This document shows, piece after piece, positions 1 to 64,000 of a DNA stretch of 64,000 bases (position 1 is the first letter of the stretch; each line of letters starts with the position of its first letter). Under the pieces are notes generated by a model, which saw only the letters and a program-made list of their open reading frames with translations, did not search any database and was not told the origin of the DNA. Both the position numbers and the translations under genes were made by a program. The stretch is taken from positions 1 to 64,000 of the IMG/VR virus record IMGVR_UViG_3300032272_000008; one strand, 5' to 3'. The DNA comes from a virus (Duplodnaviria; Caudoviricetes).

Positions 1-1775
1 TACCCGGTGAATTCATCGAAATAGCTCGCGAAGCCATCGAAGGTCTCGATGTTATGCCATCAATGCGTGCGTTGATGACAGCTGGTCCCGCGCTCAAGCA
101 AGTGGCCATGGCCAACTACAACTGTACGGCGCACGGCATTGACAGTGTCAAGGCGTTCACCGACCTTATGTACATCATGATGTGCGGTTCCGGCTCCGGG
201 TTCTCCGTTGAGCGTCAGTTCACCGACAAGCTTCCGACTGTCAATCCTACAGTCTTGCGCGGCTTCAAAATTATCCGCGTCGAAGATGATCGCATCGGAT
301 GGTGTGACGCCATCTTTGAATACCTCACTCGCTCCTACAACGGCCTTTCATCGCGTCTCGACATTACCGGCGTCCGCAAAGAAGGTACTCGCCTCAAGAC
401 GTTCGGCGGCTATGCCTCTGGTGGACAGGTTCTCCTTGACCTCACCAACCACATCGACAAAATTTTCAACGATGCGCGTGGTCGCCAACTACGTCCATAC
501 GAAATCTTCTCGATCTGTACGATGATCGCGCAGATTGTTGTCGTAGGGGGAGTGAGACGATCAGCTACCATTTGCCTGTTCGATCTCTGGGACGACGAAA
601 TGCTTCGTGCCAAGACCGGCGACTGGCGTGCGAAAGGATCTGGCCGTGAACACTTCGCCATGGCCAATATCAGCGCGGTGTTCCTGGCCACACCGACCCG
701 CGCAGAGTTCGAGAACTACTGGCAAGCGTTGAAAGATTCGTATGCTGGTGAGCCTGGGATCTTCAACCGCGCTGGGGTTTGGAAGCACCTGAAAGCCAAT
801 GGCCGCAAAATCCACTATCCAGACGGTTCGCTCATTCCGTTCCTCGCCAATCCTTGTTGCGAAATCGTTCTTCGACCCAAACAGGCGTGCAATCTTACTG
901 GCGTTGCTGTGCGTGCTCACGATTCTCTATTGGATCTGGAGCGTAAAACCAAGATAGCAGCCATGCTCGGAACATGGCAATCCGGTGTGAACCACTTCGA
1001 ATACCTCGATCAAGAATGGCACGACAACATCAACGAAGAACGGCTCTTGGGCGTGTGTATCAGTGGCTTCTATGATCACAATATCCTCGGCAACGTCGGT
1101 CAGGACAGCACCTTCATGTTGAACCACTTGCGCGAAACAGCCATCAAGGCCAACGCGCATCACGCAGCTGAGATGGGCATCCCAGCCTCCGCCAGCGTCA
1201 CGTCGGTCAAGCCTGCCGGTAACTCCGGTGAATTGTACGGGACGGCCAGTGGCATCCACCCACGCTATGCAAACCACTTCGTGCGTACGATCCGCGCCTC
1301 ACGCTCTGATCCCGTTGCGAAGTTTCTTGAAGCTGAAGGTGTTCCGGTCGAAGCGTCATCCCAAAACGCTCGGGATCTTGTGTTCTCTTTCCCGCGCAAA
1401 GGTCCAGCTGGTGCGACGATTGCCAAAGACGTTTCAGCCCGTCAGCAACTAGATCACTGGATGCACGTGAAACAAAACTTCACCACGCACACAGTATCTG
1501 CTACGATCTACGTCAGAGATGACGAGTGGGACAGCTCCGCTGACTGGGTCTACGGAAACTTCGAAGAAATAACTGGCATTGCTTTCTTGCCCTTCGATGA
1601 CGGTTCATACGAACAAGCGCCGCTCCAACGTATTACAGAAGATGAATATGAAAAGAAGGCGTCCGTGTTCCCCGTCCTCGACTGGTCAAAGATGGCACTC
1701 TACGAAGACGTCGATACCACTTCACCCGCGCAGGAATTCGTTTGCGTTGGCGACAAGTGCTCTCTGACAGCATAG
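1..1775 (+). CDS. nrdJ: Class II (adenosylcobalamin-dependent) ribonucleotide reductase, 5'-truncated by window
   Basis: Frame is open from position 3. Contains PSMRALMTAG, GGVRRSA, the NPCCEI catalytic loop, TSVKPAGN and the C-terminal Cys pair CVGDKC. Confidence 0.92.
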   Translation, partial: PGEFIEIAREAIEGLDVMPSMRALMTAGPALKQVAMANYNCTAHGIDSVKAFTDLMYIMMCGSGSGFSVERQFTDKLPTVNPTVLRGFKIIRVEDDRIGWCDAIFEYLTRSYNGLSSRLDITGVRKEGTRLKTFGGYASGGQVLLDLTNHIDKIFNDARGRQLRPYEIFSICTMIAQIVVVGGVRRSATICLFDLWDDEMLRAKTGDWRAKGSGREHFAMANISAVFLATPTRAEFENYWQALKDSYAGEPGIFNRAGVWKHLKANGRKIHYPDGSLIPFLANPCCEIVLRPKQACNLTGVAVRAHDSLLDLERKTKIAAMLGTWQSGVNHFEYLDQEWHDNINEERLLGVCISGFYDHNILGNVGQDSTFMLNHLRETAIKANAHHAAEMGIPASASVTSVKPAGNSGELYGTASGIHPRYANHFVRTIRASRSDPVAKFLEAEGVPVEASSQNARDLVFSFPRKGPAGATIAKDVSARQQLDHWMHVKQNFTTHTVSATIYVRDDEWDSSADWVYGNFEEITGIAFLPFDDGSYEQAPLQRITEDEYEKKASVFPVLDWSKMALYEDVDTTSPAQEFVCVGDKCSLTA

Positions 1776-1783
1776 GAAAACAG

Positions 1784-2098
1784 ATGTCAATACAGAACGC
1801 TCGTAACCACGCTCGCAACACTGTTCGAGAAATAATGGCACACCATCGCGGTGGGTTGCTGGCAGCAGGCGTTCCTGGTCCTCGCATCTCATTCGTCAGG
1901 CAAGGGTACTCAACCCTTGTCCTGGTAGACAAGAATCCGATCTACGCCATCACAATAAAAAACGCGGCAAGACCGAAAGGTCCCGACCGCGTTTGGGTTG
2001 AAGAGGAATACATTGGAGCACCGTTTCAAGTGCAGTGTTCCCCGGATCTTAGCGTCTTCCTCGGCAAGCCTGAAGCACTTCTCAAAATCTACGACTAA
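1784..2098 (+). CDS. Hypothetical protein (104 aa)
   Basis: AGGAAAA RBS then ATG at 1784, right after the nrdJ stop. Confidence 0.6.
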   Translation: MSIQNARNHARNTVREIMAHHRGGLLAAGVPGPRISFVRQGYSTLVLVDKNPIYAITIKNAARPKGPDRVWVEEEYIGAPFQVQCSPDLSVFLGKPEALLKIYD

Positions 2099-4290
2099 GC
2101 TTCCTCAAGCAGTCGCCCTGGCACGTAAGGGAAGCCTCGGAAGTTGATGGCGTTGTTGAAACGTGTCCGACAGTCTTCATCGAAGCGCTTGCCGCAGCCT
2201 TCAAACAGTTGGAACCGATCACCGCTCTGAATGGTGTTCGCTGTCGGAAAGTACAACTTCACCGTGCTTGAACTGTCTGTCCAAATTCGTACGACGCTGA
2301 CTTGTCCGACGTTGTTTCCACTCAGCCACACCAGCTTGCCCAACGCATAAGTTGAGTCGTCTGCTGTGATGTTGTTGATCGTGAACTCTTTGGTGTCTGT
2401 CACGACGTTTACGGTATCGTATTCAAACTTCTGAGCGTACGCGCGCCATACCAGATTGGCATCGATCGTCAGGTCACCTGCCACTGTCGCAAACGTTGTT
2501 GCGGTGGACGTGTTGCCTTGCTCTGTTACAGTCTGCGCGCGAACCAGCGTATCGAGCTGAACGGCGAACGCATCAATGTTATCCACTGACGTTGTTCCCA
2601 GCGCATTCCCCGCAGGTGAACGGAGAACCATGATTATCTCAAGTTGATCCGCTGTGGACGGGATGATCATGTCTTCCCGCACCTGTTGCCAAGCTGTACC
2701 TGTTCCTTGGAGAGCATTCTGAGCAACTACCGTGCTTATCGTGGAGCCGCCTGAATCCTTCCAAACGAACGATAAGTCGAACTGACTTGATGAGTCTCCG
2801 AAGCCGACATCCATCACGACGGTGCAAAGGTAATTTCCTGCCGTGATTGATGAAGATGTGAGGAACCAGTCAGTCAACAGGTCTATCGTCTGTCGCATGG
2901 TAGTCTCATGCTGTACGCCGCCGCCATCGTCGCCGTGTGCCAAGAAATAGTCGCCGTCTGTTTCTGTCAAGCCATGTGCACTGGTGGTGACCTGTGCCCA
3001 TCCTCCACTGTCAACGGTCCAGCCTGTGATTGTTGGGTCCAAGGCCAACGTCACTGCGTCATCCGTTTCGAATGAATTATTGTTGAACACTTGGCGATTA
3101 TTAGGCTGCGTGATGTCCGAAACCTGTTCCAGGCGATGGATCAAATCACTATTCGGCTGCACTGACGTATGGTCGTAGTAGAACGCCTGAATGTCATCGA
3201 TACCGCACTTTGGCGAGTCGTCTTCAACTTTAGCGAATTGTATTGTGACGCGTAGAGTGCGCGTGGTCGCATATATTGGCGTGACAATCGAGCGTCTTTC
3301 CCACACACCAACGTCTTCAAAGAAATGATAGCCAGGGTCCGCAAGATGAACCGCATCCCCGTTCGTGTCAAACATCTCGACCGTCAGTTTGACGCCGCTT
3401 GAAGTGTTTGTGTATGCTTCCGCATCCCAGAACAGAGCGAACGTAAGTTGTCCTGCGTCTATTGCAGCGGTGCCCCACGACGTAATGTCGAGGTCTTGAT
3501 AGATCGTAGAGACGAAGCCGTTGTCGTTCGCACCACCATCTGCCCCACCTGCCAGAAGAAAAGAACCTTCAGTTTGTTGTGTGGTGGGCGTGCCCGCTTG
3601 TGACACAACCTGTAGCGCTTGCGTAAGTCCGTCTGTCCAACCTGTGATAGCACCGCCTGTGAGGACAGCTCCGTCAGTTTCAAAGCCTCCGTTGACAATC
3701 CCTGCGGAGGTCATCAGGCTCGTGTCGTAGGCGTACACCCAATCACCCACGGTATAGAAGTTCCGGCCAGCGTAGGCCTGTCCTTGGTCCAGCGCGACCT
3801 TACACCGTGCATCACCAAAGTCCGCGTCGCATGCAGGCTGATAGACGCGGATCACTTCGAAGTCGAGCATCTTCATGAGACCGAATATCGAGATGTCTAC
3901 GCGATTGTTCTGGTCGTACGAGATAGGACCGAACCATCCCTTGCGCCCAATGATTCGTCCGTCAGACGGTGTTACGGTGTCGAGCCAAAAGATTGTGATC
4001 TGTGCGTTGTCGAACAGCTTCTTTTTGAAGTCGTTCAGGACGAAAAATGTCTCGTCGCAGAACAGCGCGAGGTCTGTGTTATCGACAGCGAGGTTCGCCC
4101 CGCTATCGATCGTTCCGACTGTGAAAGGCTGGTCTGCCTTGTAGGTCTGTCCATCAAACACGATGTCGGTGTTGTGGTCTGTGAGACGGTAGGCACGCCC
4201 ATCCCCCCGCCTGATTTCGATGCACATGGCATTCGTCGTCACGGAAGCATCCAGAGAAGTCTGGAGAGCGGTGGGGATGGATTTTGGCAT
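2095..4290 (-). CDS. Tail hub / baseplate protein (DUF2163 + BR0599, GTA-type) with about 450-aa inserted beta-sandwich region
   Basis: N-term RRGDG..RLTDHNTDI..DG..Y; CDADFGDARC; C-term GCGKRFDEDCRTRFNNAINFRGFPYVPG. Confidence 0.85.
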   Translation of the reverse strand: MPKSIPTALQTSLDASVTTNAMCIEIRRGDGRAYRLTDHNTDIVFDGQTYKADQPFTVGTIDSGANLAVDNTDLALFCDETFFVLNDFKKKLFDNAQITIFWLDTVTPSDGRIIGRKGWFGPISYDQNNRVDISIFGLMKMLDFEVIRVYQPACDADFGDARCKVALDQGQAYAGRNFYTVGDWVYAYDTSLMTSAGIVNGGFETDGAVLTGGAITGWTDGLTQALQVVSQAGTPTTQQTEGSFLLAGGADGGANDNGFVSTIYQDLDITSWGTAAIDAGQLTFALFWDAEAYTNTSSGVKLTVEMFDTNGDAVHLADPGYHFFEDVGVWERRSIVTPIYATTRTLRVTIQFAKVEDDSPKCGIDDIQAFYYDHTSVQPNSDLIHRLEQVSDITQPNNRQVFNNNSFETDDAVTLALDPTITGWTVDSGGWAQVTTSAHGLTETDGDYFLAHGDDGGGVQHETTMRQTIDLLTDWFLTSSSITAGNYLCTVVMDVGFGDSSSQFDLSFVWKDSGGSTISTVVAQNALQGTGTAWQQVREDMIIPSTADQLEIIMVLRSPAGNALGTTSVDNIDAFAVQLDTLVRAQTVTEQGNTSTATTFATVAGDLTIDANLVWRAYAQKFEYDTVNVVTDTKEFTINNITADDSTYALGKLVWLSGNNVGQVSVVRIWTDSSSTVKLYFPTANTIQSGDRFQLFEGCGKRFDEDCRTRFNNAINFRGFPYVPGRLLEEA

Positions 4291-4292
4291 GT

Positions 4293-4610
4293 CTAGTTGT
4301 CCGTCGCTGTGAAGCGCTCAACTCGACTCTTGTACTTCGCATACAAGGCGTCACGTTGAGCAAGGTTGCCATGGCAGCGTTTCCAAGCGTGGTACAGTCC
4401 GCTGATATAGGCAGCGCGCTGACGGGAGCTTGATTTGCGTCCAGGGCTTCGTGGCGCATACGGGCAGTTTCGTAGCGCAGCTGGCACATGATACTCGATC
4501 TGTACCGTTGAGGGAACGCCATTCTGATCGCAGCCGGTGTTCCCCATAACGACGGGAGCGGATGCGACGACCAGCGCCATTCCGATTTGCTTTAACGTAG
4601 GCATGTTCAC
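4293..4610 (-). CDS. Outer-membrane spanin (Rz1-like lipoprotein)
   Basis: Hydrophobic leader ending in a GC lipobox-like Cys, Pro-rich segment, directly downstream of the i-spanin and endolysin. Confidence 0.7.
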   Translation of the reverse strand: MNMPTLKQIGMALVVASAPVVMGNTGCDQNGVPSTVQIEYHVPAALRNCPYAPRSPGRKSSSRQRAAYISGLYHAWKRCHGNLAQRDALYAKYKSRVERFTATDN

Positions 4611-4954
4611 TCTCTCTTCTTTTCTTCTTCCTGTTTCAATTTTTCAAGGAGATCCAACACAGGTGTGTTTGATTCCCTCACTTCATTCCAGACGACGCAG
4701 GTTTGCTCCACATCCACCTTGAATGTTTCTCGGGCTTTGTCGGCTGCTGCAAGCGTGTCCTTCGCCTGTGCGACGCTGAGTTGCGCGGCTTGGACGGCTT
4801 TCTTCCAGCCTTCTTCTCTGTCCTCCAACACAGCGATACGTTCACCGCGCACTTGGTAGTTGTTGATGAAGTACGCGCCGCTTGCGATGAGCACTCCGAG
4901 AATAGCCCATGTTGCCCACGAGCCGAGTAGCAGTCTGATTGCACCAAATAGCAT
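4607..4954 (-). CDS. Inner-membrane spanin (Rz-like)
   Basis: N-terminal TM helix followed by coiled coil; lies between endolysin and lipoprotein. Confidence 0.7.
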   Translation of the reverse strand: MLFGAIRLLLGSWATWAILGVLIASGAYFINNYQVRGERIAVLEDREEGWKKAVQAAQLSVAQAKDTLAAADKARETFKVDVEQTCVVWNEVRESNTPVLDLLEKLKQEEEKKRE

Positions 4955-4963
4955 TGTCTTCTC

Positions 4964-5866
4964 CTATAGTTTGTTGAGGTACTTGCTGTACACCCAACCC
5001 TTCATGTCGTCTTCACCACCCGATGTGGTCTGCATGAGATACCAGTTCCCACGCATTTCGTATACATTGCCGATGCGCCAACGAGGCACGACACCGATGA
5101 TGTCACCGTGCATTCCAGGGGCACTGCGCATGTTGACTTCTGTATGCGCCTGGAATGTCGCAACGTCGTCTTCGTCGTCGTCGGGTTCAGAAACGCTAGA
5201 TCCTGTTCCGCGATCTTCGATGAGTTTTTGGAAACGCTCCATCGGAAAAGCCGGACCAGGATCAGTTTTCCATCCGCGTGTGTCAATCTCATCATGGCCG
5301 ACGATGTATTTCACTGTCGGATACTTCGCAAGAATGGCTTCAACCATTTGCTCAGTCGCATCCAGCTGCGCGTCAGGGAATGGTTCCCACGAATATTCGC
5401 CACTGCCGTTGTTCTTATGGCGTCCCATTTCCCAATCACGAACAGGAATAGAGCAGGCCATCTTCCGATCCTTGTCACGGAAATTGCCGTCGCCGTCGAT
5501 GTACTGGCCATATGGATCACGCCACATGTCCGCTCCGACCTTTTTGAGCCAACCGATGTTGCACAGTTCAAAGCCGATGCTGTGCGTGTTGAGGTCTTTG
5601 TAACCGTGGCTCCGAGAAGGCCCAGCGTGCCACGCACGGCGGTTCAAGCCTGCGGTCTGGTACTTGTCCCCCTCACGGCCTATAACCAGCTGACAGGACG
5701 CCTGTCGCTTGCTCTTGACCAGTGTGAACAGGTCACCTTCAGTCGTGTGACCGGCAGTGTAGTGGATGACAAGAAACTTTGGTGTGGTTGTCCCGCGACT
5801 GATCTTCTTTGTCTTGCGGCGCTCGACGTCTTTTGTGTCGAACCAGTGTTTGGAAATCTTGAGCAT
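4964..5866 (-). CDS. Endolysin, N-acetylmuramoyl-L-alanine amidase (Amidase_2) with C-terminal SH3b domain
   Basis: LVIHYTAG, AWHAG, SIGFELCNIG, IVGHDEI, KTDPGPAFP; C-term VNMRSAPG...GWVYSKYL. Confidence 0.9.
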   Translation of the reverse strand: MLKISKHWFDTKDVERRKTKKISRGTTTPKFLVIHYTAGHTTEGDLFTLVKSKRQASCQLVIGREGDKYQTAGLNRRAWHAGPSRSHGYKDLNTHSIGFELCNIGWLKKVGADMWRDPYGQYIDGDGNFRDKDRKMACSIPVRDWEMGRHKNNGSGEYSWEPFPDAQLDATEQMVEAILAKYPTVKYIVGHDEIDTRGWKTDPGPAFPMERFQKLIEDRGTGSSVSEPDDDEDDVATFQAHTEVNMRSAPGMHGDIIGVVPRWRIGNVYEMRGNWYLMQTTSGGEDDMKGWVYSKYLNKL

Positions 5867-5882
5867 ATCTATTCCTCAATGC

Positions 5883-5914
5883 AAAAAAGACCGAGAGCCA
5901 ACTGACTCCCGGCC
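5883..5914 (-). terminator. Rho-independent terminator immediately upstream of the endolysin RBS
   Basis: Minus strand GGCCGGGAG-8nt-CTCTCGGTC followed by TTTTTT. Confidence 0.7.
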
Positions 5915-5940
5915 TCGTTTTGAACGTCGTTTCGTTCGGA

Positions 5941-6075
5941 TTAGTCGTCGAGCTTGTCTTTAAGCGAATCGATCGTTGGCCGAACTTTCTTGTTGAACAA
6001 CTTTACGATCTTGTCGCGCTTAAAATACAAGACTGCGGCAGCGATTACCACCACGCCGATTAGGATCAGGTCCAT
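5941..6075 (-). CDS. Small single-pass membrane protein (44 aa), not in ORF track
   Basis: AGGAG RBS; MDLILIGVVVIAAAVLYFKRDKIVKLFNKK..., TM helix then basic tail. Confidence 0.65.
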   Translation of the reverse strand: MDLILIGVVVIAAAVLYFKRDKIVKLFNKKVRPTIDSLKDKLDD

Positions 6076-6125
6076 GTTCTTCACTCCTGCTTGGGTTTTT
6101 TTAGATCACTATTGAGACAGAGACC

Positions 6126-6404
6126 CTACCCTGTTTCATCATCGGGCGTCAAGCCTTGTTCTTTCAGAACATCGTGACAAATCGATCCTGTAAGTGATTG
6201 AACCACGCCCAAATCCCACAATCTGGCAATGCAAAGTCCCACTACGTAGTGGATGCCGGGTTTTTCTTCGCGGGTGACACTGTCAAGCGGTGGGAAGTGC
6301 TCGACGACCATCGCCACGGACCCAGCTTCGTCACCATCCCACAGGGTAATGACAGTTTTCTTTTTCACGTCGTCAGGGACACCGGCTTGCGGATTGTCAG
6401 TCAT
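6126..6404 (-). CDS. Hypothetical protein (92 aa)
   Basis: AAGGAAAA RBS; start overlaps the upstream stop. Confidence 0.65.
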   Translation of the reverse strand: MTDNPQAGVPDDVKKKTVITLWDGDEAGSVAMVVEHFPPLDSVTREEKPGIHYVVGLCIARLWDLGVVQSLTGSICHDVLKEQGLTPDDETG

Positions 6405-7164
6405 TATACTTTTCCTTCAGTTGCTTTTCGATCATTTCGAGAGTGTACATCTTCCGATAGCTTCCCCAGCCAGGAAAGGTCTCATGGAGGTACGGTGATT
6501 GCCACTGGTTCTCAGCATTGTTGCGATTGTCCGCTTTCGCAACGTGAGACATGTGTGGACTGTATTTCCAGAAGTTGCTGCGAAGCATGTCGAAGATTTT
6601 CATCTCCTGATCGATGGTGACTTTGCCACCACTCATCCACATGTCGCGTGTCCCTCTGGCACAGCGCGCGACGCTCATCTTCTGCATCACGAGCAAAGCC
6701 TCTTGTAGCTGAATGCTGATGTCACCAGACCCTCTGATGGAGTGCTCGAAGACATCTCCTTCCAGATCCGATTGCTCTATGAAAGGAAGATGCCAAGAGC
6801 CTTCTTCAGCCATCGTGCTGTGGTAGTGGCCGATCCGCATTTCCATAACGGTATCGACGAAAGATTTTATCCCTCGACACGTGTCACACATCGCGCCCAT
6901 TGTCAGCAATGGGCTGCTATCCGCCAACGTGAAGACGCAAGGAGTGTATCCTGTGAATGTGCCTTGTCCGGCGAAGACCAACCCCGCTTCATCATCACCG
7001 ACCACCGTCTCGTTGACCGTGATATGGATGCCCGGTGTGTTTCGCATGGCAGTAAAGATTTGGGACGGGATAATGCCAACGAAGGTTGTCAACCGTTGAC
7101 CGGACGGTCCTACGGTGTCACCGACAATGTCCATCAAAGTGTCGTTATACTTTTCCAGCACCAC
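6397..7164 (-). CDS. Degenerate ThyX-like protein lacking the RHR catalytic motif
   Basis: IVGDTVGPSGQRLTTF, WHLPFI, KMSVARCAR and FPGWGSYRK match phage-type ThyX flanks; no (R/T)HR..S..SSR motif. Start may be ATG 7134. Confidence 0.6.
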   Translation of the reverse strand: MVLEKYNDTLMDIVGDTVGPSGQRLTTFVGIIPSQIFTAMRNTPGIHITVNETVVGDDEAGLVFAGQGTFTGYTPCVFTLADSSPLLTMGAMCDTCRGIKSFVDTVMEMRIGHYHSTMAEEGSWHLPFIEQSDLEGDVFEHSIRGSGDISIQLQEALLVMQKMSVARCARGTRDMWMSGGKVTIDQEMKIFDMLRSNFWKYSPHMSHVAKADNRNNAENQWQSPYLHETFPGWGSYRKMYTLEMIEKQLKEKYND

Positions 7165-7588
7165 GTTTTGCTTCCTTCCATCGCTGCTGTAGTTCGGGGA
7201 GAACCGCAGTCATTTGTTTCTGAACGCGTGAGGTAGTGCCAGAGAGGCCTCGATCATCAATGGCGTGTCCGCCTTCAACAGCGTCCAGAATGATCGCACA
7301 GCAGGCCATGGCGTGTCCTAGATGATGCACTCCGCTGTCGTCCGCGATTTCTTCGCCGTCAGCATATGCAAGCAGATGACGGAAAGCTGCGTCAATGTAC
7401 GTACAAATTGGAACGTCTTTCTCGCGCCAATTGTATTTGCCGTATTTTTCAACGCCGTTCATCATTCCAAGGGAGAGGTGTAAGAGCGCGGGGCCGGGAA
7501 TAGCTGTGACGCTCGGCTTGCCATTGCCGATGAGTGTTTTGGGATTGGCATCTTCAGCTCGTTTTGCAACGTCGATCTTGTCTGTCAT
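7145..7588 (-). CDS. dATP/dGTP diphosphohydrolase N-terminal domain (DUF5664) protein
   Basis: NPK..G..K, G..KYG.YNWR, YIDAAFRHLLAY.DGE..ADDSGVHHLGHAMACCAIILDA; GAAAGG RBS before ATG 7588. Confidence 0.8.
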   Translation of the reverse strand: MTDKIDVAKRAEDANPKTLIGNGKPSVTAIPGPALLHLSLGMMNGVEKYGKYNWREKDVPICTYIDAAFRHLLAYADGEEIADDSGVHHLGHAMACCAIILDAVEGGHAIDDRGLSGTTSRVQKQMTAVLPELQQRWKEAKRGAGKV

Positions 7589-7674
7589 GTCAGGACCTTT
7601 CATTTCAATTGGAGAGACTCCAGGGTGGCAGATGGAGAACACCACCCTGGAGACATGGGACTACGTAGTCAGGC

Positions 7675-8472
7675 TTACGCTTTCGCCCCACGACGTTGAG
7701 CACGGAAATTACCCCGAGTGCCCGCCGCCGCTTTATCCTTCGCTGATTTGTTTTCAACGTCTTTTTTGGCAGCTTCCTTCGGCGCTTCAGTTTCGCCTTC
7801 GGTTTCCGCCGCATCGCCTTCAGCCGCTTGAGCCAGTTCTTCCAGCTCGGCTTCAGGCACCCAATCGACGATTTTCAAGATCGGCGCGTACTTAGTGCCG
7901 CCTTTCGAATCGAAGGATTCCGATGAGATTTCGATGACTGGAATCATCGGGCGACGTGTGTCAGGATCGATGTGCTTCTTTCCTTCAACCCCAAACTCTT
8001 TCACGAGCTTGTTCACCGGACGATAGCCGTTTTCAGCTGGAAGTGAAACTTCCATTTGGCCATATTCCATCTCCATGTCGCGGACGTCGATCACGACCAC
8101 GCGCTGCCAACCATCCATTTCCTTGAACTTCTCGATCGGCTGAAGTTCGTGTTCAGCAGGAAGCGGATTGCCGCCCAGCATAGGCTCAAGAATCTTCTTG
8201 ATCGGCTTGCCATTTGACCAGCCAATATAGCCCATCCGACACGTGAGTACGTTGAAGGCGAACAGGGTCAAATCACCCAGGACGTCATCACGTACGGTCC
8301 ACTCTCCGGTGTTGCCAGAGAACCGAAGGAAGCCTTCAGCATCACTTACACCAGCGTTGTCGGCATACTGCACAAACGGGTTTGCGTCACCCGCCATGTA
8401 GGCTTCCATTGCGCGATCAGCAGCGCTCATAGTCGCAACTTCAGTACCAGTCTCTTCGTTCTCATTTGTCAT
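7675..8472 (-). CDS. Probable ssDNA-binding / annealing protein
   Basis: Position in nuclease-helicase-polymerase block; FLRFSG..GEW and YAP.LKIVDW; acidic then basic tail. Function inferred from context. Confidence 0.5.
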   Translation of the reverse strand: MTNENEETGTEVATMSAADRAMEAYMAGDANPFVQYADNAGVSDAEGFLRFSGNTGEWTVRDDVLGDLTLFAFNVLTCRMGYIGWSNGKPIKKILEPMLGGNPLPAEHELQPIEKFKEMDGWQRVVVIDVRDMEMEYGQMEVSLPAENGYRPVNKLVKEFGVEGKKHIDPDTRRPMIPVIEISSESFDSKGGTKYAPILKIVDWVPEAELEELAQAAEGDAAETEGETEAPKEAAKKDVENKSAKDKAAAGTRGNFRAQRRGAKA

Positions 8473-8479
8473 TTCAATC

Positions 8480-9613
8480 TCATTTCTCATTTTTCGATTT
8501 AACTTTACTCTGCTTCGCTTTCTTGACATTGATATTCAGGCGGTCATACGGCTGTCCTGTCTTCATATATTTCTCAAGATCAATGCCGTCTTCTTCCATG
8601 GCGTCCTTGTCGAGAGTTTTCTTACCCTTGACCTGGGACCATGAAACGGAGCCGCCATCATTAGGCAACGGTGCCTTTCTGACTCTGTTCTCCGTCAGGA
8701 TTTCTTTGATACGCTCCTGCGCAATTTTCATCGCTCGCTCATTGTCTGCCTTAGAGGCTTGGGCGGCTTTGTAATCGCTAACGTATGTGCTGAAATCTAA
8801 AACATCTTCGTCATGTACATCTCCTTCGCTGTCTGCTTCGGGCATGTTATCAAGTATCGTTGTCCCGCACGCAACTTTGAACGCGCAGTAGTCACATGAT
8901 CCGTCCATCCGTCCTTCTGGAATGATGTCGTTAGGATTAGTGACCTCGAACACATCCTCTGCTCGGCCTTTGCCGATAGCATAGATGTCCTCGTCGAACT
9001 CGATAACGAATGGCGTTATCTCATCAAGCCAGGAGGCGTTGATGTAGAGTATGATCGAGAAGACCGGTTTCCACTGCGTCTTCTCGCGGATAAGACCCAC
9101 CTGCATGTGCGTCTGGTAGTTGTGTTTTTGTTTCTCGTCATTGATGTTGGTGAAAGGGTCGATGCTCTTGACTTCAAGGTTGATACAGTCGCTCTTGATG
9201 TCAGGGATGCGGATGATATGCTTCCTGTACTTGACGACGACAGCTGCTCCCCAAGGAAGCCCTCGGATGAGACCATCGGGAGTAGCAGAGGCACGTCCGT
9301 CAACAAGCGTTGTCTGGTTTTCTCCTTGATAGAGAAGTTCAAGTCCTTCCGGCAAGTGATTGGACACTGCTGGTACGACGAAGTTATTCTCGATGACATT
9401 GCCGCGCTCGGTCGCTCCCCATCGCTGAGTGAAGTCGGCATCTTGTTCAAAGCCAAAGTCCTTACCCCGTTTCTTGAACCACGCTTCACGCAGGCATCCA
9501 TAGACTTCAGACGCACCGACCGACTCGCCACGATCATACATCCATTCTTTTGGATTAGCTTCTATGTAATCGTCGAAAACCTTCTGCAAGTCAAGTACAA
9601 ATTCTTCGGCCAT
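8480..9613 (-). CDS. Cas4-like PD-(D/E)xK exonuclease
   Basis: VGASEVYGCLR, SATPDGLI, LEVKS, YQTHMQ, C-terminal CDYCAFKVAC (Fe-S-type Cys set). Confidence 0.8.
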   Translation of the reverse strand: MAEEFVLDLQKVFDDYIEANPKEWMYDRGESVGASEVYGCLREAWFKKRGKDFGFEQDADFTQRWGATERGNVIENNFVVPAVSNHLPEGLELLYQGENQTTLVDGRASATPDGLIRGLPWGAAVVVKYRKHIIRIPDIKSDCINLEVKSIDPFTNINDEKQKHNYQTHMQVGLIREKTQWKPVFSIILYINASWLDEITPFVIEFDEDIYAIGKGRAEDVFEVTNPNDIIPEGRMDGSCDYCAFKVACGTTILDNMPEADSEGDVHDEDVLDFSTYVSDYKAAQASKADNERAMKIAQERIKEILTENRVRKAPLPNDGGSVSWSQVKGKKTLDKDAMEEDGIDLEKYMKTGQPYDRLNINVKKAKQSKVKSKNEK

Positions 9614-9619
9614 GATAGA

Positions 9620-11023
9620 TTAAGCTTTCTGTTTTGCCAGTTGTGCGCGGATCTCTGTCATCGACCGGCGTTTCTTTGGTTGTTTGAAGTAGGATTTGCT
9701 CAAAACCACGAGTTCATCCTTTGCGCGGGTCACGCCGGTATAGAACCACTCAGGGAAGCCGTCCATGCGACGCGGGTACTCGCCGACCACACACACCTTC
9801 GGCCATTCAGAGCCTTGGGATTTGTGTACGGTGAGAGCGTACGGATACATCACCTTGACGCCCTTGCGCTCAGATTCGATGCGGGAATAAGTATCTTCTC
9901 GCTGATTGTCCATAAGCATCACGTTCGGAGGGATGAGGTCGCTAAGGCACAGGACGCAGCTATACTCCAGACCATTCTCAAGCTCGATTGTAGCCTTCGT
10001 CAGGTACGGGTTGGTCCGCTTCATGTATTCGTCAGTGGCTTGGATCTCAACGATTTTCAATGGCTGTCCTTTGAAGATGCCGTCGTCGGCTTTGTTCTGG
10101 TCGAACAAAAGTTCTTCACCGGGCATTGGCCGCAGCTGATCACCGTCAGGAAGTGACACGTAGTCAAAGCCTTTTGCAAGCCGTATGGCGAGGTTCAGGT
10201 GGTGCCGCGTGACGTTCTTCCACACAAGCACTTGATGATCCTTGGCGTATTCCAAGACGGTAGCGATGCCTTCATCGTCGCTGTACGTCAAGTCAGCAGA
10301 GGCTGCGAAGGTCTCGATGTCCACAGCGCCGTTGCCGCGTACGTTGTGCGCGACTTTGATAATCCCAGAGCCTTCAGCCTGTCGGTGGATTTCAGTCAGC
10401 TTGATGTCAGGATTGGCGAGATCGATTGCAGGACGATCCTGTACAGGTGGGAGCTGTCCGTAGTCGCCGAAGTAGATCTTCGGAACCTTGATGTTGTTGA
10501 TGAACGGACGCATCATCGTGTCCTGTCCAATCATGGAAGCCTCGTCGCAGATCAGGCAATCGAAGAATTCATAGAAGTCTTCCGGGTCGATCGCTTGGAA
10601 AGACATCTTGCTCTTGTTGCCATACTTGTCTGCCAGGTCTTGGAGGTTTTCCCACTCAGCTAGGAGTTCAGCGCGCATGTGAGGACGTGCCATCATGTCA
10701 GCTTTGCAGACTTCCATGCGCGCGTTGATCTCTTTCAGATGATCGACAGGATTGTCTGTCAAGACTGAATGAAGGGTGCGCGCCTTAAAGTAGTCCTGCT
10801 TACCACTGATCACGTGAGCTGCTTTTCCAGTTGGTGCGCAGACAGCAGGACGGAAGCCTTGTTCTTTCATGCGGCGGACCAGTTCGATCAAGGTCACGGT
10901 CTTGCCGGTGCCCGCGAGACCTGACACTGTGAAATGGTTTTCTCCGTCGCCTTCTTCAAGGTACTCCAGAGCCATTCCTATCGCTAGGTCTTGTTCTGCG
11001 TTGAGTGTGATTGCGTCGGACAT
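9620..11023 (-). CDS. RecD/Dda-like SF1B DNA helicase
   Basis: GLAGTGKT Walker A, APTGKAA, CDEASMI, GDYGQLPPV, YALTVHKSQGSEW, YTGVTRAK. Confidence 0.92.
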   Translation of the reverse strand: MSDAITLNAEQDLAIGMALEYLEEGDGENHFTVSGLAGTGKTVTLIELVRRMKEQGFRPAVCAPTGKAAHVISGKQDYFKARTLHSVLTDNPVDHLKEINARMEVCKADMMARPHMRAELLAEWENLQDLADKYGNKSKMSFQAIDPEDFYEFFDCLICDEASMIGQDTMMRPFINNIKVPKIYFGDYGQLPPVQDRPAIDLANPDIKLTEIHRQAEGSGIIKVAHNVRGNGAVDIETFAASADLTYSDDEGIATVLEYAKDHQVLVWKNVTRHHLNLAIRLAKGFDYVSLPDGDQLRPMPGEELLFDQNKADDGIFKGQPLKIVEIQATDEYMKRTNPYLTKATIELENGLEYSCVLCLSDLIPPNVMLMDNQREDTYSRIESERKGVKVMYPYALTVHKSQGSEWPKVCVVGEYPRRMDGFPEWFYTGVTRAKDELVVLSKSYFKQPKKRRSMTEIRAQLAKQKA

Positions 11024-11118
11024 CGTGGAATTCCCTTTGTATAAACTTTGTATTCGGTGCGGTATGATGGGTTCTACCTGGAACCCATTGCATGGTCACG
11101 TACAAACGTGATCATTGG

Positions 11119-13155
11119 TTAATGGCACTCAGCCCAGTTGTGGCCGATCTTGAATTCCGCACCGATTGGACAGCTCATTCCAAAACTCGATCCAGCGTCC
11201 GCAGCAGCTTCAATACAGAGCGCTGCAAACTCTTCGGCAACTTCCGAACGAGCCGCTGACTGAATTTCGTCGTGTACAAAGGCAAGCATTGCGAAGTCAC
11301 CATGCCATCCATGATTGAGTCCTTCAGCCATTGCATAGTCTTCTGTGAAGACGAGCCAGCGTTTGGCAATAAGAGCACCGGCTCCTTGCAGTCGTGTGTT
11401 GAGAGCAGCATGTTCAGATCGGATAGGGACTTTGCGTCCGTCGAGACCATAGATGAATCCTTTCTGCGCCTGGGCTTGTGTTTCCTTGATCACGCTGTTG
11501 AGCGCGGGCAGACCGTCCATCAATTGCTGACGGAAGCGTCGGCCAGCTTCAGCCCACTGACTTGAGTCCAAGTCCGCTGCAATAGTCGCGCCAATCTTTG
11601 GATCACCCGCGCCATACAGCAGCCCGTATAGCCCGCGCTTTATCGTACTGCGGCTGTCGATACCAGTTTTCGACATGTTGTACGCGTGGATGTCCTGGCC
11701 GCTCGCAATCACTTCGATCATTTCGCCACCGTCGTATGGAGACATCGCGTCTGCCAGACAACGGAACTCGATACCTGATAAGTCTGCGCCAACTTGCACC
11801 CATGGTTCACCTTCAACGGTTTCAGGAACATAAAACAGCGAGCGACATTCGTATCCGTACTTGCCTTTGAGGCCAAGTATTGGATGATCATCTTTGTCCA
11901 GTTGCACCGAGGGCACCTGTCCAAGGTTCGGGCCATGATGGGACGCGCGGCCAGTGACAGTGCCGCCGATGTTGATGTAGCAGTGGACCGCGCCGGTCTC
12001 TTTGTCGAATTTTTTGATCCAGGCTTCAGAACCGTTCGAGATATAGCCCAACAGTTTTTGCAGCTGGAAGATGTCCGCAAGTTCGTTGCAGATAGGATGG
12101 CGTTCACCCATGGCGCGCAGAACGGTGTCGTCAACGGACGGACGCCCTGTCTTGGTCCACTCAGTCGGGTGCCACGCAAAATCGTCTGTGAGGAAGTCTA
12201 TGACCTGATCTCGCGACGTTGGCGAGAAGGGTTTCCACTTCATCTTGCAGTAGGCACCACCAGCTGTCCGGTCACCACGCTTGGTAGGATCTTTTGATTT
12301 GGCATCCTTCTTCGGGATGGTAATTTCCGCCCACCACTTGCGTGAGTAATCTTCTCCCCACTCTTCACGTGGCGGCTTGTAAGCCTTCTTCGCCTGGAGA
12401 CCTTTTGGATCATTCCAGAGGGGACTTATCACGTACTTTTTTTCCGCTGCGAACGCGCCGCATCTTTTTTCGACGACGGCTTGGACTTTCACCGCCATTT
12501 CGGATTGTAACTTTTGGGCGAGTACCTCGGCCTCCGCCAGCTTGAAAGGGAAGCCGGTATGCTCCATGTAGGTGACAACTTCTTGTGTCGCCTGTTCCAT
12601 GTCGATCGTGTCGAGCGAGACGTTATGCTTCTCGATGAAATTCCAGAGCAGAATGTTGACGTCGATATCGTTCTCACAATAGTCGTCCATCTCCTGATTC
12701 CATTCGGACCAAGGGTCGAGACCTTTTGCCTGCATCTCTTTCGCATAGTCGCCCTTGCGCTTGCCAAGACGATAGCCCCACGAGTCGAGTGAATGCTTGC
12801 CGATCATCTTTGCAGGCAGTCGGCCTTGCTTATTCGCGGCGAAGTCCAGTGGCTTGAAATCGATCGGGAGCAAGCGCACCATGACAAGCGTGTCGCGGAT
12901 CTCGATGTCTCCTGCATGGAAGTGCGGGTAGACGATGGCCACGGCCTTGATGTCGAAGCCGATGATGTTGTGGCCAATCCACATGTCAGCTGCTTCCAGC
13001 ATAGCCACGCCGTCGGCGATGTCGTTGCCAGCCTTGTTGTTTCGGAAGGCAAACTTCTCAAGCGTGTCCACGTCAATGATGTGCAGGCAATGGATTCGAT
13101 CCATCGTCGGCAGGAGACCGTTCGTCTCCACGTCCCATAATAATCTACGTCCCAT
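11119..13155 (-). CDS. polA: DNA polymerase family A (T7-type) with 3'-5' exonuclease
   Basis: WDVETNGL ExoI, GHNIIGFD ExoII, YCENDID ExoIII, DLSGIEFR motif A, K..LYGLLYGAG motif B, VHDEIQ motif C. Confidence 0.95.
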   Translation of the reverse strand: MGRRLLWDVETNGLLPTMDRIHCLHIIDVDTLEKFAFRNNKAGNDIADGVAMLEAADMWIGHNIIGFDIKAVAIVYPHFHAGDIEIRDTLVMVRLLPIDFKPLDFAANKQGRLPAKMIGKHSLDSWGYRLGKRKGDYAKEMQAKGLDPWSEWNQEMDDYCENDIDVNILLWNFIEKHNVSLDTIDMEQATQEVVTYMEHTGFPFKLAEAEVLAQKLQSEMAVKVQAVVEKRCGAFAAEKKYVISPLWNDPKGLQAKKAYKPPREEWGEDYSRKWWAEITIPKKDAKSKDPTKRGDRTAGGAYCKMKWKPFSPTSRDQVIDFLTDDFAWHPTEWTKTGRPSVDDTVLRAMGERHPICNELADIFQLQKLLGYISNGSEAWIKKFDKETGAVHCYINIGGTVTGRASHHGPNLGQVPSVQLDKDDHPILGLKGKYGYECRSLFYVPETVEGEPWVQVGADLSGIEFRCLADAMSPYDGGEMIEVIASGQDIHAYNMSKTGIDSRSTIKRGLYGLLYGAGDPKIGATIAADLDSSQWAEAGRRFRQQLMDGLPALNSVIKETQAQAQKGFIYGLDGRKVPIRSEHAALNTRLQGAGALIAKRWLVFTEDYAMAEGLNHGWHGDFAMLAFVHDEIQSAARSEVAEEFAALCIEAAADAGSSFGMSCPIGAEFKIGHNWAECH

Positions 13156-13156
13156 G

Positions 13157-13375
13157 TCAGGTTCCTCGATACTTAGGATGCGTAATTGCAGCCTCTATCA
13201 TTTCCATTGCAAGCAGGCGGTTCGTATGTTGTGACCTTGTAGTGTTCACACACGCCTCTATGTCACCCGGAAGGTATGTGACCTTGATACCAGACGGACC
13301 ACTGCCGACGTGCTGTCCGCCACGGTTGAAGCCGAAGGGCCAGGACTCAATCTTCAAGTGTTTTGGATCTATCAA
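13157..13375 (-). CDS. Stand-alone class I release factor domain (GGQ) protein, about 72 aa
   Basis: IDPKHLKIE..GGQHVG...GIKVTYLPGDI...RSQHTNRLLAME. TTG start at 13375 with GAGGA RBS (ORF track start 13402). Confidence 0.75.
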   Translation of the reverse strand: MIDPKHLKIESWPFGFNRGGQHVGSGPSGIKVTYLPGDIEACVNTTRSQHTNRLLAMEMIEAAITHPKYRGT

Positions 13376-13508
13376 TGTCAGGTTCCTCATATTGGGCGTC
13401 ACACTTTGGGCAACAGTTGTTATCGTTCAACTCACCGTCACCCCGGCAGTGGTCGCATCCAAAGTCGTCGTCTTCAATTGATACACCCCAGGCTTCGATG
13501 TCAGGCAC
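13347..13508 (-). CDS. Small Cys-rich (CxxC...CxxC) protein, 53 aa, not in ORF track
   Basis: AGGAG RBS + GTG; MPDIEAWG...CDHCRGDG...CCPKCDAQ. Confidence 0.6.
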   Translation of the reverse strand: MPDIEAWGVSIEDDDFGCDHCRGDGELNDNNCCPKCDAQYEEPDIDRSKTLED

Positions 13509-13517
13509 TTCTGTCTC

Positions 13518-15134
13518 CTATCGTTGAGCGCACCACTTCTGGCCACGCATTGTTACAATCGTTCGCTTGCCGTTCGAGTATGTTACAATGTGAGAATGGT
13601 TCCAGCCGGTCAGTCCGCCTCGATTATATCCTTGATCGCGGGTACAGGAATGCCCCGCAAGATAGATGCCTTCATATATGCCTGCACCATGCTTGTCAGC
13701 GATGTTGGCTTTAGGACCCATCTTGGAAAATGATTTGATGTGCCCCTTTGCCCCGTTGGCACCTTTGTCACCGTGTAGCGCGTTCTCGATGTTGCCGCAA
13801 ATAACAAATGATCCGGTGTTCGGAATGAACTGCACATTGTCGAGGTCATAGTCCTGCTTTCTGATGCCCCACTCAGCGGCGAGGAAGTTGTCTTCACGTT
13901 TCTTGATTGCTTTGTAGTAGGCAGTCTGTGCTTCAAGAAAGAACAATGCGTTGGCTGGATCGAAGCGGGTGTCGGCGGTCTTGAGCCACTTCTCGAATGC
14001 ACGGTCATGATTACTGTCGATGACGATGGACTCGCAGAACTCACGCTGAGTGCCTTCTAAGAAGCGTGCTGCATTGATGAACTCACCTTCGACGTTTGAC
14101 TTGCCGTTGATGTGCATCTTGTACCAGTGATGCGGGTCCTTGACGTTGTGATGGTTGCGTCGGCGGAAGTCAATCACATCATGGAAGAATTGGTAAACCG
14201 GTTTCAACGTATCGAGCATATTATCTTCAACCATGACGATGCTGCTGAACTCAGAGTCGTATCCCCACGATCCGATCGCCGTATCGTAGTCCAATGTTTC
14301 CGCGTGGATGTCGCCCCAGGTAATCGCCTCAACAATTCCGCTACCCTCTGTAATGGCTCCGTCTGCCACATAGTTGTTCAGATCACAGAACGCACCATCT
14401 TTGTCAGCCGCGAGGTGGCGACAGAAGAAGTCACCTTCACTATCGATCTCAACGAGCACTGCGCCGATGACGTGATGGAATTCGGCTTTGATGCCAGCCT
14501 TCTGTTGAAGGTAGTTCGGCAACGTGACGGCACCGGTTGTCATGATGATCTTTGGGTCGTCATGGAGCCGCGTGGGGACGCTTTCGAGAACCACCTTCGG
14601 GTGAGGAAGGATGGCCCACTTTTCACGCGTGTACGTCTGAAAACCAGATAGGGGATCGGTTGCAGTCGGTAGCGTGTTCATCTCACCGCAGAAGACCAAC
14701 CGGCCATCGACATCGAACCGTTCATTGGAGATGTAGTCGGCGATGTCTGGGTGATAGATCGAGACGATGTTCTTGTCTTCGCGCGCCGTCGCCTGCATGT
14801 TGTAGGTGAAGCCGCTGATGTGGATGTTAGCATTCAAGTGGGCTGCGTATGCTTTAAGGTTCTCCATGAAGCCTTCGTGCACTGCGGTGTGGGCCTGGGC
14901 CGATGAGAAGATCCAGGTTTTGACAGCTGCGCCCCGCCGAGGCTTCTTTAGAGCCACCGGCTTGTTCTGGTTTTTCGTGGTGTAGGAGGCGGTAATTTTA
15001 CGGTGTCGGCGTTGGAAAGTGACGCGGGCTATACCTAATCCCGTGGCGGCTTTGTTGAGACTGCCGTACGTCTTGACAGCTTCGAGGACTTCAGCGTCTG
15101 ACATTTTCGCCAGAACAGGATGTGGAGCGGCCAT
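13518..15134 (-). CDS. T5 A1-like metallophosphoesterase/DNase with N-terminal HTH
   Basis: N-term helix-turn-helix; SSAQ..T.VH..F, PTA.DPL.G, TTGAVT..NY..KAG.KAEFHH, WGDIH, FHD..DF..RNHH, SNHD. Confidence 0.65.
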   Translation of the reverse strand: MAAPHPVLAKMSDAEVLEAVKTYGSLNKAATGLGIARVTFQRRHRKITASYTTKNQNKPVALKKPRRGAAVKTWIFSSAQAHTAVHEGFMENLKAYAAHLNANIHISGFTYNMQATAREDKNIVSIYHPDIADYISNERFDVDGRLVFCGEMNTLPTATDPLSGFQTYTREKWAILPHPKVVLESVPTRLHDDPKIIMTTGAVTLPNYLQQKAGIKAEFHHVIGAVLVEIDSEGDFFCRHLAADKDGAFCDLNNYVADGAITEGSGIVEAITWGDIHAETLDYDTAIGSWGYDSEFSSIVMVEDNMLDTLKPVYQFFHDVIDFRRRNHHNVKDPHHWYKMHINGKSNVEGEFINAARFLEGTQREFCESIVIDSNHDRAFEKWLKTADTRFDPANALFFLEAQTAYYKAIKKREDNFLAAEWGIRKQDYDLDNVQFIPNTGSFVICGNIENALHGDKGANGAKGHIKSFSKMGPKANIADKHGAGIYEGIYLAGHSCTRDQGYNRGGLTGWNHSHIVTYSNGKRTIVTMRGQKWCAQR

Positions 15135-15194
15135 GTATTTTGTCCTTCTTATTTCAATGCGTTGGGTATATCACGTCATAGGGCCACCTGCAAG

Positions 15195-16820
15195 CTACAG
15201 GTATTTCTGGCCCATCATACGGTCAATGTTCTGCTGTCTCACGTCGAGTATTTCCACAAGTTCGGCCTCGATAGAATCCTCAATGACAAGGCGGTATACT
15301 GCGATTGGATTGAGCTTTGTAGGTAGCCACGGTCTCTCTTCGGCCTGATCGTATTCAGAGGGCACTGCTCTAGCAAACTCTGCAATGACAACGACGTCGG
15401 ATGCGGACAGTTCGATGGCTTCGGACATAGACTGGAGGTTTCCAACAATGATTCGACATGTTGGATCAGTCTGGAAACGTACTCGCTCTGCTTCGCGCTG
15501 AGAGGTTGACATGCCTCCGTATACTCGTGCGATAGTCTCAGGCGCAAATGCATCGTAGAACTTCTCAAGGGGTTCTCGGTGGTGATAGAAGACGATGACC
15601 TTGGGTTCAGTTTCAAGAATTTCGTTGATGACATCGACGACCATATCGACTTTTCTGAGAGCCAATTCACGACGGGCAACTGGCCCTTTCCCTTCGACCA
15701 TTCCGACATCATCAAGCGTAACGTCTCCGAGCTTATCTTCGCCACCGGCATTTAACATCTCTCTTAGTTTGTCCAAATTCTGTTGGAAAGCCGAGCGCTC
15801 TGTAGCGAGCAGGCGGGATAAACCAGTCTTTGGCAACAAAATAGTCTGACGTAGTGGAGGCAATTCTTCTAACACGTCGCCCTTCTCGCGGCGTATCATA
15901 AAGGTTTTCCTTAGATAGAATTGCAAGTCCTCTTCGTTTGAAGACCCGCTTGTATCGAGTCCAAACGCGCCCTTGAACGCGTTGCAATACTTGTAGATGT
16001 AGCTTTTCCAGTTGGACCCTAAACCGCTTTTGTCGAGCTTTTCGATCATAGGCCACAGCTGGATTGGTCGTGTAAAGATCGGGGTTCCAGTGAGACATAT
16101 GAAGTGTTCCTTCGCTTTGATCTTCTGGTCGCGTTTCTTGCCCTTGACCGGCTTGCCAAAGGTTATCTTTGTGCGCTTGGATTTTGGATTGCCAAGCTTA
16201 TGTGTCTCATCGCTGATCACGACATCCCAATCGATCGACGTGAGATAGTCGAAGTGCTTTTCGAGTAGCTCGAAATTGATGACCAGGAAGTCCGTCTCAG
16301 GATTGTTCGGTCCTTCGCAGTATCCCACACTCATGTCATGAACAAGCCACTCCTTCGCTTCACGGACCCAGCCCACCTTCGCGTTTGCGGGAACAACCGC
16401 CAGAACGCGTCGTGGTCGGTCGGTTTCGGGGAGTAGATTGATGACGCCGAGAGTTTGGATGGTTTTGCCAAGGCGTGGGACATCAGCGTTGAGTGAGCCC
16501 CAGCGCGACGCCATGAAGGCGATTCCTGCTTTTTGATAGTCACGGTATTCCCTTCCTGGTGGTGCGGGCACTTGGATGTCCGAAGTTACCGCAAGGCTCT
16601 CAGCGACAGCTTCTCGCTTGATGTTGATGAATTTAGAGACAACTATAGCTGTCCCGTCGTCGCAGAACTCCAAAAAAGGAACCACGCGTTCAATCTTACT
16701 TGTCCTCGCTTCGTCTCTGATCTTCAAATGAAGCCAGCCTTTGCTTTTCAGTTCAAGCAACTTCTCGGGCGATCCGGTCGCAAAGAACCGGCCACCTTTA
16801 TGTGTGATCTGGAGGGTCAT
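15195..16820 (-). CDS. SNF2-family helicase (HARP/SMARCAL1-like)
   Basis: ADVPRLGKT, VISDETH, LTGTPI, MIRREK, KVIVFYHHRE, QAEER (degenerate motif VI). Confidence 0.85.
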   Translation of the reverse strand: MTLQITHKGGRFFATGSPEKLLELKSKGWLHLKIRDEARTSKIERVVPFLEFCDDGTAIVVSKFINIKREAVAESLAVTSDIQVPAPPGREYRDYQKAGIAFMASRWGSLNADVPRLGKTIQTLGVINLLPETDRPRRVLAVVPANAKVGWVREAKEWLVHDMSVGYCEGPNNPETDFLVINFELLEKHFDYLTSIDWDVVISDETHKLGNPKSKRTKITFGKPVKGKKRDQKIKAKEHFICLTGTPIFTRPIQLWPMIEKLDKSGLGSNWKSYIYKYCNAFKGAFGLDTSGSSNEEDLQFYLRKTFMIRREKGDVLEELPPLRQTILLPKTGLSRLLATERSAFQQNLDKLREMLNAGGEDKLGDVTLDDVGMVEGKGPVARRELALRKVDMVVDVINEILETEPKVIVFYHHREPLEKFYDAFAPETIARVYGGMSTSQREAERVRFQTDPTCRIIVGNLQSMSEAIELSASDVVVIAEFARAVPSEYDQAEERPWLPTKLNPIAVYRLVIEDSIEAELVEILDVRQQNIDRMMGQKYL

Positions 16821-16849
16821 GTTACCTTGAATGCACCTAAAGGCACTTT

Positions 16850-16869
16850 ATGTTACCTTGAGGTAACAT
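16850..16869. promoter_or_regulatory. Palindromic operator-like site upstream of the SNF2-polymerase operon
   Basis: ATGTTACCT-TG-AGGTAACAT; ATGTTACCTTGA is also repeated at 16819-16830 over the SNF2 RBS/start. Confidence 0.55.
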
Positions 16870-16871
16870 TT

Positions 16872-17156
16872 TCAGTTGGCTGGGAGGATGTAATAGCGCC
16901 CTTGGATGCGCTCGACATTGTAGCGCTTGTAGAACACGCCCACTTTACAAGTCACACGAATGCGTCCCATCCCCGCTGATTCGAGTTTGTGGATGCTGTC
17001 ACAGCGGTAGCCGTCAGCTACGATTTCTTTTCTGAGACTTGCGTAGGCTTTGGCAGGGTATGCGAATGCGATCCCCACGATGCAGACGACGCAAACGATG
17101 GCCAGAACGACAGCGTAGAAGGGAGGTTTCGGCCTGACATAATATTTCGATTCCAT
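16872..17156 (-). CDS. Hypothetical protein with N-terminal TM/signal segment
   Basis: GAAAGGA RBS; hydrophobic residues 14-33; two Cys. Confidence 0.6.
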   Translation of the reverse strand: MESKYYVRPKPPFYAVVLAIVCVVCIVGIAFAYPAKAYASLRKEIVADGYRCDSIHKLESAGMGRIRVTCKVGVFYKRYNVERIQGRYYILPAN

Positions 17157-17177
17157 GGAGGTATTCCTTTCGATAGT

Positions 17178-17450
17178 CTATTCAGATGGACGGGAGATAG
17201 CAACCATGAGCTGCGCGTACATACGAGCCATGCTTGCAGTGAGGGGGTTGTGCGCAGAGTCCACGATCGTTTTCCACGTGGTTTCAGTTACCAGCTCTTT
17301 ACCGGACTCGATGTGTCGCAGCGTTTGTTTCACGCCACCGACTTCAATGGTCTGCGTGAGAGCGAAATAGGGGTACAGCAAACGCCGACGCTGGGCAAAC
17401 AATGCTGCGTTTTGGAGCTGATCGTGTAGGTCTGTTCGGCGGTCGTCCAT
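17178..17450 (-). CDS. Hypothetical protein (90 aa)
   Basis: GAAAGGT RBS; fits the operon. Confidence 0.55.
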   Translation of the reverse strand: MDDRRTDLHDQLQNAALFAQRRRLLYPYFALTQTIEVGGVKQTLRHIESGKELVTETTWKTIVDSAHNPLTASMARMYAQLMVAISRPSE

Positions 17451-17571
17451 GACTTAATACCTTTCTTTGGATTTGTGACACGGAATACCCCGCATCGAGC
17501 AACAGTCTTTCACCTTCACTGTATTTGATCAAGCCTTGTTTGATGTTTCGGATGATCTGTTCTTCTGACAC
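17344..17571 (-). CDS. Hypothetical protein (75 aa; overlaps next gene)
   Basis: Start coupled to the upstream stop; 107-nt overlap lowers confidence. Confidence 0.35.
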   Translation of the reverse strand: MSEEQIIRNIKQGLIKYSEGERLLLDAGYSVSQIQRKVLSHGRPPNRPTRSAPKRSIVCPASAFAVPLFRSHADH

Positions 17572-17807
17572 TACGGTTGGCTCACTGTCAGATGGTGGGG
17601 CACGACGGACTTGCCTGCAAAGGTCAGGATGATCACCTCACCACGCTTCAGTCTATCCAGTTCGAGTGGGTTCGGGCGATAGGCGAACTCGACGCCATCT
17701 CCACCAACATAGCCGGAAATTGTTTTGCACGGACCAAACTTGGCTTCGTCCCAGTTTCCTGGAGGACCAAATTCTACGTTGTCTTGTTCACGTCGGATGG
17801 GTTTCAT
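17571..17807 (-). CDS. Hypothetical phage protein (78 aa)
   Basis: AGGAG RBS before ATG 17807; GPPGNWD...W/F.P...EL..L..G pattern. Confidence 0.65.
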   Translation of the reverse strand: MKPIRREQDNVEFGPPGNWDEAKFGPCKTISGYVGGDGVEFAYRPNPLELDRLKRGEVIILTFAGKSVVPHHLTVSQP

Positions 17808-17914
17808 GGGAAACTCCTGTGTCTTGAGTAAAGGTCGGGAGAGGCAGGTATAGGCGACCAAACCCTCTGCACTCTCCCTTGCGCGAGGGAAAGGAATTAA
17901 ACCTCGCGCTGTTC

Positions 17915-19432
17915 TTAGATGCCCCAGGTATCTATGTTGGGATCATCGTGATCGTAATCTGCCGCAGGGTTCTCACGCTTCTGGCGAAGCTGGATGCGGA
18001 ATTCTTCGACGGCTCGCTCGTCTTCTTCATGACCAAGGCGTTGCAGTTCCTCTTGATACCGTTCTTCTGCGATGCGCTTGGCTTCTGCTTCGATGGCGCG
18101 CTGTTTGTATTCACGCGCTTCAGCTTGTCGAGCGTCTTCGATTGCAAGATTTTCAGCAATCTCCTTGGCCGCTAATGCGTCAGCTTCATCTCGGCGCTCC
18201 ACCTCTTCTCGGACTTCAGCTGCAACGAATTCCGCTTCAATCCTATCTGCGGCTGCCTGCGCGTCTTCCGTGTCGGCGTCGTAGCAGGTACATTCGTCGA
18301 TATACTCGCCGCAGTCGGAGCAGTCATCTTCGTAATCTTGGTAATCTTCGTAATCTTTCTCGTCCAATTGCTCTGCGGAGTTGGCGGGAGTTTCAGTTGC
18401 CAATTCAGTTTCGAAGCCTCCGCCAAGGTCATAGAGAGGTTTCATTCCCTCCGTTGGCAGAGGACTTCTTGAGACAGGATCATCAAGAATCATCATTGGT
18501 TCTGGGACAGGACCGTAGTCGTCATTGAACTCGTCGTCCATGACGATCGTGTGTGTGGTCTCAGGTGCCTGGAAAGCAGAGATGCCCACAGTGCCGCCAG
18601 TGATCAATGGAGTGCCCTTGAAGAAGTCTTTGCACTCTTCCTGCGGAACTTCACCGATGACTTTGTATTCGCACGCACGGCCTTTCTGATAGTTGTAGTC
18701 GCGAGGAATGGCACACACATTCATTGGGTCGATTTCGACCACAACAACTTTGTTCTCTCCGCCACTGCCATAGTGGCTCAGGTATTCAAAGCCACAGAAA
18801 TGAAGGCCGTTGCTGCACTCTCTGTCACGGTCACTGTCAACCGCTGCCCGTTCCATCTTGACGACGAGACCAGGGGCGTTGCTGATCTTGGTGCCGCCAG
18901 GACCCTGGTGGATCGACGTGTAGTCACCAGCCACTTTCTTGAACGCAATCAGGTTGCCTTCGGAAGTGATTGGAAGCTGTGCGCCTTCCATCCATTCGAA
19001 CAGTTCTGCGCCGATGTCTGTCTTTGGGTTCAGCATGATCTTGTTCATGAACTTGGCAAGCGGAGCCACGTCGAGACCTTGGTGAAGGTGCTGCATGATG
19101 CGCTCTGCGACGAGGTTGTGGACAGGCTGGTCGGCATACAGGACACCTTTGTCTGTGACCTTGACGAGACCTTCGGTCAGGCGAGTGATGTACGCGGGGA
19201 TGTCCAGCAAGTCACGCAGCTTGGAGACAGCTTTCTCAATGCGTTGATCTCTGGTGCCATACAGTTGGCGAGCGACGAAGCCCAGCTCTGGTGCAGAGTG
19301 CATTTTGTCAATGTCCGTGAGGACTTTCCTCACTCGGAGGAAATTGATATGTGAAGAAGGAATTATCCGCATGCGGCCTTCGAAGAAGATGCTGATGGAT
19401 TTGGGAGTGATCGATGCTGGAACTCGGGTCAT
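17915..19432 (-). CDS. rIIB: rIIB-like protein with long acidic C-terminal extension
   Basis: AFKKV..DY..IH, VDSDRDRECSNGLHFC...YL..YG, VEIDP..VCAIP.DYN..KGRAC.YKVIGE. Confidence 0.88.
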   Translation of the reverse strand: MTRVPASITPKSISIFFEGRMRIIPSSHINFLRVRKVLTDIDKMHSAPELGFVARQLYGTRDQRIEKAVSKLRDLLDIPAYITRLTEGLVKVTDKGVLYADQPVHNLVAERIMQHLHQGLDVAPLAKFMNKIMLNPKTDIGAELFEWMEGAQLPITSEGNLIAFKKVAGDYTSIHQGPGGTKISNAPGLVVKMERAAVDSDRDRECSNGLHFCGFEYLSHYGSGGENKVVVVEIDPMNVCAIPRDYNYQKGRACEYKVIGEVPQEECKDFFKGTPLITGGTVGISAFQAPETTHTIVMDDEFNDDYGPVPEPMMILDDPVSRSPLPTEGMKPLYDLGGGFETELATETPANSAEQLDEKDYEDYQDYEDDCSDCGEYIDECTCYDADTEDAQAAADRIEAEFVAAEVREEVERRDEADALAAKEIAENLAIEDARQAEAREYKQRAIEAEAKRIAEERYQEELQRLGHEEDERAVEEFRIQLRQKRENPAADYDHDDPNIDTWGI

Positions 19433-19518
19433 GATGGTCCTTTCATTGGGTTGTTCTATTCTCTGACACTCTTGTACGAGCGTACCGGGCCGGTGTCTAC
19501 TTTTAAATAGACGCTTGG

Positions 19519-21750
19519 TTAACTGGCCCGATCAACTGTCTCGATATACTCAGCCATATGAGACAGCTTATCTCCCTCGACCTTCTTCACGCCACCATAA
19601 TACTTCTTCGTCAGATCCATGTACTGAAGCATCGGATAGCGGCTTACCACTTCTTCCCATGCTTTCTCTTTCGTTTCTTCGCTGATAATCTTTGCAAAGC
19701 ACGCCCGTTCGGCTTCATTCATCAAAACAGGAACGTTCAGCTGTTCTGCCAATCGTCTCAGATTATTGACATTGCCTTCACGAGCAAGTTTTCGCTCGAT
19801 GATTTTCAACTTGATAGTCGCCTCACGAAGCGCACCACGATGTGTCGGAAGGACACCTTTCTGGATCAGTGCACCACATAGTTCATGTATGTGCGTTTCG
19901 CCAGTAAATTCTCCCTTCTCATTCAACAGCATGATCAGTTCCGGTGTCATCCGTGACTCGACAACTTCCTGCAAGATAGGACGCAGTCTCTGCCATTTAC
20001 CACCGGCTCGCTCAATTTTCTTACGATGCGTCGCAGGGATCTGAACAATCTTCGTGTCCGCATCGATCTTTCCTACTGCAAGCAGGAAGGCGTGTGCCTG
20101 GGCAAAATCATAATCGGACCACATGTAGTTGAAGTCATTCATTCGGCCACGTGTCGTCTCAATGTAGAGCACGTTGTCATCGTCTGACGAGATGTCAGAA
20201 GAAATCCAGTTCATGCTGCTCGGCCCCGTTATGTGGGCTTCCTTGCATTTCACCGTGGCACGTGTGTACTGTGCCCGCGCTTCCTTCGGAGCTTCTGGCA
20301 GCTCAGACACGATGTGCAGCGCACCTTTATCAGGGCGACCAGCCATGATCATGAAACGTGCTGCTTGACTTGTGTTTGCGTCACACTTCACCCAGACGCA
20401 ACGCTTGGTGCCGAAGTTGTTTCCGACTACGTGGTTGTGACGGAAGTGGTGTGCGATGTTCAAGCCGCGACCACGTGTGTTTTTGCCGTCACCGACGATG
20501 TCCAAGTAGATGATGTCTTTGCCAGGACGTAGAAAAGCAGTACCGTTATGCGCCCACTTGCCGTCCCAGGCATTCTTGTGCCGTGCCGTCAGACCATTAA
20601 TCGACTGGCGATCAGTAACTTGCATCACACGGCGACCCAACATCTCGCGTTCTTTTACCCTGAAGTGTATTTCGTCCGTCAATTTCCGGCCTTGGAACTT
20701 CAATGTGCTGCCCAAGATTCGCGAGACGGTGTCGCTGATTGACTTGTCCGCCATGATCTCTTGGTATTTGGCCGTAGCCTCCCACCGTGTTTTACAACTG
20801 TTGAACTCCGCTACGAACTGTTCTGTGACCTCTTTATATGCGGAGGCAGCGCGCTTAACAATGTTGGCCTGCGTCTCGGGGTCGTATGAGAGGCCTTCAC
20901 GTGAGGCTGCGATGTCCACTTCACCGATAGGGAAGTCGATGATTGTGTTCGCTTGCAGGATGATCTTTGTTGGCTCATCGCAATCTTTGATCGAGTTCGG
21001 ATCAATTGGGTAGAGGACGCAGCCTTGGCGAGCGAACGCTTGTGCGCTTGCATAGCGGTCTGGGTTGACGTAGAAGCTCCAGCCATCACCCGTATAGAGT
21101 GTTTCGATGTTGCGCTTCTCTTCAAAAATTTCTCGTTCACGATCGGGGACGTCGATGTTTGGTTGCACTGGGAAGCCACGAGCAACCTCGCCAGTTTTCT
21201 GGGCGAACTCTCTGACGTCCATTGTGTCAACCGGGAAGGAGACCTCGACGCCTTGCGGTTCCGTAGACGGTGAGCGATCCATGAGGTCGATACATGGGCA
21301 GCGCTCGCGGTCGAGGTAGGCGGAGTAGACGCGGACTTCGCCGTCCAACCAAACAGTGACCGTGAAAGCGTCCGTATACGCATAAGGACTTTTCGAACCA
21401 AGGCCCAACATGCCGACTGCATCATTTGTTTGTTCCTTTGTGCTTTCGAACACAGTCGAGTACAGCCCCATGACTGTCTCATGTGTCATGGAAATGCCGT
21501 AGTCCCGGACTGAGAAGTGTGGTTCGAATAGGGATGGAAGGTGGACATCAAACGGGACATCGCTCTTGCCTGCTTCAGCGTGGCTGTCGAAAGCGTTCGA
21601 CCAAAGCTCACGGATGGCGGCGCGCGGCTTGTCTGAGTACAGGCCGTCGATGAGGATTTTGAAGGCTTTGCCGCTGGCAGCAATTTTGAATTTAGTTGTT
21701 TCAGCGGTGCCGATGGTCTGAACGTCACGTTCTTCGATATTCATACGCAT
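19519..21750 (-). CDS. rIIA: rIIA-like protein (GHKL ATPase N-terminus)
   Basis: AFKILIDGLYSDKPRAAIRELWSNAFDSH, VRDYG, GMLGLGSKSPYAYTD; AAGGA RBS before ATG 21750; adjacent to rIIB. Confidence 0.9.
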   Translation of the reverse strand: MRMNIEERDVQTIGTAETTKFKIAASGKAFKILIDGLYSDKPRAAIRELWSNAFDSHAEAGKSDVPFDVHLPSLFEPHFSVRDYGISMTHETVMGLYSTVFESTKEQTNDAVGMLGLGSKSPYAYTDAFTVTVWLDGEVRVYSAYLDRERCPCIDLMDRSPSTEPQGVEVSFPVDTMDVREFAQKTGEVARGFPVQPNIDVPDREREIFEEKRNIETLYTGDGWSFYVNPDRYASAQAFARQGCVLYPIDPNSIKDCDEPTKIILQANTIIDFPIGEVDIAASREGLSYDPETQANIVKRAASAYKEVTEQFVAEFNSCKTRWEATAKYQEIMADKSISDTVSRILGSTLKFQGRKLTDEIHFRVKEREMLGRRVMQVTDRQSINGLTARHKNAWDGKWAHNGTAFLRPGKDIIYLDIVGDGKNTRGRGLNIAHHFRHNHVVGNNFGTKRCVWVKCDANTSQAARFMIMAGRPDKGALHIVSELPEAPKEARAQYTRATVKCKEAHITGPSSMNWISSDISSDDDNVLYIETTRGRMNDFNYMWSDYDFAQAHAFLLAVGKIDADTKIVQIPATHRKKIERAGGKWQRLRPILQEVVESRMTPELIMLLNEKGEFTGETHIHELCGALIQKGVLPTHRGALREATIKLKIIERKLAREGNVNNLRRLAEQLNVPVLMNEAERACFAKIISEETKEKAWEEVVSRYPMLQYMDLTKKYYGGVKKVEGDKLSHMAEYIETVDRAS

Positions 21751-21900
21751 TCTGTTGTTCCTTTTCGGTTGGTCATTCGCGTTTCGTTGAAATGAATATG
21801 TCAGAACCTTTCCCCTGACGCAATTCCTTGATATTGACATAGTTAATAGGACGTGACATTGTAGGCACAACCCTTCCAAAACCTTATAAGGTGTACTTTT

Positions 21901-22878
21901 ATGACAACTCTCGCCCCACATCTCGTTGTAACGGAACTTGCCGACAGCACGGACTGCGACCGGGTTGTAGATCCTGGAAAATATTCTGTTGTCACGCCTG
22001 GAAATGGGCCTAGTGGTGACAATTTCATCATAGAAGTGCTGAAGACAACCATTTCCGGCATTAGTGTTGTGATGCAGCGCGCCTTCGCACAGAGCACCAA
22101 CGGCGTCTATGTACGCTTCTTGAATGCTGGTGCGTGGACCACCTGGACACAAGCGGGCGGCGCAGCCGCTGCTTCAAGTGTTTTCACCTTCGATCCCGAC
22201 CTGCTAACCAGATCTATGGCTGCTCCGAGTTGGTCATCAGCCACAGCGGCTACTACACACCTGGGAGCTATTTTAGATAACTCCAACTTTACAGGTCTTG
22301 AAGACGACGCAATTCCTTATCGTGCGCAACCGAATATTAGACTGCAACCTACAGCAGGTAATTTCAACGGCGGCAACATCTACACCAGAGATATGGGATT
22401 GTTTCGAGCGCAGGGTTTCCGTACCCGTCAGCGATTTGCTGTAGGTGCGACCCTTCAACCGAATCATCGTATTTTTGTTGGACTATCTTCTGGCGGCATT
22501 GTTCTGAATAACCCGACAACAAATGACAATTTGATCGGATTGTATTTGGACGCTAATGCTGATCCTGATTGGCAAATTCTATCCAACGCTACAGGCACAT
22601 CCCAAACACCAGTAAACGGTGTAACAGGATTTACAGCGGTTGCAGGACAGTTCTTAGAGGTTTGTTTCTATTCTGAGGCTGGTGGCGCAGGGATTGAGTA
22701 TAAGGTTACCAATCTTGCGGACTCAGCGGAATACTCTGGAGAAATAACTTCGGAACTACCGACTGCAACGCCAGCAAGCGGGGAGTCGCTCAGTTGCACC
22801 ACTGAGACCAACAACGGCGACCACGCCTCAAACGTAGCAGAAGCTTTCTTCCACTATTCGATGGCGCAGGCACTTTAA
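21901..22878 (+). CDS. Putative tail fibre / virion surface protein
   Basis: Pyocin-knob-like QRAF...YVRFLNAGAWTTWT motif followed by a beta-rich, lectin-like region. Confidence 0.5.
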   Translation: MTTLAPHLVVTELADSTDCDRVVDPGKYSVVTPGNGPSGDNFIIEVLKTTISGISVVMQRAFAQSTNGVYVRFLNAGAWTTWTQAGGAAAASSVFTFDPDLLTRSMAAPSWSSATAATTHLGAILDNSNFTGLEDDAIPYRAQPNIRLQPTAGNFNGGNIYTRDMGLFRAQGFRTRQRFAVGATLQPNHRIFVGLSSGGIVLNNPTTNDNLIGLYLDANADPDWQILSNATGTSQTPVNGVTGFTAVAGQFLEVCFYSEAGGAGIEYKVTNLADSAEYSGEITSELPTATPASGESLSCTTETNNGDHASNVAEAFFHYSMAQAL

Positions 22879-22893
22879 TCAAAACAGGATAAG

Positions 22894-23499
22894 GTGATGA
22901 AGCCTTCCAACATCATGCCGGAGGGGGCGAATATGGACCACCCTCCGCGTGAGGACGGGTGGTATATCTATCACAACCCGGTCAATGGTCCAAATGGATC
23001 ATCGACTGGGTTCTTCTGTCTCTACAGCTATGCTGCAAAGATGAACGGCGCGCATCGCGCAGTGCAGTTCATGATTGATTTAGGGACTGGCTGTCTGTTT
23101 GTTCGGTCAGGGGCGACAGGGTCTTCTGCATGGACGATGTGGCGGGAAGTTAGCGACCAAACACACATGCAAGTTGTAGAGGACCAGATTGCGTCCATTA
23201 ACGATTTCATCGACACACACCTTGCCAACAACCCAACATCCGTCTATCGATGGCAGTATCAGCGTGCGGTGTGGCAGGTCATGCCGAGAAACGAGTACGA
23301 GCATGGTACGTGGCAAAAGCACATTGATGATGCACAGATGACCGCTGGACGAAAGCGGCGTATGCGCTTCTATATCCTTGAATCCAACGTAATCCGACGA
23401 TCGCACGGCCTGACCAAGCGTTTTGAAAACGAGGTCCTTGGTGCGACGCAAGACCAGAAAGACCACATATGGAAAGTCGCTCCAACGATACGCCTTTAA
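22894..23499 (+). CDS. Putative tail-fibre-associated protein
   Basis: Knob-like AVQFMIDLGTGCLFVRSG..SSAWTMWREV; tandem with the previous gene. Confidence 0.5.
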   Translation: MMKPSNIMPEGANMDHPPREDGWYIYHNPVNGPNGSSTGFFCLYSYAAKMNGAHRAVQFMIDLGTGCLFVRSGATGSSAWTMWREVSDQTHMQVVEDQIASINDFIDTHLANNPTSVYRWQYQRAVWQVMPRNEYEHGTWQKHIDDAQMTAGRKRRMRFYILESNVIRRSHGLTKRFENEVLGATQDQKDHIWKVAPTIRL

Positions 23500-23939
23500 G
23501 TGACCTGATCATCCCGTACCAGAACGCGCATAAGATGTTCGTCCACCTGGATGCTCCATTGGAGGGTTCAGATTCTCCGGTGTATGCGTCCTATGAGTAC
23601 GCTATTGTTCGGCTTCCTGAACTGGCGCAGTTTAAGATGTACCACGACAGCTCTACGTTCATCACTGAAGGAATACAGACAGAGACGGGCGATCGACTGG
23701 TCGCTCTTTTGATGTGGGTCAATCTGCTCAACGATTTCTGGGAACGGTGCGGAATCTCAGGCACCTGTCCTCAGTACGTTGCCATGTATCACATCGTTGA
23801 AGCACAAAGCTTTCGACACCAGATCTTGCAAAAACTGGCGAGCACCAAACCTCATCGACGCGCAGGAAAGAAGTCTCAGAAAATCAAAAGTCCAAAGCTT
23901 ACTTCGGTGGATGCTGGTCGGGCGTTTGGTTTCCACTAG
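23469..23939 (+). CDS. Hypothetical protein
   Basis: Fills the gap in the + strand operon; start uncertain (23469 or 23535). Confidence 0.45.
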   Translation: MESRSNDTPLSDLIIPYQNAHKMFVHLDAPLEGSDSPVYASYEYAIVRLPELAQFKMYHDSSTFITEGIQTETGDRLVALLMWVNLLNDFWERCGISGTCPQYVAMYHIVEAQSFRHQILQKLASTKPHRRAGKKSQKIKSPKLTSVDAGRAFGFH

Positions 23940-24111
23940 GCTTGCAATCGAGCAATGTTCTCTCTGCTACGTACACTGAGAAATATCCCACAGCTGCGAC
24001 GCAGCCCCATTCCAAAAGCTCAGGAAGTGACATCGGACCCAACAGAAATGTTCCCACAAGGACGCCTGCAAGACTTGCAATTACCAATGCGATTATAAGG
24101 TGCTTCAGCAT
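23899..24111 (-). CDS. Small two-TM membrane protein, coupled to holin
   Basis: Two hydrophobic helices; start overlaps the holin stop. Confidence 0.6.
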   Translation of the reverse strand: MLKHLIIALVIASLAGVLVGTFLLGPMSLPELLEWGCVAAVGYFSVYVAERTLLDCKPSGNQTPDQHPPK

Positions 24112-24518
24112 TATTCTGCCTTGTCGTCGTGAGTATGGGTTTCTGTTTTACCGTCGTTATTCTTATGAGTGTGCGGTGCGGGGCCGGGGACACTGTTCTT
24201 GTAATGGTTGCGGGCGGCTTCAGCTACCCAATCGAGAGCCTGTGTTCCGACATAACCACCAATGCCTGCGGCGATCAGTGCCCAATCCGGATTGAGCTTG
24301 AGCATGACCTGCGCGATCATGTAACCAGAGAACCCTGATACAAGTGCGTGTCCGATTAGTAGACCAAATTTAGGAGCCTGACCTGACTTGAGGTAGCTAT
24401 CCAGGTAGCGCGCAATGCCACCCATAATCGCCAGAATTACCCAAGCAAGTTCCGGCCACGATTCAAGAAATCTCATGGTGGGTGCTTTATCAAATGTTGC
24501 TGCCACAGCGTTCTGCAT
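24111..24518 (-). CDS. Holin (LydA-like, three TM)
   Basis: LAIMGGIARYL..., ALVSGFSGYM, AAGIGGYVGTQALDW; charged C-tail. Confidence 0.75.
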   Translation of the reverse strand: MQNAVAATFDKAPTMRFLESWPELAWVILAIMGGIARYLDSYLKSGQAPKFGLLIGHALVSGFSGYMIAQVMLKLNPDWALIAAGIGGYVGTQALDWVAEAARNHYKNSVPGPAPHTHKNNDGKTETHTHDDKAE

Positions 24519-24684
24519 GTGTGAGTTTCCATATACATCAAATGAGCGGAATTGTATACCCGTCCACCGGTGCGTTAACCTTGATTCTTGTTTCCACTTC
24601 CATTTTATGGCGTACCTGTCAACCTATAATAACTTGGCACAGAAGCAAAGGAAAAAGTTATGACAAAATCGCGCAGGAGGTCAC

Positions 24685-24972
24685 ATGATACCGACACTTG
24701 ATTTCGGATCTCGAAAAAGCTATGGTCCAAACCGTCAACAAGTAGCCAAGAAAGGCCACGTGACGAAGATCATGCAACATCGCAAACAGCTTCTAACCAC
24801 GACTCAACCGTACGTTCCCTCCGAATTTGATGATGAAGGAGAGCCCCGACCGCTTCGAATATGCACCGTTTGCGCCGGTTGTGTCCCTGATGACGACCCT
24901 GGTGTTGAGACTGAAAACGGATCAGAATGTTCCGTCCACAGTGACCCGATGGGGTTCGCTTATGGCCGATAA
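24685..24972 (+). CDS. Hypothetical protein with Cys cluster
   Basis: AGGAGG RBS; CTVCAGC...C..H. Confidence 0.6.
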   Translation: MIPTLDFGSRKSYGPNRQQVAKKGHVTKIMQHRKQLLTTTQPYVPSEFDDEGEPRPLRICTVCAGCVPDDDPGVETENGSECSVHSDPMGFAYGR

Positions 24973-25204
24973 CGTCAAGTGGAACTGGACCAAAATAACC
25001 AAAGCTACACTCCCGCCCGACGATCGTTACTTCATGACATGGTCGGAAGAAGACATACCCCCCGTGGCGGTGTGTCGCACCTACAAATTCGACGGGGGTG
25101 ATCGCTATATCCTCTATGCCGATGAACTTTTGTGCGATGTCGCACCAGAAGGTCCTGTTGGGGCAACCCATTGGGCAGAGTACCCGGAAGGACCTACAGA
25201 TTGA
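24962..25204 (+). CDS. DUF551-like small protein
   Basis: C-terminal THWAEYPEGP resembles the THW..LP.PP signature. Confidence 0.5.
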   Translation: MADNVKWNWTKITKATLPPDDRYFMTWSEEDIPPVAVCRTYKFDGGDRYILYADELLCDVAPEGPVGATHWAEYPEGPTD

Positions 25205-25728
25205 CAACCATCCTCTTGACTGAAGATATGATCGGCTGGGATGACCAGCTGACATTCGGCGACCAGAAGCATGCTTGCTCGTTCGAGAAAGTTTTCGTTG
25301 ATGCCAACGGTGTCTGGGCTTTTGCCGGGTCACCTTCAAATGCCTTGCGCGCTATTAAAGGCATCGTGGCGGGAGAATTCTTCACTGAAATTCCCGGCCT
25401 CATGGAGTCGGCGGTCGGCGGCGAGAATCCGTTTGAGATCTTCCGTATGTGGGAAGGCTTGGACGGCGAGCGTCACATCCGGTACTGGTCGGAAGACAAC
25501 ATCTATGGCTTCACGCCTCCGTTACCGATGGCGCTGGGCACAGGTTCCTCTTTTGTTCTCGGTGCGTACTATGGTGCGGAACGGAATGTGACCGTCGCGA
25601 TGAAGTTGGCAGTCGAGCACGACGCATACTCTGGTGGTGAAGTTCATGTGGACAGCACACTGGCGATGTGGGACAAGCACTTGTTGGCGAAGAAACGCCG
25701 CAAGGAAGCTGCGTTGTCTACAGAATAA
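25201..25728 (+). CDS. HslV/proteasome-beta-like Ntn hydrolase
   Basis: AAGGA RBS + TTG gives (M)TTI; D.Q.T, EK, FAGS, ALGTGSSFVLGA, AV.HD.YSGG.V. Confidence 0.65.
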   Translation: MTTILLTEDMIGWDDQLTFGDQKHACSFEKVFVDANGVWAFAGSPSNALRAIKGIVAGEFFTEIPGLMESAVGGENPFEIFRMWEGLDGERHIRYWSEDNIYGFTPPLPMALGTGSSFVLGAYYGAERNVTVAMKLAVEHDAYSGGEVHVDSTLAMWDKHLLAKKRRKEAALSTE

Positions 25729-25774
25729 TTCTCCTTATATATCATGACCTTAGCCTGAGAGGTGCGCTTGACTT

Positions 25775-26110
25775 ATGTCTGAAATCTTTTTCTCCACTGT
25801 TCCCTTCCCTGGTCTATCCAATGATGAAGTGATGCTGGAACCTACTTTTTCTGTAGGTGATCCGGTATGGACGTACGCGCGACGAGGTACGTCAACGCCT
25901 GAACCGATACTCGGCTTCGTGATGCATTCATTCACGATGGAGGGTCACTATCCCCCTGTGAAATATGTCGTGCAACACAACGGTGTGCTGTGTCTTCGGG
26001 ACAGCTACACGATGGCAAAGAAATTGGATGACGTGAAAGTCAAGATGCTGGCCGAGGCCAGTGATCTTCGCGCACGTGAAGCATTGAAGGAATACACTTA
26101 TGACGACTGA
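25775..26110 (+). CDS. Hypothetical protein (111 aa)
   Basis: Operon position; overlaps the primase start. Confidence 0.55.
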   Translation: MSEIFFSTVPFPGLSNDEVMLEPTFSVGDPVWTYARRGTSTPEPILGFVMHSFTMEGHYPPVKYVVQHNGVLCLRDSYTMAKKLDDVKVKMLAEASDLRAREALKEYTYDD

Positions 26111-29100
26111 GTTTGAAGTATACGGCAAGGTTGCCGACGATTTGTGGGCGCACCCGGTTGCGATCGGGATAGGGAACGGTGTCAAAGACAACATCGCGAG
26201 GGCCGCGAACGGCAACGTGGCCATGCTGCGACCGATGCTCAAGTATCGGTTCGGCGAGAAAGACGGCAAGTACATCACGCAGGCGACATTCCTCGACGAC
26301 AAACGTTCGAAGAAGCTCGCGCAGCGGTGCTCGATCATGATGTTCGACCTGGACGCGGGGCAACCTCTGGATGAGATCCTGGACGCGACAGAGAAGGTGA
26401 ACCTGTTCTCTTTTGTCTGGGCGACGTACTCGCATCGCAAGACGGTGACGGCCATCGGCGTTGACAAACTGGCTGCGTGGATACGCAAGGACCGGCCAGA
26501 GCTGGAAGATGCGCCGCTGCCTGAGAAGTGTCGTGCTTATTTGTTGGGGGCCAAGACCCGGTACGTCGAAGACATCCTGCCCGGTGATCCAGGTAACGTG
26601 GATGGCGCACATGATGGCAAATGGTATGTCGATCCGACGACACAGCTGCACGCTGAAGAAGGCGAAGCATATTTTGTTTCGCATCAGCCGGTGGCGAAGT
26701 ACCGCGTCATGTTTGTGTTGGACAAGCCGTTCGAGTTCATGGGCGTGCCAGGGAAATCACACACCGATCGTGAGCGGGATTGGGCGACGGCCTATAAGAA
26801 GGTCGGGGACGATCTGGGCTTCAATTACGACGCGGCGTGCTCTGATCCATCACGGCTCATGTACCTTCCGGCTGCTCCCAATGGGACGGTGTTGGAAGAA
26901 GGTGGTCATGAAGTGTTCGCTGCCGGTGGTGGCTTGCTTTCGTTGGACGGTGTGGTTGAGACTGCTGACGCTGAAGAGGCCGAGGTTGATTCTGTGATGG
27001 GTGCCTTTACTGGGTACGCTGAAGAGTCCGGTGTGGCCGAGACCGGCGCGCGGTTCGAGCCTAAGACGCCTGGGCTGTTCCAATTCCTCAAAGAGGTTGG
27101 GCACGAGTTCGACATCATTGGCTGGCTGATCGATGTCATGCCGGAAGACGAGATCCGCAACGGCGGAATGGAAGATGACCTGATCGAGGTGACGTGTCCA
27201 AACGAGCTGCACCACACTGGCGGCAGACGTGACGACGACTCGCCTATGTTCGCACGCTTCTCTGATGAGCACGGCTGGTGGCTGGGCTGTCGCACGGATG
27301 GCTGCACGCATGAGTTCGATGGCGACAAGGCCCGCGCACTGGATTGCTTTATCCAAGGCTGGAAGAATGCACCGCCGACTGGTGAGGCGTTGGATCTGGT
27401 GCCGACCGACTGCATGGTTGACCTGATCAAGAAAGAATGGTGTCCCGAGGCCTGGGCGCGACGGAATCCTGAAGAGGTAAAAGAAGCGGCAGAAACAGAC
27501 GTACCAAAACTGAAAGTGCCCTTGACGTCTGCTGAGTTGCAGGTGAAGGCGCTTGCGATGGTTGAAGAGATGCCAGAAGAGGCGGACATCGGCAAGCAGT
27601 CCGACATCCTGGTCTGGCCTGCAAAGACCGATGACGAGGTGGTTCACGCCATGGTGATCGATGCGATTCTGGAGAAGACCGGCAAGCGCAACAAGACAGC
27701 GCTGGTCGGTATCTTGAAAGGGTATCGGAAGCATGAAGTGAAAGCAGAGAAGCGTCGCGCGATCGATGAGAAAGCGGCAAAAAGAGCGGCAACGGGCGAC
27801 GTGAAAGTGGACAAAATCGTCTACAACGACATGCCTTGGCGTGAGCAGTTGGCTGTGTCTCGGAAGCGTCTGATCTATTTCAATCAGGCTGACCCACGTC
27901 TGTTCCAATGGATCGGGGCGGCTGAATTGTATCGTCTACGCTTGCCGAATGAAACGAACGATGTTGAAGAACGGAAATCTCATCACATGGATCGAATTGA
28001 GGTCCCGCAGATGAGCAACCTGTTGACAGATGCCGGTCTCGACTACGTGCGCATCAGTGAGAAGACAGAGCAGCATGTCTCGCCGTTCAATGACGTGACA
28101 CGATCCCTTGCGGCAGACACGACCTTCACTCAACAGTTTCCGGTGCTCGATAACATCGTGCATGTTCCGGTGTTTGGGAAGGACGGTGTGCTCATCACAG
28201 AGAAGGGGTACTCCGAAGGTAGCCGCACGTATCTGGTTCCCGACCTCGACTTCATTCCGCTGGACGTGGATGCGGTCGATCAGGCGAAGGCCGACGAGGC
28301 GCTGGCTTTCCTGTTCGAGAACGCCTTGCGTGACTTTCCGTTCTCCGACAGTTTCAGTGGTGACGACGGTGTACCGATCTATCTCAAAGAGATGGAAGAG
28401 TATGTCGATGTCGATGGTGTTGATTGCTCATTGCCGAAGCCGAATTTAGAAAGGGGTGCATCTTCTCGCACACATGCGGTGGCCATGCTGTTGCAAGCAT
28501 TCGTGCGCCCGATCATTGGTGCGAATGCCACGCCGCTGTTCCACATTGATAAGCCGGGACCGGCGTCGGGCGCAGGCTTCTTGGCGAACGTTCTCGGGTA
28601 TATCTTGACGGGACGGCCAGCACCTGCTGGTACGCTGCCAGGGAATGAAGATGAGGTCAACAAGACCCTTATGACGTATCTAATGCATGGTCGCCCGATT
28701 GTGTTTTTCGACAACATCGCGACCACCATGAAAGTAGATAGTGCATCGTTGGCGTCGGCATTGACAGACTCATCGTACAATGGCCGCGCGTTGGGTGGCA
28801 ACCAAATGGTCGACGCGGATGTCAGGAACATTTGGTTGTCGGCAGGGAACAACACACAATTTTCAGGGGAGATGGTGCGCCGCATCGTGCCGATCAAACT
28901 CGACTCCCGCGAAGAGAATCCAGAGCAACGCTCTGGCACGTTCAAGCACAACGACCTTCCTGCGCACATGGTAGCCGAGCGTGATCGTTATGTGTTCGCT
29001 TGTCATGTGCTGATCGCGTGGTGGGTGAAGTGTGGAATGAAGGACTGGAAGCACACGAAGAAGAAGAAGCTGACGTCCTTTGATAGGTTCTCTGCGGTGA

Positions 29101-29528
29101 TCGGAGGCATACTCGACTGTTGTGGTCTGGGCGAGCACTTCCTGGCAAACATTGCTGGCTTCGTCGAAGACAAATCTACTGACCGTGATGATGAGCTGGG
29201 TCTGTTGGATGCACTTGCGGACACGTACGTTCTTGGTGAGGGCTGGACGAACGACAACGTGTTCCAGAATGCAATCTGGGTGAAGCAAGATCCGTACGAC
29301 ACAGAGACGATGGGAATGGCTCCACAGATGCGTGTGTCGCTGCGCGGAATGACAGACGATTCCAAGAAGCGAGACCTCAAAAAACAGATCCTAGCGCTGA
29401 AAGGCCAGACGCGAACAGTCACTTTAATGGACGGAAGAGAGACGCAAGTGCAGATCGTGCAAACACATGAAGGCAAAAAGGGGCGCGGAAACATGGCGCA
29501 ATTCTGTCTGCGAGAGGTGGTGAAATAA
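26100..29528 (+). CDS. Primase-helicase fusion (AEP-type primase, Zn-ribbon, C-terminal P-loop-like domain)
   Basis: MMFDLD, TYSH, KYRVMF.L..PF, DAACSDPSRLMYLP; CP..HH...C..DGC; PIVFFDN, SAGNN, MVRRIVPIKLD. Confidence 0.75.
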   Translation: MTTEFEVYGKVADDLWAHPVAIGIGNGVKDNIARAANGNVAMLRPMLKYRFGEKDGKYITQATFLDDKRSKKLAQRCSIMMFDLDAGQPLDEILDATEKVNLFSFVWATYSHRKTVTAIGVDKLAAWIRKDRPELEDAPLPEKCRAYLLGAKTRYVEDILPGDPGNVDGAHDGKWYVDPTTQLHAEEGEAYFVSHQPVAKYRVMFVLDKPFEFMGVPGKSHTDRERDWATAYKKVGDDLGFNYDAACSDPSRLMYLPAAPNGTVLEEGGHEVFAAGGGLLSLDGVVETADAEEAEVDSVMGAFTGYAEESGVAETGARFEPKTPGLFQFLKEVGHEFDIIGWLIDVMPEDEIRNGGMEDDLIEVTCPNELHHTGGRRDDDSPMFARFSDEHGWWLGCRTDGCTHEFDGDKARALDCFIQGWKNAPPTGEALDLVPTDCMVDLIKKEWCPEAWARRNPEEVKEAAETDVPKLKVPLTSAELQVKALAMVEEMPEEADIGKQSDILVWPAKTDDEVVHAMVIDAILEKTGKRNKTALVGILKGYRKHEVKAEKRRAIDEKAAKRAATGDVKVDKIVYNDMPWREQLAVSRKRLIYFNQADPRLFQWIGAAELYRLRLPNETNDVEERKSHHMDRIEVPQMSNLLTDAGLDYVRISEKTEQHVSPFNDVTRSLAADTTFTQQFPVLDNIVHVPVFGKDGVLITEKGYSEGSRTYLVPDLDFIPLDVDAVDQAKADEALAFLFENALRDFPFSDSFSGDDGVPIYLKEMEEYVDVDGVDCSLPKPNLERGASSRTHAVAMLLQAFVRPIIGANATPLFHIDKPGPASGAGFLANVLGYILTGRPAPAGTLPGNEDEVNKTLMTYLMHGRPIVFFDNIATTMKVDSASLASALTDSSYNGRALGGNQMVDADVRNIWLSAGNNTQFSGEMVRRIVPIKLDSREENPEQRSGTFKHNDLPAHMVAERDRYVFACHVLIAWWVKCGMKDWKHTKKKKLTSFDRFSAVIGGILDCCGLGEHFLANIAGFVEDKSTDRDDELGLLDALADTYVLGEGWTNDNVFQNAIWVKQDPYDTETMGMAPQMRVSLRGMTDDSKKRDLKKQILALKGQTRTVTLMDGRETQVQIVQTHEGKKGRGNMAQFCLREVVK

Positions 29529-29639
29529 TAGGAGGTGTGCGTCCTAATCCTGAGTTGAGCCAATTGGGGGGAAATGTTCACGCATTTTTCCCTTTTTACG
29601 TATTTACGGGCGGAGCCGCGTTGAACCGTCCACCATAGA

Positions 29640-29830
29640 ATTGTTTATAGATTACAGTACATTAGGGGAGTAATAGAACTACAAATAGTAAAATAAATAA
29701 AATAAACTACTATTAGACTCTACAGGAGAGAGAGTAAAAAAATAAAAGTATTGTAGTAGTGAAATGTTTTTTTTTTTTCTTCTCTCTATAGTAGAGGGAG
29801 GAACACGTTTATTTTCATTTAATTTCTGTT
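29640..29830. other. Strongly AT-rich non-coding tract (candidate DNA-unwinding element)
   Basis: A/T runs including a long T homopolymer near 29767, in a genome otherwise visibly GC-richer. Confidence 0.6.
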
Positions 29831-29834
29831 AACC

Positions 29835-29944
29835 ACACCGTCCTCTACTTGTTGCTCCGCAACGCGGTGTCAGCTATACGGTGTCTCAAGCAAAGAGACG
29901 GTGTCTCCTTCGCGGGACGGTGTCAGCAATTTATGAGACGGTGT
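29835..29944. repeat. Iteron-like ACGGTGT array
   Basis: ACGGTGT at 29878, 29898, 29917, 29938 (20/19/21 bp spacing); GCGGTGT at 29864; inverted ACACCGT at 29835. Confidence 0.75.
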
Positions 29945-29961
29945 AATCAAAAGGAAAACAG

Positions 29962-30117
29962 ATGGCGTTGCCCCAGACAAAAGAAGAACTTGAGCGGATG
30001 TGCAAGAAGATCGCGGCGGAAGGCAAAACCTTCACCACGGAAGACGGCAAGCGTGTGAGGCTGGTTCGCACACCGGGCACCCCGGATAGCTACCAACTTG
30101 TTCCCGTCGACAACTAG
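29962..30117 (+). CDS. Small hypothetical protein (51 aa), not in ORF track
   Basis: AAGGAAAA RBS; MALPQTKEELERMCKKIAAEGK... Confidence 0.6.
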   Translation: MALPQTKEELERMCKKIAAEGKTFTTEDGKRVRLVRTPGTPDSYQLVPVDN

Positions 30118-30139
30118 ATCAACCGAAAGGAAAATTCAA

Positions 30140-30775
30140 ATGACCATGACCTCCAAGCAGATTCATAGAGAACTCAGTGAACAGATCAATAACAGATATT
30201 TGTACGAGCACGTCAAGGAAGCGTTCGCGGACCTGACTGAGTACATGATGGCCGAGAAGGCCAACAAGTTCATTGAAAAGCTCGCGATCCAGATGCGGAC
30301 ACAAGGATGGATCTCCGCCAAGCAGTTGGTCGCTGCGGCCCGCACCTGGAAGGATCATCTCGAACACCTTGAAAAAGAGAAGACCACTCCCTTCCCTTTC
30401 CGCGTCAACGCCAGCCCAGTAGCTCTGATGTTCACCCGCGCCGCACAAGGTGGCGTTGAGAACCGGTTATTCGAGGCCGCTCCATGGACAGTCATCCCTG
30501 GCAAAGTCAACGACGACCTGTTGGTGTTTCATTCAGGGCACGGACACGTTGGTGCAATTATAGGGGGCATCTTCCATGGTAACGAGAAGTTGCCTGCCGT
30601 CATGCAGCAGCCTCTGGTTGAATTCCTTCGACGCCCTTCAGAGCACGCAAAAATGCATGGGGTCAAGACCGGGCGGTGCTCGTGCTGCCGAAGGAAGCTG
30701 ACGGACCCTATTTCTGTCGAGAACGGGATCGGACCGGTTTGCGGGAGGCGCTGGTTCCCTTCCTCTTCCTCCTAG
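30140..30775 (+). CDS. DUF6011-domain (Zn-finger) protein
   Basis: C-term HG..TGRCSCCRRKLTDPISVENGIGPVC; GAAAGGA RBS. Confidence 0.75.
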   Translation: MTMTSKQIHRELSEQINNRYLYEHVKEAFADLTEYMMAEKANKFIEKLAIQMRTQGWISAKQLVAAARTWKDHLEHLEKEKTTPFPFRVNASPVALMFTRAAQGGVENRLFEAAPWTVIPGKVNDDLLVFHSGHGHVGAIIGGIFHGNEKLPAVMQQPLVEFLRRPSEHAKMHGVKTGRCSCCRRKLTDPISVENGIGPVCGRRWFPSSSS

Positions 30776-31307
30776 ATCGAGCAGGAGAGGGTGCAGCAGG
30801 TTTAAAACGCATGTTACCGGCACCCTCACCAGCAGTTCGGCTCAGAAGGCCCCACAGGGCGATTAAAGCGGCTTCATGCTTTCCCTCATTCGTCATCTCA
30901 GTGTGTGCGTCCGGGAAAAGCGCTTGAGCGACACGCCGCGTCTGCCATTTGTCGGAGGTGCAACCCATCTCCTGCTTCCAACGTGAAGGAGATATGAAAT
31001 GAAGAGGCACATTACGGCGACGGATGAGCGCAGTGAGCGCACCCTTGTTCTGTCCGAAGGTGAAGGCCCCTACATGGCCGTCGCTCGCCATGCTGAAGAC
31101 GTCTTCGAAATGTACTTCGCAGGGCACTTCTCCGACCCGAAGCTCATCAAGTATGTTGTCAAACTCTACCGCATGCACGACGTTCTTTACCGTCGTCGCA
31201 TGTTCCTCGACCAAAATGGGGAGGTTATAGGCAGCCATAGTACCCAAGTCTAAATCAAGCGCGACCAGTGCACCCTTTGTTCCTGGATCGATACCGATGT
31301 GAAGCAT
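30708..31307 (-). CDS. RuvC-like Holliday junction resolvase
   Basis: IGIDPG..GAL, V.FE.VFSM, GAFTFG..KG, P..WK..MG, EAALIALWG; AGGAGG RBS. Confidence 0.82.
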   Translation of the reverse strand: MLHIGIDPGTKGALVALDLDLGTMAAYNLPILVEEHATTVKNVVHAVEFDNILDELRVGEVPCEVHFEDVFSMASDGHVGAFTFGQNKGALTALIRRRNVPLHFISPSRWKQEMGCTSDKWQTRRVAQALFPDAHTEMTNEGKHEAALIALWGLLSRTAGEGAGNMRFKPAAPSPARSRRKRKGTSASRKPVRSRSRQK

Positions 31308-31381
31308 TGTTAACCCTCCTTGACAAAATGCATATAAAAGTATATAGGTCCTACCTGGATTTAACAATAGGGTAGCCTACC

Positions 31382-32086
31382 GTGGGAAAAGCACGCCTGA
31401 AGAAGCCTGAGAGAACTCCTGTCCGCAATATGTCGTCGCCGGTCCCGATCACTGGCTCGATACCGCTGTCCAACGTCAGGTACGAAGCGTTCGTGCTCGC
31501 ACGCAGTAAGGGGCTGTCCCAAAAAGCAGCAGCAAGTGTCGCCGGGTACTCAAAAGCCACCGCATCACAGACAGGCAGCCGTTTGGAAACAAAAGTTCCA
31601 GCAGTAAAAGAACGCTTGGCATTTCTCAAGGGCCAAGTTGACGTCATGGATATGACCCTGGAGCAAGCGCGCCAAGAGATGATCGAAATGGGGGGTCCTG
31701 ATCTTGTCGACGGGATAACAGCGAAATGGCTCTGTTTGGAATTCTTCAAGAACGCCGTCGAGGCACGAGCACATCGTCAGTACAAGGAGGCAAACCACGC
31801 TCTTGTGTACATCGCGAAGCTCAACAAGAAGATGCCTTCCGACATTCCCTTCCCACCAGGATCACCACATCCAATTGAGCACGCAGAAATATCAGTATCA
31901 AGGGCACTAACCCATGGCGAAGATAACGCTACAGAGACGCGAGCAATTCAGGGGAGCTTTGAAGACCCTGCGGGAGTGGGAGACTCTCCTGAGTCTGAGC
32001 CTGAGACGACGGAAGCCTTTGAGTTTGTCTCACCAAACGACATTGGAGAGGATGACGAAGACGGGGGACGCGGCACGCCAGCTTGA
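31382..32086 (+). CDS. terS: Terminase small subunit
   Basis: RYEAFVLARSKGLSQKAAASVAGYSKATASQTGSRL HTH; directly upstream of terL. Confidence 0.75.
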   Translation: MGKARLKKPERTPVRNMSSPVPITGSIPLSNVRYEAFVLARSKGLSQKAAASVAGYSKATASQTGSRLETKVPAVKERLAFLKGQVDVMDMTLEQARQEMIEMGGPDLVDGITAKWLCLEFFKNAVEARAHRQYKEANHALVYIAKLNKKMPSDIPFPPGSPHPIEHAEISVSRALTHGEDNATETRAIQGSFEDPAGVGDSPESEPETTEAFEFVSPNDIGEDDEDGGRGTPA

Positions 32087-33605
32087 TGCGCTTGAATATC
32101 GCATCGAGACGATGGAGCAGGACTACTATGGCCAGCTTGCAGACAGTGCCCACGACAGCCTGAGTTGCTACACCGAATTCATGACGCCGGATGAACCGCC
32201 AGCGAGCCATCACGAATTCATGTGTGACCACCTTGAAGCTGTGGAAAGACGGGACGTGCTTCGCTCCACGATGAGTTGTCCACCCGGGCACGCCAAGACG
32301 AAGTTCTTCTCGCGCATGTTTGCGTCGTGGTATCTCGGACGAAATCCCAAAGACAAATTTTTAGCAGGGGGGCACTCTCAGTCATTCGCAGAGAATGAGC
32401 TGGGCAAACCTGTACGCGAACTGATTCTTGAAGAGAAGTTCAACGTCGTATTCCCCAACGTCACACTCAATCCGAAGTGGAAGGCCGCAGGCAACTGGCG
32501 TCTCAACAACAACCGAGGCGGGTATGTCTGCAAAGGCGTAGGCCAGGGCATCGCTGGCTTCCGTGGCAACTGCGGCGTGATCGATGATCCATTCGGCTCA
32601 CGTGAAGACGCGCAGTCTGCTCTCATGCGCTTGCGGGCAAAGAACTGGTTGTTCTCCGACTTCCGTCTCCGCCTGCTGCCAAACTCCCCGCTCATGATCG
32701 TCGCCACCAGATGGCACCAAGAAGATTTGATTGGGGTGGTAGAAGAACTGACAAAATTGGGGAAGGGCATACCTTGGGAGATCATCAACCTCAACGCGCT
32801 CATCGAGACCGAGCAGGAAATGATTGTCGATCCGCTTGGCCGCTCACTCATGGAGCCATTATGGCCCGACTTCTACACGATCGATGAGTTGATCGAGATC
32901 CGTGACACGTCTGCACAAACAGATTGGTGGGCATTGTACAAAGGCAAACCTCGCAACGCTGAAGGCAACGTGGTCAAGAGCAAATGGTTCCGTCGCTATG
33001 ATGTCCTGCCGAGTAACTTGCCGGGACCCGATGGAATTATACAAAGGGGTGTAAAGAAGGTCACAGTTTCCGTTGACTGTGCGAACAAAGCAACGACCCG
33101 ATCGAACCCATCCGCCATCACGGTATGGGTGGAGGACATGCACAAGCGTCACTATCTTGCTGAAGTCATCGTTCGCAAGATGGAGTTCATCGATTTGGAA
33201 AAGGCCATCAATGACACCGCACGAAAGTGGGAGGCCACAACCATCATCGTCGAGGACGCGGGCAACGGCACAACGTACATCGAGAAGAACAGAGGCTACG
33301 CTCCTGCTCCAATCATCGCGATCCCGACCGGCAACAAGTCTAAAGAGTGGAGATTCGACGCCGTCACGCCTGCAATTGAGGGGGGTGAAGTCTTCATTCC
33401 AAGACAGGGGAGGGCTGACTGGCTTGAGCATTATTTGGATGAGCTGCTGACATTCCCAGCGGCAGCCAACGATGACCAAGTGGATAGCACCTCTCAGTAT
33501 TTGTCCTGGGCACGATCTAACAACGTGTACGGAACCAGGAAGCTGAAAGGCACCAACCAGAAGGGGCGAGGTGGCAAACGCAAAGGTGCTCGCCGAGTAA
33601 GGTAG
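32052..33605 (+). CDS. terL: Terminase large subunit
   Basis: SCPPGHAKT Walker A, VIDDPF Walker B, IVATRWHQEDL, SVDCA, IIVED, DDQVDSTSQYL nuclease motif; start uncertain. Confidence 0.93.
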   Translation: MTKTGDAARQLDALEYRIETMEQDYYGQLADSAHDSLSCYTEFMTPDEPPASHHEFMCDHLEAVERRDVLRSTMSCPPGHAKTKFFSRMFASWYLGRNPKDKFLAGGHSQSFAENELGKPVRELILEEKFNVVFPNVTLNPKWKAAGNWRLNNNRGGYVCKGVGQGIAGFRGNCGVIDDPFGSREDAQSALMRLRAKNWLFSDFRLRLLPNSPLMIVATRWHQEDLIGVVEELTKLGKGIPWEIINLNALIETEQEMIVDPLGRSLMEPLWPDFYTIDELIEIRDTSAQTDWWALYKGKPRNAEGNVVKSKWFRRYDVLPSNLPGPDGIIQRGVKKVTVSVDCANKATTRSNPSAITVWVEDMHKRHYLAEVIVRKMEFIDLEKAINDTARKWEATTIIVEDAGNGTTYIEKNRGYAPAPIIAIPTGNKSKEWRFDAVTPAIEGGEVFIPRQGRADWLEHYLDELLTFPAAANDDQVDSTSQYLSWARSNNVYGTRKLKGTNQKGRGGKRKGARRVR

Positions 33606-33644
33606 GGACCCTGGAAATTTAGATAAGGGGGACCCTGAAGATTT
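33605..33644. repeat. Tandem 16-bp repeat GGGACCCTGRARATTT
   Basis: Copies at 33605-33620 and 33629-33644. Confidence 0.7.
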
Positions 33645-33672
33645 GAACAAGGCCCCCTTTTCTCCCAGAAAA

Positions 33673-34068
33673 TTACCCCTCGTCTAGGTATCTGTTGTAG
33701 CCGTCGAAGGGTGAAACGCCGAGTTCTTCTCGGAATTCTTTCTCAGCGTTCAAGACATTACGAGCAACATCTATGAACTTGGAAGGCCATTCAGTTACAA
33801 GCGGCATTGTCTCAAGCTCGTCATGCCACACCAAATGGAACAGCTGATCTGCGCGCGGATCAACAGTGCTTATTTCTTCTGTGACGGCAAGGCCTTCTTC
33901 ATCGTTGATACCGGCAAAGAGCATCAAATATCCTGGGTCATCTGACCAGCGTCCCTGCTGAATGCGGATCTTCGCGCTCCACGGTAAAACTGCCATGTAG
34001 TAATCACCGTCGAGTTGGTTGATCAGATATCTGAATGTGTGGCGCTTGGCCAAGAGAACAGCAGACAT
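33673..34068 (-). CDS. Hypothetical protein (131 aa)
   Basis: AAGGAAG RBS; open frame. Confidence 0.6.
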   Translation of the reverse strand: MSAVLLAKRHTFRYLINQLDGDYYMAVLPWSAKIRIQQGRWSDDPGYLMLFAGINDEEGLAVTEEISTVDPRADQLFHLVWHDELETMPLVTEWPSKFIDVARNVLNAEKEFREELGVSPFDGYNRYLDEG

Positions 34069-34151
34069 ATAACTTCCTTTCAGTTGTTGAAGCTACTCTC
34101 TTACACGAGGCCTAAAGACCAATCAACTTTTCCGGTTGAGCGCGGTTAATC

Positions 34152-34197
34152 AAAAATTTTTATATCGAAAGGGCAAAAAAATTTTATATCGAAAGGG
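34152..34197. repeat. Direct repeat AAAAATTTT(T)ATATCGAAAGGG x2
   Basis: Copies at 34152-34173 and 34177-34197. Confidence 0.75.
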
Positions 34198-34231
34198 AAA
34201 AATAATTCGAGCGCCCTCGCACCAGATCTGG

Positions 34232-34246
34232 TTAACAAGTGGTTAA
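34232..34246. promoter_or_regulatory. CtrA box TTAA-N7-TTAA
   Basis: TTAAcaagtggTTAA. Confidence 0.7.
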
Positions 34247-34313
34247 TTTCGTCCAATTTTGGCACACGCCATTAACCACTTTCCCAGGTTGCACATGCAA
34301 GATGGCAACATGG

Positions 34314-34329
34314 TTAAGAGGCCATTAAC
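34314..34329. promoter_or_regulatory. CtrA box TTAA-N7-TTAAC
   Basis: ggTTAAgaggccaTTAACc. Confidence 0.75.
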
Positions 34330-34517
34330 CTTATGCCACAGTTGCTGACGCAACCCGACAACATGGTTAAGCAGGCGTGAACGAATGCCAGTCCAAGTTG
34401 ATCATGCAACTTAGATTCGCTGGTAACTCATCGTGAACCATTTGAAAATACGTGCAACGGACTCATTTTTACGAACTACAAACAAGGTTAATCGTTAACC
34501 ATTTGAGCACGAGGCGC

Positions 34518-34546
34518 TTGTGTCTCTCTTATCTCTTCTGTAAGTT
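34518..34546 (+). promoter_or_regulatory. Sigma70-type promoter of the GP88-like gene
   Basis: TTGTGT-N17-TAAGTT; downstream leader shared with the promoter at 35834. Confidence 0.55.
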
Positions 34547-34583
34547 GGGCAAATCGAAAGCGACCAACCCAAAGGAAAACGCA

Positions 34584-35444
34584 ATGCAATACCCCACATT
34601 AAAAGCCGATGCACTGGCCGCAAAGAAACGCTTGAAAGCCAACGGGCACAAATTTGTCAGCCTGCTATCTAAGCCAACCGACAACCCAAAGCTGGCAAAA
34701 TCTGCCAAACTTAACGTGCTTTCGTCACCCCTACACTTGGCACCTGCTGAATTGTCCGGCTTTAATGTTTGCCCTATGTCAAGTGCCGGTTGTCGCGCGG
34801 CTTGCCTGCATACTGCCGGAAATCCCGCGTTTATGTCTGCCAAAGCATCAAGCCGAATTGACCGTACAAAAGCTTATTTCAATCATCGACCTGATTTCAT
34901 GCTTGTTCTAGCATATGAGATTGCGAAATTGGAAAAGACGGCACGCGCAACCGGAAAAATACCAGCTGTGCGTTTGAATGCAACGTCAGACATTCCGTGG
35001 GAGAATGTGCATGTGCAACTCGGACGCCATCGCTTCGCAAATTTGATGGAAATGTTTCCAGGTTGCACCTACTACGATTACACGAAGCGCTCGAACAGAA
35101 AGAAACTCCCCGTTAACTACAGTTTGACGTTTTCACTTGCTGAAGATAATGACCGCAAGGCGATCGAAGCGCACAAAAACGGGATGAACATTGCAGCGGT
35201 ATTTGACACCAAGCGCACAAAGGACTTGCCAGCGACCTATCAAATTGCTGGTACAACTATCGCTGTGATCGATGGGGATGAACACGACTATAGACCGGCA
35301 GACATCAAGGGCGTGATCGTAGGATTAAGGGCGAAGGGCGACGCACGAAAGGACACAAGCGGATTTGTTCGAAAGGTTGCGCCAGCAACTTTAATTGAGG
35401 CTGCTCAAGCAATGGGCAAACTAGAGATTGTGACAGTTCGATGA
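34584..35444 (+). CDS. GP88-family protein (Cys-triad, putative Fe-S)
   Basis: NPKLAK, L.LAPA, NVCP..S.GC.AACL.TAG, VRLNATSDI.WE, YYDYTK, NY.LTFS, IDGD..D.R..D..GVIVGL.AKG.A.KD.SGFV. Confidence 0.8.
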   Translation: MQYPTLKADALAAKKRLKANGHKFVSLLSKPTDNPKLAKSAKLNVLSSPLHLAPAELSGFNVCPMSSAGCRAACLHTAGNPAFMSAKASSRIDRTKAYFNHRPDFMLVLAYEIAKLEKTARATGKIPAVRLNATSDIPWENVHVQLGRHRFANLMEMFPGCTYYDYTKRSNRKKLPVNYSLTFSLAEDNDRKAIEAHKNGMNIAAVFDTKRTKDLPATYQIAGTTIAVIDGDEHDYRPADIKGVIVGLRAKGDARKDTSGFVRKVAPATLIEAAQAMGKLEIVTVR

Positions 35445-35644
35445 GTACCTACAACTCTGCCAAAGGGCACGACTATCAGCCTGGGGATGTGGTAGAAGCA
35501 ACCTATACAAGGCATGTTGAAAGCCTGCTAAAGATGGGCAAACTTTACACCGTCACGCATACCGATGGCGGGATGTTTAACCGCTTGATCGTTTTGGATG
35601 GCGTCAAAGGTGAATTTGAGCCTTATCGGTTCAGGAAAGGTTAA
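35441..35644 (+). CDS. Hypothetical protein (67 aa)
   Basis: ATGA overlap with the GP88 stop. Confidence 0.6.
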   Translation: MSTYNSAKGHDYQPGDVVEATYTRHVESLLKMGKLYTVTHTDGGMFNRLIVLDGVKGEFEPYRFRKG

Positions 35645-35646
35645 CC

Positions 35647-35811
35647 ATGCGCGAAATCACTTACAAGCTGTTTTGCGCTACAGGTTGTTTGCGCAACTCA
35701 AACCATTCAACGCGCTGGAATGAACGCGACAAGCGTATGACGTACTGGACAAAAGCGCAGGGCGTTGTGTTGTATCAAAATGATACGCCCGCCGGACCAA
35801 TCAAGGATTGA
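35647..35811 (+). CDS. Small hypothetical protein (54 aa), not in ORF track
   Basis: AGGAAAGG RBS; MREITYKLFCATGCLRNSN... Confidence 0.5.
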   Translation: MREITYKLFCATGCLRNSNHSTRWNERDKRMTYWTKAQGVVLYQNDTPAGPIKD

Positions 35812-35893
35812 TTAACCACGAAACAACGCGGGGCTTTCAATCTGTCCCGCGTCCTGTATATTGGACAAATCAGAAGCGACCAAAGGAAACACC

Positions 35894-36067
35894 ATGCAAC
35901 CCACCACTGGCCTGATTTACGTTGTAATCGCATTCGGCATTGCCGTTGTGCTCATGACAACGCCCGCGCCAGCACTTGGAAACAAGCCGCAACTAGGCGA
36001 CATGTGTTTCTATTATGACGAAGTAGCAGACGAAAAATATGTTGAGACCTGTGATTATTTTAACTAG
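35894..36067 (+). CDS. Small secreted/membrane protein (57 aa)
   Basis: AAAGGAAA RBS, own promoter, hydrophobic N-terminus. Confidence 0.6.
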   Translation: MQPTTGLIYVVIAFGIAVVLMTTPAPALGNKPQLGDMCFYYDEVADEKYVETCDYFN

Positions 36068-36075
36068 GCCTTAAC
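36060..36075. promoter_or_regulatory. CtrA box TTAA-N7-TTAAC
   Basis: TTAActaggccTTAAC upstream of gene 36129. Confidence 0.7.
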
Positions 36076-36128
36076 ACTTCTCAGCCAAAATACCCCTATC
36101 GACCAACCAACCCAAAGGAATCAAACAA

Positions 36129-36482
36129 ATGTCAATCGCAACCATCATCCGTGACACGATCCAAAACACAAACGGCAAATTCGTTTCTATCAGCTTTGTA
36201 AAGAAAGACGGCTCAATCCGCACGCTGACACATCGCGAAAATATGCTGAATAAATACGTGAAACAGGATGCAGAAAGTCAAGCCAAAGCAGCGGCTCGAC
36301 GCGCAAACAACCCGCACTTGATTACAGTCATCGACATGCACGCGCATGCAAAATTGCCAGAAGATCAAAAAGCCCGCGCGATTCGTTCAATCGACGTTAA
36401 CCGTGTATTCGAAATTAAGGCGAACGGTCGCACAATTCCATTCGGGCGTGTTGTCTCTCACGTTGTGCCCTTGGGTCAATAG
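36129..36482 (+). CDS. SH3-fold (DUF2693/WYL_2-like) protein
   Basis: FVSISFVKKDGSIRTL ... IRSIDVNRV. Confidence 0.6.
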   Translation: MSIATIIRDTIQNTNGKFVSISFVKKDGSIRTLTHRENMLNKYVKQDAESQAKAAARRANNPHLITVIDMHAHAKLPEDQKARAIRSIDVNRVFEIKANGRTIPFGRVVSHVVPLGQ

Positions 36483-36613
36483 TGCCAGCATATCGCGGCA
36501 AGGTTCGGATATCCAAAGCTGAATACTTTGCCAAAGGAGCGTGGCGCAACTCGAATTTGTGCCGCGCTCAGTCCAACAACGGCGCATGGCGCTATTACCT
36601 GATAACGGATTGA
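36482..36613 (+). CDS. Small hypothetical protein (43 aa), not in ORF track
   Basis: GTG overlapping the upstream stop; MPAYRGKVRISKAEYFAKGAWRNSNL... Confidence 0.45.
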   Translation: MPAYRGKVRISKAEYFAKGAWRNSNLCRAQSNNGAWRYYLITD

Positions 36614-36619
36614 ACCAAA

Positions 36620-36928
36620 ATGACACAACCTGACATCCATGTACTTGCAACTAATGAAGATCACACCATCCTGACACACGTTCGGCTATCGTCTGCCGAA
36701 ATCGGTTCGCTTTTTTGGGAAATATTCGAAAGTGACGTGGAAAGCGAAATCTCTTATTGGGACGAAGAGGATTGCGTGTTCGATATGCAACTCGACACTG
36801 AGGCCTTGCGCTTTGGGGCTTATGATCCGGAACAAATCCAGGAAATTTTAGAAGGGCAGACAATGTGCTTATTCGATGGTTTTGAGTACAGTTACACCGT
36901 GCACCGCTTTATCGATGGCGAGGAATGA
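36620..36928 (+). CDS. Acidic hypothetical protein (102 aa)
   Basis: Open frame in operon. Confidence 0.55.
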   Translation: MTQPDIHVLATNEDHTILTHVRLSSAEIGSLFWEIFESDVESEISYWDEEDCVFDMQLDTEALRFGAYDPEQIQEILEGQTMCLFDGFEYSYTVHRFIDGEE

Positions 36929-37065
36929 CCATGTGCAGATTTTGGCATAGGCTTTTAGTCCGGATTAACTATGCGCTTGTTAAAGGCTCGACAATCGAAC
37001 GCGAGAGGCGTAATTTACAAATCAGAACAGAGCGCAGCTGGTTTTGACCAAAGGAAAACAACCCC

Positions 37066-37386
37066 ATGACACCTAAACAATTCACCGCATACGTGATCGC
37101 CGGACTAGTTGGCGGCGTTGTGTTCTCACACATGAGCACGCCTAGTGCGCCCACCGTAGCGCAACAAGATGCAATTTACTTCAAAGCGGATTATATCGGA
37201 AAATTCGCAGGGCAATCATGTTCTGAGCTGGTACATGCGGCGTACACTTATGAAAGCAGACTAAAAGAGACACTTAAAATGCCAAAGAACACGGCATTTG
37301 AGATCAAGGCACAAAGCAGAGGCTTGAACCGTTTAGAAGCATATCGCGAGGCATGGACGCGGGTTTATAAGGAAAAAAACTGCTAG
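37066..37386 (+). CDS. Hypothetical protein with N-terminal signal/TM
   Basis: AAAGGAAAA RBS; TCGACA-N17-TAATTT promoter at 36988-37016. Confidence 0.65.
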   Translation: MTPKQFTAYVIAGLVGGVVFSHMSTPSAPTVAQQDAIYFKADYIGKFAGQSCSELVHAAYTYESRLKETLKMPKNTAFEIKAQSRGLNRLEAYREAWTRVYKEKNC

Positions 37387-37389
37387 GCG

Positions 37390-37404
37390 TTAACTTGATT
37401 TTAA
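37390..37404. promoter_or_regulatory. CtrA box overlapping a -35 element
   Basis: gTTAActtgattTTAA (TTAA-N7-TTAAC on the minus strand). Confidence 0.7.
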
Positions 37405-37470
37405 GGCGCGTCCGGTAGATTAGTCTTATCGGAAGGGCAATCAAGCCCGACACTCAAAAGGAAAACGACC

Positions 37471-37638
37471 ATGTACCACAATTCAGCAATCCGCCCAATC
37501 GCTTCAATCATCAAATCCTCAGAAGTAGATGCAACTTTGTGGATGGCCAAAGCTGACCGCGTTGCTCCTGCAACCCCGGCAAAGCCTGCAAAGCCTTCAG
37601 CCAAAAACGCTATTGGCCGCACGTTCGGCAAGCGCTAA
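37471..37638 (+). CDS. Small basic protein (55 aa), not in ORF track
   Basis: AAAGGAAAA RBS; PAKPAKP repeat. Confidence 0.55.
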   Translation: MYHNSAIRPIASIIKSSEVDATLWMAKADRVAPATPAKPAKPSAKNAIGRTFGKR

Positions 37639-37681
37639 TGTCACCAGTCATAAGCCTCAATCTACCAAAGGAAACACGACC

Positions 37682-37831
37682 ATGTACGGCAAAAAACCCC
37701 GCAATAAGAGTAAAAAAGCCGCCATTCGCACGGCACGCCAGAACAAGGCGAAAAACCGGGCTTTCGAATTTGCTCAAATGGCTGATTTTGTCCAATTTTC
37801 TAAGCCTGCCAAGAAAGGTGGCAAAGCATGA
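37682..37831 (+). CDS. Small Lys/Arg-rich protein (49 aa)
   Basis: AAAGGAAA RBS; MYGKKPRNKSKKAAIRTARQNK... Confidence 0.55.
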   Translation: MYGKKPRNKSKKAAIRTARQNKAKNRAFEFAQMADFVQFSKPAKKGGKA

Positions 37832-38241
37832 CCGCGCAAAATGAATTTGTCGACGCTTTCATTCAAGCTGCATTGTGGTCGAGCACGTATGAACATGACG
37901 ACTGCAACGACTGCATCGAAGGTATGTGCAACCCAAGCTGCGATGATGGCAACTACGAGCTTTCCAGCGATGCAGCTGCAACTCTGGCGCGCTTTGCGGT
38001 CCTATTTTTCCAACGCCATCAATTCACCATTGCAAAGGCTGTAACCGGCAGTAATGAATTTTCAAATGCCGCCCAAGCTGGCCATGATTATTGGCTGACC
38101 GGGCAAGGGCACGGCGCGGGCTTTTGGGATGGCGATTGGAACAAAAAAGCGGCTGACATCTTGGACGCGGCAAGCAAAAATGCGCCATTTGAGCATATGC
38201 ATTTCTATGTAGGTGCAACTCAGGAATTGGAAATAGGATGA
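37828..38241 (+). CDS. Phage protein with GHDxWLT..GHGAGFWD motif
   Basis: ALWSS and AGHDYWLTGQGHGAGFWDGDW; function unknown. Confidence 0.7.
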   Translation: MTAQNEFVDAFIQAALWSSTYEHDDCNDCIEGMCNPSCDDGNYELSSDAAATLARFAVLFFQRHQFTIAKAVTGSNEFSNAAQAGHDYWLTGQGHGAGFWDGDWNKKAADILDAASKNAPFEHMHFYVGATQELEIG

Positions 38242-38585
38242 AAATCACAACGTGCATAAGCAACCTGGGCGACCGAGAAATCGTTAACTTCGATTGCAGA
38301 ATTGCCGCTTATTCGGCGCTCTATGATCGGATAATTGAACTTTGCCACGATACCGGCGCTTGGCCGAAGTGGTATGTGCAAGTCGGCCCTGACATGCTCA
38401 AGTCTGCTTTGCCTGCCCTTGCCGCCAAAGGCGTCTATATAGGCGTTGCAACGGTATCAGAAGAGGCCGCAGACATAGGCGGAATTGAGGGCGTATGGAA
38501 AGCTTTTGGCGAGCAACCGGAACTCATAATTGACATTTGTCAAATTCTCAATATCTCGGCGCATGATTTACGCCGGATTGAATAG
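38238..38585 (+). CDS. Hypothetical protein (115 aa)
   Basis: ATGA overlap; last gene of the + island. Confidence 0.55.
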   Translation: MKITTCISNLGDREIVNFDCRIAAYSALYDRIIELCHDTGAWPKWYVQVGPDMLKSALPALAAKGVYIGVATVSEEAADIGGIEGVWKAFGEQPELIIDICQILNISAHDLRRIE

Positions 38586-39413
38586 CGTACCAGAATGGCA
38601 CAAAGCCCCTGTAAATAGGGGCCTTGTTGCGCCTACATCTAGGGCGTCCCTCTCTGGGTTGCATATACAACACCGCACTATGCACTATAATGCATAAGCC
38701 CCCTATATAAGGGGCGTACACAGAGCACCCCCGCACACACTGGTGTATGTGCAACACCGTCCCGTGTTGTAACACCATCTAACACACCGTTCAACGTGTC
38801 CCATCTACCACACCGTGGCACACTGGCCACACCGGTGTACTGTGCATGTGCAATACGAATAATCTATTGTGTTCTCTCTCTGTTCTATGCGGTGTGTGCT
38901 GATCAACTCTGCTTGAGTTGTATATACAACTCATGTGGACGTGGTGTACCACACATGCCACACCGTACCACTATGGCCACACTGCACACAGTGCTGTATG
39001 TACAACACGAATGAAATGATTTGTTCTCTCTTTGTTCTAATGAAACAAAAGAATTATTTCTTTTCTTCTTTATAGTTAATGCATTGCGAATAAAGTTGTA
39101 GTTACACCGTACAATTTAGGCCACACAATAAACCATGCAAAATTGCGCGGGCAATAATCGTGCCATGTCTATGCGGTGTGTGTGGAACGGTGTAGATGCA
39201 TCCTTCATTATCCTTAACGGAAATTCTCGGGGACCCAAAGGTGTACATACCCCTGCCGCGCCCCCACGGCCCTCCTGGTGGGACTGGCAAATTTTCTGTG
39301 TACGCACAAAAAGTGTTACCAGGGACCCAATCAGACAATGTAAGGAACACTTACATGCAACACCGTCCCATAAAAAATTTTTTATACACCGTACACTGAT
39401 CATCATACATCAT

Positions 39414-39524
39414 TCATGACAACAGCACCATATTGATCAACCACACGCACAGAAGCGCAAAAATTCCCATAGGCGTCCACCCGAAGGCCGCGCCCGCTGC
39501 AAAACCCAACAGAATGATGATCAT
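39414..39524 (-). CDS. Tiny membrane peptide (36 aa)
   Basis: MIIILLGFAAGAAFGWTPMGIFALLCVWLINMVLLS. Confidence 0.4.
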   Translation of the reverse strand: MIIILLGFAAGAAFGWTPMGIFALLCVWLINMVLLS

Positions 39525-39529
39525 TTCAG

Positions 39530-39643
39530 TCACCAGCGACGTGTTAAAGCAAACATCGTCAGCCACAGCACAAACAGCGCCAAGACACCGCATCCAACAC
39601 CGAACATCGCACCCAACACGGCAGCCCACAACAGCACATCCAT
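39530..39643 (-). CDS. Tiny membrane peptide (37 aa), not in ORF track
   Basis: AAAGGAAAAGG RBS; MDVLLWAAVLGAMFGVGCGVLALFVLWLTMFALTRRW. Confidence 0.5.
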   Translation of the reverse strand: MDVLLWAAVLGAMFGVGCGVLALFVLWLTMFALTRRW

Positions 39644-39920
39644 ATCCTTTTCCTTTCACTTCTTTTCCATGCGCATATATATGCGCACACCGTACCACAG
39701 CACAATTCATCCTCACGATCCAAAAGCGAGCAAGCTTAATAACGGATCATGCGCGCCACGATACGGTGTGCTATCCAGACCCTTCGTGGCGGAAGGAACT
39801 GGAATTAGAATCTACAATCTACAATTCTACGGTGTGGATCACGAGGATCGAATCACTACGTGTCCACTCCGTAGTCACGTCACCAAGGTGGTGACATGAC
39901 AGACCCACCACCACAGCAGG

Positions 39921-40055
39921 TCATTTGTTCTTGTCTCCTGTATCCTGAAGTGAAGTCACACTACCATCACACCAGCGGACTTGGATATTCAATTGCCCAT
40001 TCTCGGTTAATAGAACCACCAAGAACAGGCACGCCAGGAACCCCGCCGCGTTCAT
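39921..40055 (-). CDS. Small membrane peptide (44 aa), not in ORF track
   Basis: MNAAGFLACLFLVVLL...; start overlaps the upstream stop. Confidence 0.4.
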   Translation of the reverse strand: MNAAGFLACLFLVVLLTENGQLNIQVRWCDGSVTSLQDTGDKNK

Positions 40056-40237
40056 TTTCCCACCTGTCGCTTCGGCACCGACACCGTAATGGACACACTC
40101 TCAAACGTTCCCTCTCCACGTTCAGCACGCTCGACCATCGCATCCACCATCGAATGCAGTCGCTCACGCAACGTATCAGCATCGTTGTACGTTCCGCCGC
40201 CAGAGGAGCCATTACTCCATACGTATCCCATATTCAT
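40052..40237 (-). CDS. Hypothetical protein (61 aa)
   Basis: GAAAGGG RBS. Confidence 0.55.
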   Translation of the reverse strand: MNMGYVWSNGSSGGGTYNDADTLRERLHSMVDAMVERAERGEGTFESVSITVSVPKRQVGK

Positions 40238-40280
40238 CGCGTCATACCCTTTCTCAGTTAGCCAAACATCCCATACTCAG

Positions 40281-40595
40281 TTAGCCAAACATCCCATAAA
40301 CCAGAACCACCATCACGGCCATGCCCAGACGGAGCAACATGTGCGCCCGTCCTATTCGATCATGCTCTTCCAGGTCCCAGGCGATCGGCGCGAACCATCG
40401 GTCCTTCTTCATCTGTTCATAGCTTGAGACAGATCGCTCCATACCGCAGTGACACCGCCCCGCGACCCGACGCTGTTCCCGATCGAGTCCATCATAGCTA
40501 AACAGAACAGCAGAGCACATAAAGGGCCGATCGCCCGAGCTATGAGGAATGCCAGGATAACGCGCACGTGCTGCATTGCAGGATAATCTTTCCAT
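40281..40595 (-). CDS. Hypothetical protein with Cys motif and C-terminal TM
   Basis: TGATG coupling with the upstream gene; C..CHCG. Confidence 0.55.
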   Translation of the reverse strand: MERLSCNAARARYPGIPHSSGDRPFMCSAVLFSYDGLDREQRRVAGRCHCGMERSVSSYEQMKKDRWFAPIAWDLEEHDRIGRAHMLLRLGMAVMVVLVYGMFG

Positions 40596-40966
40596 CACGC
40601 GCCCCAGCAACTCAAAGGGTCCAAACAATCAACCTTGACGCGTGCCGCAACCAGTTGAATGTGCGCCGTCGGCACAGAGTTCATGTCGTGGCCGCACGCT
40701 GTCAGCGCTTCGCGGATCGCTGTTTCCAACGGCGTCAGATCTTCGGCAGGAATCAACTCGACCCGGATACCGTTCTTTTCACCCTCGCGGTGTTCACCGT
40801 ACTTGCCCACACGTTGTATGCCGCAGCCTTTCACAACCAAGTTCATGAACCCTTGGTCGGGCATATCTGCGAACGTGACGAACATGGACCCACCTGTAAT
40901 ATCTAACACCGTAGCAATGCCGTTCCAAAACTGGGCATGACGGGTTTTTTCATCTTCAGTAGCCAT
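40595..40966 (-). CDS. Hypothetical protein (123 aa)
   Basis: AAGGAG RBS. Confidence 0.6.
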   Translation of the reverse strand: MATEDEKTRHAQFWNGIATVLDITGGSMFVTFADMPDQGFMNLVVKGCGIQRVGKYGEHREGEKNGIRVELIPAEDLTPLETAIREALTACGHDMNSVPTAHIQLVAARVKVDCLDPLSCWGA

Positions 40967-41247
40967 CAGAGTTCTCCTTCCTTTTCACTACGCAACCGGA
41001 TCTCACGAGCCACCGTACGACACGCCAGTCGCTCACCGATCGAAGACAGCGGCTGATCCATCGCGTATTGAAAGGACAGAAACGTCTCCTGTTCCTTTTC
41101 CGCAACCAGCGCACATTGCTCGCGCTCGTCGTGGATGGCTGCCGTAATCAAGGACAGCACATCACGCGCTGGCACCACCATTACGTCATCCACTGCTACG
41201 CGGCGCATAAACTCAACCGCCAGCGTCTCCGCGCGCTTCTTATCCAT
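40966..41247 (-). CDS. Hypothetical protein with EREQCA motif
   Basis: AIHDEREQCALVAE...VAREIRLR. Confidence 0.6.
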   Translation of the reverse strand: MDKKRAETLAVEFMRRVAVDDVMVVPARDVLSLITAAIHDEREQCALVAEKEQETFLSFQYAMDQPLSSIGERLACRTVAREIRLRSEKEGEL

Positions 41248-41569
41248 TGAAAGCACCCTGTGTCTGGGCATCTATAGACCGCTTGCGGATCAAACCCGCG
41301 ATCGAAGCTGCCGCGAAGCATTCGCCGTCAGCCCGCATCGGATTGTTCCGCCGATGATCCATTTCATCGGATGTGGCGTGAACTGTGTCAGCAATCAGAG
41401 CGCATTGCTCACGTTCTGCATGCAGGGCCACGGCCACCAACTGCAAAACGGTCACAACGTCGATGAGGATAGGCTTGTCACCATTCTCCCCACCCGCCTG
41501 GATCAGCTCTTTAAGGATCTCCGACGCTTCATCGTGCGACATCCCCAGCGTTGTTTTTATGTCAGACAT
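41240..41569 (-). CDS. Hypothetical protein with EREQCA motif
   Basis: ALHAEREQCALIAD...IAGLIRKR; GAAAGGA RBS. Confidence 0.6.
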   Translation of the reverse strand: MSDIKTTLGMSHDEASEILKELIQAGGENGDKPILIDVVTVLQLVAVALHAEREQCALIADTVHATSDEMDHRRNNPMRADGECFAAASIAGLIRKRSIDAQTQGAFNG

Positions 41570-41593
41570 TTTCAAACTTCCTTTCATTTCATT

Positions 41594-41791
41594 TCAATCA
41601 GCGTCTGTAGGACCTTTTAGCGTGAGAATAGTTGAGCCGCAACGCTCATCCACACTCTTGGTTAAGACGCGAGAACCAAGCCCCACGCCTTCGCGGATCA
41701 CATCGCCAATCATGTAGTTTTTCTTGACCACTGTGTCCTGAGACGGCAGATAGCCATCGAACCACTGCAATGTGTATTTGACTGACATCAA
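41594..41791 (-). CDS. Hypothetical protein (65 aa)
   Basis: Coupled to the upstream gene. Confidence 0.5.
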   Translation of the reverse strand: MMSVKYTLQWFDGYLPSQDTVVKKNYMIGDVIREGVGLGSRVLTKSVDERCGSTILTLKGPTDAD

Positions 41792-42087
41792 CCGCGCTCC
41801 CGCTTGACACGCAGGTCCTGCTCAGAGCCAGTACGCGACAGGATAGCCTCCCGCGCCCGGTACGAACTGTCAGAGCGTCCAACGATCTTCGCACACTCAA
41901 GGCGTTCCTGCATGATGACCATCGTCACCAAATCGCGGATGGAGTCAGAGTCCTGTGCTGCGGCCAGCAAATCACAGATGTTCGACACCGTATCAGCTGT
42001 CAACGCATCTAGTAATTCGGGTACGTTGTGGCTATCCACAGCCTCCCTCAACTTATCCGTCCAGGCAAGATCAAGCGTAGTGCTCAT
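41788..42087 (-). CDS. Hypothetical protein with ERLECA motif
   Basis: IMQERLECAKIV...AREAILSR. Confidence 0.55.
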   Translation of the reverse strand: MSTTLDLAWTDKLREAVDSHNVPELLDALTADTVSNICDLLAAAQDSDSIRDLVTMVIMQERLECAKIVGRSDSSYRAREAILSRTGSEQDLRVKRERG

Positions 42088-42383
42088 TATTCGTCCTTTC
42101 GCTTTTTCAATGCATCCAATTCGTCGCGCAGCTCATCTCGATCATTTTTGAGATGCATTGCGACCTCGATCAGTGCCAGAAGGGATTTCCCGGCAACTGT
42201 AGGCACAAAACGGATGTCAGCCTTCGAAGTTCGCGTATGAACCTCTCTGACATAGCCATAATCCTGCATTTTCCGCAAGCGCATGACCATTTTCGGGTCT
42301 CGCGTGTCAAAAAACTTCCGACCCTCTGCAAAAATACGTGCCAAAACCTTCTCAGGCAGGTTTGCGCGGGATATTTTCGCCAT
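42087..42383 (-). CDS. Hypothetical protein, possible winged-helix
   Basis: LRKMQDYGYV...FVPTVAGKSLL pattern. Confidence 0.55.
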   Translation of the reverse strand: MAKISRANLPEKVLARIFAEGRKFFDTRDPKMVMRLRKMQDYGYVREVHTRTSKADIRFVPTVAGKSLLALIEVAMHLKNDRDELRDELDALKKRKDE

Positions 42384-42709
42384 CAGATCTTCGCTCCGTG
42401 ATTTCGAGCCTCTACAAGCAGCTCATCGATCGTGATTTCAAGCATTTCAGCCACATCATCGCCGGGGTAGCCCATATCCAAGGCCAAAAAGCAGATCGCG
42501 GTGTCGAGACCGTCAACATATTTCTTTCCACCCTGTGCCATCGTTGCTCGAACCTGATCCAGCTTGTCACAGAGCGCGGGATCAGCGAAAAAAGCGTACG
42601 CCGACAGAAGGTCGGGGCTTTTTGGGGGTATCGACGATGTGGGCAGGATCATCGGTGCTCCAACGCCCGGTAATAGTGCCTTCTTGATTTTTGGTGTTTC
42701 GTTTGCCAT
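42383..42709 (-). CDS. Hypothetical protein (108 aa), possible C-terminal HTH
   Basis: AAGGAG RBS; DDVAEMLEITIDELL. Confidence 0.55.
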   Translation of the reverse strand: MANETPKIKKALLPGVGAPMILPTSSIPPKSPDLLSAYAFFADPALCDKLDQVRATMAQGGKKYVDGLDTAICFLALDMGYPGDDVAEMLEITIDELLVEARNHGAKI

Positions 42710-42798
42710 GCAAACGTTCTCCTTTCGTTCTTTTCTTGTGTTCTTGTCCACTGACGGGGAACCTGTTGGTCCCCCGCCTGAAGATGTGAGCGTCAGTT

Positions 42799-43086
42799 CT
42801 ACGACCTTGGGGTGTAGTCCCAATTGTAGCGCTCTCGCCAGAGTTCGTCTTGTTGATTATGGATGTCATCAGGGTCTTCCTTCACAAAGTATGCCATGTG
42901 GTTCCCCTTCTGATCCTGTTGAATCATTTGGATGATCGAACCACCTTCTTGGTCGCGGGCATAGCCAGGATTGTGTTTCCCATCATCTGGATTCACCGTG
43001 AGGATGATCTCAGAGTTCAGAAGAAACTTGTCGGAGTTAAGTGCCTCACGGAGCTGTGTGGCGTTATGGGTCAGTTTGAGTAACAT
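42799..43086 (-). CDS. Hypothetical protein
   Basis: Open frame; an internal RBS before MAYFVKE suggests a shorter product. Confidence 0.4.
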   Translation of the reverse strand: MLLKLTHNATQLREALNSDKFLLNSEIILTVNPDDGKHNPGYARDQEGGSIIQMIQQDQKGNHMAYFVKEDPDDIHNQQDELWRERYNWDYTPRS

Positions 43087-43498
43087 TTTCTGTGTCTTTC
43101 ATTTGCATGTTGCGCTTCGGATGCAGTGTCGTAACCCGAATGATCAAATCAGGCAAGGACGGAGGTGATACATGGTAAACGGCTGCAATTTGTCCCCGGC
43201 CACTGACACAGAATAGCTGTGTGCGTCCTACACGCCTGTCGCGCAGCTTGAGCGAACCGTATGGCCCACCCACGCGTTTACAGTCGCTCTGCATGTCCAA
43301 GATGAGTGGCGGGTAGTATCTATATTCCGTCTTCATGGCGGTCTGCTGCGCTATTATAGAATACGCCAACTGTTGCTGGCCGTAATAAAGAGCACCCAGC
43401 GCAAGCAGCGCCAGAAAGGCCCCAGCGAACACCGCACAGTCCGAAGGTGTCTTCAAAAAACCCAGCCAGGACACAGGTCCTTGATCTTTATTATTCAT
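43064..43498 (-). CDS. Membrane-anchored hypothetical protein
   Basis: GGAGGGG RBS; TM at residues 22-40. Confidence 0.55.
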   Translation of the reverse strand: MNNKDQGPVSWLGFLKTPSDCAVFAGAFLALLALGALYYGQQQLAYSIIAQQTAMKTEYRYYPPLILDMQSDCKRVGGPYGSLKLRDRRVGRTQLFCVSGRGQIAAVYHVSPPSLPDLIIRVTTLHPKRNMQMKDTENVTQTDP

Positions 43499-43623
43499 TG
43501 TGATATTACCCCTCCATTGATTGTTGCGCATTCCGTTCGACAATCTCACAACCGTTGTTCGCCCACAACAAGCAGATAAAAACAGGGTTAAGAACGTCCT
43601 GACAATTAGGAGCATTCATACCC

Positions 43624-45300
43624 GTGGTCGCTACAACTCGTTCCGTAAACATTTCTGACTTCAACATCGCCAACGGCGATCTTCCATCTTGGGCACATCC
43701 CGAGGTCCATTACTGGTATCCAGAGTGGCGTAAGATCCGCGACTGCGTTGCAGGTGAGCGTGCGATCAAAGACGCAGGCACTGACTATCTCGCGCAGCTC
43801 GAATCTATGGAAGGCTCAGATTACAACTCGTACCTGGATCGGGCGACGTTCTACAACTTCACTGGCCGCACAGTTGAAGCCCTGACTGGTTCCTTGATGC
43901 GCCGCCGTCCGGTGATCGACGACCTGCCCACAAAACTCAACGAACGTCTAAAAGTTGTCTCCAGGGAAAAACACCCATTCCACATGTTCTCCACGATGAT
44001 TGCTCGCGAGAACATCCAGATGGGACGCGTCGGCGTCCTGGTCGATCTCCCGCGTACTGAGACCACACAGCCTAAACCATACCTGTGCTCGTACACGTGC
44101 GAGAACATTCTGGATTGGGAAGAAGACATCGTCAACGACGAGCTGGTCCTGACAAAGGTCGTGCTCCGTGAACAGAAGCGTGTCCGCAACACCGGACAAG
44201 CCACCGGCAACTCTTCTACGATGGAGACCACGTATGTTCCTCGCTATCGTGAACTGTCGTTAGAAGAAGGCGCACAAGGTACGCACGTCTACGTCCAGCG
44301 GATCTATGAGCGTGATGACACTGCCGTAGACTTCGAACTGGTCGAGGCAAATCTTGTTGATACGATTACCCCCATGCGGCAAGGCGTGCCGCTGGATTTC
44401 ATTCCATTCTGCATTCTCGGTCCACGAGAAAGCCGGATGATGGTTGAGAAGCCTCCGATGATGGACATCGCGCGTCTCAATCTATCTCACTACCAATCAT
44501 ACGCGTGGTTGGAGCATGGGCGCTTCTTCACCGGGTTCCCGATCTACTACGTCGAAGCACCTTCAGGTGGCGACGGCAGCGAAGCAGAATTCGAGCTTGG
44601 TTCGAGCAACGTCTGGGTAACACCAGCCGGTGCGAAGCCAGGACTGTTGGAGATGAACGGCCAAGGGCTGAAGTTCCTCGCCGACGCGTTGGACCAAAAA
44701 GAATCTCAGGCAGCGAGCCTGGGTGGCCGAATGATTGGTATCCGTACGCAAGCTGTGGCTGAATCTGACAACGCGTTGAAGATGACTGAGCGCAACGAAC
44801 AATCTGTTCTGTTGCAGGTCGCGATGGCGCTCGATGCCCAGATGTCGAAGGTCCTGCAATGGTGGGCGTTCCTGTCCGGCGTATCGTTGAAAGAAGCCGA
44901 AAAGATTGTCCTTGAATACAACAAGGATTTTCTGTTCGACACTCCAGGCGCTCGCGAGTTCCGTGCAATTCACTCAATGTATCAAGATGGGGTTATCCCT
45001 GTCGATGTGATATACTCGTACTTCAAGAAGTCTTCTCTCATCCCGGATTGGATGTCACTGGAAGAATTCAAGAAGCAGCTGGATCGGGTTGAAAACTTCC
45101 CGAACAATCCAGACATCGCGGCGAAGCAGGAAGGCTTTCCTGACGCCAAGACGCAGATCGCAGTGGCCGAAGCGGAGAAAGATCGCAAAGCCACTGAGAA
45201 AGCCGCCGAAGCGACGGCAAAAGCAGCGAAGGAGGCCGCAGACAGACAACCTGTAGGAGTTCCACCGCAACAAGTACCGCCCAACGGCAATGGGCAATAG
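43624..45300 (+). CDS. Portal protein (DUF4055 family)
   Basis: W..IRDCVAGE..IK.AG..YL, YL.RA.FYNFTGRTV, GRVGVLVD, ENI.DW, N..HY...A..EHG. Confidence 0.88.
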   Translation: MVATTRSVNISDFNIANGDLPSWAHPEVHYWYPEWRKIRDCVAGERAIKDAGTDYLAQLESMEGSDYNSYLDRATFYNFTGRTVEALTGSLMRRRPVIDDLPTKLNERLKVVSREKHPFHMFSTMIARENIQMGRVGVLVDLPRTETTQPKPYLCSYTCENILDWEEDIVNDELVLTKVVLREQKRVRNTGQATGNSSTMETTYVPRYRELSLEEGAQGTHVYVQRIYERDDTAVDFELVEANLVDTITPMRQGVPLDFIPFCILGPRESRMMVEKPPMMDIARLNLSHYQSYAWLEHGRFFTGFPIYYVEAPSGGDGSEAEFELGSSNVWVTPAGAKPGLLEMNGQGLKFLADALDQKESQAASLGGRMIGIRTQAVAESDNALKMTERNEQSVLLQVAMALDAQMSKVLQWWAFLSGVSLKEAEKIVLEYNKDFLFDTPGAREFRAIHSMYQDGVIPVDVIYSYFKKSSLIPDWMSLEEFKKQLDRVENFPNNPDIAAKQEGFPDAKTQIAVAEAEKDRKATEKAAEATAKAAKEAADRQPVGVPPQQVPPNGNGQ

Positions 45301-45309
45301 GAGAAGATC

Positions 45310-45558
45310 ATGAACAAGGATTTTGAAGATGGCAGCATACCAAGCGAACAGCCAGAGCGGAAAGTTCCGCGCAAGGCAAGAAAAACTGCGCCGAAAAAAG
45401 AAGCGCGTAGTGAAGACGAAAAAGTAGCAGATGCCATCGTTAACCTTGATCTCGAAACAGACTTGGTGAAAGCCCTGGCTTGGGCTAAACGAATGAGGCC
45501 ATCCGATCGAGCGAAGATGCTTCGTCTTTCAGGTGAACACCAAGCCAAGCTCCTTTAA
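45310..45558 (+). CDS. Hypothetical protein (82 aa)
   Basis: AGGAGA RBS. Confidence 0.55.
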   Translation: MNKDFEDGSIPSEQPERKVPRKARKTAPKKEARSEDEKVADAIVNLDLETDLVKALAWAKRMRPSDRAKMLRLSGEHQAKLL

Positions 45559-45629
45559 CCGGGAGCCGAATCACGCCGCGCTCCGTCTGACACGTAAGGA
45601 GTAGGCTCAAGCTACCGTGGGGTACACAC

Positions 45630-46142
45630 ATGCAGAACGCTTTTACGCGCTTCGTCGCCCGCCGCCTGACGGGCTGGGGAGCCAACATCGTAGAGAAGCA
45701 CCAACCTGATTTCGTTATCGGAGATCCCGACGATCCCTGTCTGATCCGTTGGTGCATTTTCCCGCGCAACCGGTTCCTCAACGTCTACCTTCATCTATTC
45801 CTTCGGTCGGACGACCGCGTACTCCATGATCATCCCTGGTGGTCCTGGTCGCTCGCCTTGTCACAGGTAGCGTATGAAATCCACTACCCGATGGACGGTC
45901 CACGTGAAGATCACTTGCGGATCGTGAATTTTGGTGACTTCATACACCGTCCCGCGAAATTCACACATAGAATGGTCCTTCGTGTGAGAGAAGATGTGCA
46001 CCAACCATTCATGACGTTGTTCATCACCGGCCCCCGCCTACGGGAATGGGGTTTCTGGTGCGACAAAGGGACGCGGTTTGTCCCATGGCAAGAGTTCACC
46101 AAGAACGGTGTTCCAGGAGAAAGAGGTAAAGGCTGTGATTGA
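45630..46142 (+). CDS. Cupin-fold phage protein
   Basis: YLH.F.RSD...LHDHPW, H.., TLFITGP..R.WGF. Confidence 0.7.
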   Translation: MQNAFTRFVARRLTGWGANIVEKHQPDFVIGDPDDPCLIRWCIFPRNRFLNVYLHLFLRSDDRVLHDHPWWSWSLALSQVAYEIHYPMDGPREDHLRIVNFGDFIHRPAKFTHRMVLRVREDVHQPFMTLFITGPRLREWGFWCDKGTRFVPWQEFTKNGVPGERGKGCD

Positions 46143-46308
46143 TACCTCCAAAATCTCCCGCGTGGAAGTGATCGACCACCGAAGCGTATCCAAAACCTGC
46201 GGTCGGGTGTTCGTGGCGTGGAACGTAAGCGCTGACATGTCCGTACAGGATGATGGGCGCACTCTCAAAGTCTTCGTAAATTACAAGAAAAAGGAAAGCA
46301 CAAGATGA
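46135..46308 (+). CDS. Small phage protein
   Basis: RVEVIDH...GR..V......SVQDDGRTLKVFV. Confidence 0.6.
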   Translation: MIDTSKISRVEVIDHRSVSKTCGRVFVAWNVSADMSVQDDGRTLKVFVNYKKKESTR

Positions 46309-46754
46309 AACAACTCGACATTTTCATGGACCCGAATGTCCCACTCGACCACTTCCCCTCGTATCAAACGGAAGGCGCGGCAGGCTTCGACCTGTCCGCG
46401 TGGCTTCCGACTGGAAGCATCATCATCCCCGCGTACGAAAGCCGGATCGTCAACACTGGCATCTACATGATGATCCCTGAAGGACACGAAGTGCAGATCC
46501 GATCGCGCTCTGGCCTCGCAGGCAAACACGCGTTGTTCGTCTTGAACTCGCCGGGGACAATCGACTGCGACTACCGTGGTGAGATCCGTGTGATCCTCAC
46601 AAACATGTACACGCAGAAGTACGTAGTCGCATCTGGTGACCGGATCGCACAAGGCGTTCTGAAGGAAGCACCGCAGGCAAACCTCGTACGGGTCAACTCG
46701 ATCCGCCACGACACAGCAAGAGGGGAACACGGCCTTGGCTCTACCGGAAAATAG
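46305..46754 (+). CDS. dut: Trimeric dUTPase
   Basis: AAGFDL, QIRSRSGL, NSPGTIDCDYRGEI, DRIAQ, RGEHGLGSTG. Confidence 0.96.
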   Translation: MKQLDIFMDPNVPLDHFPSYQTEGAAGFDLSAWLPTGSIIIPAYESRIVNTGIYMMIPEGHEVQIRSRSGLAGKHALFVLNSPGTIDCDYRGEIRVILTNMYTQKYVVASGDRIAQGVLKEAPQANLVRVNSIRHDTARGEHGLGSTGK

Positions 46755-46785
46755 CAAGCAAGCAGTCGGGACCGGAAAAAACTCG

Positions 46786-46956
46786 ATGAGGCTCAACCAA
46801 GCGACGATGCAGAAGATTGTGGAGCATTGGATGGAGACACGTTTCCTGAACACTGCACATCAAGAAGTGCTCGTCACACAAGTGAAATCTACGGTCGAGG
46901 GCAACGCGCACGCGTTCGATATCGACTTCCATTGGCAGGAGCCAGTACCTAAATGA
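46786..46956 (+). CDS. Small hypothetical protein (56 aa)
   Basis: Fills the gap; coupled to the next gene. Confidence 0.45.
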   Translation: MRLNQATMQKIVEHWMETRFLNTAHQEVLVTQVKSTVEGNAHAFDIDFHWQEPVPK

Positions 46957-47237
46957 AAGCACTCGAAACCTTAGTAGGCATCGGCGTGATGACGCTCGTC
47001 TACGTCTGCATCATGGCGATGGTCACGCTCGGCGTACTCGTTGTCTCGAACCTGATGCTCTATCTCGCGCCGAACATCATTGGCCCTGGCATGGAAGTGT
47101 TCGGATCAGTCGGCGAATTCTTCCCGTCCTTCGCGGTATTGATCACGCTCCTGGCAGCATGCGTCGCGGTGGGCACGTCGGCCATCCACTTCGTCGAAGA
47201 CTTCTTCGTCGATCAAGCGGAGAAGTCCGATGGGTAG
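46953..47237 (+). CDS. Two-TM membrane protein
   Basis: AGGAG RBS; two hydrophobic helices. Confidence 0.6.
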   Translation: MKALETLVGIGVMTLVYVCIMAMVTLGVLVVSNLMLYLAPNIIGPGMEVFGSVGEFFPSFAVLITLLAACVAVGTSAIHFVEDFFVDQAEKSDG

Positions 47238-47463
47238 ACGTGTCACAGCAATCTTTGTCGCAGAATCGCGTCAAGGAAAACACACCGTCCTGGATACCGA
47301 CGAAGAACTAATCGTCGTGTTTCCTTACGGGACGGAGCGTGTTGGCATGCGTTTCGATCGATTGATCATAACCTTTCGCCACAACAGCGAGAGACAAGCC
47401 CATTGGATTCGCCGCAACAGAATGGGATTGAAGCCTGACGGTCTGCTGATTGAAACCTTTTAA
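47230..47463 (+). CDS. Hypothetical protein (77 aa)
   Basis: GGAGA RBS; overlaps the upstream stop. Confidence 0.5.
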   Translation: MGRRVTAIFVAESRQGKHTVLDTDEELIVVFPYGTERVGMRFDRLIITFRHNSERQAHWIRRNRMGLKPDGLLIETF

Positions 47464-47482
47464 CCATGAGTGACATAGCCAC

Positions 47483-47510
47483 TTGATTTTCATTTTGGCT
47501 GTGTTACAAA
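47483..47510 (+). promoter_or_regulatory. Promoter of the tmRNA gene
   Basis: TTGATT-N16-TACAAA with an extended -10 TG. Confidence 0.5.
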
Positions 47511-47516
47511 GATCTC

Positions 47517-48005
47517 GAAGACGTTGAAGCGTCATTGAACAAGAACGGATACGCCGGGGCAGTACCGGCCATCTCCACCACAAGTCTACGGAGGAACAGA
47601 AGGCAGTAGCCGTACCAGATCGAAATAGCTCAAGAAGCTCTGTGCATATGTGATACGGCCACTGCGGCGAAAGCCAAGCATGCCCGACACCGTATAATCA
47701 CCTCAACGTGTATTTCATGCTGACCGCGCGCTCTGCCGTAGACTTCTGATGGGGATGAAATAGGTTCGACCGTTTTGGGTAGTGGAGTGGAGTTTTCCGG
47801 GTGATCTCGTCATAGATCGGACTGCTTAGTTGCAAACGACAACGAGGCTCTCTTACTCGCCGCATAGCCGCGAGTGGCGCAATGGCAAGCGTAGCAACAG
47901 AAGCTCTCACTGAGAGCAGGCCAAGGGTCGCCCACCATAAATGTTTGGTGGGAATTTAGGCAACCGGGAGCAGTTGGGAATCTGCTTATCGTAAGAAACA
48001 AAATC
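47517..48005 (+). ncRNA. ssrA: Circularly permuted two-piece tmRNA (acceptor piece about 47517-47580, intervening 47581-47750, coding piece from 47751; outer ends approximate)
   Basis: T-arm GCCGG-GGCAGTA-CCGGC then CATCTCC-ACCA; GGGGATG at 47751 completes a 7-bp acceptor stem with G3.U70; TAGTT-GCA resume context; tag ANDNEALLLAA* at 47832-47867 with a stop hairpin. Confidence 0.93.
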
Positions 48006-48041
48006 CCCCTATCTACCCTGACCAACGAGAAAGGAAAAGAC

Positions 48042-48386
48042 ATGTCCAGCATACCAAACAACGGCACAGCGTACGCACCTCAATCCGACGCAGGCCTCGT
48101 CGAAGAAATGGAGTCCTATGACCGACTTCCTGCCCCGCTCCGACGCGCCTATGCTAATTCCAACCACGACTGGTCCACAATTGATGTGGAGATCGATTTC
48201 AAAGCTGACAAAGGTTGGAGCATGTACGACCAGAGCTTCCAAGTACGAAAAGACGACGCCTATGAGAATGAACTTCACGAATGGGGACTGGATAAAGGTT
48301 TTCCCGACAAATGGCAGAAGCGTGCCAGCTGCGCCGTTATGGCCAAGCAGTTTCGTGAGAAAAAAGGATTGAGGACCTTCCGATGA
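48042..48386 (+). CDS. Hypothetical protein (114 aa)
   Basis: AAAGGAAAA RBS; M..YDRLPA.LR.A pattern. Confidence 0.65.
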   Translation: MSSIPNNGTAYAPQSDAGLVEEMESYDRLPAPLRRAYANSNHDWSTIDVEIDFKADKGWSMYDQSFQVRKDDAYENELHEWGLDKGFPDKWQKRASCAVMAKQFREKKGLRTFR

Positions 48387-48787
48387 GACATCTCGAAAAA
48401 GACTATGAGCTGTTCTTCAATACGCGATGGCTCCACAGCAAGACAGGAAACCTGTACGACATCACAGGCGTCTGTATGATCGAAAGCACGTGGCGTCCTG
48501 GCTTCATCTACGTGTCGCTCAAGGATGGCATATCCATCGTGCGGGACACCGAAGAATTCCTCGACGGACGCTTCGTTGAAGTCGATAAGCCGCGCGTGAC
48601 TTACAACATCAAGGAAAAACTGTGGGAACTCCCTCGCGAAATTCCTTTGATCCCAACCGGCGATCGCGGTGTGGTTCATGAATTACGCCTCCAAGATTAT
48701 CTCACCAAACAAAATGGAGAACAAGAAAATGGCGAAGAAGACCTGGGAAGATCTGATGATCAGCCTGTTCCGCCGACTGTTGCCTGA
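48383..48787 (+). CDS. DUF1653-like domain protein
   Basis: W.H.KTG..Y.I......E.......Y......VR...EF.DGRF. Confidence 0.6.
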   Translation: MRHLEKDYELFFNTRWLHSKTGNLYDITGVCMIESTWRPGFIYVSLKDGISIVRDTEEFLDGRFVEVDKPRVTYNIKEKLWELPREIPLIPTGDRGVVHELRLQDYLTKQNGEQENGEEDLGRSDDQPVPPTVA

Positions 48788-48840
48788 CAAAATTAAGCCC
48801 GACGCTGAGTTGCGTCCATTCACGAAAAGGAAAACTGACA

Positions 48841-49008
48841 ATGAGCACAGCTGAACAATATCACGCAAGCCGCAAGGCTGCGAAAGCCCGAAAAGAAGCC
48901 GCCAAATACAAGGACGGCATGGGCAAAGAGCGCGCGGCCATGGCCCGCAAGATTTCCCTCAAGAAGAAGGCAGCTCTCCTTGAAAGTTCACCAACATCCT
49001 CAGAGTGA
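48841..49008 (+). CDS. Small basic protein (55 aa), not in ORF track
   Basis: AAAGGAAAA RBS; MSTAEQYHASRKAAKARKEAAK... Confidence 0.55.
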   Translation: MSTAEQYHASRKAAKARKEAAKYKDGMGKERAAMARKISLKKKAALLESSPTSSE

Positions 49009-49345
49009 CGGTGGCAGGAACACCTGCTACACGGCGCGCTCATCTCAGGTGAAGACCACTTGGTACAGGGATGCACGCCTCGCACAGCGTGAAGGGTCCA
49101 CACTCTGGCTGACCAACAGCAACGACTACGGTCCTCACTGGACGGCTCAAGACGAGCCTCCTACGGAAACGCCTTGGGAAAGCCTGGGAGAGATCCAAGA
49201 AATCCTGAGAAAAGACAGAGGCCCCGAAGAAACGTGGCTCATTGACTGGCCCTGGTGGATCGAGTCCGATCCCGAGGACATCACAATCTTCGCCATCGAA
49301 AGTTCTTCTGACAGATGGTACACGGAAATCAAAACTACTCTTTGA
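48980..49345 (+). CDS. Hypothetical Trp-rich protein
   Basis: Open frame; start uncertain. Confidence 0.45.
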   Translation: MKVHQHPQSDGGRNTCYTARSSQVKTTWYRDARLAQREGSTLWLTNSNDYGPHWTAQDEPPTETPWESLGEIQEILRKDRGPEETWLIDWPWWIESDPEDITIFAIESSSDRWYTEIKTTL

Positions 49346-49396
49346 CCTGCACATCGTTTGTGCTATCTTGCCTGAAGTATATTCTAGGAGACGAAA

Positions 49397-49939
49397 ATGT
49401 TTCAGTCAAATCCCACAGATGATGTCCAACGATTTTTCGATACCTATGGGGCTGTAAAAAGCCCCGTAGTCGGATCTTCCGTCATAATTGCGTCGGGATA
49501 CGGCGCGAAGTACAAACGTAAAATCGTTATGCCGATTAGCGCACGGAATCACGCCAAAAGACTTATGCCAACGGCAACAACGCCAGAAGAAGAACGTGAT
49601 CTCGTCCAAAAACTGCTTGGAATCTTCGAGCAAGAGTACAGCCGTGCGCTGGACATTGATGACACCCCTGGCATCTCTTGGGGAGCCGGTGGCAAGAAGG
49701 ATGAGTTGGATTGTGTTGACGAGGCATGGAATGCAACTGTCTACCTCCTGTGGCTCCAGAACAAAAATCTTCTACAGTTCCACAAAGTCATGGAACCTAT
49801 GTGGAAGTTCTCATTCACAAGATGGAATCACTACGCGGCTGTCCTTGAAGAAGCGGACAGGAATAAAACATTGTGGTGCATTGACGGGCAGTATGGTGAC
49901 GTTCCTAAAATAGTCCGTTCAGATCGGTGGTACACGTAG
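49397..49939 (+). CDS. Hypothetical protein with putative Cys-His-Asp triad
   Basis: LDCVDEAWN, NHYAAVL, WCIDG; AGGAG RBS; TTGACC-N16-TATCTT promoter at 49342-49369. Confidence 0.6.
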   Translation: MFQSNPTDDVQRFFDTYGAVKSPVVGSSVIIASGYGAKYKRKIVMPISARNHAKRLMPTATTPEEERDLVQKLLGIFEQEYSRALDIDDTPGISWGAGGKKDELDCVDEAWNATVYLLWLQNKNLLQFHKVMEPMWKFSFTRWNHYAAVLEEADRNKTLWCIDGQYGDVPKIVRSDRWYT

Positions 49940-49940
49940 C

Positions 49941-50768
49941 ATGTCAAAATACTACAACCCGCAAGCGGGCGGAGACCATCGAATCCTACATGCGGTGGAT
50001 GTTGTTTCCCAACTTAACGGAACAACTCTGAACCTTATGTCCAACCGTTCTCTACGCAAGTTCGGTCAGAACCCTGACTCAGACACCGGAGAATACGAGA
50101 CCGTGTGGACGCTTGGTGACAATGAAACGTACCAAACCACCAATTCCATCGACACCATCTCAAGCTCCAATGCAGCCGACGATCAGGTCATCAGCCTCGC
50201 AGGCTTCACGATATCAGGGTCAGGCCTACTCACGCGGGTGGAACAGACAGTGACGCTCGACGGACAGAATAAGGTGCTTCTTTCCACGCCACTCGCTCGT
50301 GTAGAGCGAGGGTTTAATATTTCTGCGACTGACACACTTGGTGAAGTTTATGTCTATCGCGATACCACACTGACAGATGGCGTCCCTACTGATTTGACGA
50401 TGGCACATCTACAGATCGAAGCACAATTTCAGCAGTCACAGAAATGTGCGTTAACAACGGCACAAGGTGAATACCTCTTCGTGATGTCTGCTGGTGTAGC
50501 TACGCTTGCAGGACTCACCGCTTCTTCGGATTTCTCCCTTGAGACGCGGTTGATTGATCCTCCTGGCCTCGTCTTTCGCAACAAACTGTTGATCTCTTCT
50601 GCCAATCCTGGTGGAGCCTCCTTCATCGAATTGAATCCTGTGTTGATAGTAGCTCCGAACACCGACGTACGCATGCGCTCTAAAAGCAGCGTCAACAACC
50701 AAAGCGTTACGGCGTTCATTTCCGGGTACTACATGAACATCAGCAACTACATTTCACCAGACGCATAA
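49941..50768 (+). CDS. Beta-rich phage protein, possibly virion-associated
   Basis: RKFGQNPD..TG.YETVW; Ser/Thr-rich. Confidence 0.6.
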   Translation: MSKYYNPQAGGDHRILHAVDVVSQLNGTTLNLMSNRSLRKFGQNPDSDTGEYETVWTLGDNETYQTTNSIDTISSSNAADDQVISLAGFTISGSGLLTRVEQTVTLDGQNKVLLSTPLARVERGFNISATDTLGEVYVYRDTTLTDGVPTDLTMAHLQIEAQFQQSQKCALTTAQGEYLFVMSAGVATLAGLTASSDFSLETRLIDPPGLVFRNKLLISSANPGGASFIELNPVLIVAPNTDVRMRSKSSVNNQSVTAFISGYYMNISNYISPDA

Positions 50769-50778
50769 GGATCTTGTC

Positions 50779-51993
50779 ATGACACTCGATGTTGCACTCC
50801 CCGCCACACAGAGCGACGCTTTCGGGCGCTTACGCGTCTCTTCGACTGACACCGTCTTCGACAGCAAGATGGTATCAGACGATCTTACGTTGTTCTGGGA
50901 TGACGCTGAAGTTACGGGGACTGGAACAACATCCACGCATAACGTGAATCGCGCCGCTGTTGTTATGGGCGTCGCCCTCAACACCGCTGGCTTGCGCCGT
51001 CGTCAGACATTCCAACGGTTCAACTATCAGCCTGGGAAGTCTCAGTTGATTATGATGACCGGCGTTCTCCTTTCAACTGGTGGCGGCGCTGGAATATCCG
51101 CCAGCATGGGACTGTTTGATGACGATGACGGGATTTTTGCGTCGTCTGTTGATGGTGCGGTGCAGCTTACAATCAGGTCAAACGTCACAGGCACGCCAGT
51201 CGATACTACCGTAGCGCAGGCCGATTGGAACGGAGACAAGCTTGACGGCAGCGGTGTGTCTGGTGTTACTCTCGACGGAACCAAAGCTCAAATCCTATTC
51301 ATCGACTTCGAATGGCTAGGCGTAGGAACGGTAAGGGTGGGATTTATCGTCGATGGCGTGTACATCGTTGCGCACAGGTTCCAGCACGCCAACATCATCA
51401 ACTCAGTCTACATGTCAACGCCAAACCTTCCTCTCCGATATGAGTTGGAGAACGATGGGACAGGACCGGCGTCTGAGTTGGAGCACATTTGCTGCACGGT
51501 GATCTCTGAAGGCGGACAGGCATCTCGCGCCCAACTTCTTGCTGCCACGACAGGCGGCATCGGGATCACTCCCAGCAACCTCGCTGTGGCTGCGGCCATC
51601 GGCATAAGGCTGAAGACCAGCAACCTTGGAAAAACCGTCGATATCAACAACATTTCTGTTGTGAACGAAGGGAACACTCCTGGGTTTGAGTGGCGACTGT
51701 ATTGGAATCCGACAGTGGCCGGAACGTTCACATACGCGGATGTTACGAACTCCGCTGTACAGGTGGCTATAGGAAACGCCGCAGGAACTAACACGCTAAC
51801 GGGCGGCACGCTTGTTGCAGCAGGTGTGAGCACAGGGTCTAAGAACGCAGGCGTTGCTGAAACGGACATCACCAGTGCGTTGCGCCTCGGCGCGGCCATC
51901 GATGGGACACGAGACGAAATAGTTCTCGCCGTTGTGCCTTACGGCGCACAGGGGGAACTTGACGCAGCTCTTAATTGGAGTGAACGGACGTAA
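50779..51993 (+). CDS. Beta-rich phage protein, possibly virion-associated
   Basis: DAFGRLRVS...FDSK, RQT...F.YQPGKSQL, ID.EWLGVG.VR.GF, STPNLPLRYE. Confidence 0.65.
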   Translation: MTLDVALPATQSDAFGRLRVSSTDTVFDSKMVSDDLTLFWDDAEVTGTGTTSTHNVNRAAVVMGVALNTAGLRRRQTFQRFNYQPGKSQLIMMTGVLLSTGGGAGISASMGLFDDDDGIFASSVDGAVQLTIRSNVTGTPVDTTVAQADWNGDKLDGSGVSGVTLDGTKAQILFIDFEWLGVGTVRVGFIVDGVYIVAHRFQHANIINSVYMSTPNLPLRYELENDGTGPASELEHICCTVISEGGQASRAQLLAATTGGIGITPSNLAVAAAIGIRLKTSNLGKTVDINNISVVNEGNTPGFEWRLYWNPTVAGTFTYADVTNSAVQVAIGNAAGTNTLTGGTLVAAGVSTGSKNAGVAETDITSALRLGAAIDGTRDEIVLAVVPYGAQGELDAALNWSERT

Positions 51994-52027
51994 TTCAATC
52001 AACAAAGTGAAATAGGAACAAAATGAC

Positions 52028-52819
52028 ATGCCTGACAAAAAGATCGACGTCCTCGACCACGGCCTCGTCCGACTCGTGGATTCAATGGGCAGTGACCTGT
52101 CCGTATCGCGGGCTGCGCGTGTTTCATATGACGCAGCGTGGCGCGCAGGGGAAGATGAAGGTTCTGATTCCAGACTTATCAACTATCTCTGGAAGCATGA
52201 TCACACCTCGCCCTTCGAAGCCGTCACGTTCACGTTCGAAGTCAAAGCCCCTATCTTTGTCTTCCGCCAGTGGCACCGACACCGTACCTGGGCCTACAAC
52301 GAACTGAGCGCACGATACCGGGAACTGCCGGAAGTGTTCTACGTTCCAAAGCCAGGGTCGATCGGAACCCAATCTGCCGACAACAAGCAGATGCGGGACA
52401 TCGCGGGTGTGACCGACGACGAGCATGAACGCATGATGGCCATGGTCATCCGCGACAGCTGTGAAGGTGCTTTCGACACGTACCGGCACCTGATGGAACA
52501 AGGCGTCCCGCGCGAGCTTGCACGCGGCGTCCTACCGTTCAACACGTACTCGCACATGTTCGCGACGGTGAACCTGATGAACCTGTTCAGATTCGTCGGC
52601 CTTCGCTCACACGCTCACGCACAGCCGGAAATCCAAGTCTACGCCAATGCTATGCTCGAATTGGCAAAAGACGTTGCACCGGCTTCTGTGGCCGCTTTCC
52701 AGGCCAAGCGCTTGGAAACACACTTACGCGACGCGGCCTGGGCCTACATCAAGAACACGCCCAAGTCGCAGTTCTCTCAGGTCGAGATGCGCAAACAGCT
52801 GGAAGGCGTCAAGCTGTAA
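52028..52819 (+). CDS. thyX: Flavin-dependent thymidylate synthase
   Basis: AARVSY, H.SPFE, RQWHRHR..YNELSARY, RELARGVLP, LR...HAQPEI. Confidence 0.96.
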   Translation: MPDKKIDVLDHGLVRLVDSMGSDLSVSRAARVSYDAAWRAGEDEGSDSRLINYLWKHDHTSPFEAVTFTFEVKAPIFVFRQWHRHRTWAYNELSARYRELPEVFYVPKPGSIGTQSADNKQMRDIAGVTDDEHERMMAMVIRDSCEGAFDTYRHLMEQGVPRELARGVLPFNTYSHMFATVNLMNLFRFVGLRSHAHAQPEIQVYANAMLELAKDVAPASVAAFQAKRLETHLRDAAWAYIKNTPKSQFSQVEMRKQLEGVKL

Positions 52820-52859
52820 ACAGACCGAGAACAAACCTCGTTCATTTCAAGATCCTACA

Positions 52860-52889
52860 AAAGCCCTGTTCACGCGGGGCTTTTTCTTT
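52860..52889 (+). terminator. Rho-independent terminator
   Basis: AAGCCCTGT-TC-ACGCGGGGCTT hairpin followed by a T tract. Confidence 0.65.
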
Positions 52890-52947
52890 GCTATGTTCCA
52901 CTCATGAGCTGCCAGGGTGGCGGCTCTTTTTTAGGAGACTACAATAC

Positions 52948-53682
52948 ATGAGCAGATTCATCAGCTTAACTATTGACGGAGTTGACTACTCCATTGACGC
53001 GTCCAAGATTGCGTATATATCTGATGTCGGAGGCAGCAACGTCGGCTTAACTTTCAACACAGATAGATTCTATCGTCCTCTCAGTGAAGGAGGTTCTATT
53101 TCATCTCGTTGGACAGCTCAAGACGGTGCAAACATCGGACCTCTTCTACAATTTGTAGGAAGGGCTGATTCCTTCATTGCCACACATGGAGCGGCGTTTG
53201 CGGCGGCAGGATATCCATTCTTCAGAATAACTGACAGAATGGTTACGTCACCAACTTCACAGGTCGTGAAATATTGCAACGCTGGTAATGTTGTTGCCGC
53301 ATGGCTTGGAAGCCCTGGTGTGGTCACTTGTACTGTCAATGATGCGCCCCTCAATGATCTTGGAGGCGTCCAAGACGTAAGCTACGTTCTCCAAGGTGGT
53401 GAGACATTGGCAGATTTCGTCATAAGTATTTCCCCTGATGTCTCAGGTGGTGGTGCCTCTGCCGGTGTTCAAGTCATCAACTCTGGCGATGGCATGGTTG
53501 CTGTCAACAATGCGACTGGTCCGGTGGACATTGAAAACAGCGGTGCAGGCGACACGACGGTCAACACGACCGGCGATGCAGCTCTCCTGAATACTGGTGG
53601 TGGCGTGGTCACGGTCAACAACGGTGACAACGCGGCTGTCGAGAACTCAGGCACAGGCGACGTGACTGTCAACAACGCTTAA
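52948..53682 (+). CDS. Hypothetical protein with C-terminal V-x-N-x-G-D/G repeats (beta-helix-like)
   Basis: AGGAG RBS before ATG 52948; repeats VINSGDG, IENSGAGD, LLNTGGG, VENSGTGD. Confidence 0.6.
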   Translation: MSRFISLTIDGVDYSIDASKIAYISDVGGSNVGLTFNTDRFYRPLSEGGSISSRWTAQDGANIGPLLQFVGRADSFIATHGAAFAAAGYPFFRITDRMVTSPTSQVVKYCNAGNVVAAWLGSPGVVTCTVNDAPLNDLGGVQDVSYVLQGGETLADFVISISPDVSGGGASAGVQVINSGDGMVAVNNATGPVDIENSGAGDTTVNTTGDAALLNTGGGVVTVNNGDNAAVENSGTGDVTVNNA

Positions 53683-53713
53683 ACCTTGCAAGCGTACGAC
53701 ATCAAAACCTAAC

Positions 53714-53746
53714 AGAAGGCCGGTGCTTCACAGCGTCGGCCTTTTC
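53714..53746 (+). terminator. Rho-independent terminator
   Basis: AAGGCCGG-TGC...GCG-TCGGCCTT followed by TTCT. Confidence 0.65.
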
Positions 53747-53763
53747 TATTTTGACGAGTTGTA

Positions 53764-53792
53764 TTGACAACATTAAATTTACGTGTTAACTG
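53764..53792 (+). promoter_or_regulatory. Sigma70-type promoter of the head operon
   Basis: TTGACA-N17-TAACTG with TG extension (GTGTTAAC). Confidence 0.6.
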
Positions 53793-53837
53793 ACATGCTG
53801 AAGCCGCGAGGGTCGTGGTTATAAAAACGGAGTTAGC

Positions 53838-54623
53838 ATGCCTGACATTTTCTTTGCGACGAAAGAAGAAGCCCCAGAGGGACTTCGAGAAACATTGGTA
53901 GCGGACGGAGAGCGGTTCAAGATCAATGTGGTTCCCAACGCTAAACTGGTGGAATTTCGTGACAACAACACGAACCTGCTGAAAGAGCGTGACGTACTAA
54001 AGTCTACGGTCGATAAGCTTGCACCAGTCATCGGAGATGATCCTGACGCATTCTTGACGGAAGTGACTGAGCTTCGATCTACAGCGCAACTTGTTGCAGA
54101 TGGTAAGCTCAAAGGGAATGAGACTATCCAGAAGGAAGTCGATACCCGCGTAGCCGCGATGGAGAAGAACTACCAAGATCAGCTGAAAGAAGCTGGTCAG
54201 AAGGTTCAGAACCTGACGGAATACAGTCAGACAATGACTGCAAAATATCAGAACAGTGTACGCGATCGCGAGATCACCAACGCAGTTCTGGCAACCGAGT
54301 CTGGAGCAAACCCGACCGCACTGCCCGACATCCTGTCGCGTGCCCAAGGAATTTTCCAGGTTCAAGAAGATGGTTCTCTCGTCGCCAAAGATGGCGAGAC
54401 TGTAATTTATGGCGCGGATGGAACAGCTTCCATCACGCCAAATGAATGGCTTAACAAGTTGCTGGAAACAGCGCCTTATCTTGGTAAGTCGAGTGCCGGT
54501 GGCGGGGCTGCTGGTGAACGTGGTGATGCGAAGTTTGGTGGTCTGTCTGAAAAGGCATTCAGCGAATTGACTCCGCAAAAGCGCATGGCATTGCATCGTG
54601 AGCAGCTAAAGAAGCGGGCTTAA
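53838..54623 (+). CDS. Capsid scaffolding protein
   Basis: Coiled coil directly upstream of MCP; C-terminal helix typical of scaffolds. Confidence 0.7.
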   Translation: MPDIFFATKEEAPEGLRETLVADGERFKINVVPNAKLVEFRDNNTNLLKERDVLKSTVDKLAPVIGDDPDAFLTEVTELRSTAQLVADGKLKGNETIQKEVDTRVAAMEKNYQDQLKEAGQKVQNLTEYSQTMTAKYQNSVRDREITNAVLATESGANPTALPDILSRAQGIFQVQEDGSLVAKDGETVIYGADGTASITPNEWLNKLLETAPYLGKSSAGGGAAGERGDAKFGGLSEKAFSELTPQKRMALHREQLKKRA

Positions 54624-54688
54624 AAAACCCAACTCTCTGCGAGTGATGCAGTAGTTTAAACAACCCCGCTCGTAGGAGGGCACTGCAC

Positions 54689-55633
54689 ATGGCCATTACC
54701 CTGGTCGAAGCTTCCAAACTGAATCCTGGTGACGTCGTTCGAAACGCTGTCATCGAAATGTTCGCTCGTTCGAGCGACATCCTTCGCGTTATGCCGTTCG
54801 AAGATATCCCAGGTGGTTCGTACCACTACAATCAGGAAGGCTCGCTTCCAGGCGTTGCATTCCGTGGTGTCAACGAAGGCTATACGGAATCTGCTGGCGT
54901 CATCAATCCACAAGTCGAAGTTCTGCGCATTGCAGGCGGCGATCTGGACGTTGATAAAGCGATCCTGAAAATGCACGGCGACGGCGTCCGTAGCTCTCAC
55001 GAGTCTATGAAGGTCAAAGCTCTGAGCCTCTTCTTGGCTAAGAAGATGATCAAAGGCGACTCCACCGCTGACGTCAAAGAATTCGACGGCCTGCAAAACC
55101 GGATCACCGGCTCGCAGCTCATCGAAGGCGAAGCCAATCAGACGGCAACGGATAGCGGTGGCCCGCTTTCATTGGGTTCACTTGATGCAGGCATCGACGC
55201 AGTCGATGATCCAACGCATTTGATCATGTCAAAGGCTATGCGACGTCTCTTGACGGCAGCTGCGCGTACGACAACTGTTGGTGGATTTATCAGCTACGAC
55301 GTTGATGAGTTCGGCAAGAAAGTCACCATGTACAACGATCTGCCTATCTTGATCGCTGACCATGACGAAACGGGCGCACGTATCCTGGAGTTCAATGAAG
55401 CTTCGGGCCACGGCACACCGGGTAGTGTTTCTACAAGCATCTACACCGTCTCGTTTGGTGAGAACATGCTGACTGGTCTTCAGAATGGCATCATGGATGT
55501 CGAAGACCTCGGTGAAATCGATTCGAAGCCAGTCCTTCGGACTCGCGTCGATTGGTTGGTCGGTCTTGCAGCTCTGCATGGTCGTTCGGCTTCCCGCCTT
55601 CGTGGCATCACGAACGAAGCAGTCGCCGTATAA
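54689..55633 (+). CDS. Major capsid protein
   Basis: MAITLVEASKL, ILRVMPF..I.G..Y.YN.E..LPGV.FRGVNEGY, GGDLDVD, EFDGL, RTRVDW.VGLA. Confidence 0.9.
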   Translation: MAITLVEASKLNPGDVVRNAVIEMFARSSDILRVMPFEDIPGGSYHYNQEGSLPGVAFRGVNEGYTESAGVINPQVEVLRIAGGDLDVDKAILKMHGDGVRSSHESMKVKALSLFLAKKMIKGDSTADVKEFDGLQNRITGSQLIEGEANQTATDSGGPLSLGSLDAGIDAVDDPTHLIMSKAMRRLLTAAARTTTVGGFISYDVDEFGKKVTMYNDLPILIADHDETGARILEFNEASGHGTPGSVSTSIYTVSFGENMLTGLQNGIMDVEDLGEIDSKPVLRTRVDWLVGLAALHGRSASRLRGITNEAVAV

Positions 55634-55638
55634 GGAAA

Positions 55639-55686
55639 TTAGGTTGTGGCCTAGTCTTGGAGACAAGACGTTAGGACACAGCCTAA
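55639..55686 (+). other. Long stem-loop with GAGA tetraloop after the MCP stop
   Basis: TTAGGTTGTG/CACAGCCTAA, CCTA/TAGG and GTCTTG-GAGA-CAAGAC. Confidence 0.7.
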
Positions 55687-55725
55687 CCTTTCTCAACACA
55701 AACCCTTTGATAGGAGAAAAATCTC

Positions 55726-56205
55726 ATGGGTGTTAATGCAAGTGCCGTAAAATACGGCTTCGATACTGATGCTTCGGTTGAACTCCGGGACATCACTGAC
55801 GGTGCGGAAACGCACGCAACTGGTGCAACGGTCACTGAAGCAGCTATCTCGCTCAACGAGCTTGATGCAGCCTATTGGCATGACAATGAAATCCCATATG
55901 GGGTTCTCGCTATCGCTGTGAACGTGTCAGCCGCATCAGACACCATCGGCGACGAAGTGTACGCGCTCGAACTGATCGTTGATGACGTCGTCACTGTCGA
56001 TGACACGCCTACGGTTGTTGCCACTATGGCAGTTCCTCGCGGCGTTACTGGCATCTACTATATGTATGTAGACGCCCGTACAATCGAACTCGTCGATCAG
56101 GAAACATCTGGTACTGATAAGTGGATGGCCATTCGGACAACTTTCTCTGGTGCTACCAATCCGTCGATCACATACGGTGCATGGATCGCGAAATCCCTCC
56201 GCTAA
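55726..56205 (+). CDS. Probable capsid decoration/cement protein
   Basis: Beta-rich 159 aa directly after MCP; AGGAG RBS. Confidence 0.55.
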   Translation: MGVNASAVKYGFDTDASVELRDITDGAETHATGATVTEAAISLNELDAAYWHDNEIPYGVLAIAVNVSAASDTIGDEVYALELIVDDVVTVDDTPTVVATMAVPRGVTGIYYMYVDARTIELVDQETSGTDKWMAIRTTFSGATNPSITYGAWIAKSLR

Positions 56206-56224
56206 GTCAGCGGACACGAAAATG

Positions 56225-56250
56225 AGAGCAGGGGAAACCCTGCTCTTTTT
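56225..56250 (+). terminator. Rho-independent terminator
   Basis: AGAGCAGGG-GAAA-CCCTGCTCT-TTTT. Confidence 0.85.
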
Positions 56251-56270
56251 CCCTCACATAACATTCAAGG

Positions 56271-56753
56271 ATGCCTGACATGTCGGTTACCCCTCCTGGC
56301 CTAAAATCGTGGCCTGCCTCTACTATCGGAAAAGCTACTTCACCTGAAATCGCCGGTGGTCACAGATCAAAAGGCCCCGGTTGGGTCAAGATGCGAATTC
56401 GCGGTGGTGATGTCATCGACGTTCACACAGATTCTATCCGAGACGTCATACGTCATCATGGCGGTGTGGTGGTCAACTCCAAAGGTAAGGATGCTTCAGC
56501 CGCTGTTGAAACACCTGAAGTCAGTGAAACTAATGGCAGCTCGCCAGTAGAGTTTGTTGAAACAGCTGAGGTCAAAGAGCCGAACGAGCTGGACGACCTT
56601 CGTGCTGAATACACGAAACGATCTGGCAAGGACTGGAATAAGCAGTGGGGCAAACGCGTCCTTGAGAACAAGATCAAAGACCTCGACCCGCAGCCGTCAG
56701 ATAATCCCGGCGATATTGTCGAAACAGTTTCTCCTGTCGAAGGTGACGAATAG
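56271..56753 (+). CDS. Hypothetical head-module protein
   Basis: C-term LDDLRAEY..RSGK...KQWG...L..KI helical motif. Confidence 0.6.
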   Translation: MPDMSVTPPGLKSWPASTIGKATSPEIAGGHRSKGPGWVKMRIRGGDVIDVHTDSIRDVIRHHGGVVVNSKGKDASAAVETPEVSETNGSSPVEFVETAEVKEPNELDDLRAEYTKRSGKDWNKQWGKRVLENKIKDLDPQPSDNPGDIVETVSPVEGDE

Positions 56754-56775
56754 TCTCGCGACGACATAGACGAAG

Positions 56776-56803
56776 AGAGCCTCCGCCAAGTGCGGGGGCT
56801 TTT
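56776..56803 (+). terminator. Rho-independent terminator
   Basis: AGCCTCCGC-CAAGT-GCGGGGGCT-TTT. Confidence 0.7.
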
Positions 56804-56809
56804 CTGTAA

Positions 56810-56838
56810 TTGACCTCTCCGCGCGGGGCGCGTACTAT
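56810..56838 (+). promoter_or_regulatory. Sigma70-type promoter of the neck/tail operon
   Basis: TTGACC-N17-TACTAT. Confidence 0.7.
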
Positions 56839-56867
56839 GAATTCAGACCCACTAGGAGAACCGGATC

Positions 56868-57389
56868 ATGGCCTTCACCTTCGTCGTCGAAGACGGCACA
56901 AATCTCGCCACTGCTACCAGCTACGTTTCTGTAGCTGCGGCGGACGACTACTTTGAAATCGACCGACCATTCACTGCGACGTGGACGGCGTTGTCCACTA
57001 CCGAAAAAGAATATCGGTTGGCCTGGGCCACCCGCGTCCTTGATCAGAAGGTCAAGTGGAACGGCACCAAGGACACCGAAACGCAGGCACTCGAATGGCC
57101 GCGCGACAGTGTGTACGATCGCAACGGCGTTGCCATCGACGATGATGAGATTCCAGAACAACTGGCCGAGGCCACCTTCGAACTCGCGAAGTATCTCAAC
57201 GCCGAAGATCCTATCTCAGGCGCAGGCGTGGACTTCATCTCAGAAATTGTTCTCGATGTTCTTGAGATCAAATACCAGGAAGGCACGAGCCAATCGTCTT
57301 TCCCGAACGTGCTCAACTCGCTGCTGCGCGGCCTCGGCCACTACCCGGTCCCAGGCACCTTCAGCTTCAATCGAATCAGCAAGGCGTAA
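56868..57389 (+). CDS. Head-tail adaptor (DnaT-like family)
   Basis: VVEDGT....ATSYVSVA.ADDYF, QALEWPR, IP.QL..AT.ELA. Confidence 0.8.
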   Translation: MAFTFVVEDGTNLATATSYVSVAAADDYFEIDRPFTATWTALSTTEKEYRLAWATRVLDQKVKWNGTKDTETQALEWPRDSVYDRNGVAIDDDEIPEQLAEATFELAKYLNAEDPISGAGVDFISEIVLDVLEIKYQEGTSQSSFPNVLNSLLRGLGHYPVPGTFSFNRISKA

Positions 57390-57392
57390 GTT

Positions 57393-57755
57393 ATGGGACT
57401 GACAGCAACACTTCGCTCTGCAATGGTCTCAGCCATTGCAGCGGCTGGCGACACCGCCACGGAGATCACGTATAACAGCGTGGTCCTCGGAACGTATGAT
57501 GCTGCCACTGACACCATTCCTGAAACGCTGACCTCGACCACGTTCACGACCTTTGTCTATGCATTGACCGACGCTGAAGTGGATTGGTTCCAAGGCGACA
57601 TTTCGATGCAAAAAGTCATCATCAATCCTGACGACATTGGCGTGACTCCGAAGGCCGAAGACCACATCACGATCGGTGGCGCTCGCTGGGACGTGGCAAG
57701 ATGGAAAGCCTTCCCTGGCAACGTCGGCTACATCGTTTTCGTGAGGAAAACGTAA
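57393..57755 (+). CDS. Head closure / head-tail joining protein
   Basis: Position and size; D.I.IGG..W.V motif. Confidence 0.65.
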   Translation: MGLTATLRSAMVSAIAAAGDTATEITYNSVVLGTYDAATDTIPETLTSTTFTTFVYALTDAEVDWFQGDISMQKVIINPDDIGVTPKAEDHITIGGARWDVARWKAFPGNVGYIVFVRKT

Positions 57756-58258
57756 TGTCTGTGAAATTTGCTGGTGTGTCTGCTGAGATGAAACGCATCA
57801 AAGCAGAGATCAAAGACCACACCAAAATCATCAAGCAGAAAGCAAGCATAGGCATTCAAGCTGGTGCTAGAGCTGCAATGGCTGCGACACCTGTGTTCTC
57901 GGGTGCGGCTGTCCGTAACTACCATCTTGGCGTGGGGACTGTACCGACGCGACAAGTGACGCCGGTTGGCGGACACATTCCTTGGCCAGCGCGTGACGGC
58001 ATACCTGAAGACGCAAAGAACGAACGCCGACGCGGTGCGAACGAAGCTGCGGCGCTTGGCGCAATCTCTGGAAAACTTGCTGGTTTCGTTGCCATGAAGA
58101 AACTGCCCAAGATGCTTGTGTTGAAAAATACATCGGACATCGCAGGACTCATCGATAGTGGCAGCGCGCCGACGGCGTCCCGGTCACGTTATTCAGGCGG
58201 CGTGGGTATCCTCATGCAGCAAACAGTACGATCGGCTTCAGGAGGGACGCTCAAATGA
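57755..58258 (+). CDS. Neck protein (HK97 gp10-like)
   Basis: TPVFSG.A..NY; position; TAATG coupling. Confidence 0.65.
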   Translation: MSVKFAGVSAEMKRIKAEIKDHTKIIKQKASIGIQAGARAAMAATPVFSGAAVRNYHLGVGTVPTRQVTPVGGHIPWPARDGIPEDAKNERRRGANEAAALGAISGKLAGFVAMKKLPKMLVLKNTSDIAGLIDSGSAPTASRSRYSGGVGILMQQTVRSASGGTLK

Positions 58259-58683
58259 CGGGCATGGTAGATGTAGAAGACACACTGCGACAGCTGTTTG
58301 CCAGCTCGTTTGCGGCTGCACAGCCTACAGTCGGCGTGTACTACGAGAACCAGCCGCGCGACAACAACGATCGTGAGCATTGGATTCAGTTCAATATCAT
58401 GATGGGAGAACTTCGACGCGCGGACATCGGCAGCAATAAAAACTTTCGCCAGATGGGTGCGGTCGTTGTCCAGGTCATGGCACCTGAGAACACCGGCACG
58501 CGCACGTCCAAAGGCATTGCTGACTCTGTGGTCGCCGTATTAACCGATCAGACACTTTCCATACCCGGTGGTGGACAAGTCGTGCTATATGGGGTAAACG
58601 TATCGAACCGAGGGGTTATCAATGGGTGGCATTCGTATGCTGTCCAGTGTGAATTCCGCGCCGACTATCAAATCATAAGATAA
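58255..58683 (+). CDS. Tail terminator protein
   Basis: V.YEN.P, W..F.I..G, R..G.V.VQV..P...GT. Confidence 0.72.
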   Translation: MTGMVDVEDTLRQLFASSFAAAQPTVGVYYENQPRDNNDREHWIQFNIMMGELRRADIGSNKNFRQMGAVVVQVMAPENTGTRTSKGIADSVVAVLTDQTLSIPGGGQVVLYGVNVSNRGVINGWHSYAVQCEFRADYQIIR

Positions 58684-58694
58684 GGAGTTTCAAC

Positions 58695-59102
58695 ATGTGG
58701 AAAGATTTTGTAGATACCTTGGACGCCATTGCGCCTCGCGCGATGATCATCGCACTTGCCATCGGCGCACTGCTCGCGCTCGGGACTTTACCGGCTAAAT
58801 CAAACGATGTGGTTGCTAGGGAAATTCCTACCACAATGCTCTGCATGTCTATCGCGCAATTTTTTCCTAAGCTGGGTTCATATGACGTGGACGTCGTTGC
58901 TGACGGAAAAGTTGATGATAGAAACCAAATGCAAATTGCGATCGAACGCAAAACAGGAATTTTTCATCTCTACATTATCAATCAAGACAACGATATAGCT
59001 TGTCTTTTGGGGCTTGGAGATAGCTTGACTATCCTGAAAGACAAGATTCGTATCCCGCTTCCACCTAAAAAAGCGAAGAAATTGGGTCCTAATGACCTCT
59101 AA
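58695..59102 (+). CDS. Secreted/membrane hypothetical protein inserted in the tail operon
   Basis: AAGGAG RBS; TM/signal; two Cys. Confidence 0.6.
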   Translation: MWKDFVDTLDAIAPRAMIIALAIGALLALGTLPAKSNDVVAREIPTTMLCMSIAQFFPKLGSYDVDVVADGKVDDRNQMQIAIERKTGIFHLYIINQDNDIACLLGLGDSLTILKDKIRIPLPPKKAKKLGPNDL

Positions 59103-59104
59103 GA

Positions 59105-59133
59105 TTGACGTAGGCTTCGGTCTGTGTTAACGA
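59105..59133 (+). promoter_or_regulatory. Sigma70-type promoter of the tail tube gene
   Basis: TTGACG-N13-GTGTTAAC, same geometry as 53764. Confidence 0.55.
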
Positions 59134-59207
59134 CAGTGTAGAAAACAAATGCTGCCGGGGGCAGTTGATAGGCAGTCCAGCCTGATCTCTCAACAGGAGC
59201 CCTCGTA

Positions 59208-61028
59208 ATGACGTTGAATGCAGCCGAATCCAATCGCGTTGCCGTGTACTTTATTCCAGAAGTCACTTGGGGTGTTACCCCAACTTCTGGTGAAGTCCGG
59301 CTCGCGCGTATCACATCCTCTTCCATCGTGGCCTCGAAAGAAACCGAGACCTCTCAAGAAATTCGCGCTGACCGCATGGTCCCAAGCGTCATCGAAGTGT
59401 CTGCTGCGACGAGCGGCGACATCGAAGGCGAAATGAGCGCAGGCACGTACGACACCTTCTTCCAACAGTTCTTGCTTGGCGCATGGACAAAGGCGATGAA
59501 GCACTGGCGTATCAAAGGTACGTCCGTCACAATCACAGGCGTATCGGAAATCACGATTGCGGGTGTGGATTGGACTGACTACTTCACGTCTGGGCAGATC
59601 ATCAAGCTCGAAGGTTTTGTCGAACCAGAAAACAATGGATACTTCACACTGAGCACAGGCACGCCGCCTGCATTCGGTACAGACACCGTATTGACTGTTG
59701 ACGAAACATCCCTCGTCACTGTCGCTACAGGTCTCTCAAGTCACGTCGTAATGGATGCAGCAGACGTCATCGACGTAAGCTCTGCGATTGTGTTCGGATC
59801 GTCCAATGACGTTTCCGTAGTCACTTCGACAGCAGACATGGTGGTCGGACAAAAAGTCTACATGGAAGGCATGGACAAAGAGACTGGCACGATCACTACA
59901 GTCATCACGACTGATCCTGTTGATGGTGAAATCATTACGGTCAGCGACGGGACATCGACAATCGTGTATGAGCTTCACTCTGTTGAAGCTTCAGTCACGG
60001 CAGGCAACATATACGTCAACAACAACGCTGACGAAGCTACACTCGCAGGTCTCATCGAAGCGGCGATCAACGCACAGTTTGCAGCTGGAAACAGTAAGGT
60101 ATCCGCTACCGTAGCTGGCCTTGTTGTGACGCTCCAGAATAACGCAACATCTGGCGGTTCGATCACCACTGACGTGCTGTCTACAGCTGTTGCAGTTGTT
60201 GACTTCACTGGTGGTGTTGCTGGTAACGCTGGGTTCTTTACTGTCGCTTCGATTGACAGCGCAACAGCTTTTACCGTTGAAGAAACACTCACTGCGGCAA
60301 GTGCTGGTCCGACTGTCGTCATCAAAGGTTCGCACTTGCGTAACCCTGGTACGGTCGCTGACATTACCAAGCAGTCGATGTCTATGCTGACCTCGTTCAC
60401 CGACGTGACCAAGAAATTGATCCACGACGGTCTGCGTGTTTCAACATTCTCTTTGACCGTCGAAGCCGGTTCGCTTCTCTCTGCAACCTTTGGCTTCATG
60501 GGTTCTGAAACAGCTACGACGACAACGAATTCTGCGAAAGATCTCAGTGGCACAGGCTTTACGGTTCTGGATACGACGCCAACCGAAGTCATGAACGCGA
60601 CGGACAACGTCGGCACTGTTTTGCATAACGGTGCTGCCCTGTCCACGAGCGTTATGTCGATTGAGCTTAGTGGTGACAACGCGCTGCGTGAGCAGAAAGC
60701 TGTTGGCAACAAGTTTGCTGCGGGCATTGGTTATGGGCGGTTCTCGATGGAAGGCGCGCTCACAGCGTACTTCCAAGACTTCACGCTCTACGATGCATTC
60801 ATCAACCACACGACAGCATCGATCGAGTTCCCGATCACAGACGCGGATAACTATCACATGATTTTCCGCATCCCTTCTGTGAAGTTCACATCTGATCCGA
60901 TCGCTCCCGGTGGTATCGATGAAGACATCATGGAGGAAATCGAGTTCACCGCACAGCGTGACGCTACGTTGAACACGATGATGATGATCGATCGGTTCTC
61001 TTCTATCCTGCCGTTCGCGGCAGCATAA
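59208..61028 (+). CDS. Major tail tube protein with a large internal insertion
   Basis: E.TWG.TP, S.EIR.DR, G.I.GE.S, EG.LTAYFQD..LYD.FIN.T. Confidence 0.85.
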   Translation: MTLNAAESNRVAVYFIPEVTWGVTPTSGEVRLARITSSSIVASKETETSQEIRADRMVPSVIEVSAATSGDIEGEMSAGTYDTFFQQFLLGAWTKAMKHWRIKGTSVTITGVSEITIAGVDWTDYFTSGQIIKLEGFVEPENNGYFTLSTGTPPAFGTDTVLTVDETSLVTVATGLSSHVVMDAADVIDVSSAIVFGSSNDVSVVTSTADMVVGQKVYMEGMDKETGTITTVITTDPVDGEIITVSDGTSTIVYELHSVEASVTAGNIYVNNNADEATLAGLIEAAINAQFAAGNSKVSATVAGLVVTLQNNATSGGSITTDVLSTAVAVVDFTGGVAGNAGFFTVASIDSATAFTVEETLTAASAGPTVVIKGSHLRNPGTVADITKQSMSMLTSFTDVTKKLIHDGLRVSTFSLTVEAGSLLSATFGFMGSETATTTTNSAKDLSGTGFTVLDTTPTEVMNATDNVGTVLHNGAALSTSVMSIELSGDNALREQKAVGNKFAAGIGYGRFSMEGALTAYFQDFTLYDAFINHTTASIEFPITDADNYHMIFRIPSVKFTSDPIAPGGIDEDIMEEIEFTAQRDATLNTMMMIDRFSSILPFAAA

Positions 61029-61069
61029 CGAATCTGGCATCTCCGTTAACCCCCACGGTAGCGCCAGTA

Positions 61070-61112
61070 AGGTCCAGTCGCGAAGTCAGGCGCGCGACTG
61101 GGCCACCTTTTT
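61070..61112 (+). terminator. Terminator-like hairpin after the tail tube gene
   Basis: GGTCCAGTCGCG-10nt-CGCGACTGGGCC then ACCTTTTT. Confidence 0.55.
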
Positions 61113-61146
61113 CTTCAACGCCTGACACAACATGGAAGCCTGACAC

Positions 61147-61632
61147 ATGACGAAAAAAGCTACTGACGAATTCAAATCCCCCTTGGCCGATGACGAAGAC
61201 GGCGAAGGTATGGCACCTCTGTCCATTTTTGATATCTGCGAAACAGATACGCAAGCCGAAGAAAATGGCAAGTGGTTCAAGGACATCTTCAAAGACGAAT
61301 CCAACATCGATCTAAAGCTGCGCCGACTGACTTCAAAAGAGTCTGTCAAGGTTCGCCGACGCTTGGACAAACAGTTCAAGGGCAAGCAGCAGCGCGATGG
61401 TACGTATGATGATGACACCGCAACGGCGATCATGGTCAAACAGATGGCGCACGCCGTCATTGTCGATTGGACAAACATACGCGATCGGGACAGAACGGAA
61501 ATTCCATTCTCGCCGGAAGCCGCTGAAAAGCTGATGACGTTGTTGCCGACATTCCGTGATGTCGTTCTGGTCTATGCAAACGACATGGACAATTTCCGCA
61601 TCACCGCATCGGATGAAGTTGAAAAAAACTAA
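61147..61632 (+). CDS. Tail assembly chaperone
   Basis: E.E.G.WF, IVDW..I.D....IPFS.EAA..L; between tube and tape measure genes. Confidence 0.82.
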   Translation: MTKKATDEFKSPLADDEDGEGMAPLSIFDICETDTQAEENGKWFKDIFKDESNIDLKLRRLTSKESVKVRRRLDKQFKGKQQRDGTYDDDTATAIMVKQMAHAVIVDWTNIRDRDRTEIPFSPEAAEKLMTLLPTFRDVVLVYANDMDNFRITASDEVEKN

Positions 61633-62012
61633 CAGAGGTGCTTGAATGGCAGCTGAAGAACAGCAAAAAGTTCAAGCACCTGGAAGCCTTCATCAAGCAA
61701 AAAGAAGCAGGCCTGCGTGTTCCTTTCTTGGACAACGTGCCTGAAATCCACCCGCACAACCGTTGGATCATGCGTGGGTACGAATTGCTGTCCTCTCAGC
61801 GGCTGAAAGACCAACAACGGCCACAACCTATCCAGATCTCCGAGATTGCCGCCTACGTGGCCTTCGTGGGGACTATGGACGAAGCGGACAGAGAAGACTT
61901 TATGCGTATCGTCTGTAAGCTGGACGGCATCACGATGGACTTCGTTCAGAGTCAAATCAATGCTGAAAACCGCAAACAGCGCACGAAATCTGGAAAAAAG
62001 GGCGGCAGATAA
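61629..62012 (+). CDS. Chaperone C-terminal extension read by -1 frameshift
   Basis: A-AAA-AAC slippery site at 61623-61629; the -1 frame is open to 62012 (Y.LLS.QR...QPI..SEI.AY). Confidence 0.78.
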   Translation, partial: LTEVLEWQLKNSKKFKHLEAFIKQKEAGLRVPFLDNVPEIHPHNRWIMRGYELLSSQRLKDQQRPQPIQISEIAAYVAFVGTMDEADREDFMRIVCKLDGITMDFVQSQINAENRKQRTKSGKKGGR

Positions 62013-62018
62013 GGCATC

Positions 62019-62047
62019 TTGTCTTGCTGCCCTTTCCGTGATACGTT
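62019..62047 (+). promoter_or_regulatory. Sigma70-type promoter of the tape measure gene
   Basis: TTGTCT-N17-TACGTT with TG extension. Confidence 0.5.
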
Positions 62048-62083
62048 GGCCCACTTGTACCTACAACCATCTCGGGAAAAGCT

Positions 62084-64000
62084 GTGGCACTCGAACTCCA
62101 AATTGGCACTGCAAAGGCCCAGGCGAACCTCGCGGCGATTGAAAAATCCGTGAAGAGTCTGGAAGCACGCATGAAAGGCTTCAAAGGCGGTAACGTCAAT
62201 GCAGCCATTGCGGGCATCAAGCCGATCCCTGGCACCGTCGCGGCCTCAGTAGGCAAGGTAGGTGCGGCCACCGACAAAGCGTCAGCTTCTGCTAAAAGAG
62301 CCACAGGTTCCTTCAAAGGCCTCAAGGGCGCTCTCGGCGGAGTTCGTAGCACTGCGGGCTTGCTGGCTGCCTCATTGAGCGCAGTAGGCATCACCAGCTT
62401 CGTTAAAGAAGCGTGGCAAATGAACAACGTGACGGACAGAGCCAAGGCCGTCTTCACAGATCTATCAGGTAGCGCCAAAGGCGCGGGCTCGCGTCTGGAA
62501 TTCGTGAAGAAAACAGCCGCCGCTACAGCCACACCGATCAAGACGGCGATCAACAGTTACACCACGCTCTCGCAGAGTGCCGTTAAAATGGGCATCTCAC
62601 AGGAAGATGTGGACAAAACATTCACTGACGTGGCCATCGCGTTCCGCTCGATCGGCTCAACTTCTGATCAAGCCAAGCGCGGCATGACCGCTGTCACGCA
62701 AGTCTTCTCCAAAGGCAAAGCGGGCGCGGAAGAGTTGCGTCAACAAATGGGTGAAATCGTTCCGATCATCCCAGCCATCGCACGTGCGTTGGACCGGACG
62801 CCTGCGCAGATTGAGAAAGCAATGTCATCCGGCACGCTGTCCGTTGAAGACTTCCGCAAAGGTATCGGCTTGCTGGCCAAAGAAGCTGGTCCGGTTCTCG
62901 AAATTATGATGGGCAAAGCCGCAGCGAAAGCCACGCTATTGTCCAACGCAGTTACGATCCTTGCGGGTAAGTTCGGTAACGCACTATTTACCGCGCTGAT
63001 CCCGGTTATGGAAACACTTACTGGCGTCTTTCAAGGCATGGCAGGTGAGGTAGGTAAAACTGCGACAACCGCTCAACAAGTTGGCCAAGCGCTTGCTGCG
63101 GTCGGAGGATATATTGCTTCTGCTATGCCTCTCATCATTGCCCTTGCTGCGGCCTTTGCTGCTTACGGTGCAACGCTCGCTGTCGCTGGGATAATCAATT
63201 GGGGCATCGCCGTTGTGAGCACAGTCACACAAGCCGTGGGCGTCATGGGTGGACTTGTCGCTTCAGGCGTTCGAGTAGCTGCTGCCATGGTAGGAATCGG
63301 CACAGCATCAACCGGAGCCGCCGCAGGCACAACTCTCTTGGCTACAGCAACCCGCATACTCGGTGCTGCGTTTGCTTTCGCCAAAGCAGCTTTCCTTCCA
63401 TTGCTCGCAGCGGTTGCAGCGGCAGGGGCAATCTATGCTGCCTACATGGTCGTGACCGGGCAGAGTGCAGAACTCTCCAAGCAGTTGGGCGAAGCTATCA
63501 TCTGGATTGGTGAGCAGCTGGGCTTTACACGCGCAGAAGTTGTTGGAGGCATACAAGCTCTCGGTAAATGGGTCAGTGCCGTCTCAAAAAGCAACGCGAT
63601 TACGCGTACTGCCGGTGCAGTGTATGACTACGTCAAGCAGAAACTCGCAGAAGCGCGTGAGATTATTCTTTCAACTGGCGTGGCAATGGGTGAAAAGCTC
63701 ACGTCTGCATTCAAAATAGCAGCTTCCGTTGTCCGTGGCGTGTCAGACACCATCGTAGGCGCAGTGTCAGGCATAATTTCAGTTGTAAATAGGGCGATCA
63801 GCGCGTTGCGAAGTCTTGCGGGCATGCAAACCGGTGGTGGTGGTGGAAGCGGTAGCGGTCCAGGCGCAGCACAAGGTGGTATCATCGGAGCCAACGGGGG
63901 CTTCAGTGGTCCTCAAGTCAGTCTCGCAGGTCACAACTTCAAAGGCGCACCACGCTTCGCGAACGGCGGCACAACCGGATCAACCGGCGTCGGTGGCATC
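62084..64000 (+). CDS. Tape measure protein, 3'-truncated by window (absent from ORF track)
   Basis: GTG start MALELQIG...; Q.FSKGK..AEELRQQMGE tape-measure domain; Ala/Gly-rich; read as open to the window end. Confidence 0.88.
   Translation, partial: MALELQIGTAKAQANLAAIEKSVKSLEARMKGFKGGNVNAAIAGIKPIPGTVAASVGKVGAATDKASASAKRATGSFKGLKGALGGVRSTAGLLAASLSAVGITSFVKEAWQMNNVTDRAKAVFTDLSGSAKGAGSRLEFVKKTAAATATPIKTAINSYTTLSQSAVKMGISQEDVDKTFTDVAIAFRSIGSTSDQAKRGMTAVTQVFSKGKAGAEELRQQMGEIVPIIPAIARALDRTPAQIEKAMSSGTLSVEDFRKGIGLLAKEAGPVLEIMMGKAAAKATLLSNAVTILAGKFGNALFTALIPVMETLTGVFQGMAGEVGKTATTAQQVGQALAAVGGYIASAMPLIIALAAAFAAYGATLAVAGIINWGIAVVSTVTQAVGVMGGLVASGVRVAAAMVGIGTASTGAAAGTTLLATATRILGAAFAFAKAAFLPLLAAVAAAGAIYAAYMVVTGQSAELSKQLGEAIIWIGEQLGFTRAEVVGGIQALGKWVSAVSKSNAITRTAGAVYDYVKQKLAEAREIILSTGVAMGEKLTSAFKIAASVVRGVSDTIVGAVSGIISVVNRAISALRSLAGMQTGGGGGSGSGPGAAQGGIIGANGGFSGPQVSLAGHNFKGAPRFANGGTTGSTGVGGI

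What the first reader, a model, noticed from the sequence alone, without database searches (positions are those of the whole stretch)
13157..13375. Minimal stand-alone GGQ release-factor domain coupled to the DNA polymerase gene
Seen: about 72 aa with GGQHVG, a GIKVTYLP strand and RSQHTNR, which are hallmarks of RF domain 3. It lacks codon-recognition domains and the long basic ArfB tail. Its stop abuts the polA start. Established: GGQ catalyses peptidyl-tRNA hydrolysis in RF1/RF2/ArfB/PrfH. Inference: it frees stalled ribosomes (for example after defence-triggered tRNA or mRNA cleavage), recycles peptidyl-tRNA on 50S, or is a translation inhibitor/decoy.
Basis: partly seen in the sequence, partly recalled or inferred. 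Interest (0 to 1): 0.7.

Follow-up and report, generated by a model that had tools for sequence, protein, structure and literature searches.

The report
Phage bare GGQ release-factor domain
An uncultured phage carries a real, selected 72-residue gene that encodes only the peptide-releasing (GGQ) domain of a bacterial release factor. It belongs to a large, catalogued but untested phage family, and how such a bare domain acts on ribosomes is still unknown.

Summary
A minus-strand ORF at 13157-13375 (TTG start, 72 aa) encodes only domain 3 of class-I release factors, with GGQHVG, the beta hairpin and RSQHTNR. Its TGA stop lies one base before the polA ATG.

Support for homology and for a working gene:
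- Pfam RF-1 E 1.9e-8, and a family profile against RF1/RF2 structures E 4e-10.
- AlphaFold pLDDT 89, with Foldseek hits to ribosome-bound RF2/RF1.
- dN/dS 0.06 against a near-identical Tara Oceans phage.

It is not a truncated ArfB. It lacks ArfB's 24-residue insertion and basic tail, and it matches prfA/prfB/prfH models only.

It belongs to a large, mostly viral family of about 70-aa proteins (phrog_20323). Of the 107 short (<=100 aa) representatives among the top 150 hits, 85 keep GGQ. I found no paper on this family, and this scan has already noted it on at least 51 other genomes.

The polA coupling is local. Relatives sit in other phage replication modules or at prophage ends, with no conserved partner gene. 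In related phages the slot before polA holds other genes.

The phage also carries a permuted tmRNA, but 24 other carriers of the family do not.

My best reading is a sensor-less peptidyl-tRNA hydrolase that acts on ribosomes with a long-vacant A site (confidence about 0.5). This mechanism is inferred, not shown.

The parts
13157..13375 (-). Mini-GGQ gene: 72-aa stand-alone release-factor domain 3 (TTG start, TGA stop)
   Evidence: ORF and translation; Pfam RF-1 and phrog_20323; PDB profile hits to RF1 residues 217-278; AF2 model and Foldseek; purifying selection; start confirmed by homologues.
13313..13321 (-). GGQ codons (GGC GGA CAG), residues 19-21, in the loop between strands 1 and 2
   Evidence: Sequence read directly; loop position from the AF2 model; GGQ is present in 85 of the 107 short (<=100 aa) representatives among the top 150 hits.
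13217..13237 (-). RSQHTNR motif at the start of the single helix (residues 47-53)
   Evidence: Aligned to RSQHKNK of RF1; R47, S48, Q49 and N52 are conserved in 62-70 of 74 family members.
13375..13388 (-). Upstream copy of the exact 14-nt repeat GAGGAACCTGACAT (Shine-Dalgarno sequence, spacer and first base of the TTG start codon)
   Evidence: Only two exact copies in 64 kb, 221 nt apart; the equivalent repeat AGGAGCCTGACA stands before both genes in L053.
13154..13167 (-). Downstream copy of the 14-nt repeat. It spans the last GGQ codons and the stop, and serves as the polA ribosome-binding site and the start of its ATG
11119..13155 (-). Family-A DNA polymerase gene (678 aa), starting one base after the GGQ stop
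   Evidence: Pfam DNA_pol_A E 1.4e-39, phrog_17 E 5.6e-114; about 40% identical to phiCbK-type Caulobacter phage PolA.
13347..13508 (-). 53-aa Cys-rich (CxxC...CCxxC) ORF that overlaps the GGQ start by 29 nt; not a conserved partner
   Evidence: ORF list; only weak family hits; absent from the near-identical phage L053, where the 538-aa gene is followed directly by the GGQ gene.
13518..15134 (-). Upstream 538-aa gene (phrog_1745, annotated 'DNA transfer protein'), the conserved left border of the variable slot
   Evidence: phrog_1745 E 9e-170; 98.8% identical in L053; a gene annotated the same way lies upstream of PolA in phiCbK.

Best explanation
The gene encodes a complete but bare peptidyl-hydrolase (GGQ) domain of the RF1/RF2/PrfH type. 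It is a member of a mainly phage-borne family of about 70-residue proteins. It is transcribed with the early and replication genes (rIIA/rIIB, helicases, PolA), and polA translation is probably coupled to its termination. The most likely activity is GGQ-dependent hydrolysis of peptidyl-tRNA in the peptidyl-transferase centre of ribosomes whose large-subunit A site stays empty for a long time. Such ribosomes could be non-stop or otherwise stalled 70S, or split 50S still carrying peptidyl-tRNA. The domain has no decoding domain, no mRNA-channel tail and no conserved partner. Selectivity would therefore have to come from concentration and from the lifetime of the vacant A site, not from a sensor. 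This would return ribosomes and tRNAs to the pool during infection, alongside the phage's own tmRNA. Shown here: homology, fold, motif retention, purifying selection, family distribution and gene context. Inferred: ribosome binding, catalysis and the substrate.
For: The RF domain 3 sequence and fold are intact, with GGQ and RSQHxNR. Purifying selection is strong: dN/dS 0.06 against L053 and 0.08 against L002. The family is large. A search of every cluster representative gave 2461 hits, and 107 of the top 150 are <=100 aa, which score better than full-length RFs. GGQ is kept in 85 of those 107. The residues that define the catalytic scaffold are the conserved ones. The family is mostly viral: 43 IMG/VR loci were returned by the search, about 25 of them short mini-GGQ forms; ESM Atlas clusters are 59-100% viruses; there are BFVD hits. 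The gene sits repeatedly in DNA-metabolism or early modules. The same phage encodes a complete permuted tmRNA, so stalled ribosomes matter to it. Established knowledge: the GGQ domains of RF1, RF2, ArfB, ICT1 and PrfH all catalyse peptidyl-tRNA hydrolysis in the PTC.
Against: ArfB loses detectable activity when only its last 10 tail residues are removed, and its function depends mainly on the C-terminal extension (PMC3950681). A bare GGQ domain is therefore expected to bind 70S ribosomes poorly. The family is not more basic than RF domain 3, which it might be if charge compensated for the missing anchor (median pI 6.9 against 9.6). About a fifth of the short representatives lack GGQ (GGM, xGM and others), so some members must work without canonical catalysis. 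No conserved partner gene was found. None of 24 other carrier records has a tmRNA above the family cut-off. There are no experimental data for any member.
Confidence: 0.5

Rival explanations
1. Ribosome-binding modulator rather than rescue enzyme. The bare domain docks in the A-site side of the PTC and alters termination or elongation. It could compete with RF1/RF2 or aminoacyl-tRNA, cause premature release, or contribute to host shut-off. Catalysis would be secondary or dispensable.
For: About 20% of the short family representatives have GGM, xGM or other replacements for GGQ yet keep the rest of the domain. Earlier scan notes report conserved GGM and RRW subfamilies. The domain has no sensor to tell stalled ribosomes from working ones.
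Against: This protein and 85 of the 107 short representatives keep an exact GGQ. A non-selective terminator would also damage phage translation. Nothing shows toxicity.
Confidence: 0.2
2. Mimic of the PrmC substrate. The domain presents a GGQ loop to the host release-factor glutamine methyltransferase. It is either methylated itself or titrates the enzyme, which would lower host RF activity.
For: The domain corresponds to the part of RF1 that carries the methylated Gln (alignment to RF1 217-278). This rests on established knowledge of the RF1-PrmC complex, not on a test here.
Against: Family members with Met in place of Gln cannot be substrates. There is no gene-context link to PrmC. The reading does not explain conservation of RSQHxNR and the helix.
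Confidence: 0.07
3. Functionless captured fragment of a host prfA/prfB gene, retained by chance in a variable slot.
For: It lies in a slot whose content differs between related phages. It is flanked by a 14-nt direct repeat, as a recently inserted cassette would be.
Against: dN/dS is 0.06-0.08 at saturating dS. The family has a uniform length of about 70 aa, its own conserved motifs (WP before GGQ, GGQHVG, C-terminal THPxFR) and hundreds of diverged members.
Confidence: 0.03

Closest known systems
Domain 3 (GGQ / peptidyl-hydrolase domain, Pfam RF-1 PF00472) of bacterial class-I release factors RF1 and RF2
   Same: It aligns without gaps to E. coli RF1 residues 217-278. It has the same three-stranded sheet plus helix, GGQ loop length, THxPTG hairpin and RSQHxN(K/R) helix start.
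   Different: Domains 1, 2 and 4 (stop-codon reading, switch loop) are absent, and the helix is cut after about 16 residues. It has family-specific residues: W-P before GGQ, Gly instead of Asn after GGQHV, and a THPxFR C-terminus.
ArfB (YaeJ) / ICT1 stand-alone rescue factors
   Same: A GGQ domain that is not attached to codon-recognition domains, and a presumed codon-independent hydrolase.
   Different: It has no linker and no basic C-terminal helix, which ArfB needs for binding and activity (PMC3950681). It lacks the roughly 24-residue insertion between strands 2 and 3. There is no ArfB model hit in NCBIfam and no ArfB structure at E <= 0.01.
PrfH (RF-H), partner of RtcB2
   Same: An RF-type GGQ domain, with a gapless profile alignment to a phage PrfH-like protein and a TIGR03072 hit at E 5e-7.
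   Different: PrfH is about 200 aa with a domain that reads the damaged decoding centre, and it is encoded next to RtcB. Here the protein is 72 aa and there is no RtcB in the record.
Phage proteins of phrog_20323 and similar UniProt entries (72-aa 'Peptide chain release factor class I/class II' of an uncultured Caudovirales phage, A0A6J5NIJ4; 76-aa proteins of Acinetobacter phages 133 and Henu6; 131-aa 'peptide chain release factor 1' of Pseudomonas phage phiPsa347)
   Same: The same bare-domain architecture and size, carried by phages.
   Different: Sequence identity is only 20-37%. All are annotated automatically, and none has a tested function to my knowledge or in the library searched.
mtRF-R (C12orf65) with MTRES1 on split mitochondrial large subunits
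   Same: A GGQ domain that works without reading mRNA, on a large subunit holding peptidyl-tRNA. This is a possible functional analogy (from established knowledge; weak Foldseek hit 2rsm).
   Different: mtRF-R has a C-terminal extension and a dedicated partner protein. Neither is present here.

Membership tests
Pfam RF-1 domain (PF00472) / RF domain 3 superfamily | Significant profile match over the domain core | tested here: met
   E 1.9e-8 at 34.7 bits, which is 0.3 bits under the curated cut-off of 35. Close homologues P0002-P0004 carry PF00472 in precomputed tables. The family profile hits RF1/RF2 structures at E 4e-10.
Pfam RF-1 domain (PF00472) / RF domain 3 superfamily | GGQ tripeptide in the loop after strand 1 | tested here: met
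   GGC GGA CAG at 13313-13321 on the minus strand; loop position from the AF2 model.
Pfam RF-1 domain (PF00472) / RF domain 3 superfamily | Three-stranded sheet plus helix fold | tested here: met
   AF2 pLDDT 89, with strands 7-12, 29-34 and 39-43 and helix 49-64. Foldseek TM 0.65-0.73 (normalised to the query) to RF2/RF1 on the ribosome.
Class-I release factor RF1/RF2 | Domains 2/4 with the PxT or SPF stop-codon reader, and domain 1 | tested here: not met
   The protein is 72 aa and matches only positions 219-281 of the 361-position prfA model. There is no other RF-1 hit in the record.
ArfB / ICT1 | Linker plus basic C-terminal helix that occupies the empty mRNA channel | tested here: not met
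   Only 8 residues (THPKYRGT) follow the helix.
ArfB / ICT1 | ArfB-type GGQ domain with an insertion between strands 2 and 3 | tested here: not met
   hhalign against an ArfB-like phage protein needs a 24-residue gap. There is no ArfB model at E <= 0.01 in NCBIfam.
PrfH | A protein of about 200 aa with an N-terminal recognition domain, encoded next to RtcB | tested here: not met
   Only positions 118-164 of the 200-position model match. There is no RtcB in the record.
Phage mini-GGQ family (phrog_20323 and relatives) | Whole protein of about 65-95 aa consisting of the RF-1 core only | tested here: met
   phrog_20323 E 2.8e-7, covering profile positions 2-62 of 73. 107 of the top 150 representatives are <=100 aa.
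Phage mini-GGQ family (phrog_20323 and relatives) | Family-specific residues: W/Y-P before GGQ, GGQHVG, C-terminal (A/G)(L/I)THPxFR | tested here: met
   W12, P13, G24 and T65-H66-P67...Y69-R70 are present. Caveat: the 74 sequences were chosen for having GGQ, so GGQ invariance in that alignment is by construction.
Phage mini-GGQ family (phrog_20323 and relatives) | Peptidyl-tRNA hydrolase activity or ribosome binding | not testable with these tools
   No experimental report was found for any member.

The most novel reading that the evidence does not exclude
The bare GGQ domain is a sensor-free rescue factor. Because it does not need an empty mRNA channel, it can release peptides from ribosomes stalled with intact mRNA. 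One example is a hungry codon after an anticodon nuclease or another tRNA-depleting defence has acted. tmRNA, ArfA and ArfB cannot handle that substrate class. It could also act on split 50S carrying peptidyl-tRNA. This would be a phage counter-measure that keeps ribosomes and tRNAs available.
Probability: 0.2. Interest if true: 0.8.

Novelty: new variant of a known kind. Interest (0 to 1): 0.5.

Why it matters
Every characterised GGQ factor owes its specificity to something attached to the catalytic domain. RF1 and RF2 have decoding domains, ArfB and ICT1 have a tail, PrfH has a recognition domain, and mtRF-R has a partner protein. A widespread and strongly selected phage family that keeps only the catalytic core therefore poses a clear, testable question: can a bare GGQ domain find and act on ribosomes, and on which ones? 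The answer would reveal either a new mode of ribosome rescue or translation control used by phages, or a minimal tool for releasing nascent chains. This instance is a good test case. It has the canonical GGQ, sits in an early operon with translational coupling to polA, and shares a genome with a phage tmRNA. It is one member among many, and the phage is uncultured.

Tried and rejected
- Conserved partner gene: ORFs within about 6 kb of 25 mini-GGQ loci plus this window were clustered by all-against-all blastp. Only the GGQ gene itself recurred.
- The 53-aa Cys-rich ORF as a partner: it is absent from the near-identical phage L053.
- tmRNA as an obligate companion: no hit over the Rfam cut-off in 24 other carrier records.
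- tRNA clusters nearby: found only in L020.
- SmpB and RtcB in the 72.9-kb record: none, but the record is a fragment.
- Charge compensation for the missing anchor: the family is less basic than RF domain 3.
- Predicted complex of the family alignment with Caulobacter PrmC: no verdict. The score was 0.68, but one unrelated control scored 0.73, so this is not usable either way.
- RNA evidence: no RNA holder listed. The only run holding the stretch is a sediment metagenome that may be the source of this DNA.
- Near-identical cultured phage: megablast found none.
- Close relatives of the 538-aa gene in IMG/VR: none.
- Read-through or frameshift fusion to polA or to the upstream ORF: reading through the TGA meets a TAG after four codons. 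The upstream ORF is in another frame and is missing in L053.
- Promoter and terminator scan of 10900-17000: counts were no higher than in shuffled sequence.
- Literature: five full-text searches found no study of phage bare GGQ domains. The only related item is a passing mention of an RF-1-domain hypothetical gene in mycobacterial tRNA arrays (PMC5966550).
- Genome-collection scan: with the narrow pattern GGQHVG[ST][GA]P it found two loci. One lies on a short MAG contig. The other is in a Sphingomonas trueperi chromosome and is 100% identical to an IMG/VR provirus.

Full report
WHAT IS THERE

On the minus strand, 13375 down to 13157 is a 72-codon ORF plus a TGA stop. It starts with TTG. Longer in-frame starts exist at ATG 13390 and GTG 13402. 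However, the TTG aligns exactly with the ATG of the 90%-identical homologue on a Tara Oceans scaffold (L053), where CCTGACA-ATG-ATC-GAC corresponds to CCTGACA-TTG-ATA-GAT here. It also aligns with the starts of two further homologues.

The product carries these features:
- GGQ at residues 19-21 (GGC GGA CAG, 13313-13321).
- GIKVTYLP at residues 29-36.
- RSQHTNR at residues 47-53.

The stop (13157-13159) is followed by a single base and then the ATG of a 678-aa family-A DNA polymerase (13155). The polymerase's Shine-Dalgarno sequence GAGGAA lies in the last GGQ codons. Reading through the TGA would hit a TAG four codons later, so no fusion protein is made.

IS IT A RELEASE-FACTOR DOMAIN?

Yes. 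The evidence is:
- Pfam RF-1 matches at E 1.9e-8. The score of 34.7 bits is 0.3 below the curated cut-off.
- PHROGs has a family of exactly this kind, phrog_20323 ('RF-1 domain peptide chain release factor', profile length 73), matched at E 2.8e-7.
- A profile of the four closest sequences hits solved RF1 and RF2 structures at E about 4e-10. It aligns without gaps to E. coli RF1 217-278.
- NCBIfam gives prfA, prfB and prfH, each over the domain 3 stretch only.
- An AlphaFold2 model built on a 74-sequence family alignment has mean pLDDT 89. It shows strand 7-12, the GGQ loop, strands 29-34 and 39-43, and a helix at 49-64.
- Foldseek places the model on ribosome-bound RF2 and RF1 (probability 1.00, TM 0.65-0.73 normalised to the query). 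PrfH and C12orf65 rank lower.

IT IS NOT A TRUNCATED ArfB

- No ArfB model or structure appears at E <= 0.01.
- A profile alignment to an ArfB-like phage protein needs a 24-residue gap between strands 2 and 3. The alignment to a PrfH-like protein is gapless.
- Only eight residues follow the helix, so there is no linker or basic tail.
- The 72.9-kb virus record contains no other RF-1 match.

IS THE GENE REAL AND USED?

Against L053, the GGQ gene has dS 0.82 and dN 0.05, which gives dN/dS 0.06. Against the 74%-identical copy in an unrelated temperate phage (L002), dN/dS is 0.08. That is strong purifying selection.

THE FAMILY

A search of all 1.84 billion cluster representatives with the four-sequence profile gave 2461 hits at E <= 0.001. 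Of the best 150, 107 are <=100 aa and 58 fall in the 70-79 aa bin. These short proteins outscore full-length release factors.

The family has its own conserved features:
- An aromatic residue followed by Pro before the motif.
- GGQHVG rather than GGQHVN.
- The THxPTG hairpin.
- RSQHxNR.
- In one subgroup that includes this protein, a C-terminal (A/G)(L/I)THPxFR.

Of the 107 short representatives, 85 have GGQ, 6 have GGM, 4 have xGM, and the rest carry other changes or are truncated. The 74-sequence alignment was built from GGQ-bearing members only, so its GGQ invariance carries no information.

The family is mainly viral:
- The IMG/VR scan returned 43 loci with relatives, of which about 25 are mini forms.
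- The nearest ESM Atlas clusters are 61-81-aa RF-1 proteins with 59-100% viral members.
- BFVD holds a 72-aa 'Peptide chain release factor class I/class II' from an uncultured Caudovirales phage. It also holds 76-aa proteins of Acinetobacter phages 133 and Henu6, and a 131-aa protein of Pseudomonas phage phiPsa347.
- A narrow-pattern scan of species-representative genomes found two loci. One is on a short MAG contig. The other is in Sphingomonas trueperi and is 100% identical to an IMG/VR provirus, with the gene 683 bp inside the provirus end.

CONTEXT IN THIS PHAGE

The minus-strand array runs in this order:
- rIIA (19519-22152)
- rIIB (17915-19432)
- small ORFs
- an SNF2-type helicase (15195-16820)
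- a 538-aa phrog_1745 protein (13518-15134)
- a 53-aa Cys-rich ORF (13347-13508)
- the GGQ gene
- PolA (11119-13155)
- a Dda-like helicase
- a RecE-like exonuclease
- a nucleotidyltransferase

This looks like an early and replication operon. A consensus scan found no promoter or terminator signal above shuffled sequence around the GGQ gene. PolA is about 40% identical to that of phiCbK-type Caulobacter phages. The record is a fragment, with a CheckV completeness estimate of 37%.

IS THE polA COUPLING MEANINGFUL?

It is conserved only in the near-identical phage L053. There the order is 538-aa gene, GGQ, PolA, and the Cys-rich ORF is absent. That ORF is therefore not a partner.

In phiCbK the stretch between the 'DNA transfer protein' and PolA holds a hypothetical gene and a cytosine methyltransferase. 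In Microcystis phage Mwe-JY26 it holds four small unrelated ORFs. The GGQ gene thus occupies a variable accessory slot in a conserved replication module.

Elsewhere the family has no fixed neighbour, since all-against-all clustering of flanking ORFs recovered only the GGQ gene itself. Its neighbours are nonetheless often DNA-metabolism genes:
- a Cas4-type exonuclease and a helicase in L009
- NinB and RecT in L016
- a DprA-like protein in L020
- SSB in L021
- a repair exonuclease in L024
- a methyltransferase in L025

In L023 a family-A polymerase lies directly upstream. That polymerase is only 27% identical to this one over 144 residues, so the adjacency arose independently.

In temperate phages the gene tends to lie at the genome edge:
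- In L002 it sits beside a tRNA-3'-end-like sequence, with the integrase 1.4 kb away.
- In L018 it is 683 bp from the provirus end.
- Seven of the 25 mini loci lie within 1.7 kb of a contig end.

A perfect 14-nt direct repeat, GAGGAACCTGACAT, stands before both the GGQ start and the polA start. These are the only two copies in 64 kb. L053 has the equivalent repeat AGGAGCCTGACA before both genes, with the same A-to-G difference in both copies. Recombination between the two copies would remove the GGQ gene precisely.

RIBOSOME-RESCUE CONTEXT

The window encodes a complete permuted, alphaproteobacterial-type tmRNA at about 47462-47958 with tag ANDNEALLLAA. ARAGORN found it, and Rfam confirmed it with RF01849 at 71 bits and RF04321 at 75 bits, both above gathering. 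No SmpB, RtcB or tRNA genes are present in the record. None of 24 other viral records carrying a mini-GGQ has a tmRNA above cut-off. The pairing is therefore a feature of this phage and not of the family.

MECHANISM

What is shown: an intact, selected GGQ domain of the RF1/RF2 type with nothing attached, encoded in an early operon.

What follows from established knowledge: GGQ domains hydrolyse peptidyl-tRNA only when positioned in the PTC. In every studied factor that positioning is supplied by another module. For ArfB, removing the last 10 tail residues abolishes detectable activity, and function depends mainly on the C-terminal extension (PMC3950681).

My best reading, at about 0.5, is a sensor-less peptidyl-tRNA hydrolase. 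It would act slowly and in a concentration-dependent way on ribosomes whose large-subunit A site stays vacant, either stalled 70S or split 50S with peptidyl-tRNA. This would supplement host rescue and the phage tmRNA.

Four points weigh against this reading:
- There is no anchor for ribosome binding.
- The family is less basic than RF domain 3 (median pI 6.9 against 9.6; this protein has pI 9.0).
- There is no conserved partner gene.
- About a fifth of relatives lack GGQ.

The rival readings are:
- A binding-type modulator of termination or elongation (0.2).
- A PrmC substrate mimic (0.07). One predicted-complex job gave no verdict and is not used as evidence.
- A functionless fragment (0.03), which the selection data contradict.

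NOVELTY

The architecture is catalogued in PHROGs, UniProt auto-annotation and ESM Atlas clusters. This scan has already noted it on at least 51 other genomes, including followed-up GGQ, GGM and RRW variants. Five full-text searches found no study of it. The only related item is a passing mention of an RF-1-domain hypothetical gene in mycobacterial tRNA arrays (PMC5966550). A word search of the survey of release-factor evolution found no mention of phage (PMC6514570).

I rate it a new variant of a known kind, a GGQ peptidyl hydrolase stripped to its core. This instance is an ordinary member of that unstudied family. What sets it apart is translational coupling to polA, the flanking repeat and a co-resident tmRNA.

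Noticed in passing
window 47462-47958 (+): A complete permuted (two-piece) alphaproteobacterial-type tmRNA with tag ANDNEALLLAA. It matches Rfam RF01849 at 71 bits and RF04321 at 75 bits, both over gathering. A long insert of about 150 nt in the intervening segment is not covered by the RF04321 model. No SmpB and no tRNA genes are present in the record.
   Followed up: partly
window 13154-13167 and 13375-13388 (-); L053 around 500-525 and 725-745: An exact 14-nt direct repeat (ribosome-binding site, spacer and the first bases of the start codon: A of the GGQ TTG, AT of the polA ATG) flanks the GGQ gene. The near-identical phage L053 has the same arrangement, with one A-to-G change present in both copies, which suggests homogenisation or shared constraint. 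Recombination between the copies would excise the GGQ gene and put the 53-aa ORF in frame with polA.
   Followed up: partly
window 13347-13508 (-): A 53-aa acidic ORF with CxxC...CCxxC (zinc-ribbon-like) lies in a roughly 130-nt segment that is missing from the near-identical phage L053. It has only weak family hits (zf_C2H2_10 E 0.006; phrog_3931 E 0.008).
   Followed up: partly
representative proteins P0049, P0056, P0080, P0085, P0087, P0100, P0121, P0135, P0139, P0150, P0151: A recurrent subgroup of the mini family has Met where the catalytic Gln should be (GGM or xGM). Others have lost one Gly. These members are unlikely to be standard hydrolases.
   Followed up: partly
L033, L037, L038, L042, L048 (IMG/VR loci): Phage contigs, some of 200-390 kb, encode PrfH-like proteins of 145-210 aa with GGQHRNK and a GSGMRGDK(I/V/R)RT motif. 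This is a second, longer class of phage RF-domain proteins. RtcB neighbours were not checked.
   Followed up: no
L043-L045 and L049 (IMG/VR loci): Proteins of 140-205 aa whose N-terminus is an RF-1-like domain without GGQ (for example TWVGSSMG in place of the loop), fused to an unrelated C-terminal region.
   Followed up: no
L002 6300-6370: About 100 nt downstream of the GGQ gene in the temperate phage there is a sequence resembling a tRNA 3' half (GGTTCGAATCC T-loop). ARAGORN calls no complete tRNA there. An integrase lies 1.4 kb away, so this is probably the attachment site. A 62-aa XRE-type HTH gene sits 12 nt upstream of the GGQ gene.
   Followed up: partly
IMG/VR loci L010, L013, L015, L018, L025, L031, L040: Seven of 25 mini-GGQ genes lie within 1.7 kb of a contig or provirus end, against roughly 2 expected for contigs of 25-50 kb. 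This fits a moron-like position at the edge of temperate phage genomes.
   Followed up: partly
window 25132-25728 (+): A 198-aa ORF matches the PHROG 'peptidase HslV family' (phrog_1040, E 3e-12). There was no NCBIfam hit.
   Followed up: partly
window 17915-22152 (-): rIIA-like (877 aa) and rIIB-like (505 aa) genes head the minus-strand early array. The rIIB-like protein has a long acidic, repeat-rich C-terminal half.
   Followed up: no

What the first reader, a model, noticed from the sequence alone, without database searches (positions are those of the whole stretch)
13157..48005. Possible phage ribosome-rescue and quality-control system: tmRNA + GGQ protein + Ntn protease
Seen: three unlinked genes whose known families act on stalled translation or its products (47517-48005, 13157-13375, 25201-25728), with no tRNA genes in the window. 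Established: several defences abort infection by cleaving tRNA or mRNA, which stalls ribosomes. Inference: the phage restores translation by rescue rather than by tRNA replacement. The functional link is unproven because the genes are not adjacent.
Basis: inference. Interest (0 to 1): 0.72.

Follow-up and report, generated by a model that had tools for sequence, protein, structure and literature searches.

The report
Phage tmRNA, mini release factor, HslV-like peptidase
A 73-kb phage of an alphaproteobacterium really does carry its own ribosome-rescue RNA (tmRNA), a bare release-factor catalytic domain and a proteasome-like peptidase and has no tRNA genes, but related phages carry these three genes in different combinations, so they look like separate genes rather than one linked rescue system.

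Summary
Observation confirmed. The window holds a full two-piece (permuted) tmRNA gene with tag ANDNEALLLAA at 47462-47958. It also holds a 72-81 aa protein that is only the GGQ catalytic core of RF1/RF2 (13157-13375/13402, minus strand), and a 175-aa Thr1 Ntn peptidase of the HslV/BPH/proteasome-beta fold (25201-25728). The contig has a 205-bp end overlap, so it is a closed genome of about 72.7 kb, and it has no tRNA gene.

The proposed three-part system is not supported. The GGQ gene is absent from all 25 capsid-related genomes tested. Its closest homologues sit in unrelated, partly temperate phages; the three of those records that could be searched have no tmRNA or HslV-like gene.

The tmRNA is a known trait of the phiCbK / DSS3-phi-8 / Lacusarx lineage. 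The HslV-like gene is a conserved member of the holin-to-primase block. Either occurs without the other. The near-complete syntenic sister genome G004 has HslV plus five tRNAs but no tmRNA or GGQ. Lacusarx, a complete 165-kb contig and Bxz1 have a tmRNA but no HslV.

The phage has no SmpB, HslU-type ATPase or RtcB. This scan has noted phage tmRNA plus GGQ combinations on other DNA before, with the same outcome. The case is ordinary to mildly interesting.

The parts
47462..47958 (+). Two-piece (circularly permuted) alpha-type tmRNA gene. The acceptor/T-arm piece ends in CCA at about 47517-47580. The intervening segment is about 47581-47750. The coding piece starts at GGGGAUG, about 47751. The tag ORF is 47832-47867 (ANDNEALLLAA, stop).
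   Evidence: ARAGORN. Rfam RF04321 75.1 bits and RF01849 71.2 bits, full length. The G3-U70 pair is read from GGGGAUG / CAUCUCC-ACCA in the alignment.
13157..13402 (-). Mini GGQ protein: only the catalytic core of class-I release factor domain 3. The longest ORF gives 81 aa; the probable start TTG 13375 gives 72 aa. The stop TGA 13159-13157 lies 1 nt before the polA ATG at 13155.
   Evidence: Pfam and PHROG hits. PDB sequence hits to RF1/RF2 residues about 214-278. Family alignment A2 with invariant WP...GGQHVG.GP.G...SQ..N..MIE. AF2 and Foldseek: best matches are RF2/RF1 domain 3, TMq 0.60-0.68. Sequence read.
25201..25728 (+). HslV/BPH/proteasome-beta-like Ntn peptidase of 175 aa with N-terminal M-T-T-I, followed by a long C-terminal helix and a basic end. 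It lies in the conserved block holin (24111-24518, minus) > small ORFs > this gene > small ORF > primase-helicase (26100-29528).
   Evidence: phrog_1040 at 3.3e-12. 24 representative relatives, nearly all aligned from residue 1. Alignment A1 has invariant K30, G43, G113, G115, D141 and near-invariant T3, D14. The profile hits BPH 5ovu at 2.7e-5 and HslV 5ji2 at 9e-5. AF2 pLDDT 93. Foldseek prob 1.0 to BPH, 20S beta and HslV. Synteny.
11119..13155 (-). DNA polymerase I gene immediately downstream of the GGQ gene (context only).
   Evidence: ORF list; junction sequence.

Best explanation
These are three independently distributed genes, not one module.

(1) The tmRNA is an intact two-piece tmRNA inherited vertically within a lineage of alphaproteobacterial siphoviruses whose capsids are related to phiCbK, DSS3-phi-8, RcXuper, Cp1R7A-A1 and Lacusarx. 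In the closest relatives it sits at the same place, between the portal and capsid genes. It must be processed, charged with alanine and delivered by host factors (SmpB, AlaRS, EF-Tu). It most likely adds trans-translation capacity in the infected cell, tagging non-stop products with a degron ending in LAA for host proteases (inferred).

(2) The mini GGQ protein is a mobile accessory gene inserted between polA and the upstream gene. It is the bare peptidyl-tRNA-hydrolysis core of RF1/RF2 with no codon-reading domains and no ArfB tail. It most likely releases peptidyl-tRNA in a codon-independent way, with an unknown recruiting partner or on split 50S subunits (inferred).

(3) The HslV-like Thr1 peptidase is a conserved gene of the replication and early block next to the primase. 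Its substrate is unknown, and it is present whether or not a tmRNA is present.

Any cooperation among the three would be incidental rather than co-evolved.
For: Each family identity rests.

tmRNA as a lineage trait: permuted tmRNAs occur in RcXuper, Cp1R7A-A1, DSS3P8, phiCbK, CcrBL9, Kikimora, XM05, Lacusarx, G005, G006, G007 and G015. In G005, G006 and G015 the gene lies a few kb from the capsid gene, as it does here. The Lacusarx paper already reports a phage tmRNA (PMC5648845).

GGQ as a mobile gene: it is absent from 25 of 25 capsid relatives. The 74%-identical homologue lies next to an integrase in a temperate phage of about 36 kb, and other homologues lie in a provirus and in an AT-rich 84-kb contig. 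The three IMG/VR records with a GGQ homologue have neither a tmRNA nor an HslV-like gene. In the sister genome G004 the polA-upstream slot holds a different ORF.

HslV-like as a block gene: the order holin > HslV-like > primase is shared by P0006-P0008 contigs, and HslV-like next to primase by XM05 and G004.

Separability: G004 has HslV-like at 143 bits and 5 tRNAs but no tmRNA or GGQ. G007 (complete, 165 kb), Lacusarx and Bxz1 have a tmRNA but no HslV-like gene by two profiles. RHEph10, phiM5, phAPEC8, phiAH14a and Shewanella 1/4 have HslV-like but no tmRNA.

The phage has no SmpB, AAA_2/HslU or RtcB.
Against: Among 11 genomes chosen only by capsid similarity, tmRNA and HslV-like go together in 5 and are both absent in 4 (odds ratio 20, Fisher p = 0.08). 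In Erythrobacter phage XM05 the tmRNA lies 0.4 kb upstream of the HslV gene on the same strand. HslUV is known to degrade some ssrA-tagged substrates (my own knowledge, not checked here). Absence calls rest on profile searches, which could miss very divergent copies. No expression or functional data exist.
Confidence: 0.7

Rival explanations
1. One reading: a three-part phage rescue and quality-control system. The tmRNA and the GGQ protein free ribosomes stalled by tRNA- or mRNA-cleaving defences, the Ntn peptidase clears the products, and this replaces carrying tRNAs.
For: All three genes are real and the genome has no tRNA. The syntenic sister genome G004 has 5 tRNAs (Leu-UAA, Thr-UGU, Glu-UUC, Met, Lys-UUU) and lacks both the tmRNA and the GGQ gene.
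Against: GGQ is absent from 25 of 25 relatives, and the three searchable GGQ-bearing phage records lack the other two genes. HslV-like is present in G004 without a tmRNA. The large relatives carry many tRNAs and a tmRNA together, so the two are not alternatives. The three genes lie in three different modules and on different strands.
Confidence: 0.1
2. A two-part link only: the phage tmRNA tags proteins for a phage HslV-like peptidase working with host HslU. The GGQ gene is unrelated.
For: Both genes are present in 8 genomes: this phage, phiCbK, DSS3P8, RcXuper, Cp1R7A-A1, CcrBL9, Kikimora and XM05. They are adjacent in XM05. In the capsid-selected set the odds ratio is 20, p = 0.08.
Against: The co-carriers are all related genomes of 131-320 kb, so shared descent and genome size explain the pattern. 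Exceptions go both ways: G004, RHEph10 and phiM5 against G007 and Lacusarx. The XM05 adjacency is the edge of a tRNA array abutting the replication block. Across all 20 genomes the odds ratio is 1.3, p = 1. The phage has no HslU.
Confidence: 0.1
3. The HslV-like protein is a virion or capsid maturation protease, or a general host-takeover protease unrelated to translation.
For: No prohead protease was recognised in the head module; only a scaffold protein (phrog_206) was found. In Sinorhizobium phage phiM5 the homologue lies between the terminase and portal genes.
Against: In this phage, in XM05, in G004 and in the short metagenomic relatives the gene lies with the primase and holin genes, not the head genes.
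Confidence: 0.1
4. The tmRNA gene is a non-functional remnant, for example an attP-type ssrA fragment from integration into the host ssrA gene.
For: Many integrative elements target ssrA (general knowledge).
Against: Both pieces, the CCA end, the G3-U70 pair and an open tag frame are present, and both Rfam models match over their full length. No integrase is found. No GTDB representative genome encodes the same tag. Intact homologues lie at the syntenic site in relatives.
Confidence: 0.03

Closest known systems
Two-piece tmRNAs of alphaproteobacterial siphoviruses (phiCbK-like Dolichocephalovirinae, DSS3-phi-8 / RcXuper group, Sphingobium phage Lacusarx; PMC5648845)
   Same: The gene order is permuted (acceptor piece first). 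It is alpha-type, with an ANDN-type tag ending in (L/I/V)AA. The phage has a related major capsid protein, 57-62% identical to those of the named large phages.
   Different: Here the genome is only about 72.7 kb and has no tRNA array. The gene lies in the head module. The tag is short (11 aa). The intervening segment is longer, about 170 nt against roughly 55-110 nt in the large relatives.
Stand-alone RF-1-domain proteins of phages (phrog_20323; annotated 'peptide chain release factor 1' in Pseudomonas phiPsa374-like phages)
   Same: A small protein consisting only of the GGQ domain.
   Different: Only about 30-35% identical. It belongs to its own sub-family with invariant WP-x5/8-GGQHVGxGPxG, and it is found in marine and alphaproteobacterial phage contigs.
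ArfB (YaeJ) / ICT1 / MTRFR GGQ rescue factors
   Same: A GGQ catalytic domain that could hydrolyse peptidyl-tRNA without reading a stop codon.
   Different: There is no C-terminal basic tail or linker. RF1 and RF2 are the best sequence and fold matches, and no ArfB entry appears among the listed hits. It is not a member of this family.
HslV, BPH and Anbu (bacterial proteasome-beta homologues); PHROG 1040 'peptidase HslV family'
   Same: N-terminal Thr, the Asp and Lys equivalents, the G-x-G motif and the alpha-beta-beta-alpha Ntn fold. The family is widespread in phages, with 152 records.
   Different: Pfam PF00227 is not reached. TM-score is only about 0.57. It has an extra long C-terminal helix with a basic end. 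No HslU is encoded, and the oligomeric state is unknown.
Translation-related gene sets of huge phages (Al-Shayeb et al. 2020, PMC7162821)
   Same: Phage-borne tmRNA and release-factor-type genes are already described there as aids to translation.
   Different: Those genomes exceed 200 kb and often carry SmpB and many tRNAs. This one is 73 kb with neither.

Membership tests
Two-piece (permuted) alphaproteobacterial tmRNA | Covariance-model match above the curated score over the full model | tested here: met
   RF04321 scores 75.1 bits against 47 and RF01849 scores 71.2 bits against 50, both end to end.
Two-piece (permuted) alphaproteobacterial tmRNA | The acceptor piece precedes the coding piece; 7-bp acceptor stem with G3-U70; encoded CCA; T-arm | tested here: met
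   ARAGORN reports 'Permuted', with the 3' tRNA domain before the 5' domain. GGGGAUG / CAUCUCC-ACCA is seen in the alignment.
Two-piece (permuted) alphaproteobacterial tmRNA | Tag reading frame with a GCA resume codon, a stop, and a hydrophobic xAA end | tested here: met
   The tag is ANDNEALLLAA* at 47832-47867.
Two-piece (permuted) alphaproteobacterial tmRNA | Processing into two pieces, alanylation and SmpB binding | not testable with these tools
   No SmpB is found in the phage, so the host protein would be needed.
Class-I release factor (RF1/RF2) | GGQ motif in a domain 3 fold | tested here: met
   GGQHV aligns to RF1 residues 214-278. Foldseek TMq is 0.60-0.68. PF00472 scores 34.7 bits, just under the cut-off of 35.
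Class-I release factor (RF1/RF2) | Codon-recognition domains 2 and 4 (PxT or SPF) and domain 1 | tested here: not met
   The protein has only 72-81 aa, and the match covers profile positions 7-71 of 116.
ArfB / ICT1 | C-terminal basic helix and linker that probe the empty mRNA channel | tested here: not met
   The sequence ends ...ITHPKYRGT right after the domain-3 helix. No ArfB entry appears among the listed PDB sequence or fold hits.
HslV / proteasome-beta Ntn hydrolase | N-terminal Thr (or Ser) nucleophile exposed after Met removal | tested here: met
   The start TTG 25201 gives MTTI. Most of the 24 relatives align from residue 1, and all 20 sequences in alignment A1 start MTT, MST, MTA or LTT.
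HslV / proteasome-beta Ntn hydrolase | Catalytic Asp17 and Lys33 equivalents and the Gly-Ser/Thr-Gly loop | tested here: met
   D14 is near-invariant; K30, G113 and G115 are invariant. The profile aligns positions 1-151 to HslV residues 1-169.
HslV / proteasome-beta Ntn hydrolase | Four-layer alpha-beta-beta-alpha fold | tested here: met
   The AF2 model has pLDDT 93.3. Foldseek gives prob 1.00 to BPH 5ovs, 20S beta and HslV 1m4y/4hnz, with TM about 0.55-0.58.
HslV / proteasome-beta Ntn hydrolase | Curated Pfam Proteasome (PF00227) score | tested here: not met
   This protein gets no Pfam hit. Only 1 of 20 family members hits PF00227, at E 0.017.
HslUV protease | Dodecamer that docks an HslU ATPase | not testable with these tools
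   No AAA_2/HslU gene is found in the phage. Use of host HslU is untested.

The most novel reading that the evidence does not exclude
In small phages of this lineage, ribosome rescue and tRNA supply are alternative counter-measures. This tRNA-less 73-kb phage would have swapped the five tRNAs of its syntenic sister genome G004 (including Lys-UUU, Glu-UUC and Thr-UGU) for a tmRNA plus a bare GGQ hydrolase, which would together clear ribosomes stalled by anticodon nucleases or mRNA interferases.
Probability: 0.1. Interest if true: 0.7.

Novelty: new member of a known kind. Interest (0 to 1): 0.3.

Why it matters
If the three genes worked together, this would be a compact viral answer to translation-targeting defences, and it could be tested genetically. 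The comparison shows instead that phages acquire translation-rescue parts one at a time. That argues against inferring a 'system' from a shared functional theme alone. Three points remain useful. A tmRNA is kept in a 73-kb genome with no tRNA and no SmpB. There is a distinct sub-family of bare GGQ mini-proteins with no known way of reaching the ribosome. And there is a conserved phage HslV-like peptidase next to the primase whose substrate is unknown.

Tried and rejected
1. Nucleotide searches of the phage collection with a 20-kb stretch and with the tmRNA found nothing useful.

2. The search for related loci with the HslV-like protein in IMG/VR found nothing. The word-based protein search found only 2-3 close homologues each for the GGQ and HslV-like proteins.

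3. The JGI contigs that carry the closest GGQ homologue could not be searched whole.

4. A degenerate-pattern scan for the exact tag ANDNEALLLAA in 185,579 species genomes found none, so no host was identified.

5. The metagenomic relatives of the HslV-like gene (P0006-P0008) lie on contigs too short to test for a tmRNA.

7. CheckV's 37% completeness was rejected as a reference-size artefact, because the contig ends overlap by 205 bp.

8. The attP-remnant reading of the tmRNA was rejected.

9. Filing the GGQ protein as ArfB was rejected because it has no tail.

10. No complex prediction was run. Nothing in the evidence warranted a binding claim.
Full report
**What the window is.** The window is the first 64 kb of a 72,927-bp virus contig. 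The first and last 205 bp of the contig are the same sequence with one mismatch, and they lie inside a ribonucleotide reductase gene. The assembly therefore closes on itself, and the genome is about 72.7 kb and complete. CheckV's '37% complete' most likely reflects its much larger reference relatives.

PHROG and Pfam annotation shows a tailed phage. It encodes terminase, portal, scaffold, major capsid and tail proteins, rIIA/rIIB, DNA polymerase I, a Dda-like helicase, a primase-helicase, RNR, ThyX, dUTPase, a holin and an endolysin. No integrase was found.

The major capsid protein is 57-67% identical to those of Microcystis phage Mwe-JY26, Rhodobacter phage RcXuper, Mesorhizobium phage Cp1R7A-A1, Roseobacter phage DSS3P8, the phiCbK-like Caulobacter phages and the Brevundimonas jumbo phages. 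This places the phage with alphaproteobacterial siphoviruses. No close nucleotide relative is in the phage collection.

**Check of the observation.** All three features exist at the stated places.

- **tmRNA.** ARAGORN calls a permuted tmRNA at 47487-47958 with tag ANDNEALLLAA*. Rfam's permuted-tmRNA and alpha-tmRNA models both match end to end above their curated scores (75.1 and 71.2 bits). The alignment shows the T-arm, the CAUCUCC-ACCA 3' end, the GGGGAUG 5' end (giving G3-U70) and the UAGUU-GCA resume context.
- **GGQ protein.** The minus-strand ORF 13157-13402 matches the RF-1 domain (PF00472 at 34.7 bits, a hair under the cut-off of 35; phrog_20323). It aligns to residues about 214-278 of RF1 and RF2, with GGQ and the RSQH-N helix intact. 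Its TGA stop lies one base before the polA ATG. An AF2 model (pLDDT 73) finds RF2/RF1 domain 3 as its best structural matches, with TMq 0.60-0.68. The protein has no codon-reading domains and no ArfB-type tail.
- **Peptidase.** The ORF at 25201-25728 starts at a TTG that overlaps the upstream stop (TTGA) and reads M-T-T-I-L-L. Pfam does not recognise it, but phrog_1040 'peptidase HslV family' does, at 3.3e-12. An exhaustive search of 1.84 billion representatives found 24 relatives, nearly all aligned from residue 1. Their alignment has near-invariant T3 and D14 and invariant K30, G43, G113, G115 and D141. These correspond to the Thr1, Asp17, Lys33 and Gly-Ser-Gly positions of HslV. The family profile hits BPH (2.7e-5) and HslV (9e-5) among solved structures. 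The AF2 model (pLDDT 93) matches BPH, 20S beta subunits and HslV with probability 1.0 and TM about 0.57.
- **tRNAs.** No tRNA gene is found in the window or the whole genome.

- **GGQ.** PF00472 finds nothing in 10 sequenced relatives: Mwe-JY26, RcXuper, Cp1R7A-A1, DSS3P8, phiCbK, Lacusarx, CcrBL9, Kikimora, XM05 and RHEph10. It also finds nothing in 15 IMG/VR contigs with a related capsid protein. The nearest GGQ homologues lie in quite different phages. A 74%-identical copy sits at the end of the late genes next to an integrase, a LexA-like repressor and RecT in a temperate phage of about 36 kb. Others lie in a provirus, in an AT-rich 84-kb contig beside NAD-salvage genes, and in a 45-kb phage. 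The three that could be searched whole have neither a tmRNA nor an HslV-like gene. In the syntenic sister genome G004, the slot between polA and the phrog_1745 gene holds another ORF. The GGQ gene is therefore a mobile accessory gene.
- **tmRNA.** Permuted tmRNAs are present in RcXuper, Cp1R7A-A1, DSS3P8, phiCbK, CcrBL9, Kikimora, XM05, Lacusarx and the IMG/VR contigs G005, G006, G007 and G015. In G005, G006 and G015 the gene lies a few kb from the capsid gene, as it does here. It is thus a vertically inherited trait of the lineage, already reported in print for Lacusarx (PMC5648845). Phage tmRNAs and release factors are also described for huge phages (PMC7162821).
- **HslV-like.** Homologues occur in 152 phage records of many kinds, including phAPEC8-like coliphages and Klebsiella, Vibrio, Shewanella, Rhizobium and Caulobacter phages. 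In this phage's own group the gene belongs to a conserved block, holin > small ORFs > HslV-like > small ORF > primase.

**The 2x2 picture.** The table counts complete or near-complete genomes.

| tmRNA | HslV-like | Genomes |
|---|---|---|
| yes | yes | 8: this phage, phiCbK, DSS3P8, RcXuper, Cp1R7A-A1, CcrBL9, Kikimora, XM05 |
| yes | no | 3: Lacusarx, G007 (165 kb, terminal repeats, 100% complete), Bxz1. The negatives were checked with two profiles. |
| no | yes | 6: G004, RHEph10, phiM5, phAPEC8, phiAH14a, Shewanella 1/4 |
| no | no | 3: Mwe-JY26, G012, G010 |

Over all 20 genomes the odds ratio is 1.3 (p = 1). Among the 11 chosen only by capsid similarity it is 20 (p = 0.08). That trend comes from the large (131-216 kb), mutually related genomes carrying both genes and the small ones carrying neither, so shared descent and genome size explain it.

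The most telling case is G004. This 74.5-kb contig is colinear with this phage and is cut inside its primase gene, so it is near-complete. It has the HslV-like gene (143 bits) and five tRNAs, but no tmRNA and no GGQ.

The only physical linkage is in Erythrobacter phage XM05. There the tmRNA lies 0.4 kb upstream of HslV, followed by the primase and an RtcB ligase. In that genome the tmRNA is the last member of an 11-tRNA array that abuts the replication block, so the adjacency looks incidental.

**Other parts a self-contained system would need.** The phage has no SmpB, no HslU/ClpX-type ATPase and no RtcB. The tmRNA must therefore use host SmpB, AlaRS and EF-Tu. The peptidase must act alone or with a host unfoldase.

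**Most likely mechanism** (inferred). The tmRNA is intact and conserved in kin, so it is probably functional. After excision of the roughly 170-nt intervening segment, the two pieces pair. The molecule is charged with alanine, enters stalled ribosomes with host SmpB and adds ANDNEALLLAA. The LAA end is the classical degron for ClpXP-type proteases (established for bacterial ssrA tags; not tested here). No GTDB representative genome encodes this exact tag, and every phage tag in the lineage differs while keeping the xAA end.

The GGQ mini-protein has the catalytic loop needed to hydrolyse peptidyl-tRNA but nothing that would place it in the A site. Codon-independent release with an unknown partner, or action on split 50S-peptidyl-tRNA (as with mitochondrial MTRFR), is the best guess.

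The HslV-like protein is most likely an active Thr1 peptidase of the early/replication block, with an unknown substrate.

**Comparison with what is known, and verdict.** Each component belongs to a kind already catalogued in phages. The combination of tmRNA and GGQ has been flagged by this scan in other phage genomes, where follow-up also found the parts mostly apart (notes e1-5867413 and e1-3600234). What is somewhat unusual here is a tmRNA kept in a small genome with no tRNA and no SmpB, and the tidy contrast with G004.

The 'system' reading is not supported by the distribution data. Interest is low to moderate.

Noticed in passing
contig ends: window 1-205 and G000:C1:72723-72927: The first and last 205 bp are identical apart from 1 mismatch and lie inside the RNR gene. 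The genome is therefore closed at about 72.7 kb, although IMG/VR calls it linear and CheckV estimates 37% completeness.
   Followed up: yes
window 47581-47750; L129:13373-13956 (G015): The intervening segment of the permuted tmRNA is about 170 nt here and about 400 nt in the close relative G015. In the larger relatives it is roughly 55-110 nt. These small phages therefore carry expanded inserts of unknown role.
   Followed up: partly
G004 (L125-L128), IMG/VR 74.5-kb contig: This is a colinear sister genome with 5 tRNAs (Leu-UAA, Thr-UGU, Glu-UUC, Met-CAU, Lys-UUU) and no tmRNA or GGQ gene. The slot between polA and the upstream gene holds a different ORF of about 150 aa.
   Followed up: partly
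L038 (Erythrobacter phage XM05, 144380-151700): The order here is an 11-tRNA array, a tmRNA, the HslV peptidase, the primase, an RtcB-type ligase and a 'protease'. This is the only genome seen with the tmRNA next to the HslV-like gene.
   Followed up: partly
window 25660-25728 and alignment A1: Many members of the HslV-like family end in a long helix followed by a Lys/Arg-rich tail (KRRKEAALSTE here; up to about 30 basic residues in others). This hints at nucleic-acid or partner binding.
   Followed up: no
window 13347-13508 (-): A 53-aa ORF with two CxxC pairs (zinc-ribbon-like) lies between the phrog_1745 gene and the GGQ gene and overlaps the GGQ start by about 29 nt. It is unclear whether it is real.
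   Followed up: no
window 7145-7645 (-) and 6397-7164 (-): A MazZ-type dATP/dGTP diphosphohydrolase N-terminal domain (PF18909, 82 bits) lies next to a ThyX-like ORF that has no Pfam hit. Whether the phage modifies its DNA bases was not examined.
   Followed up: no
window 45630-46142 (+): A gene matching the PHROG family annotated 'cysteine dioxygenase' (phrog_4786, 2e-39) lies between the portal and dUTPase genes, inside the head module.
   Followed up: no
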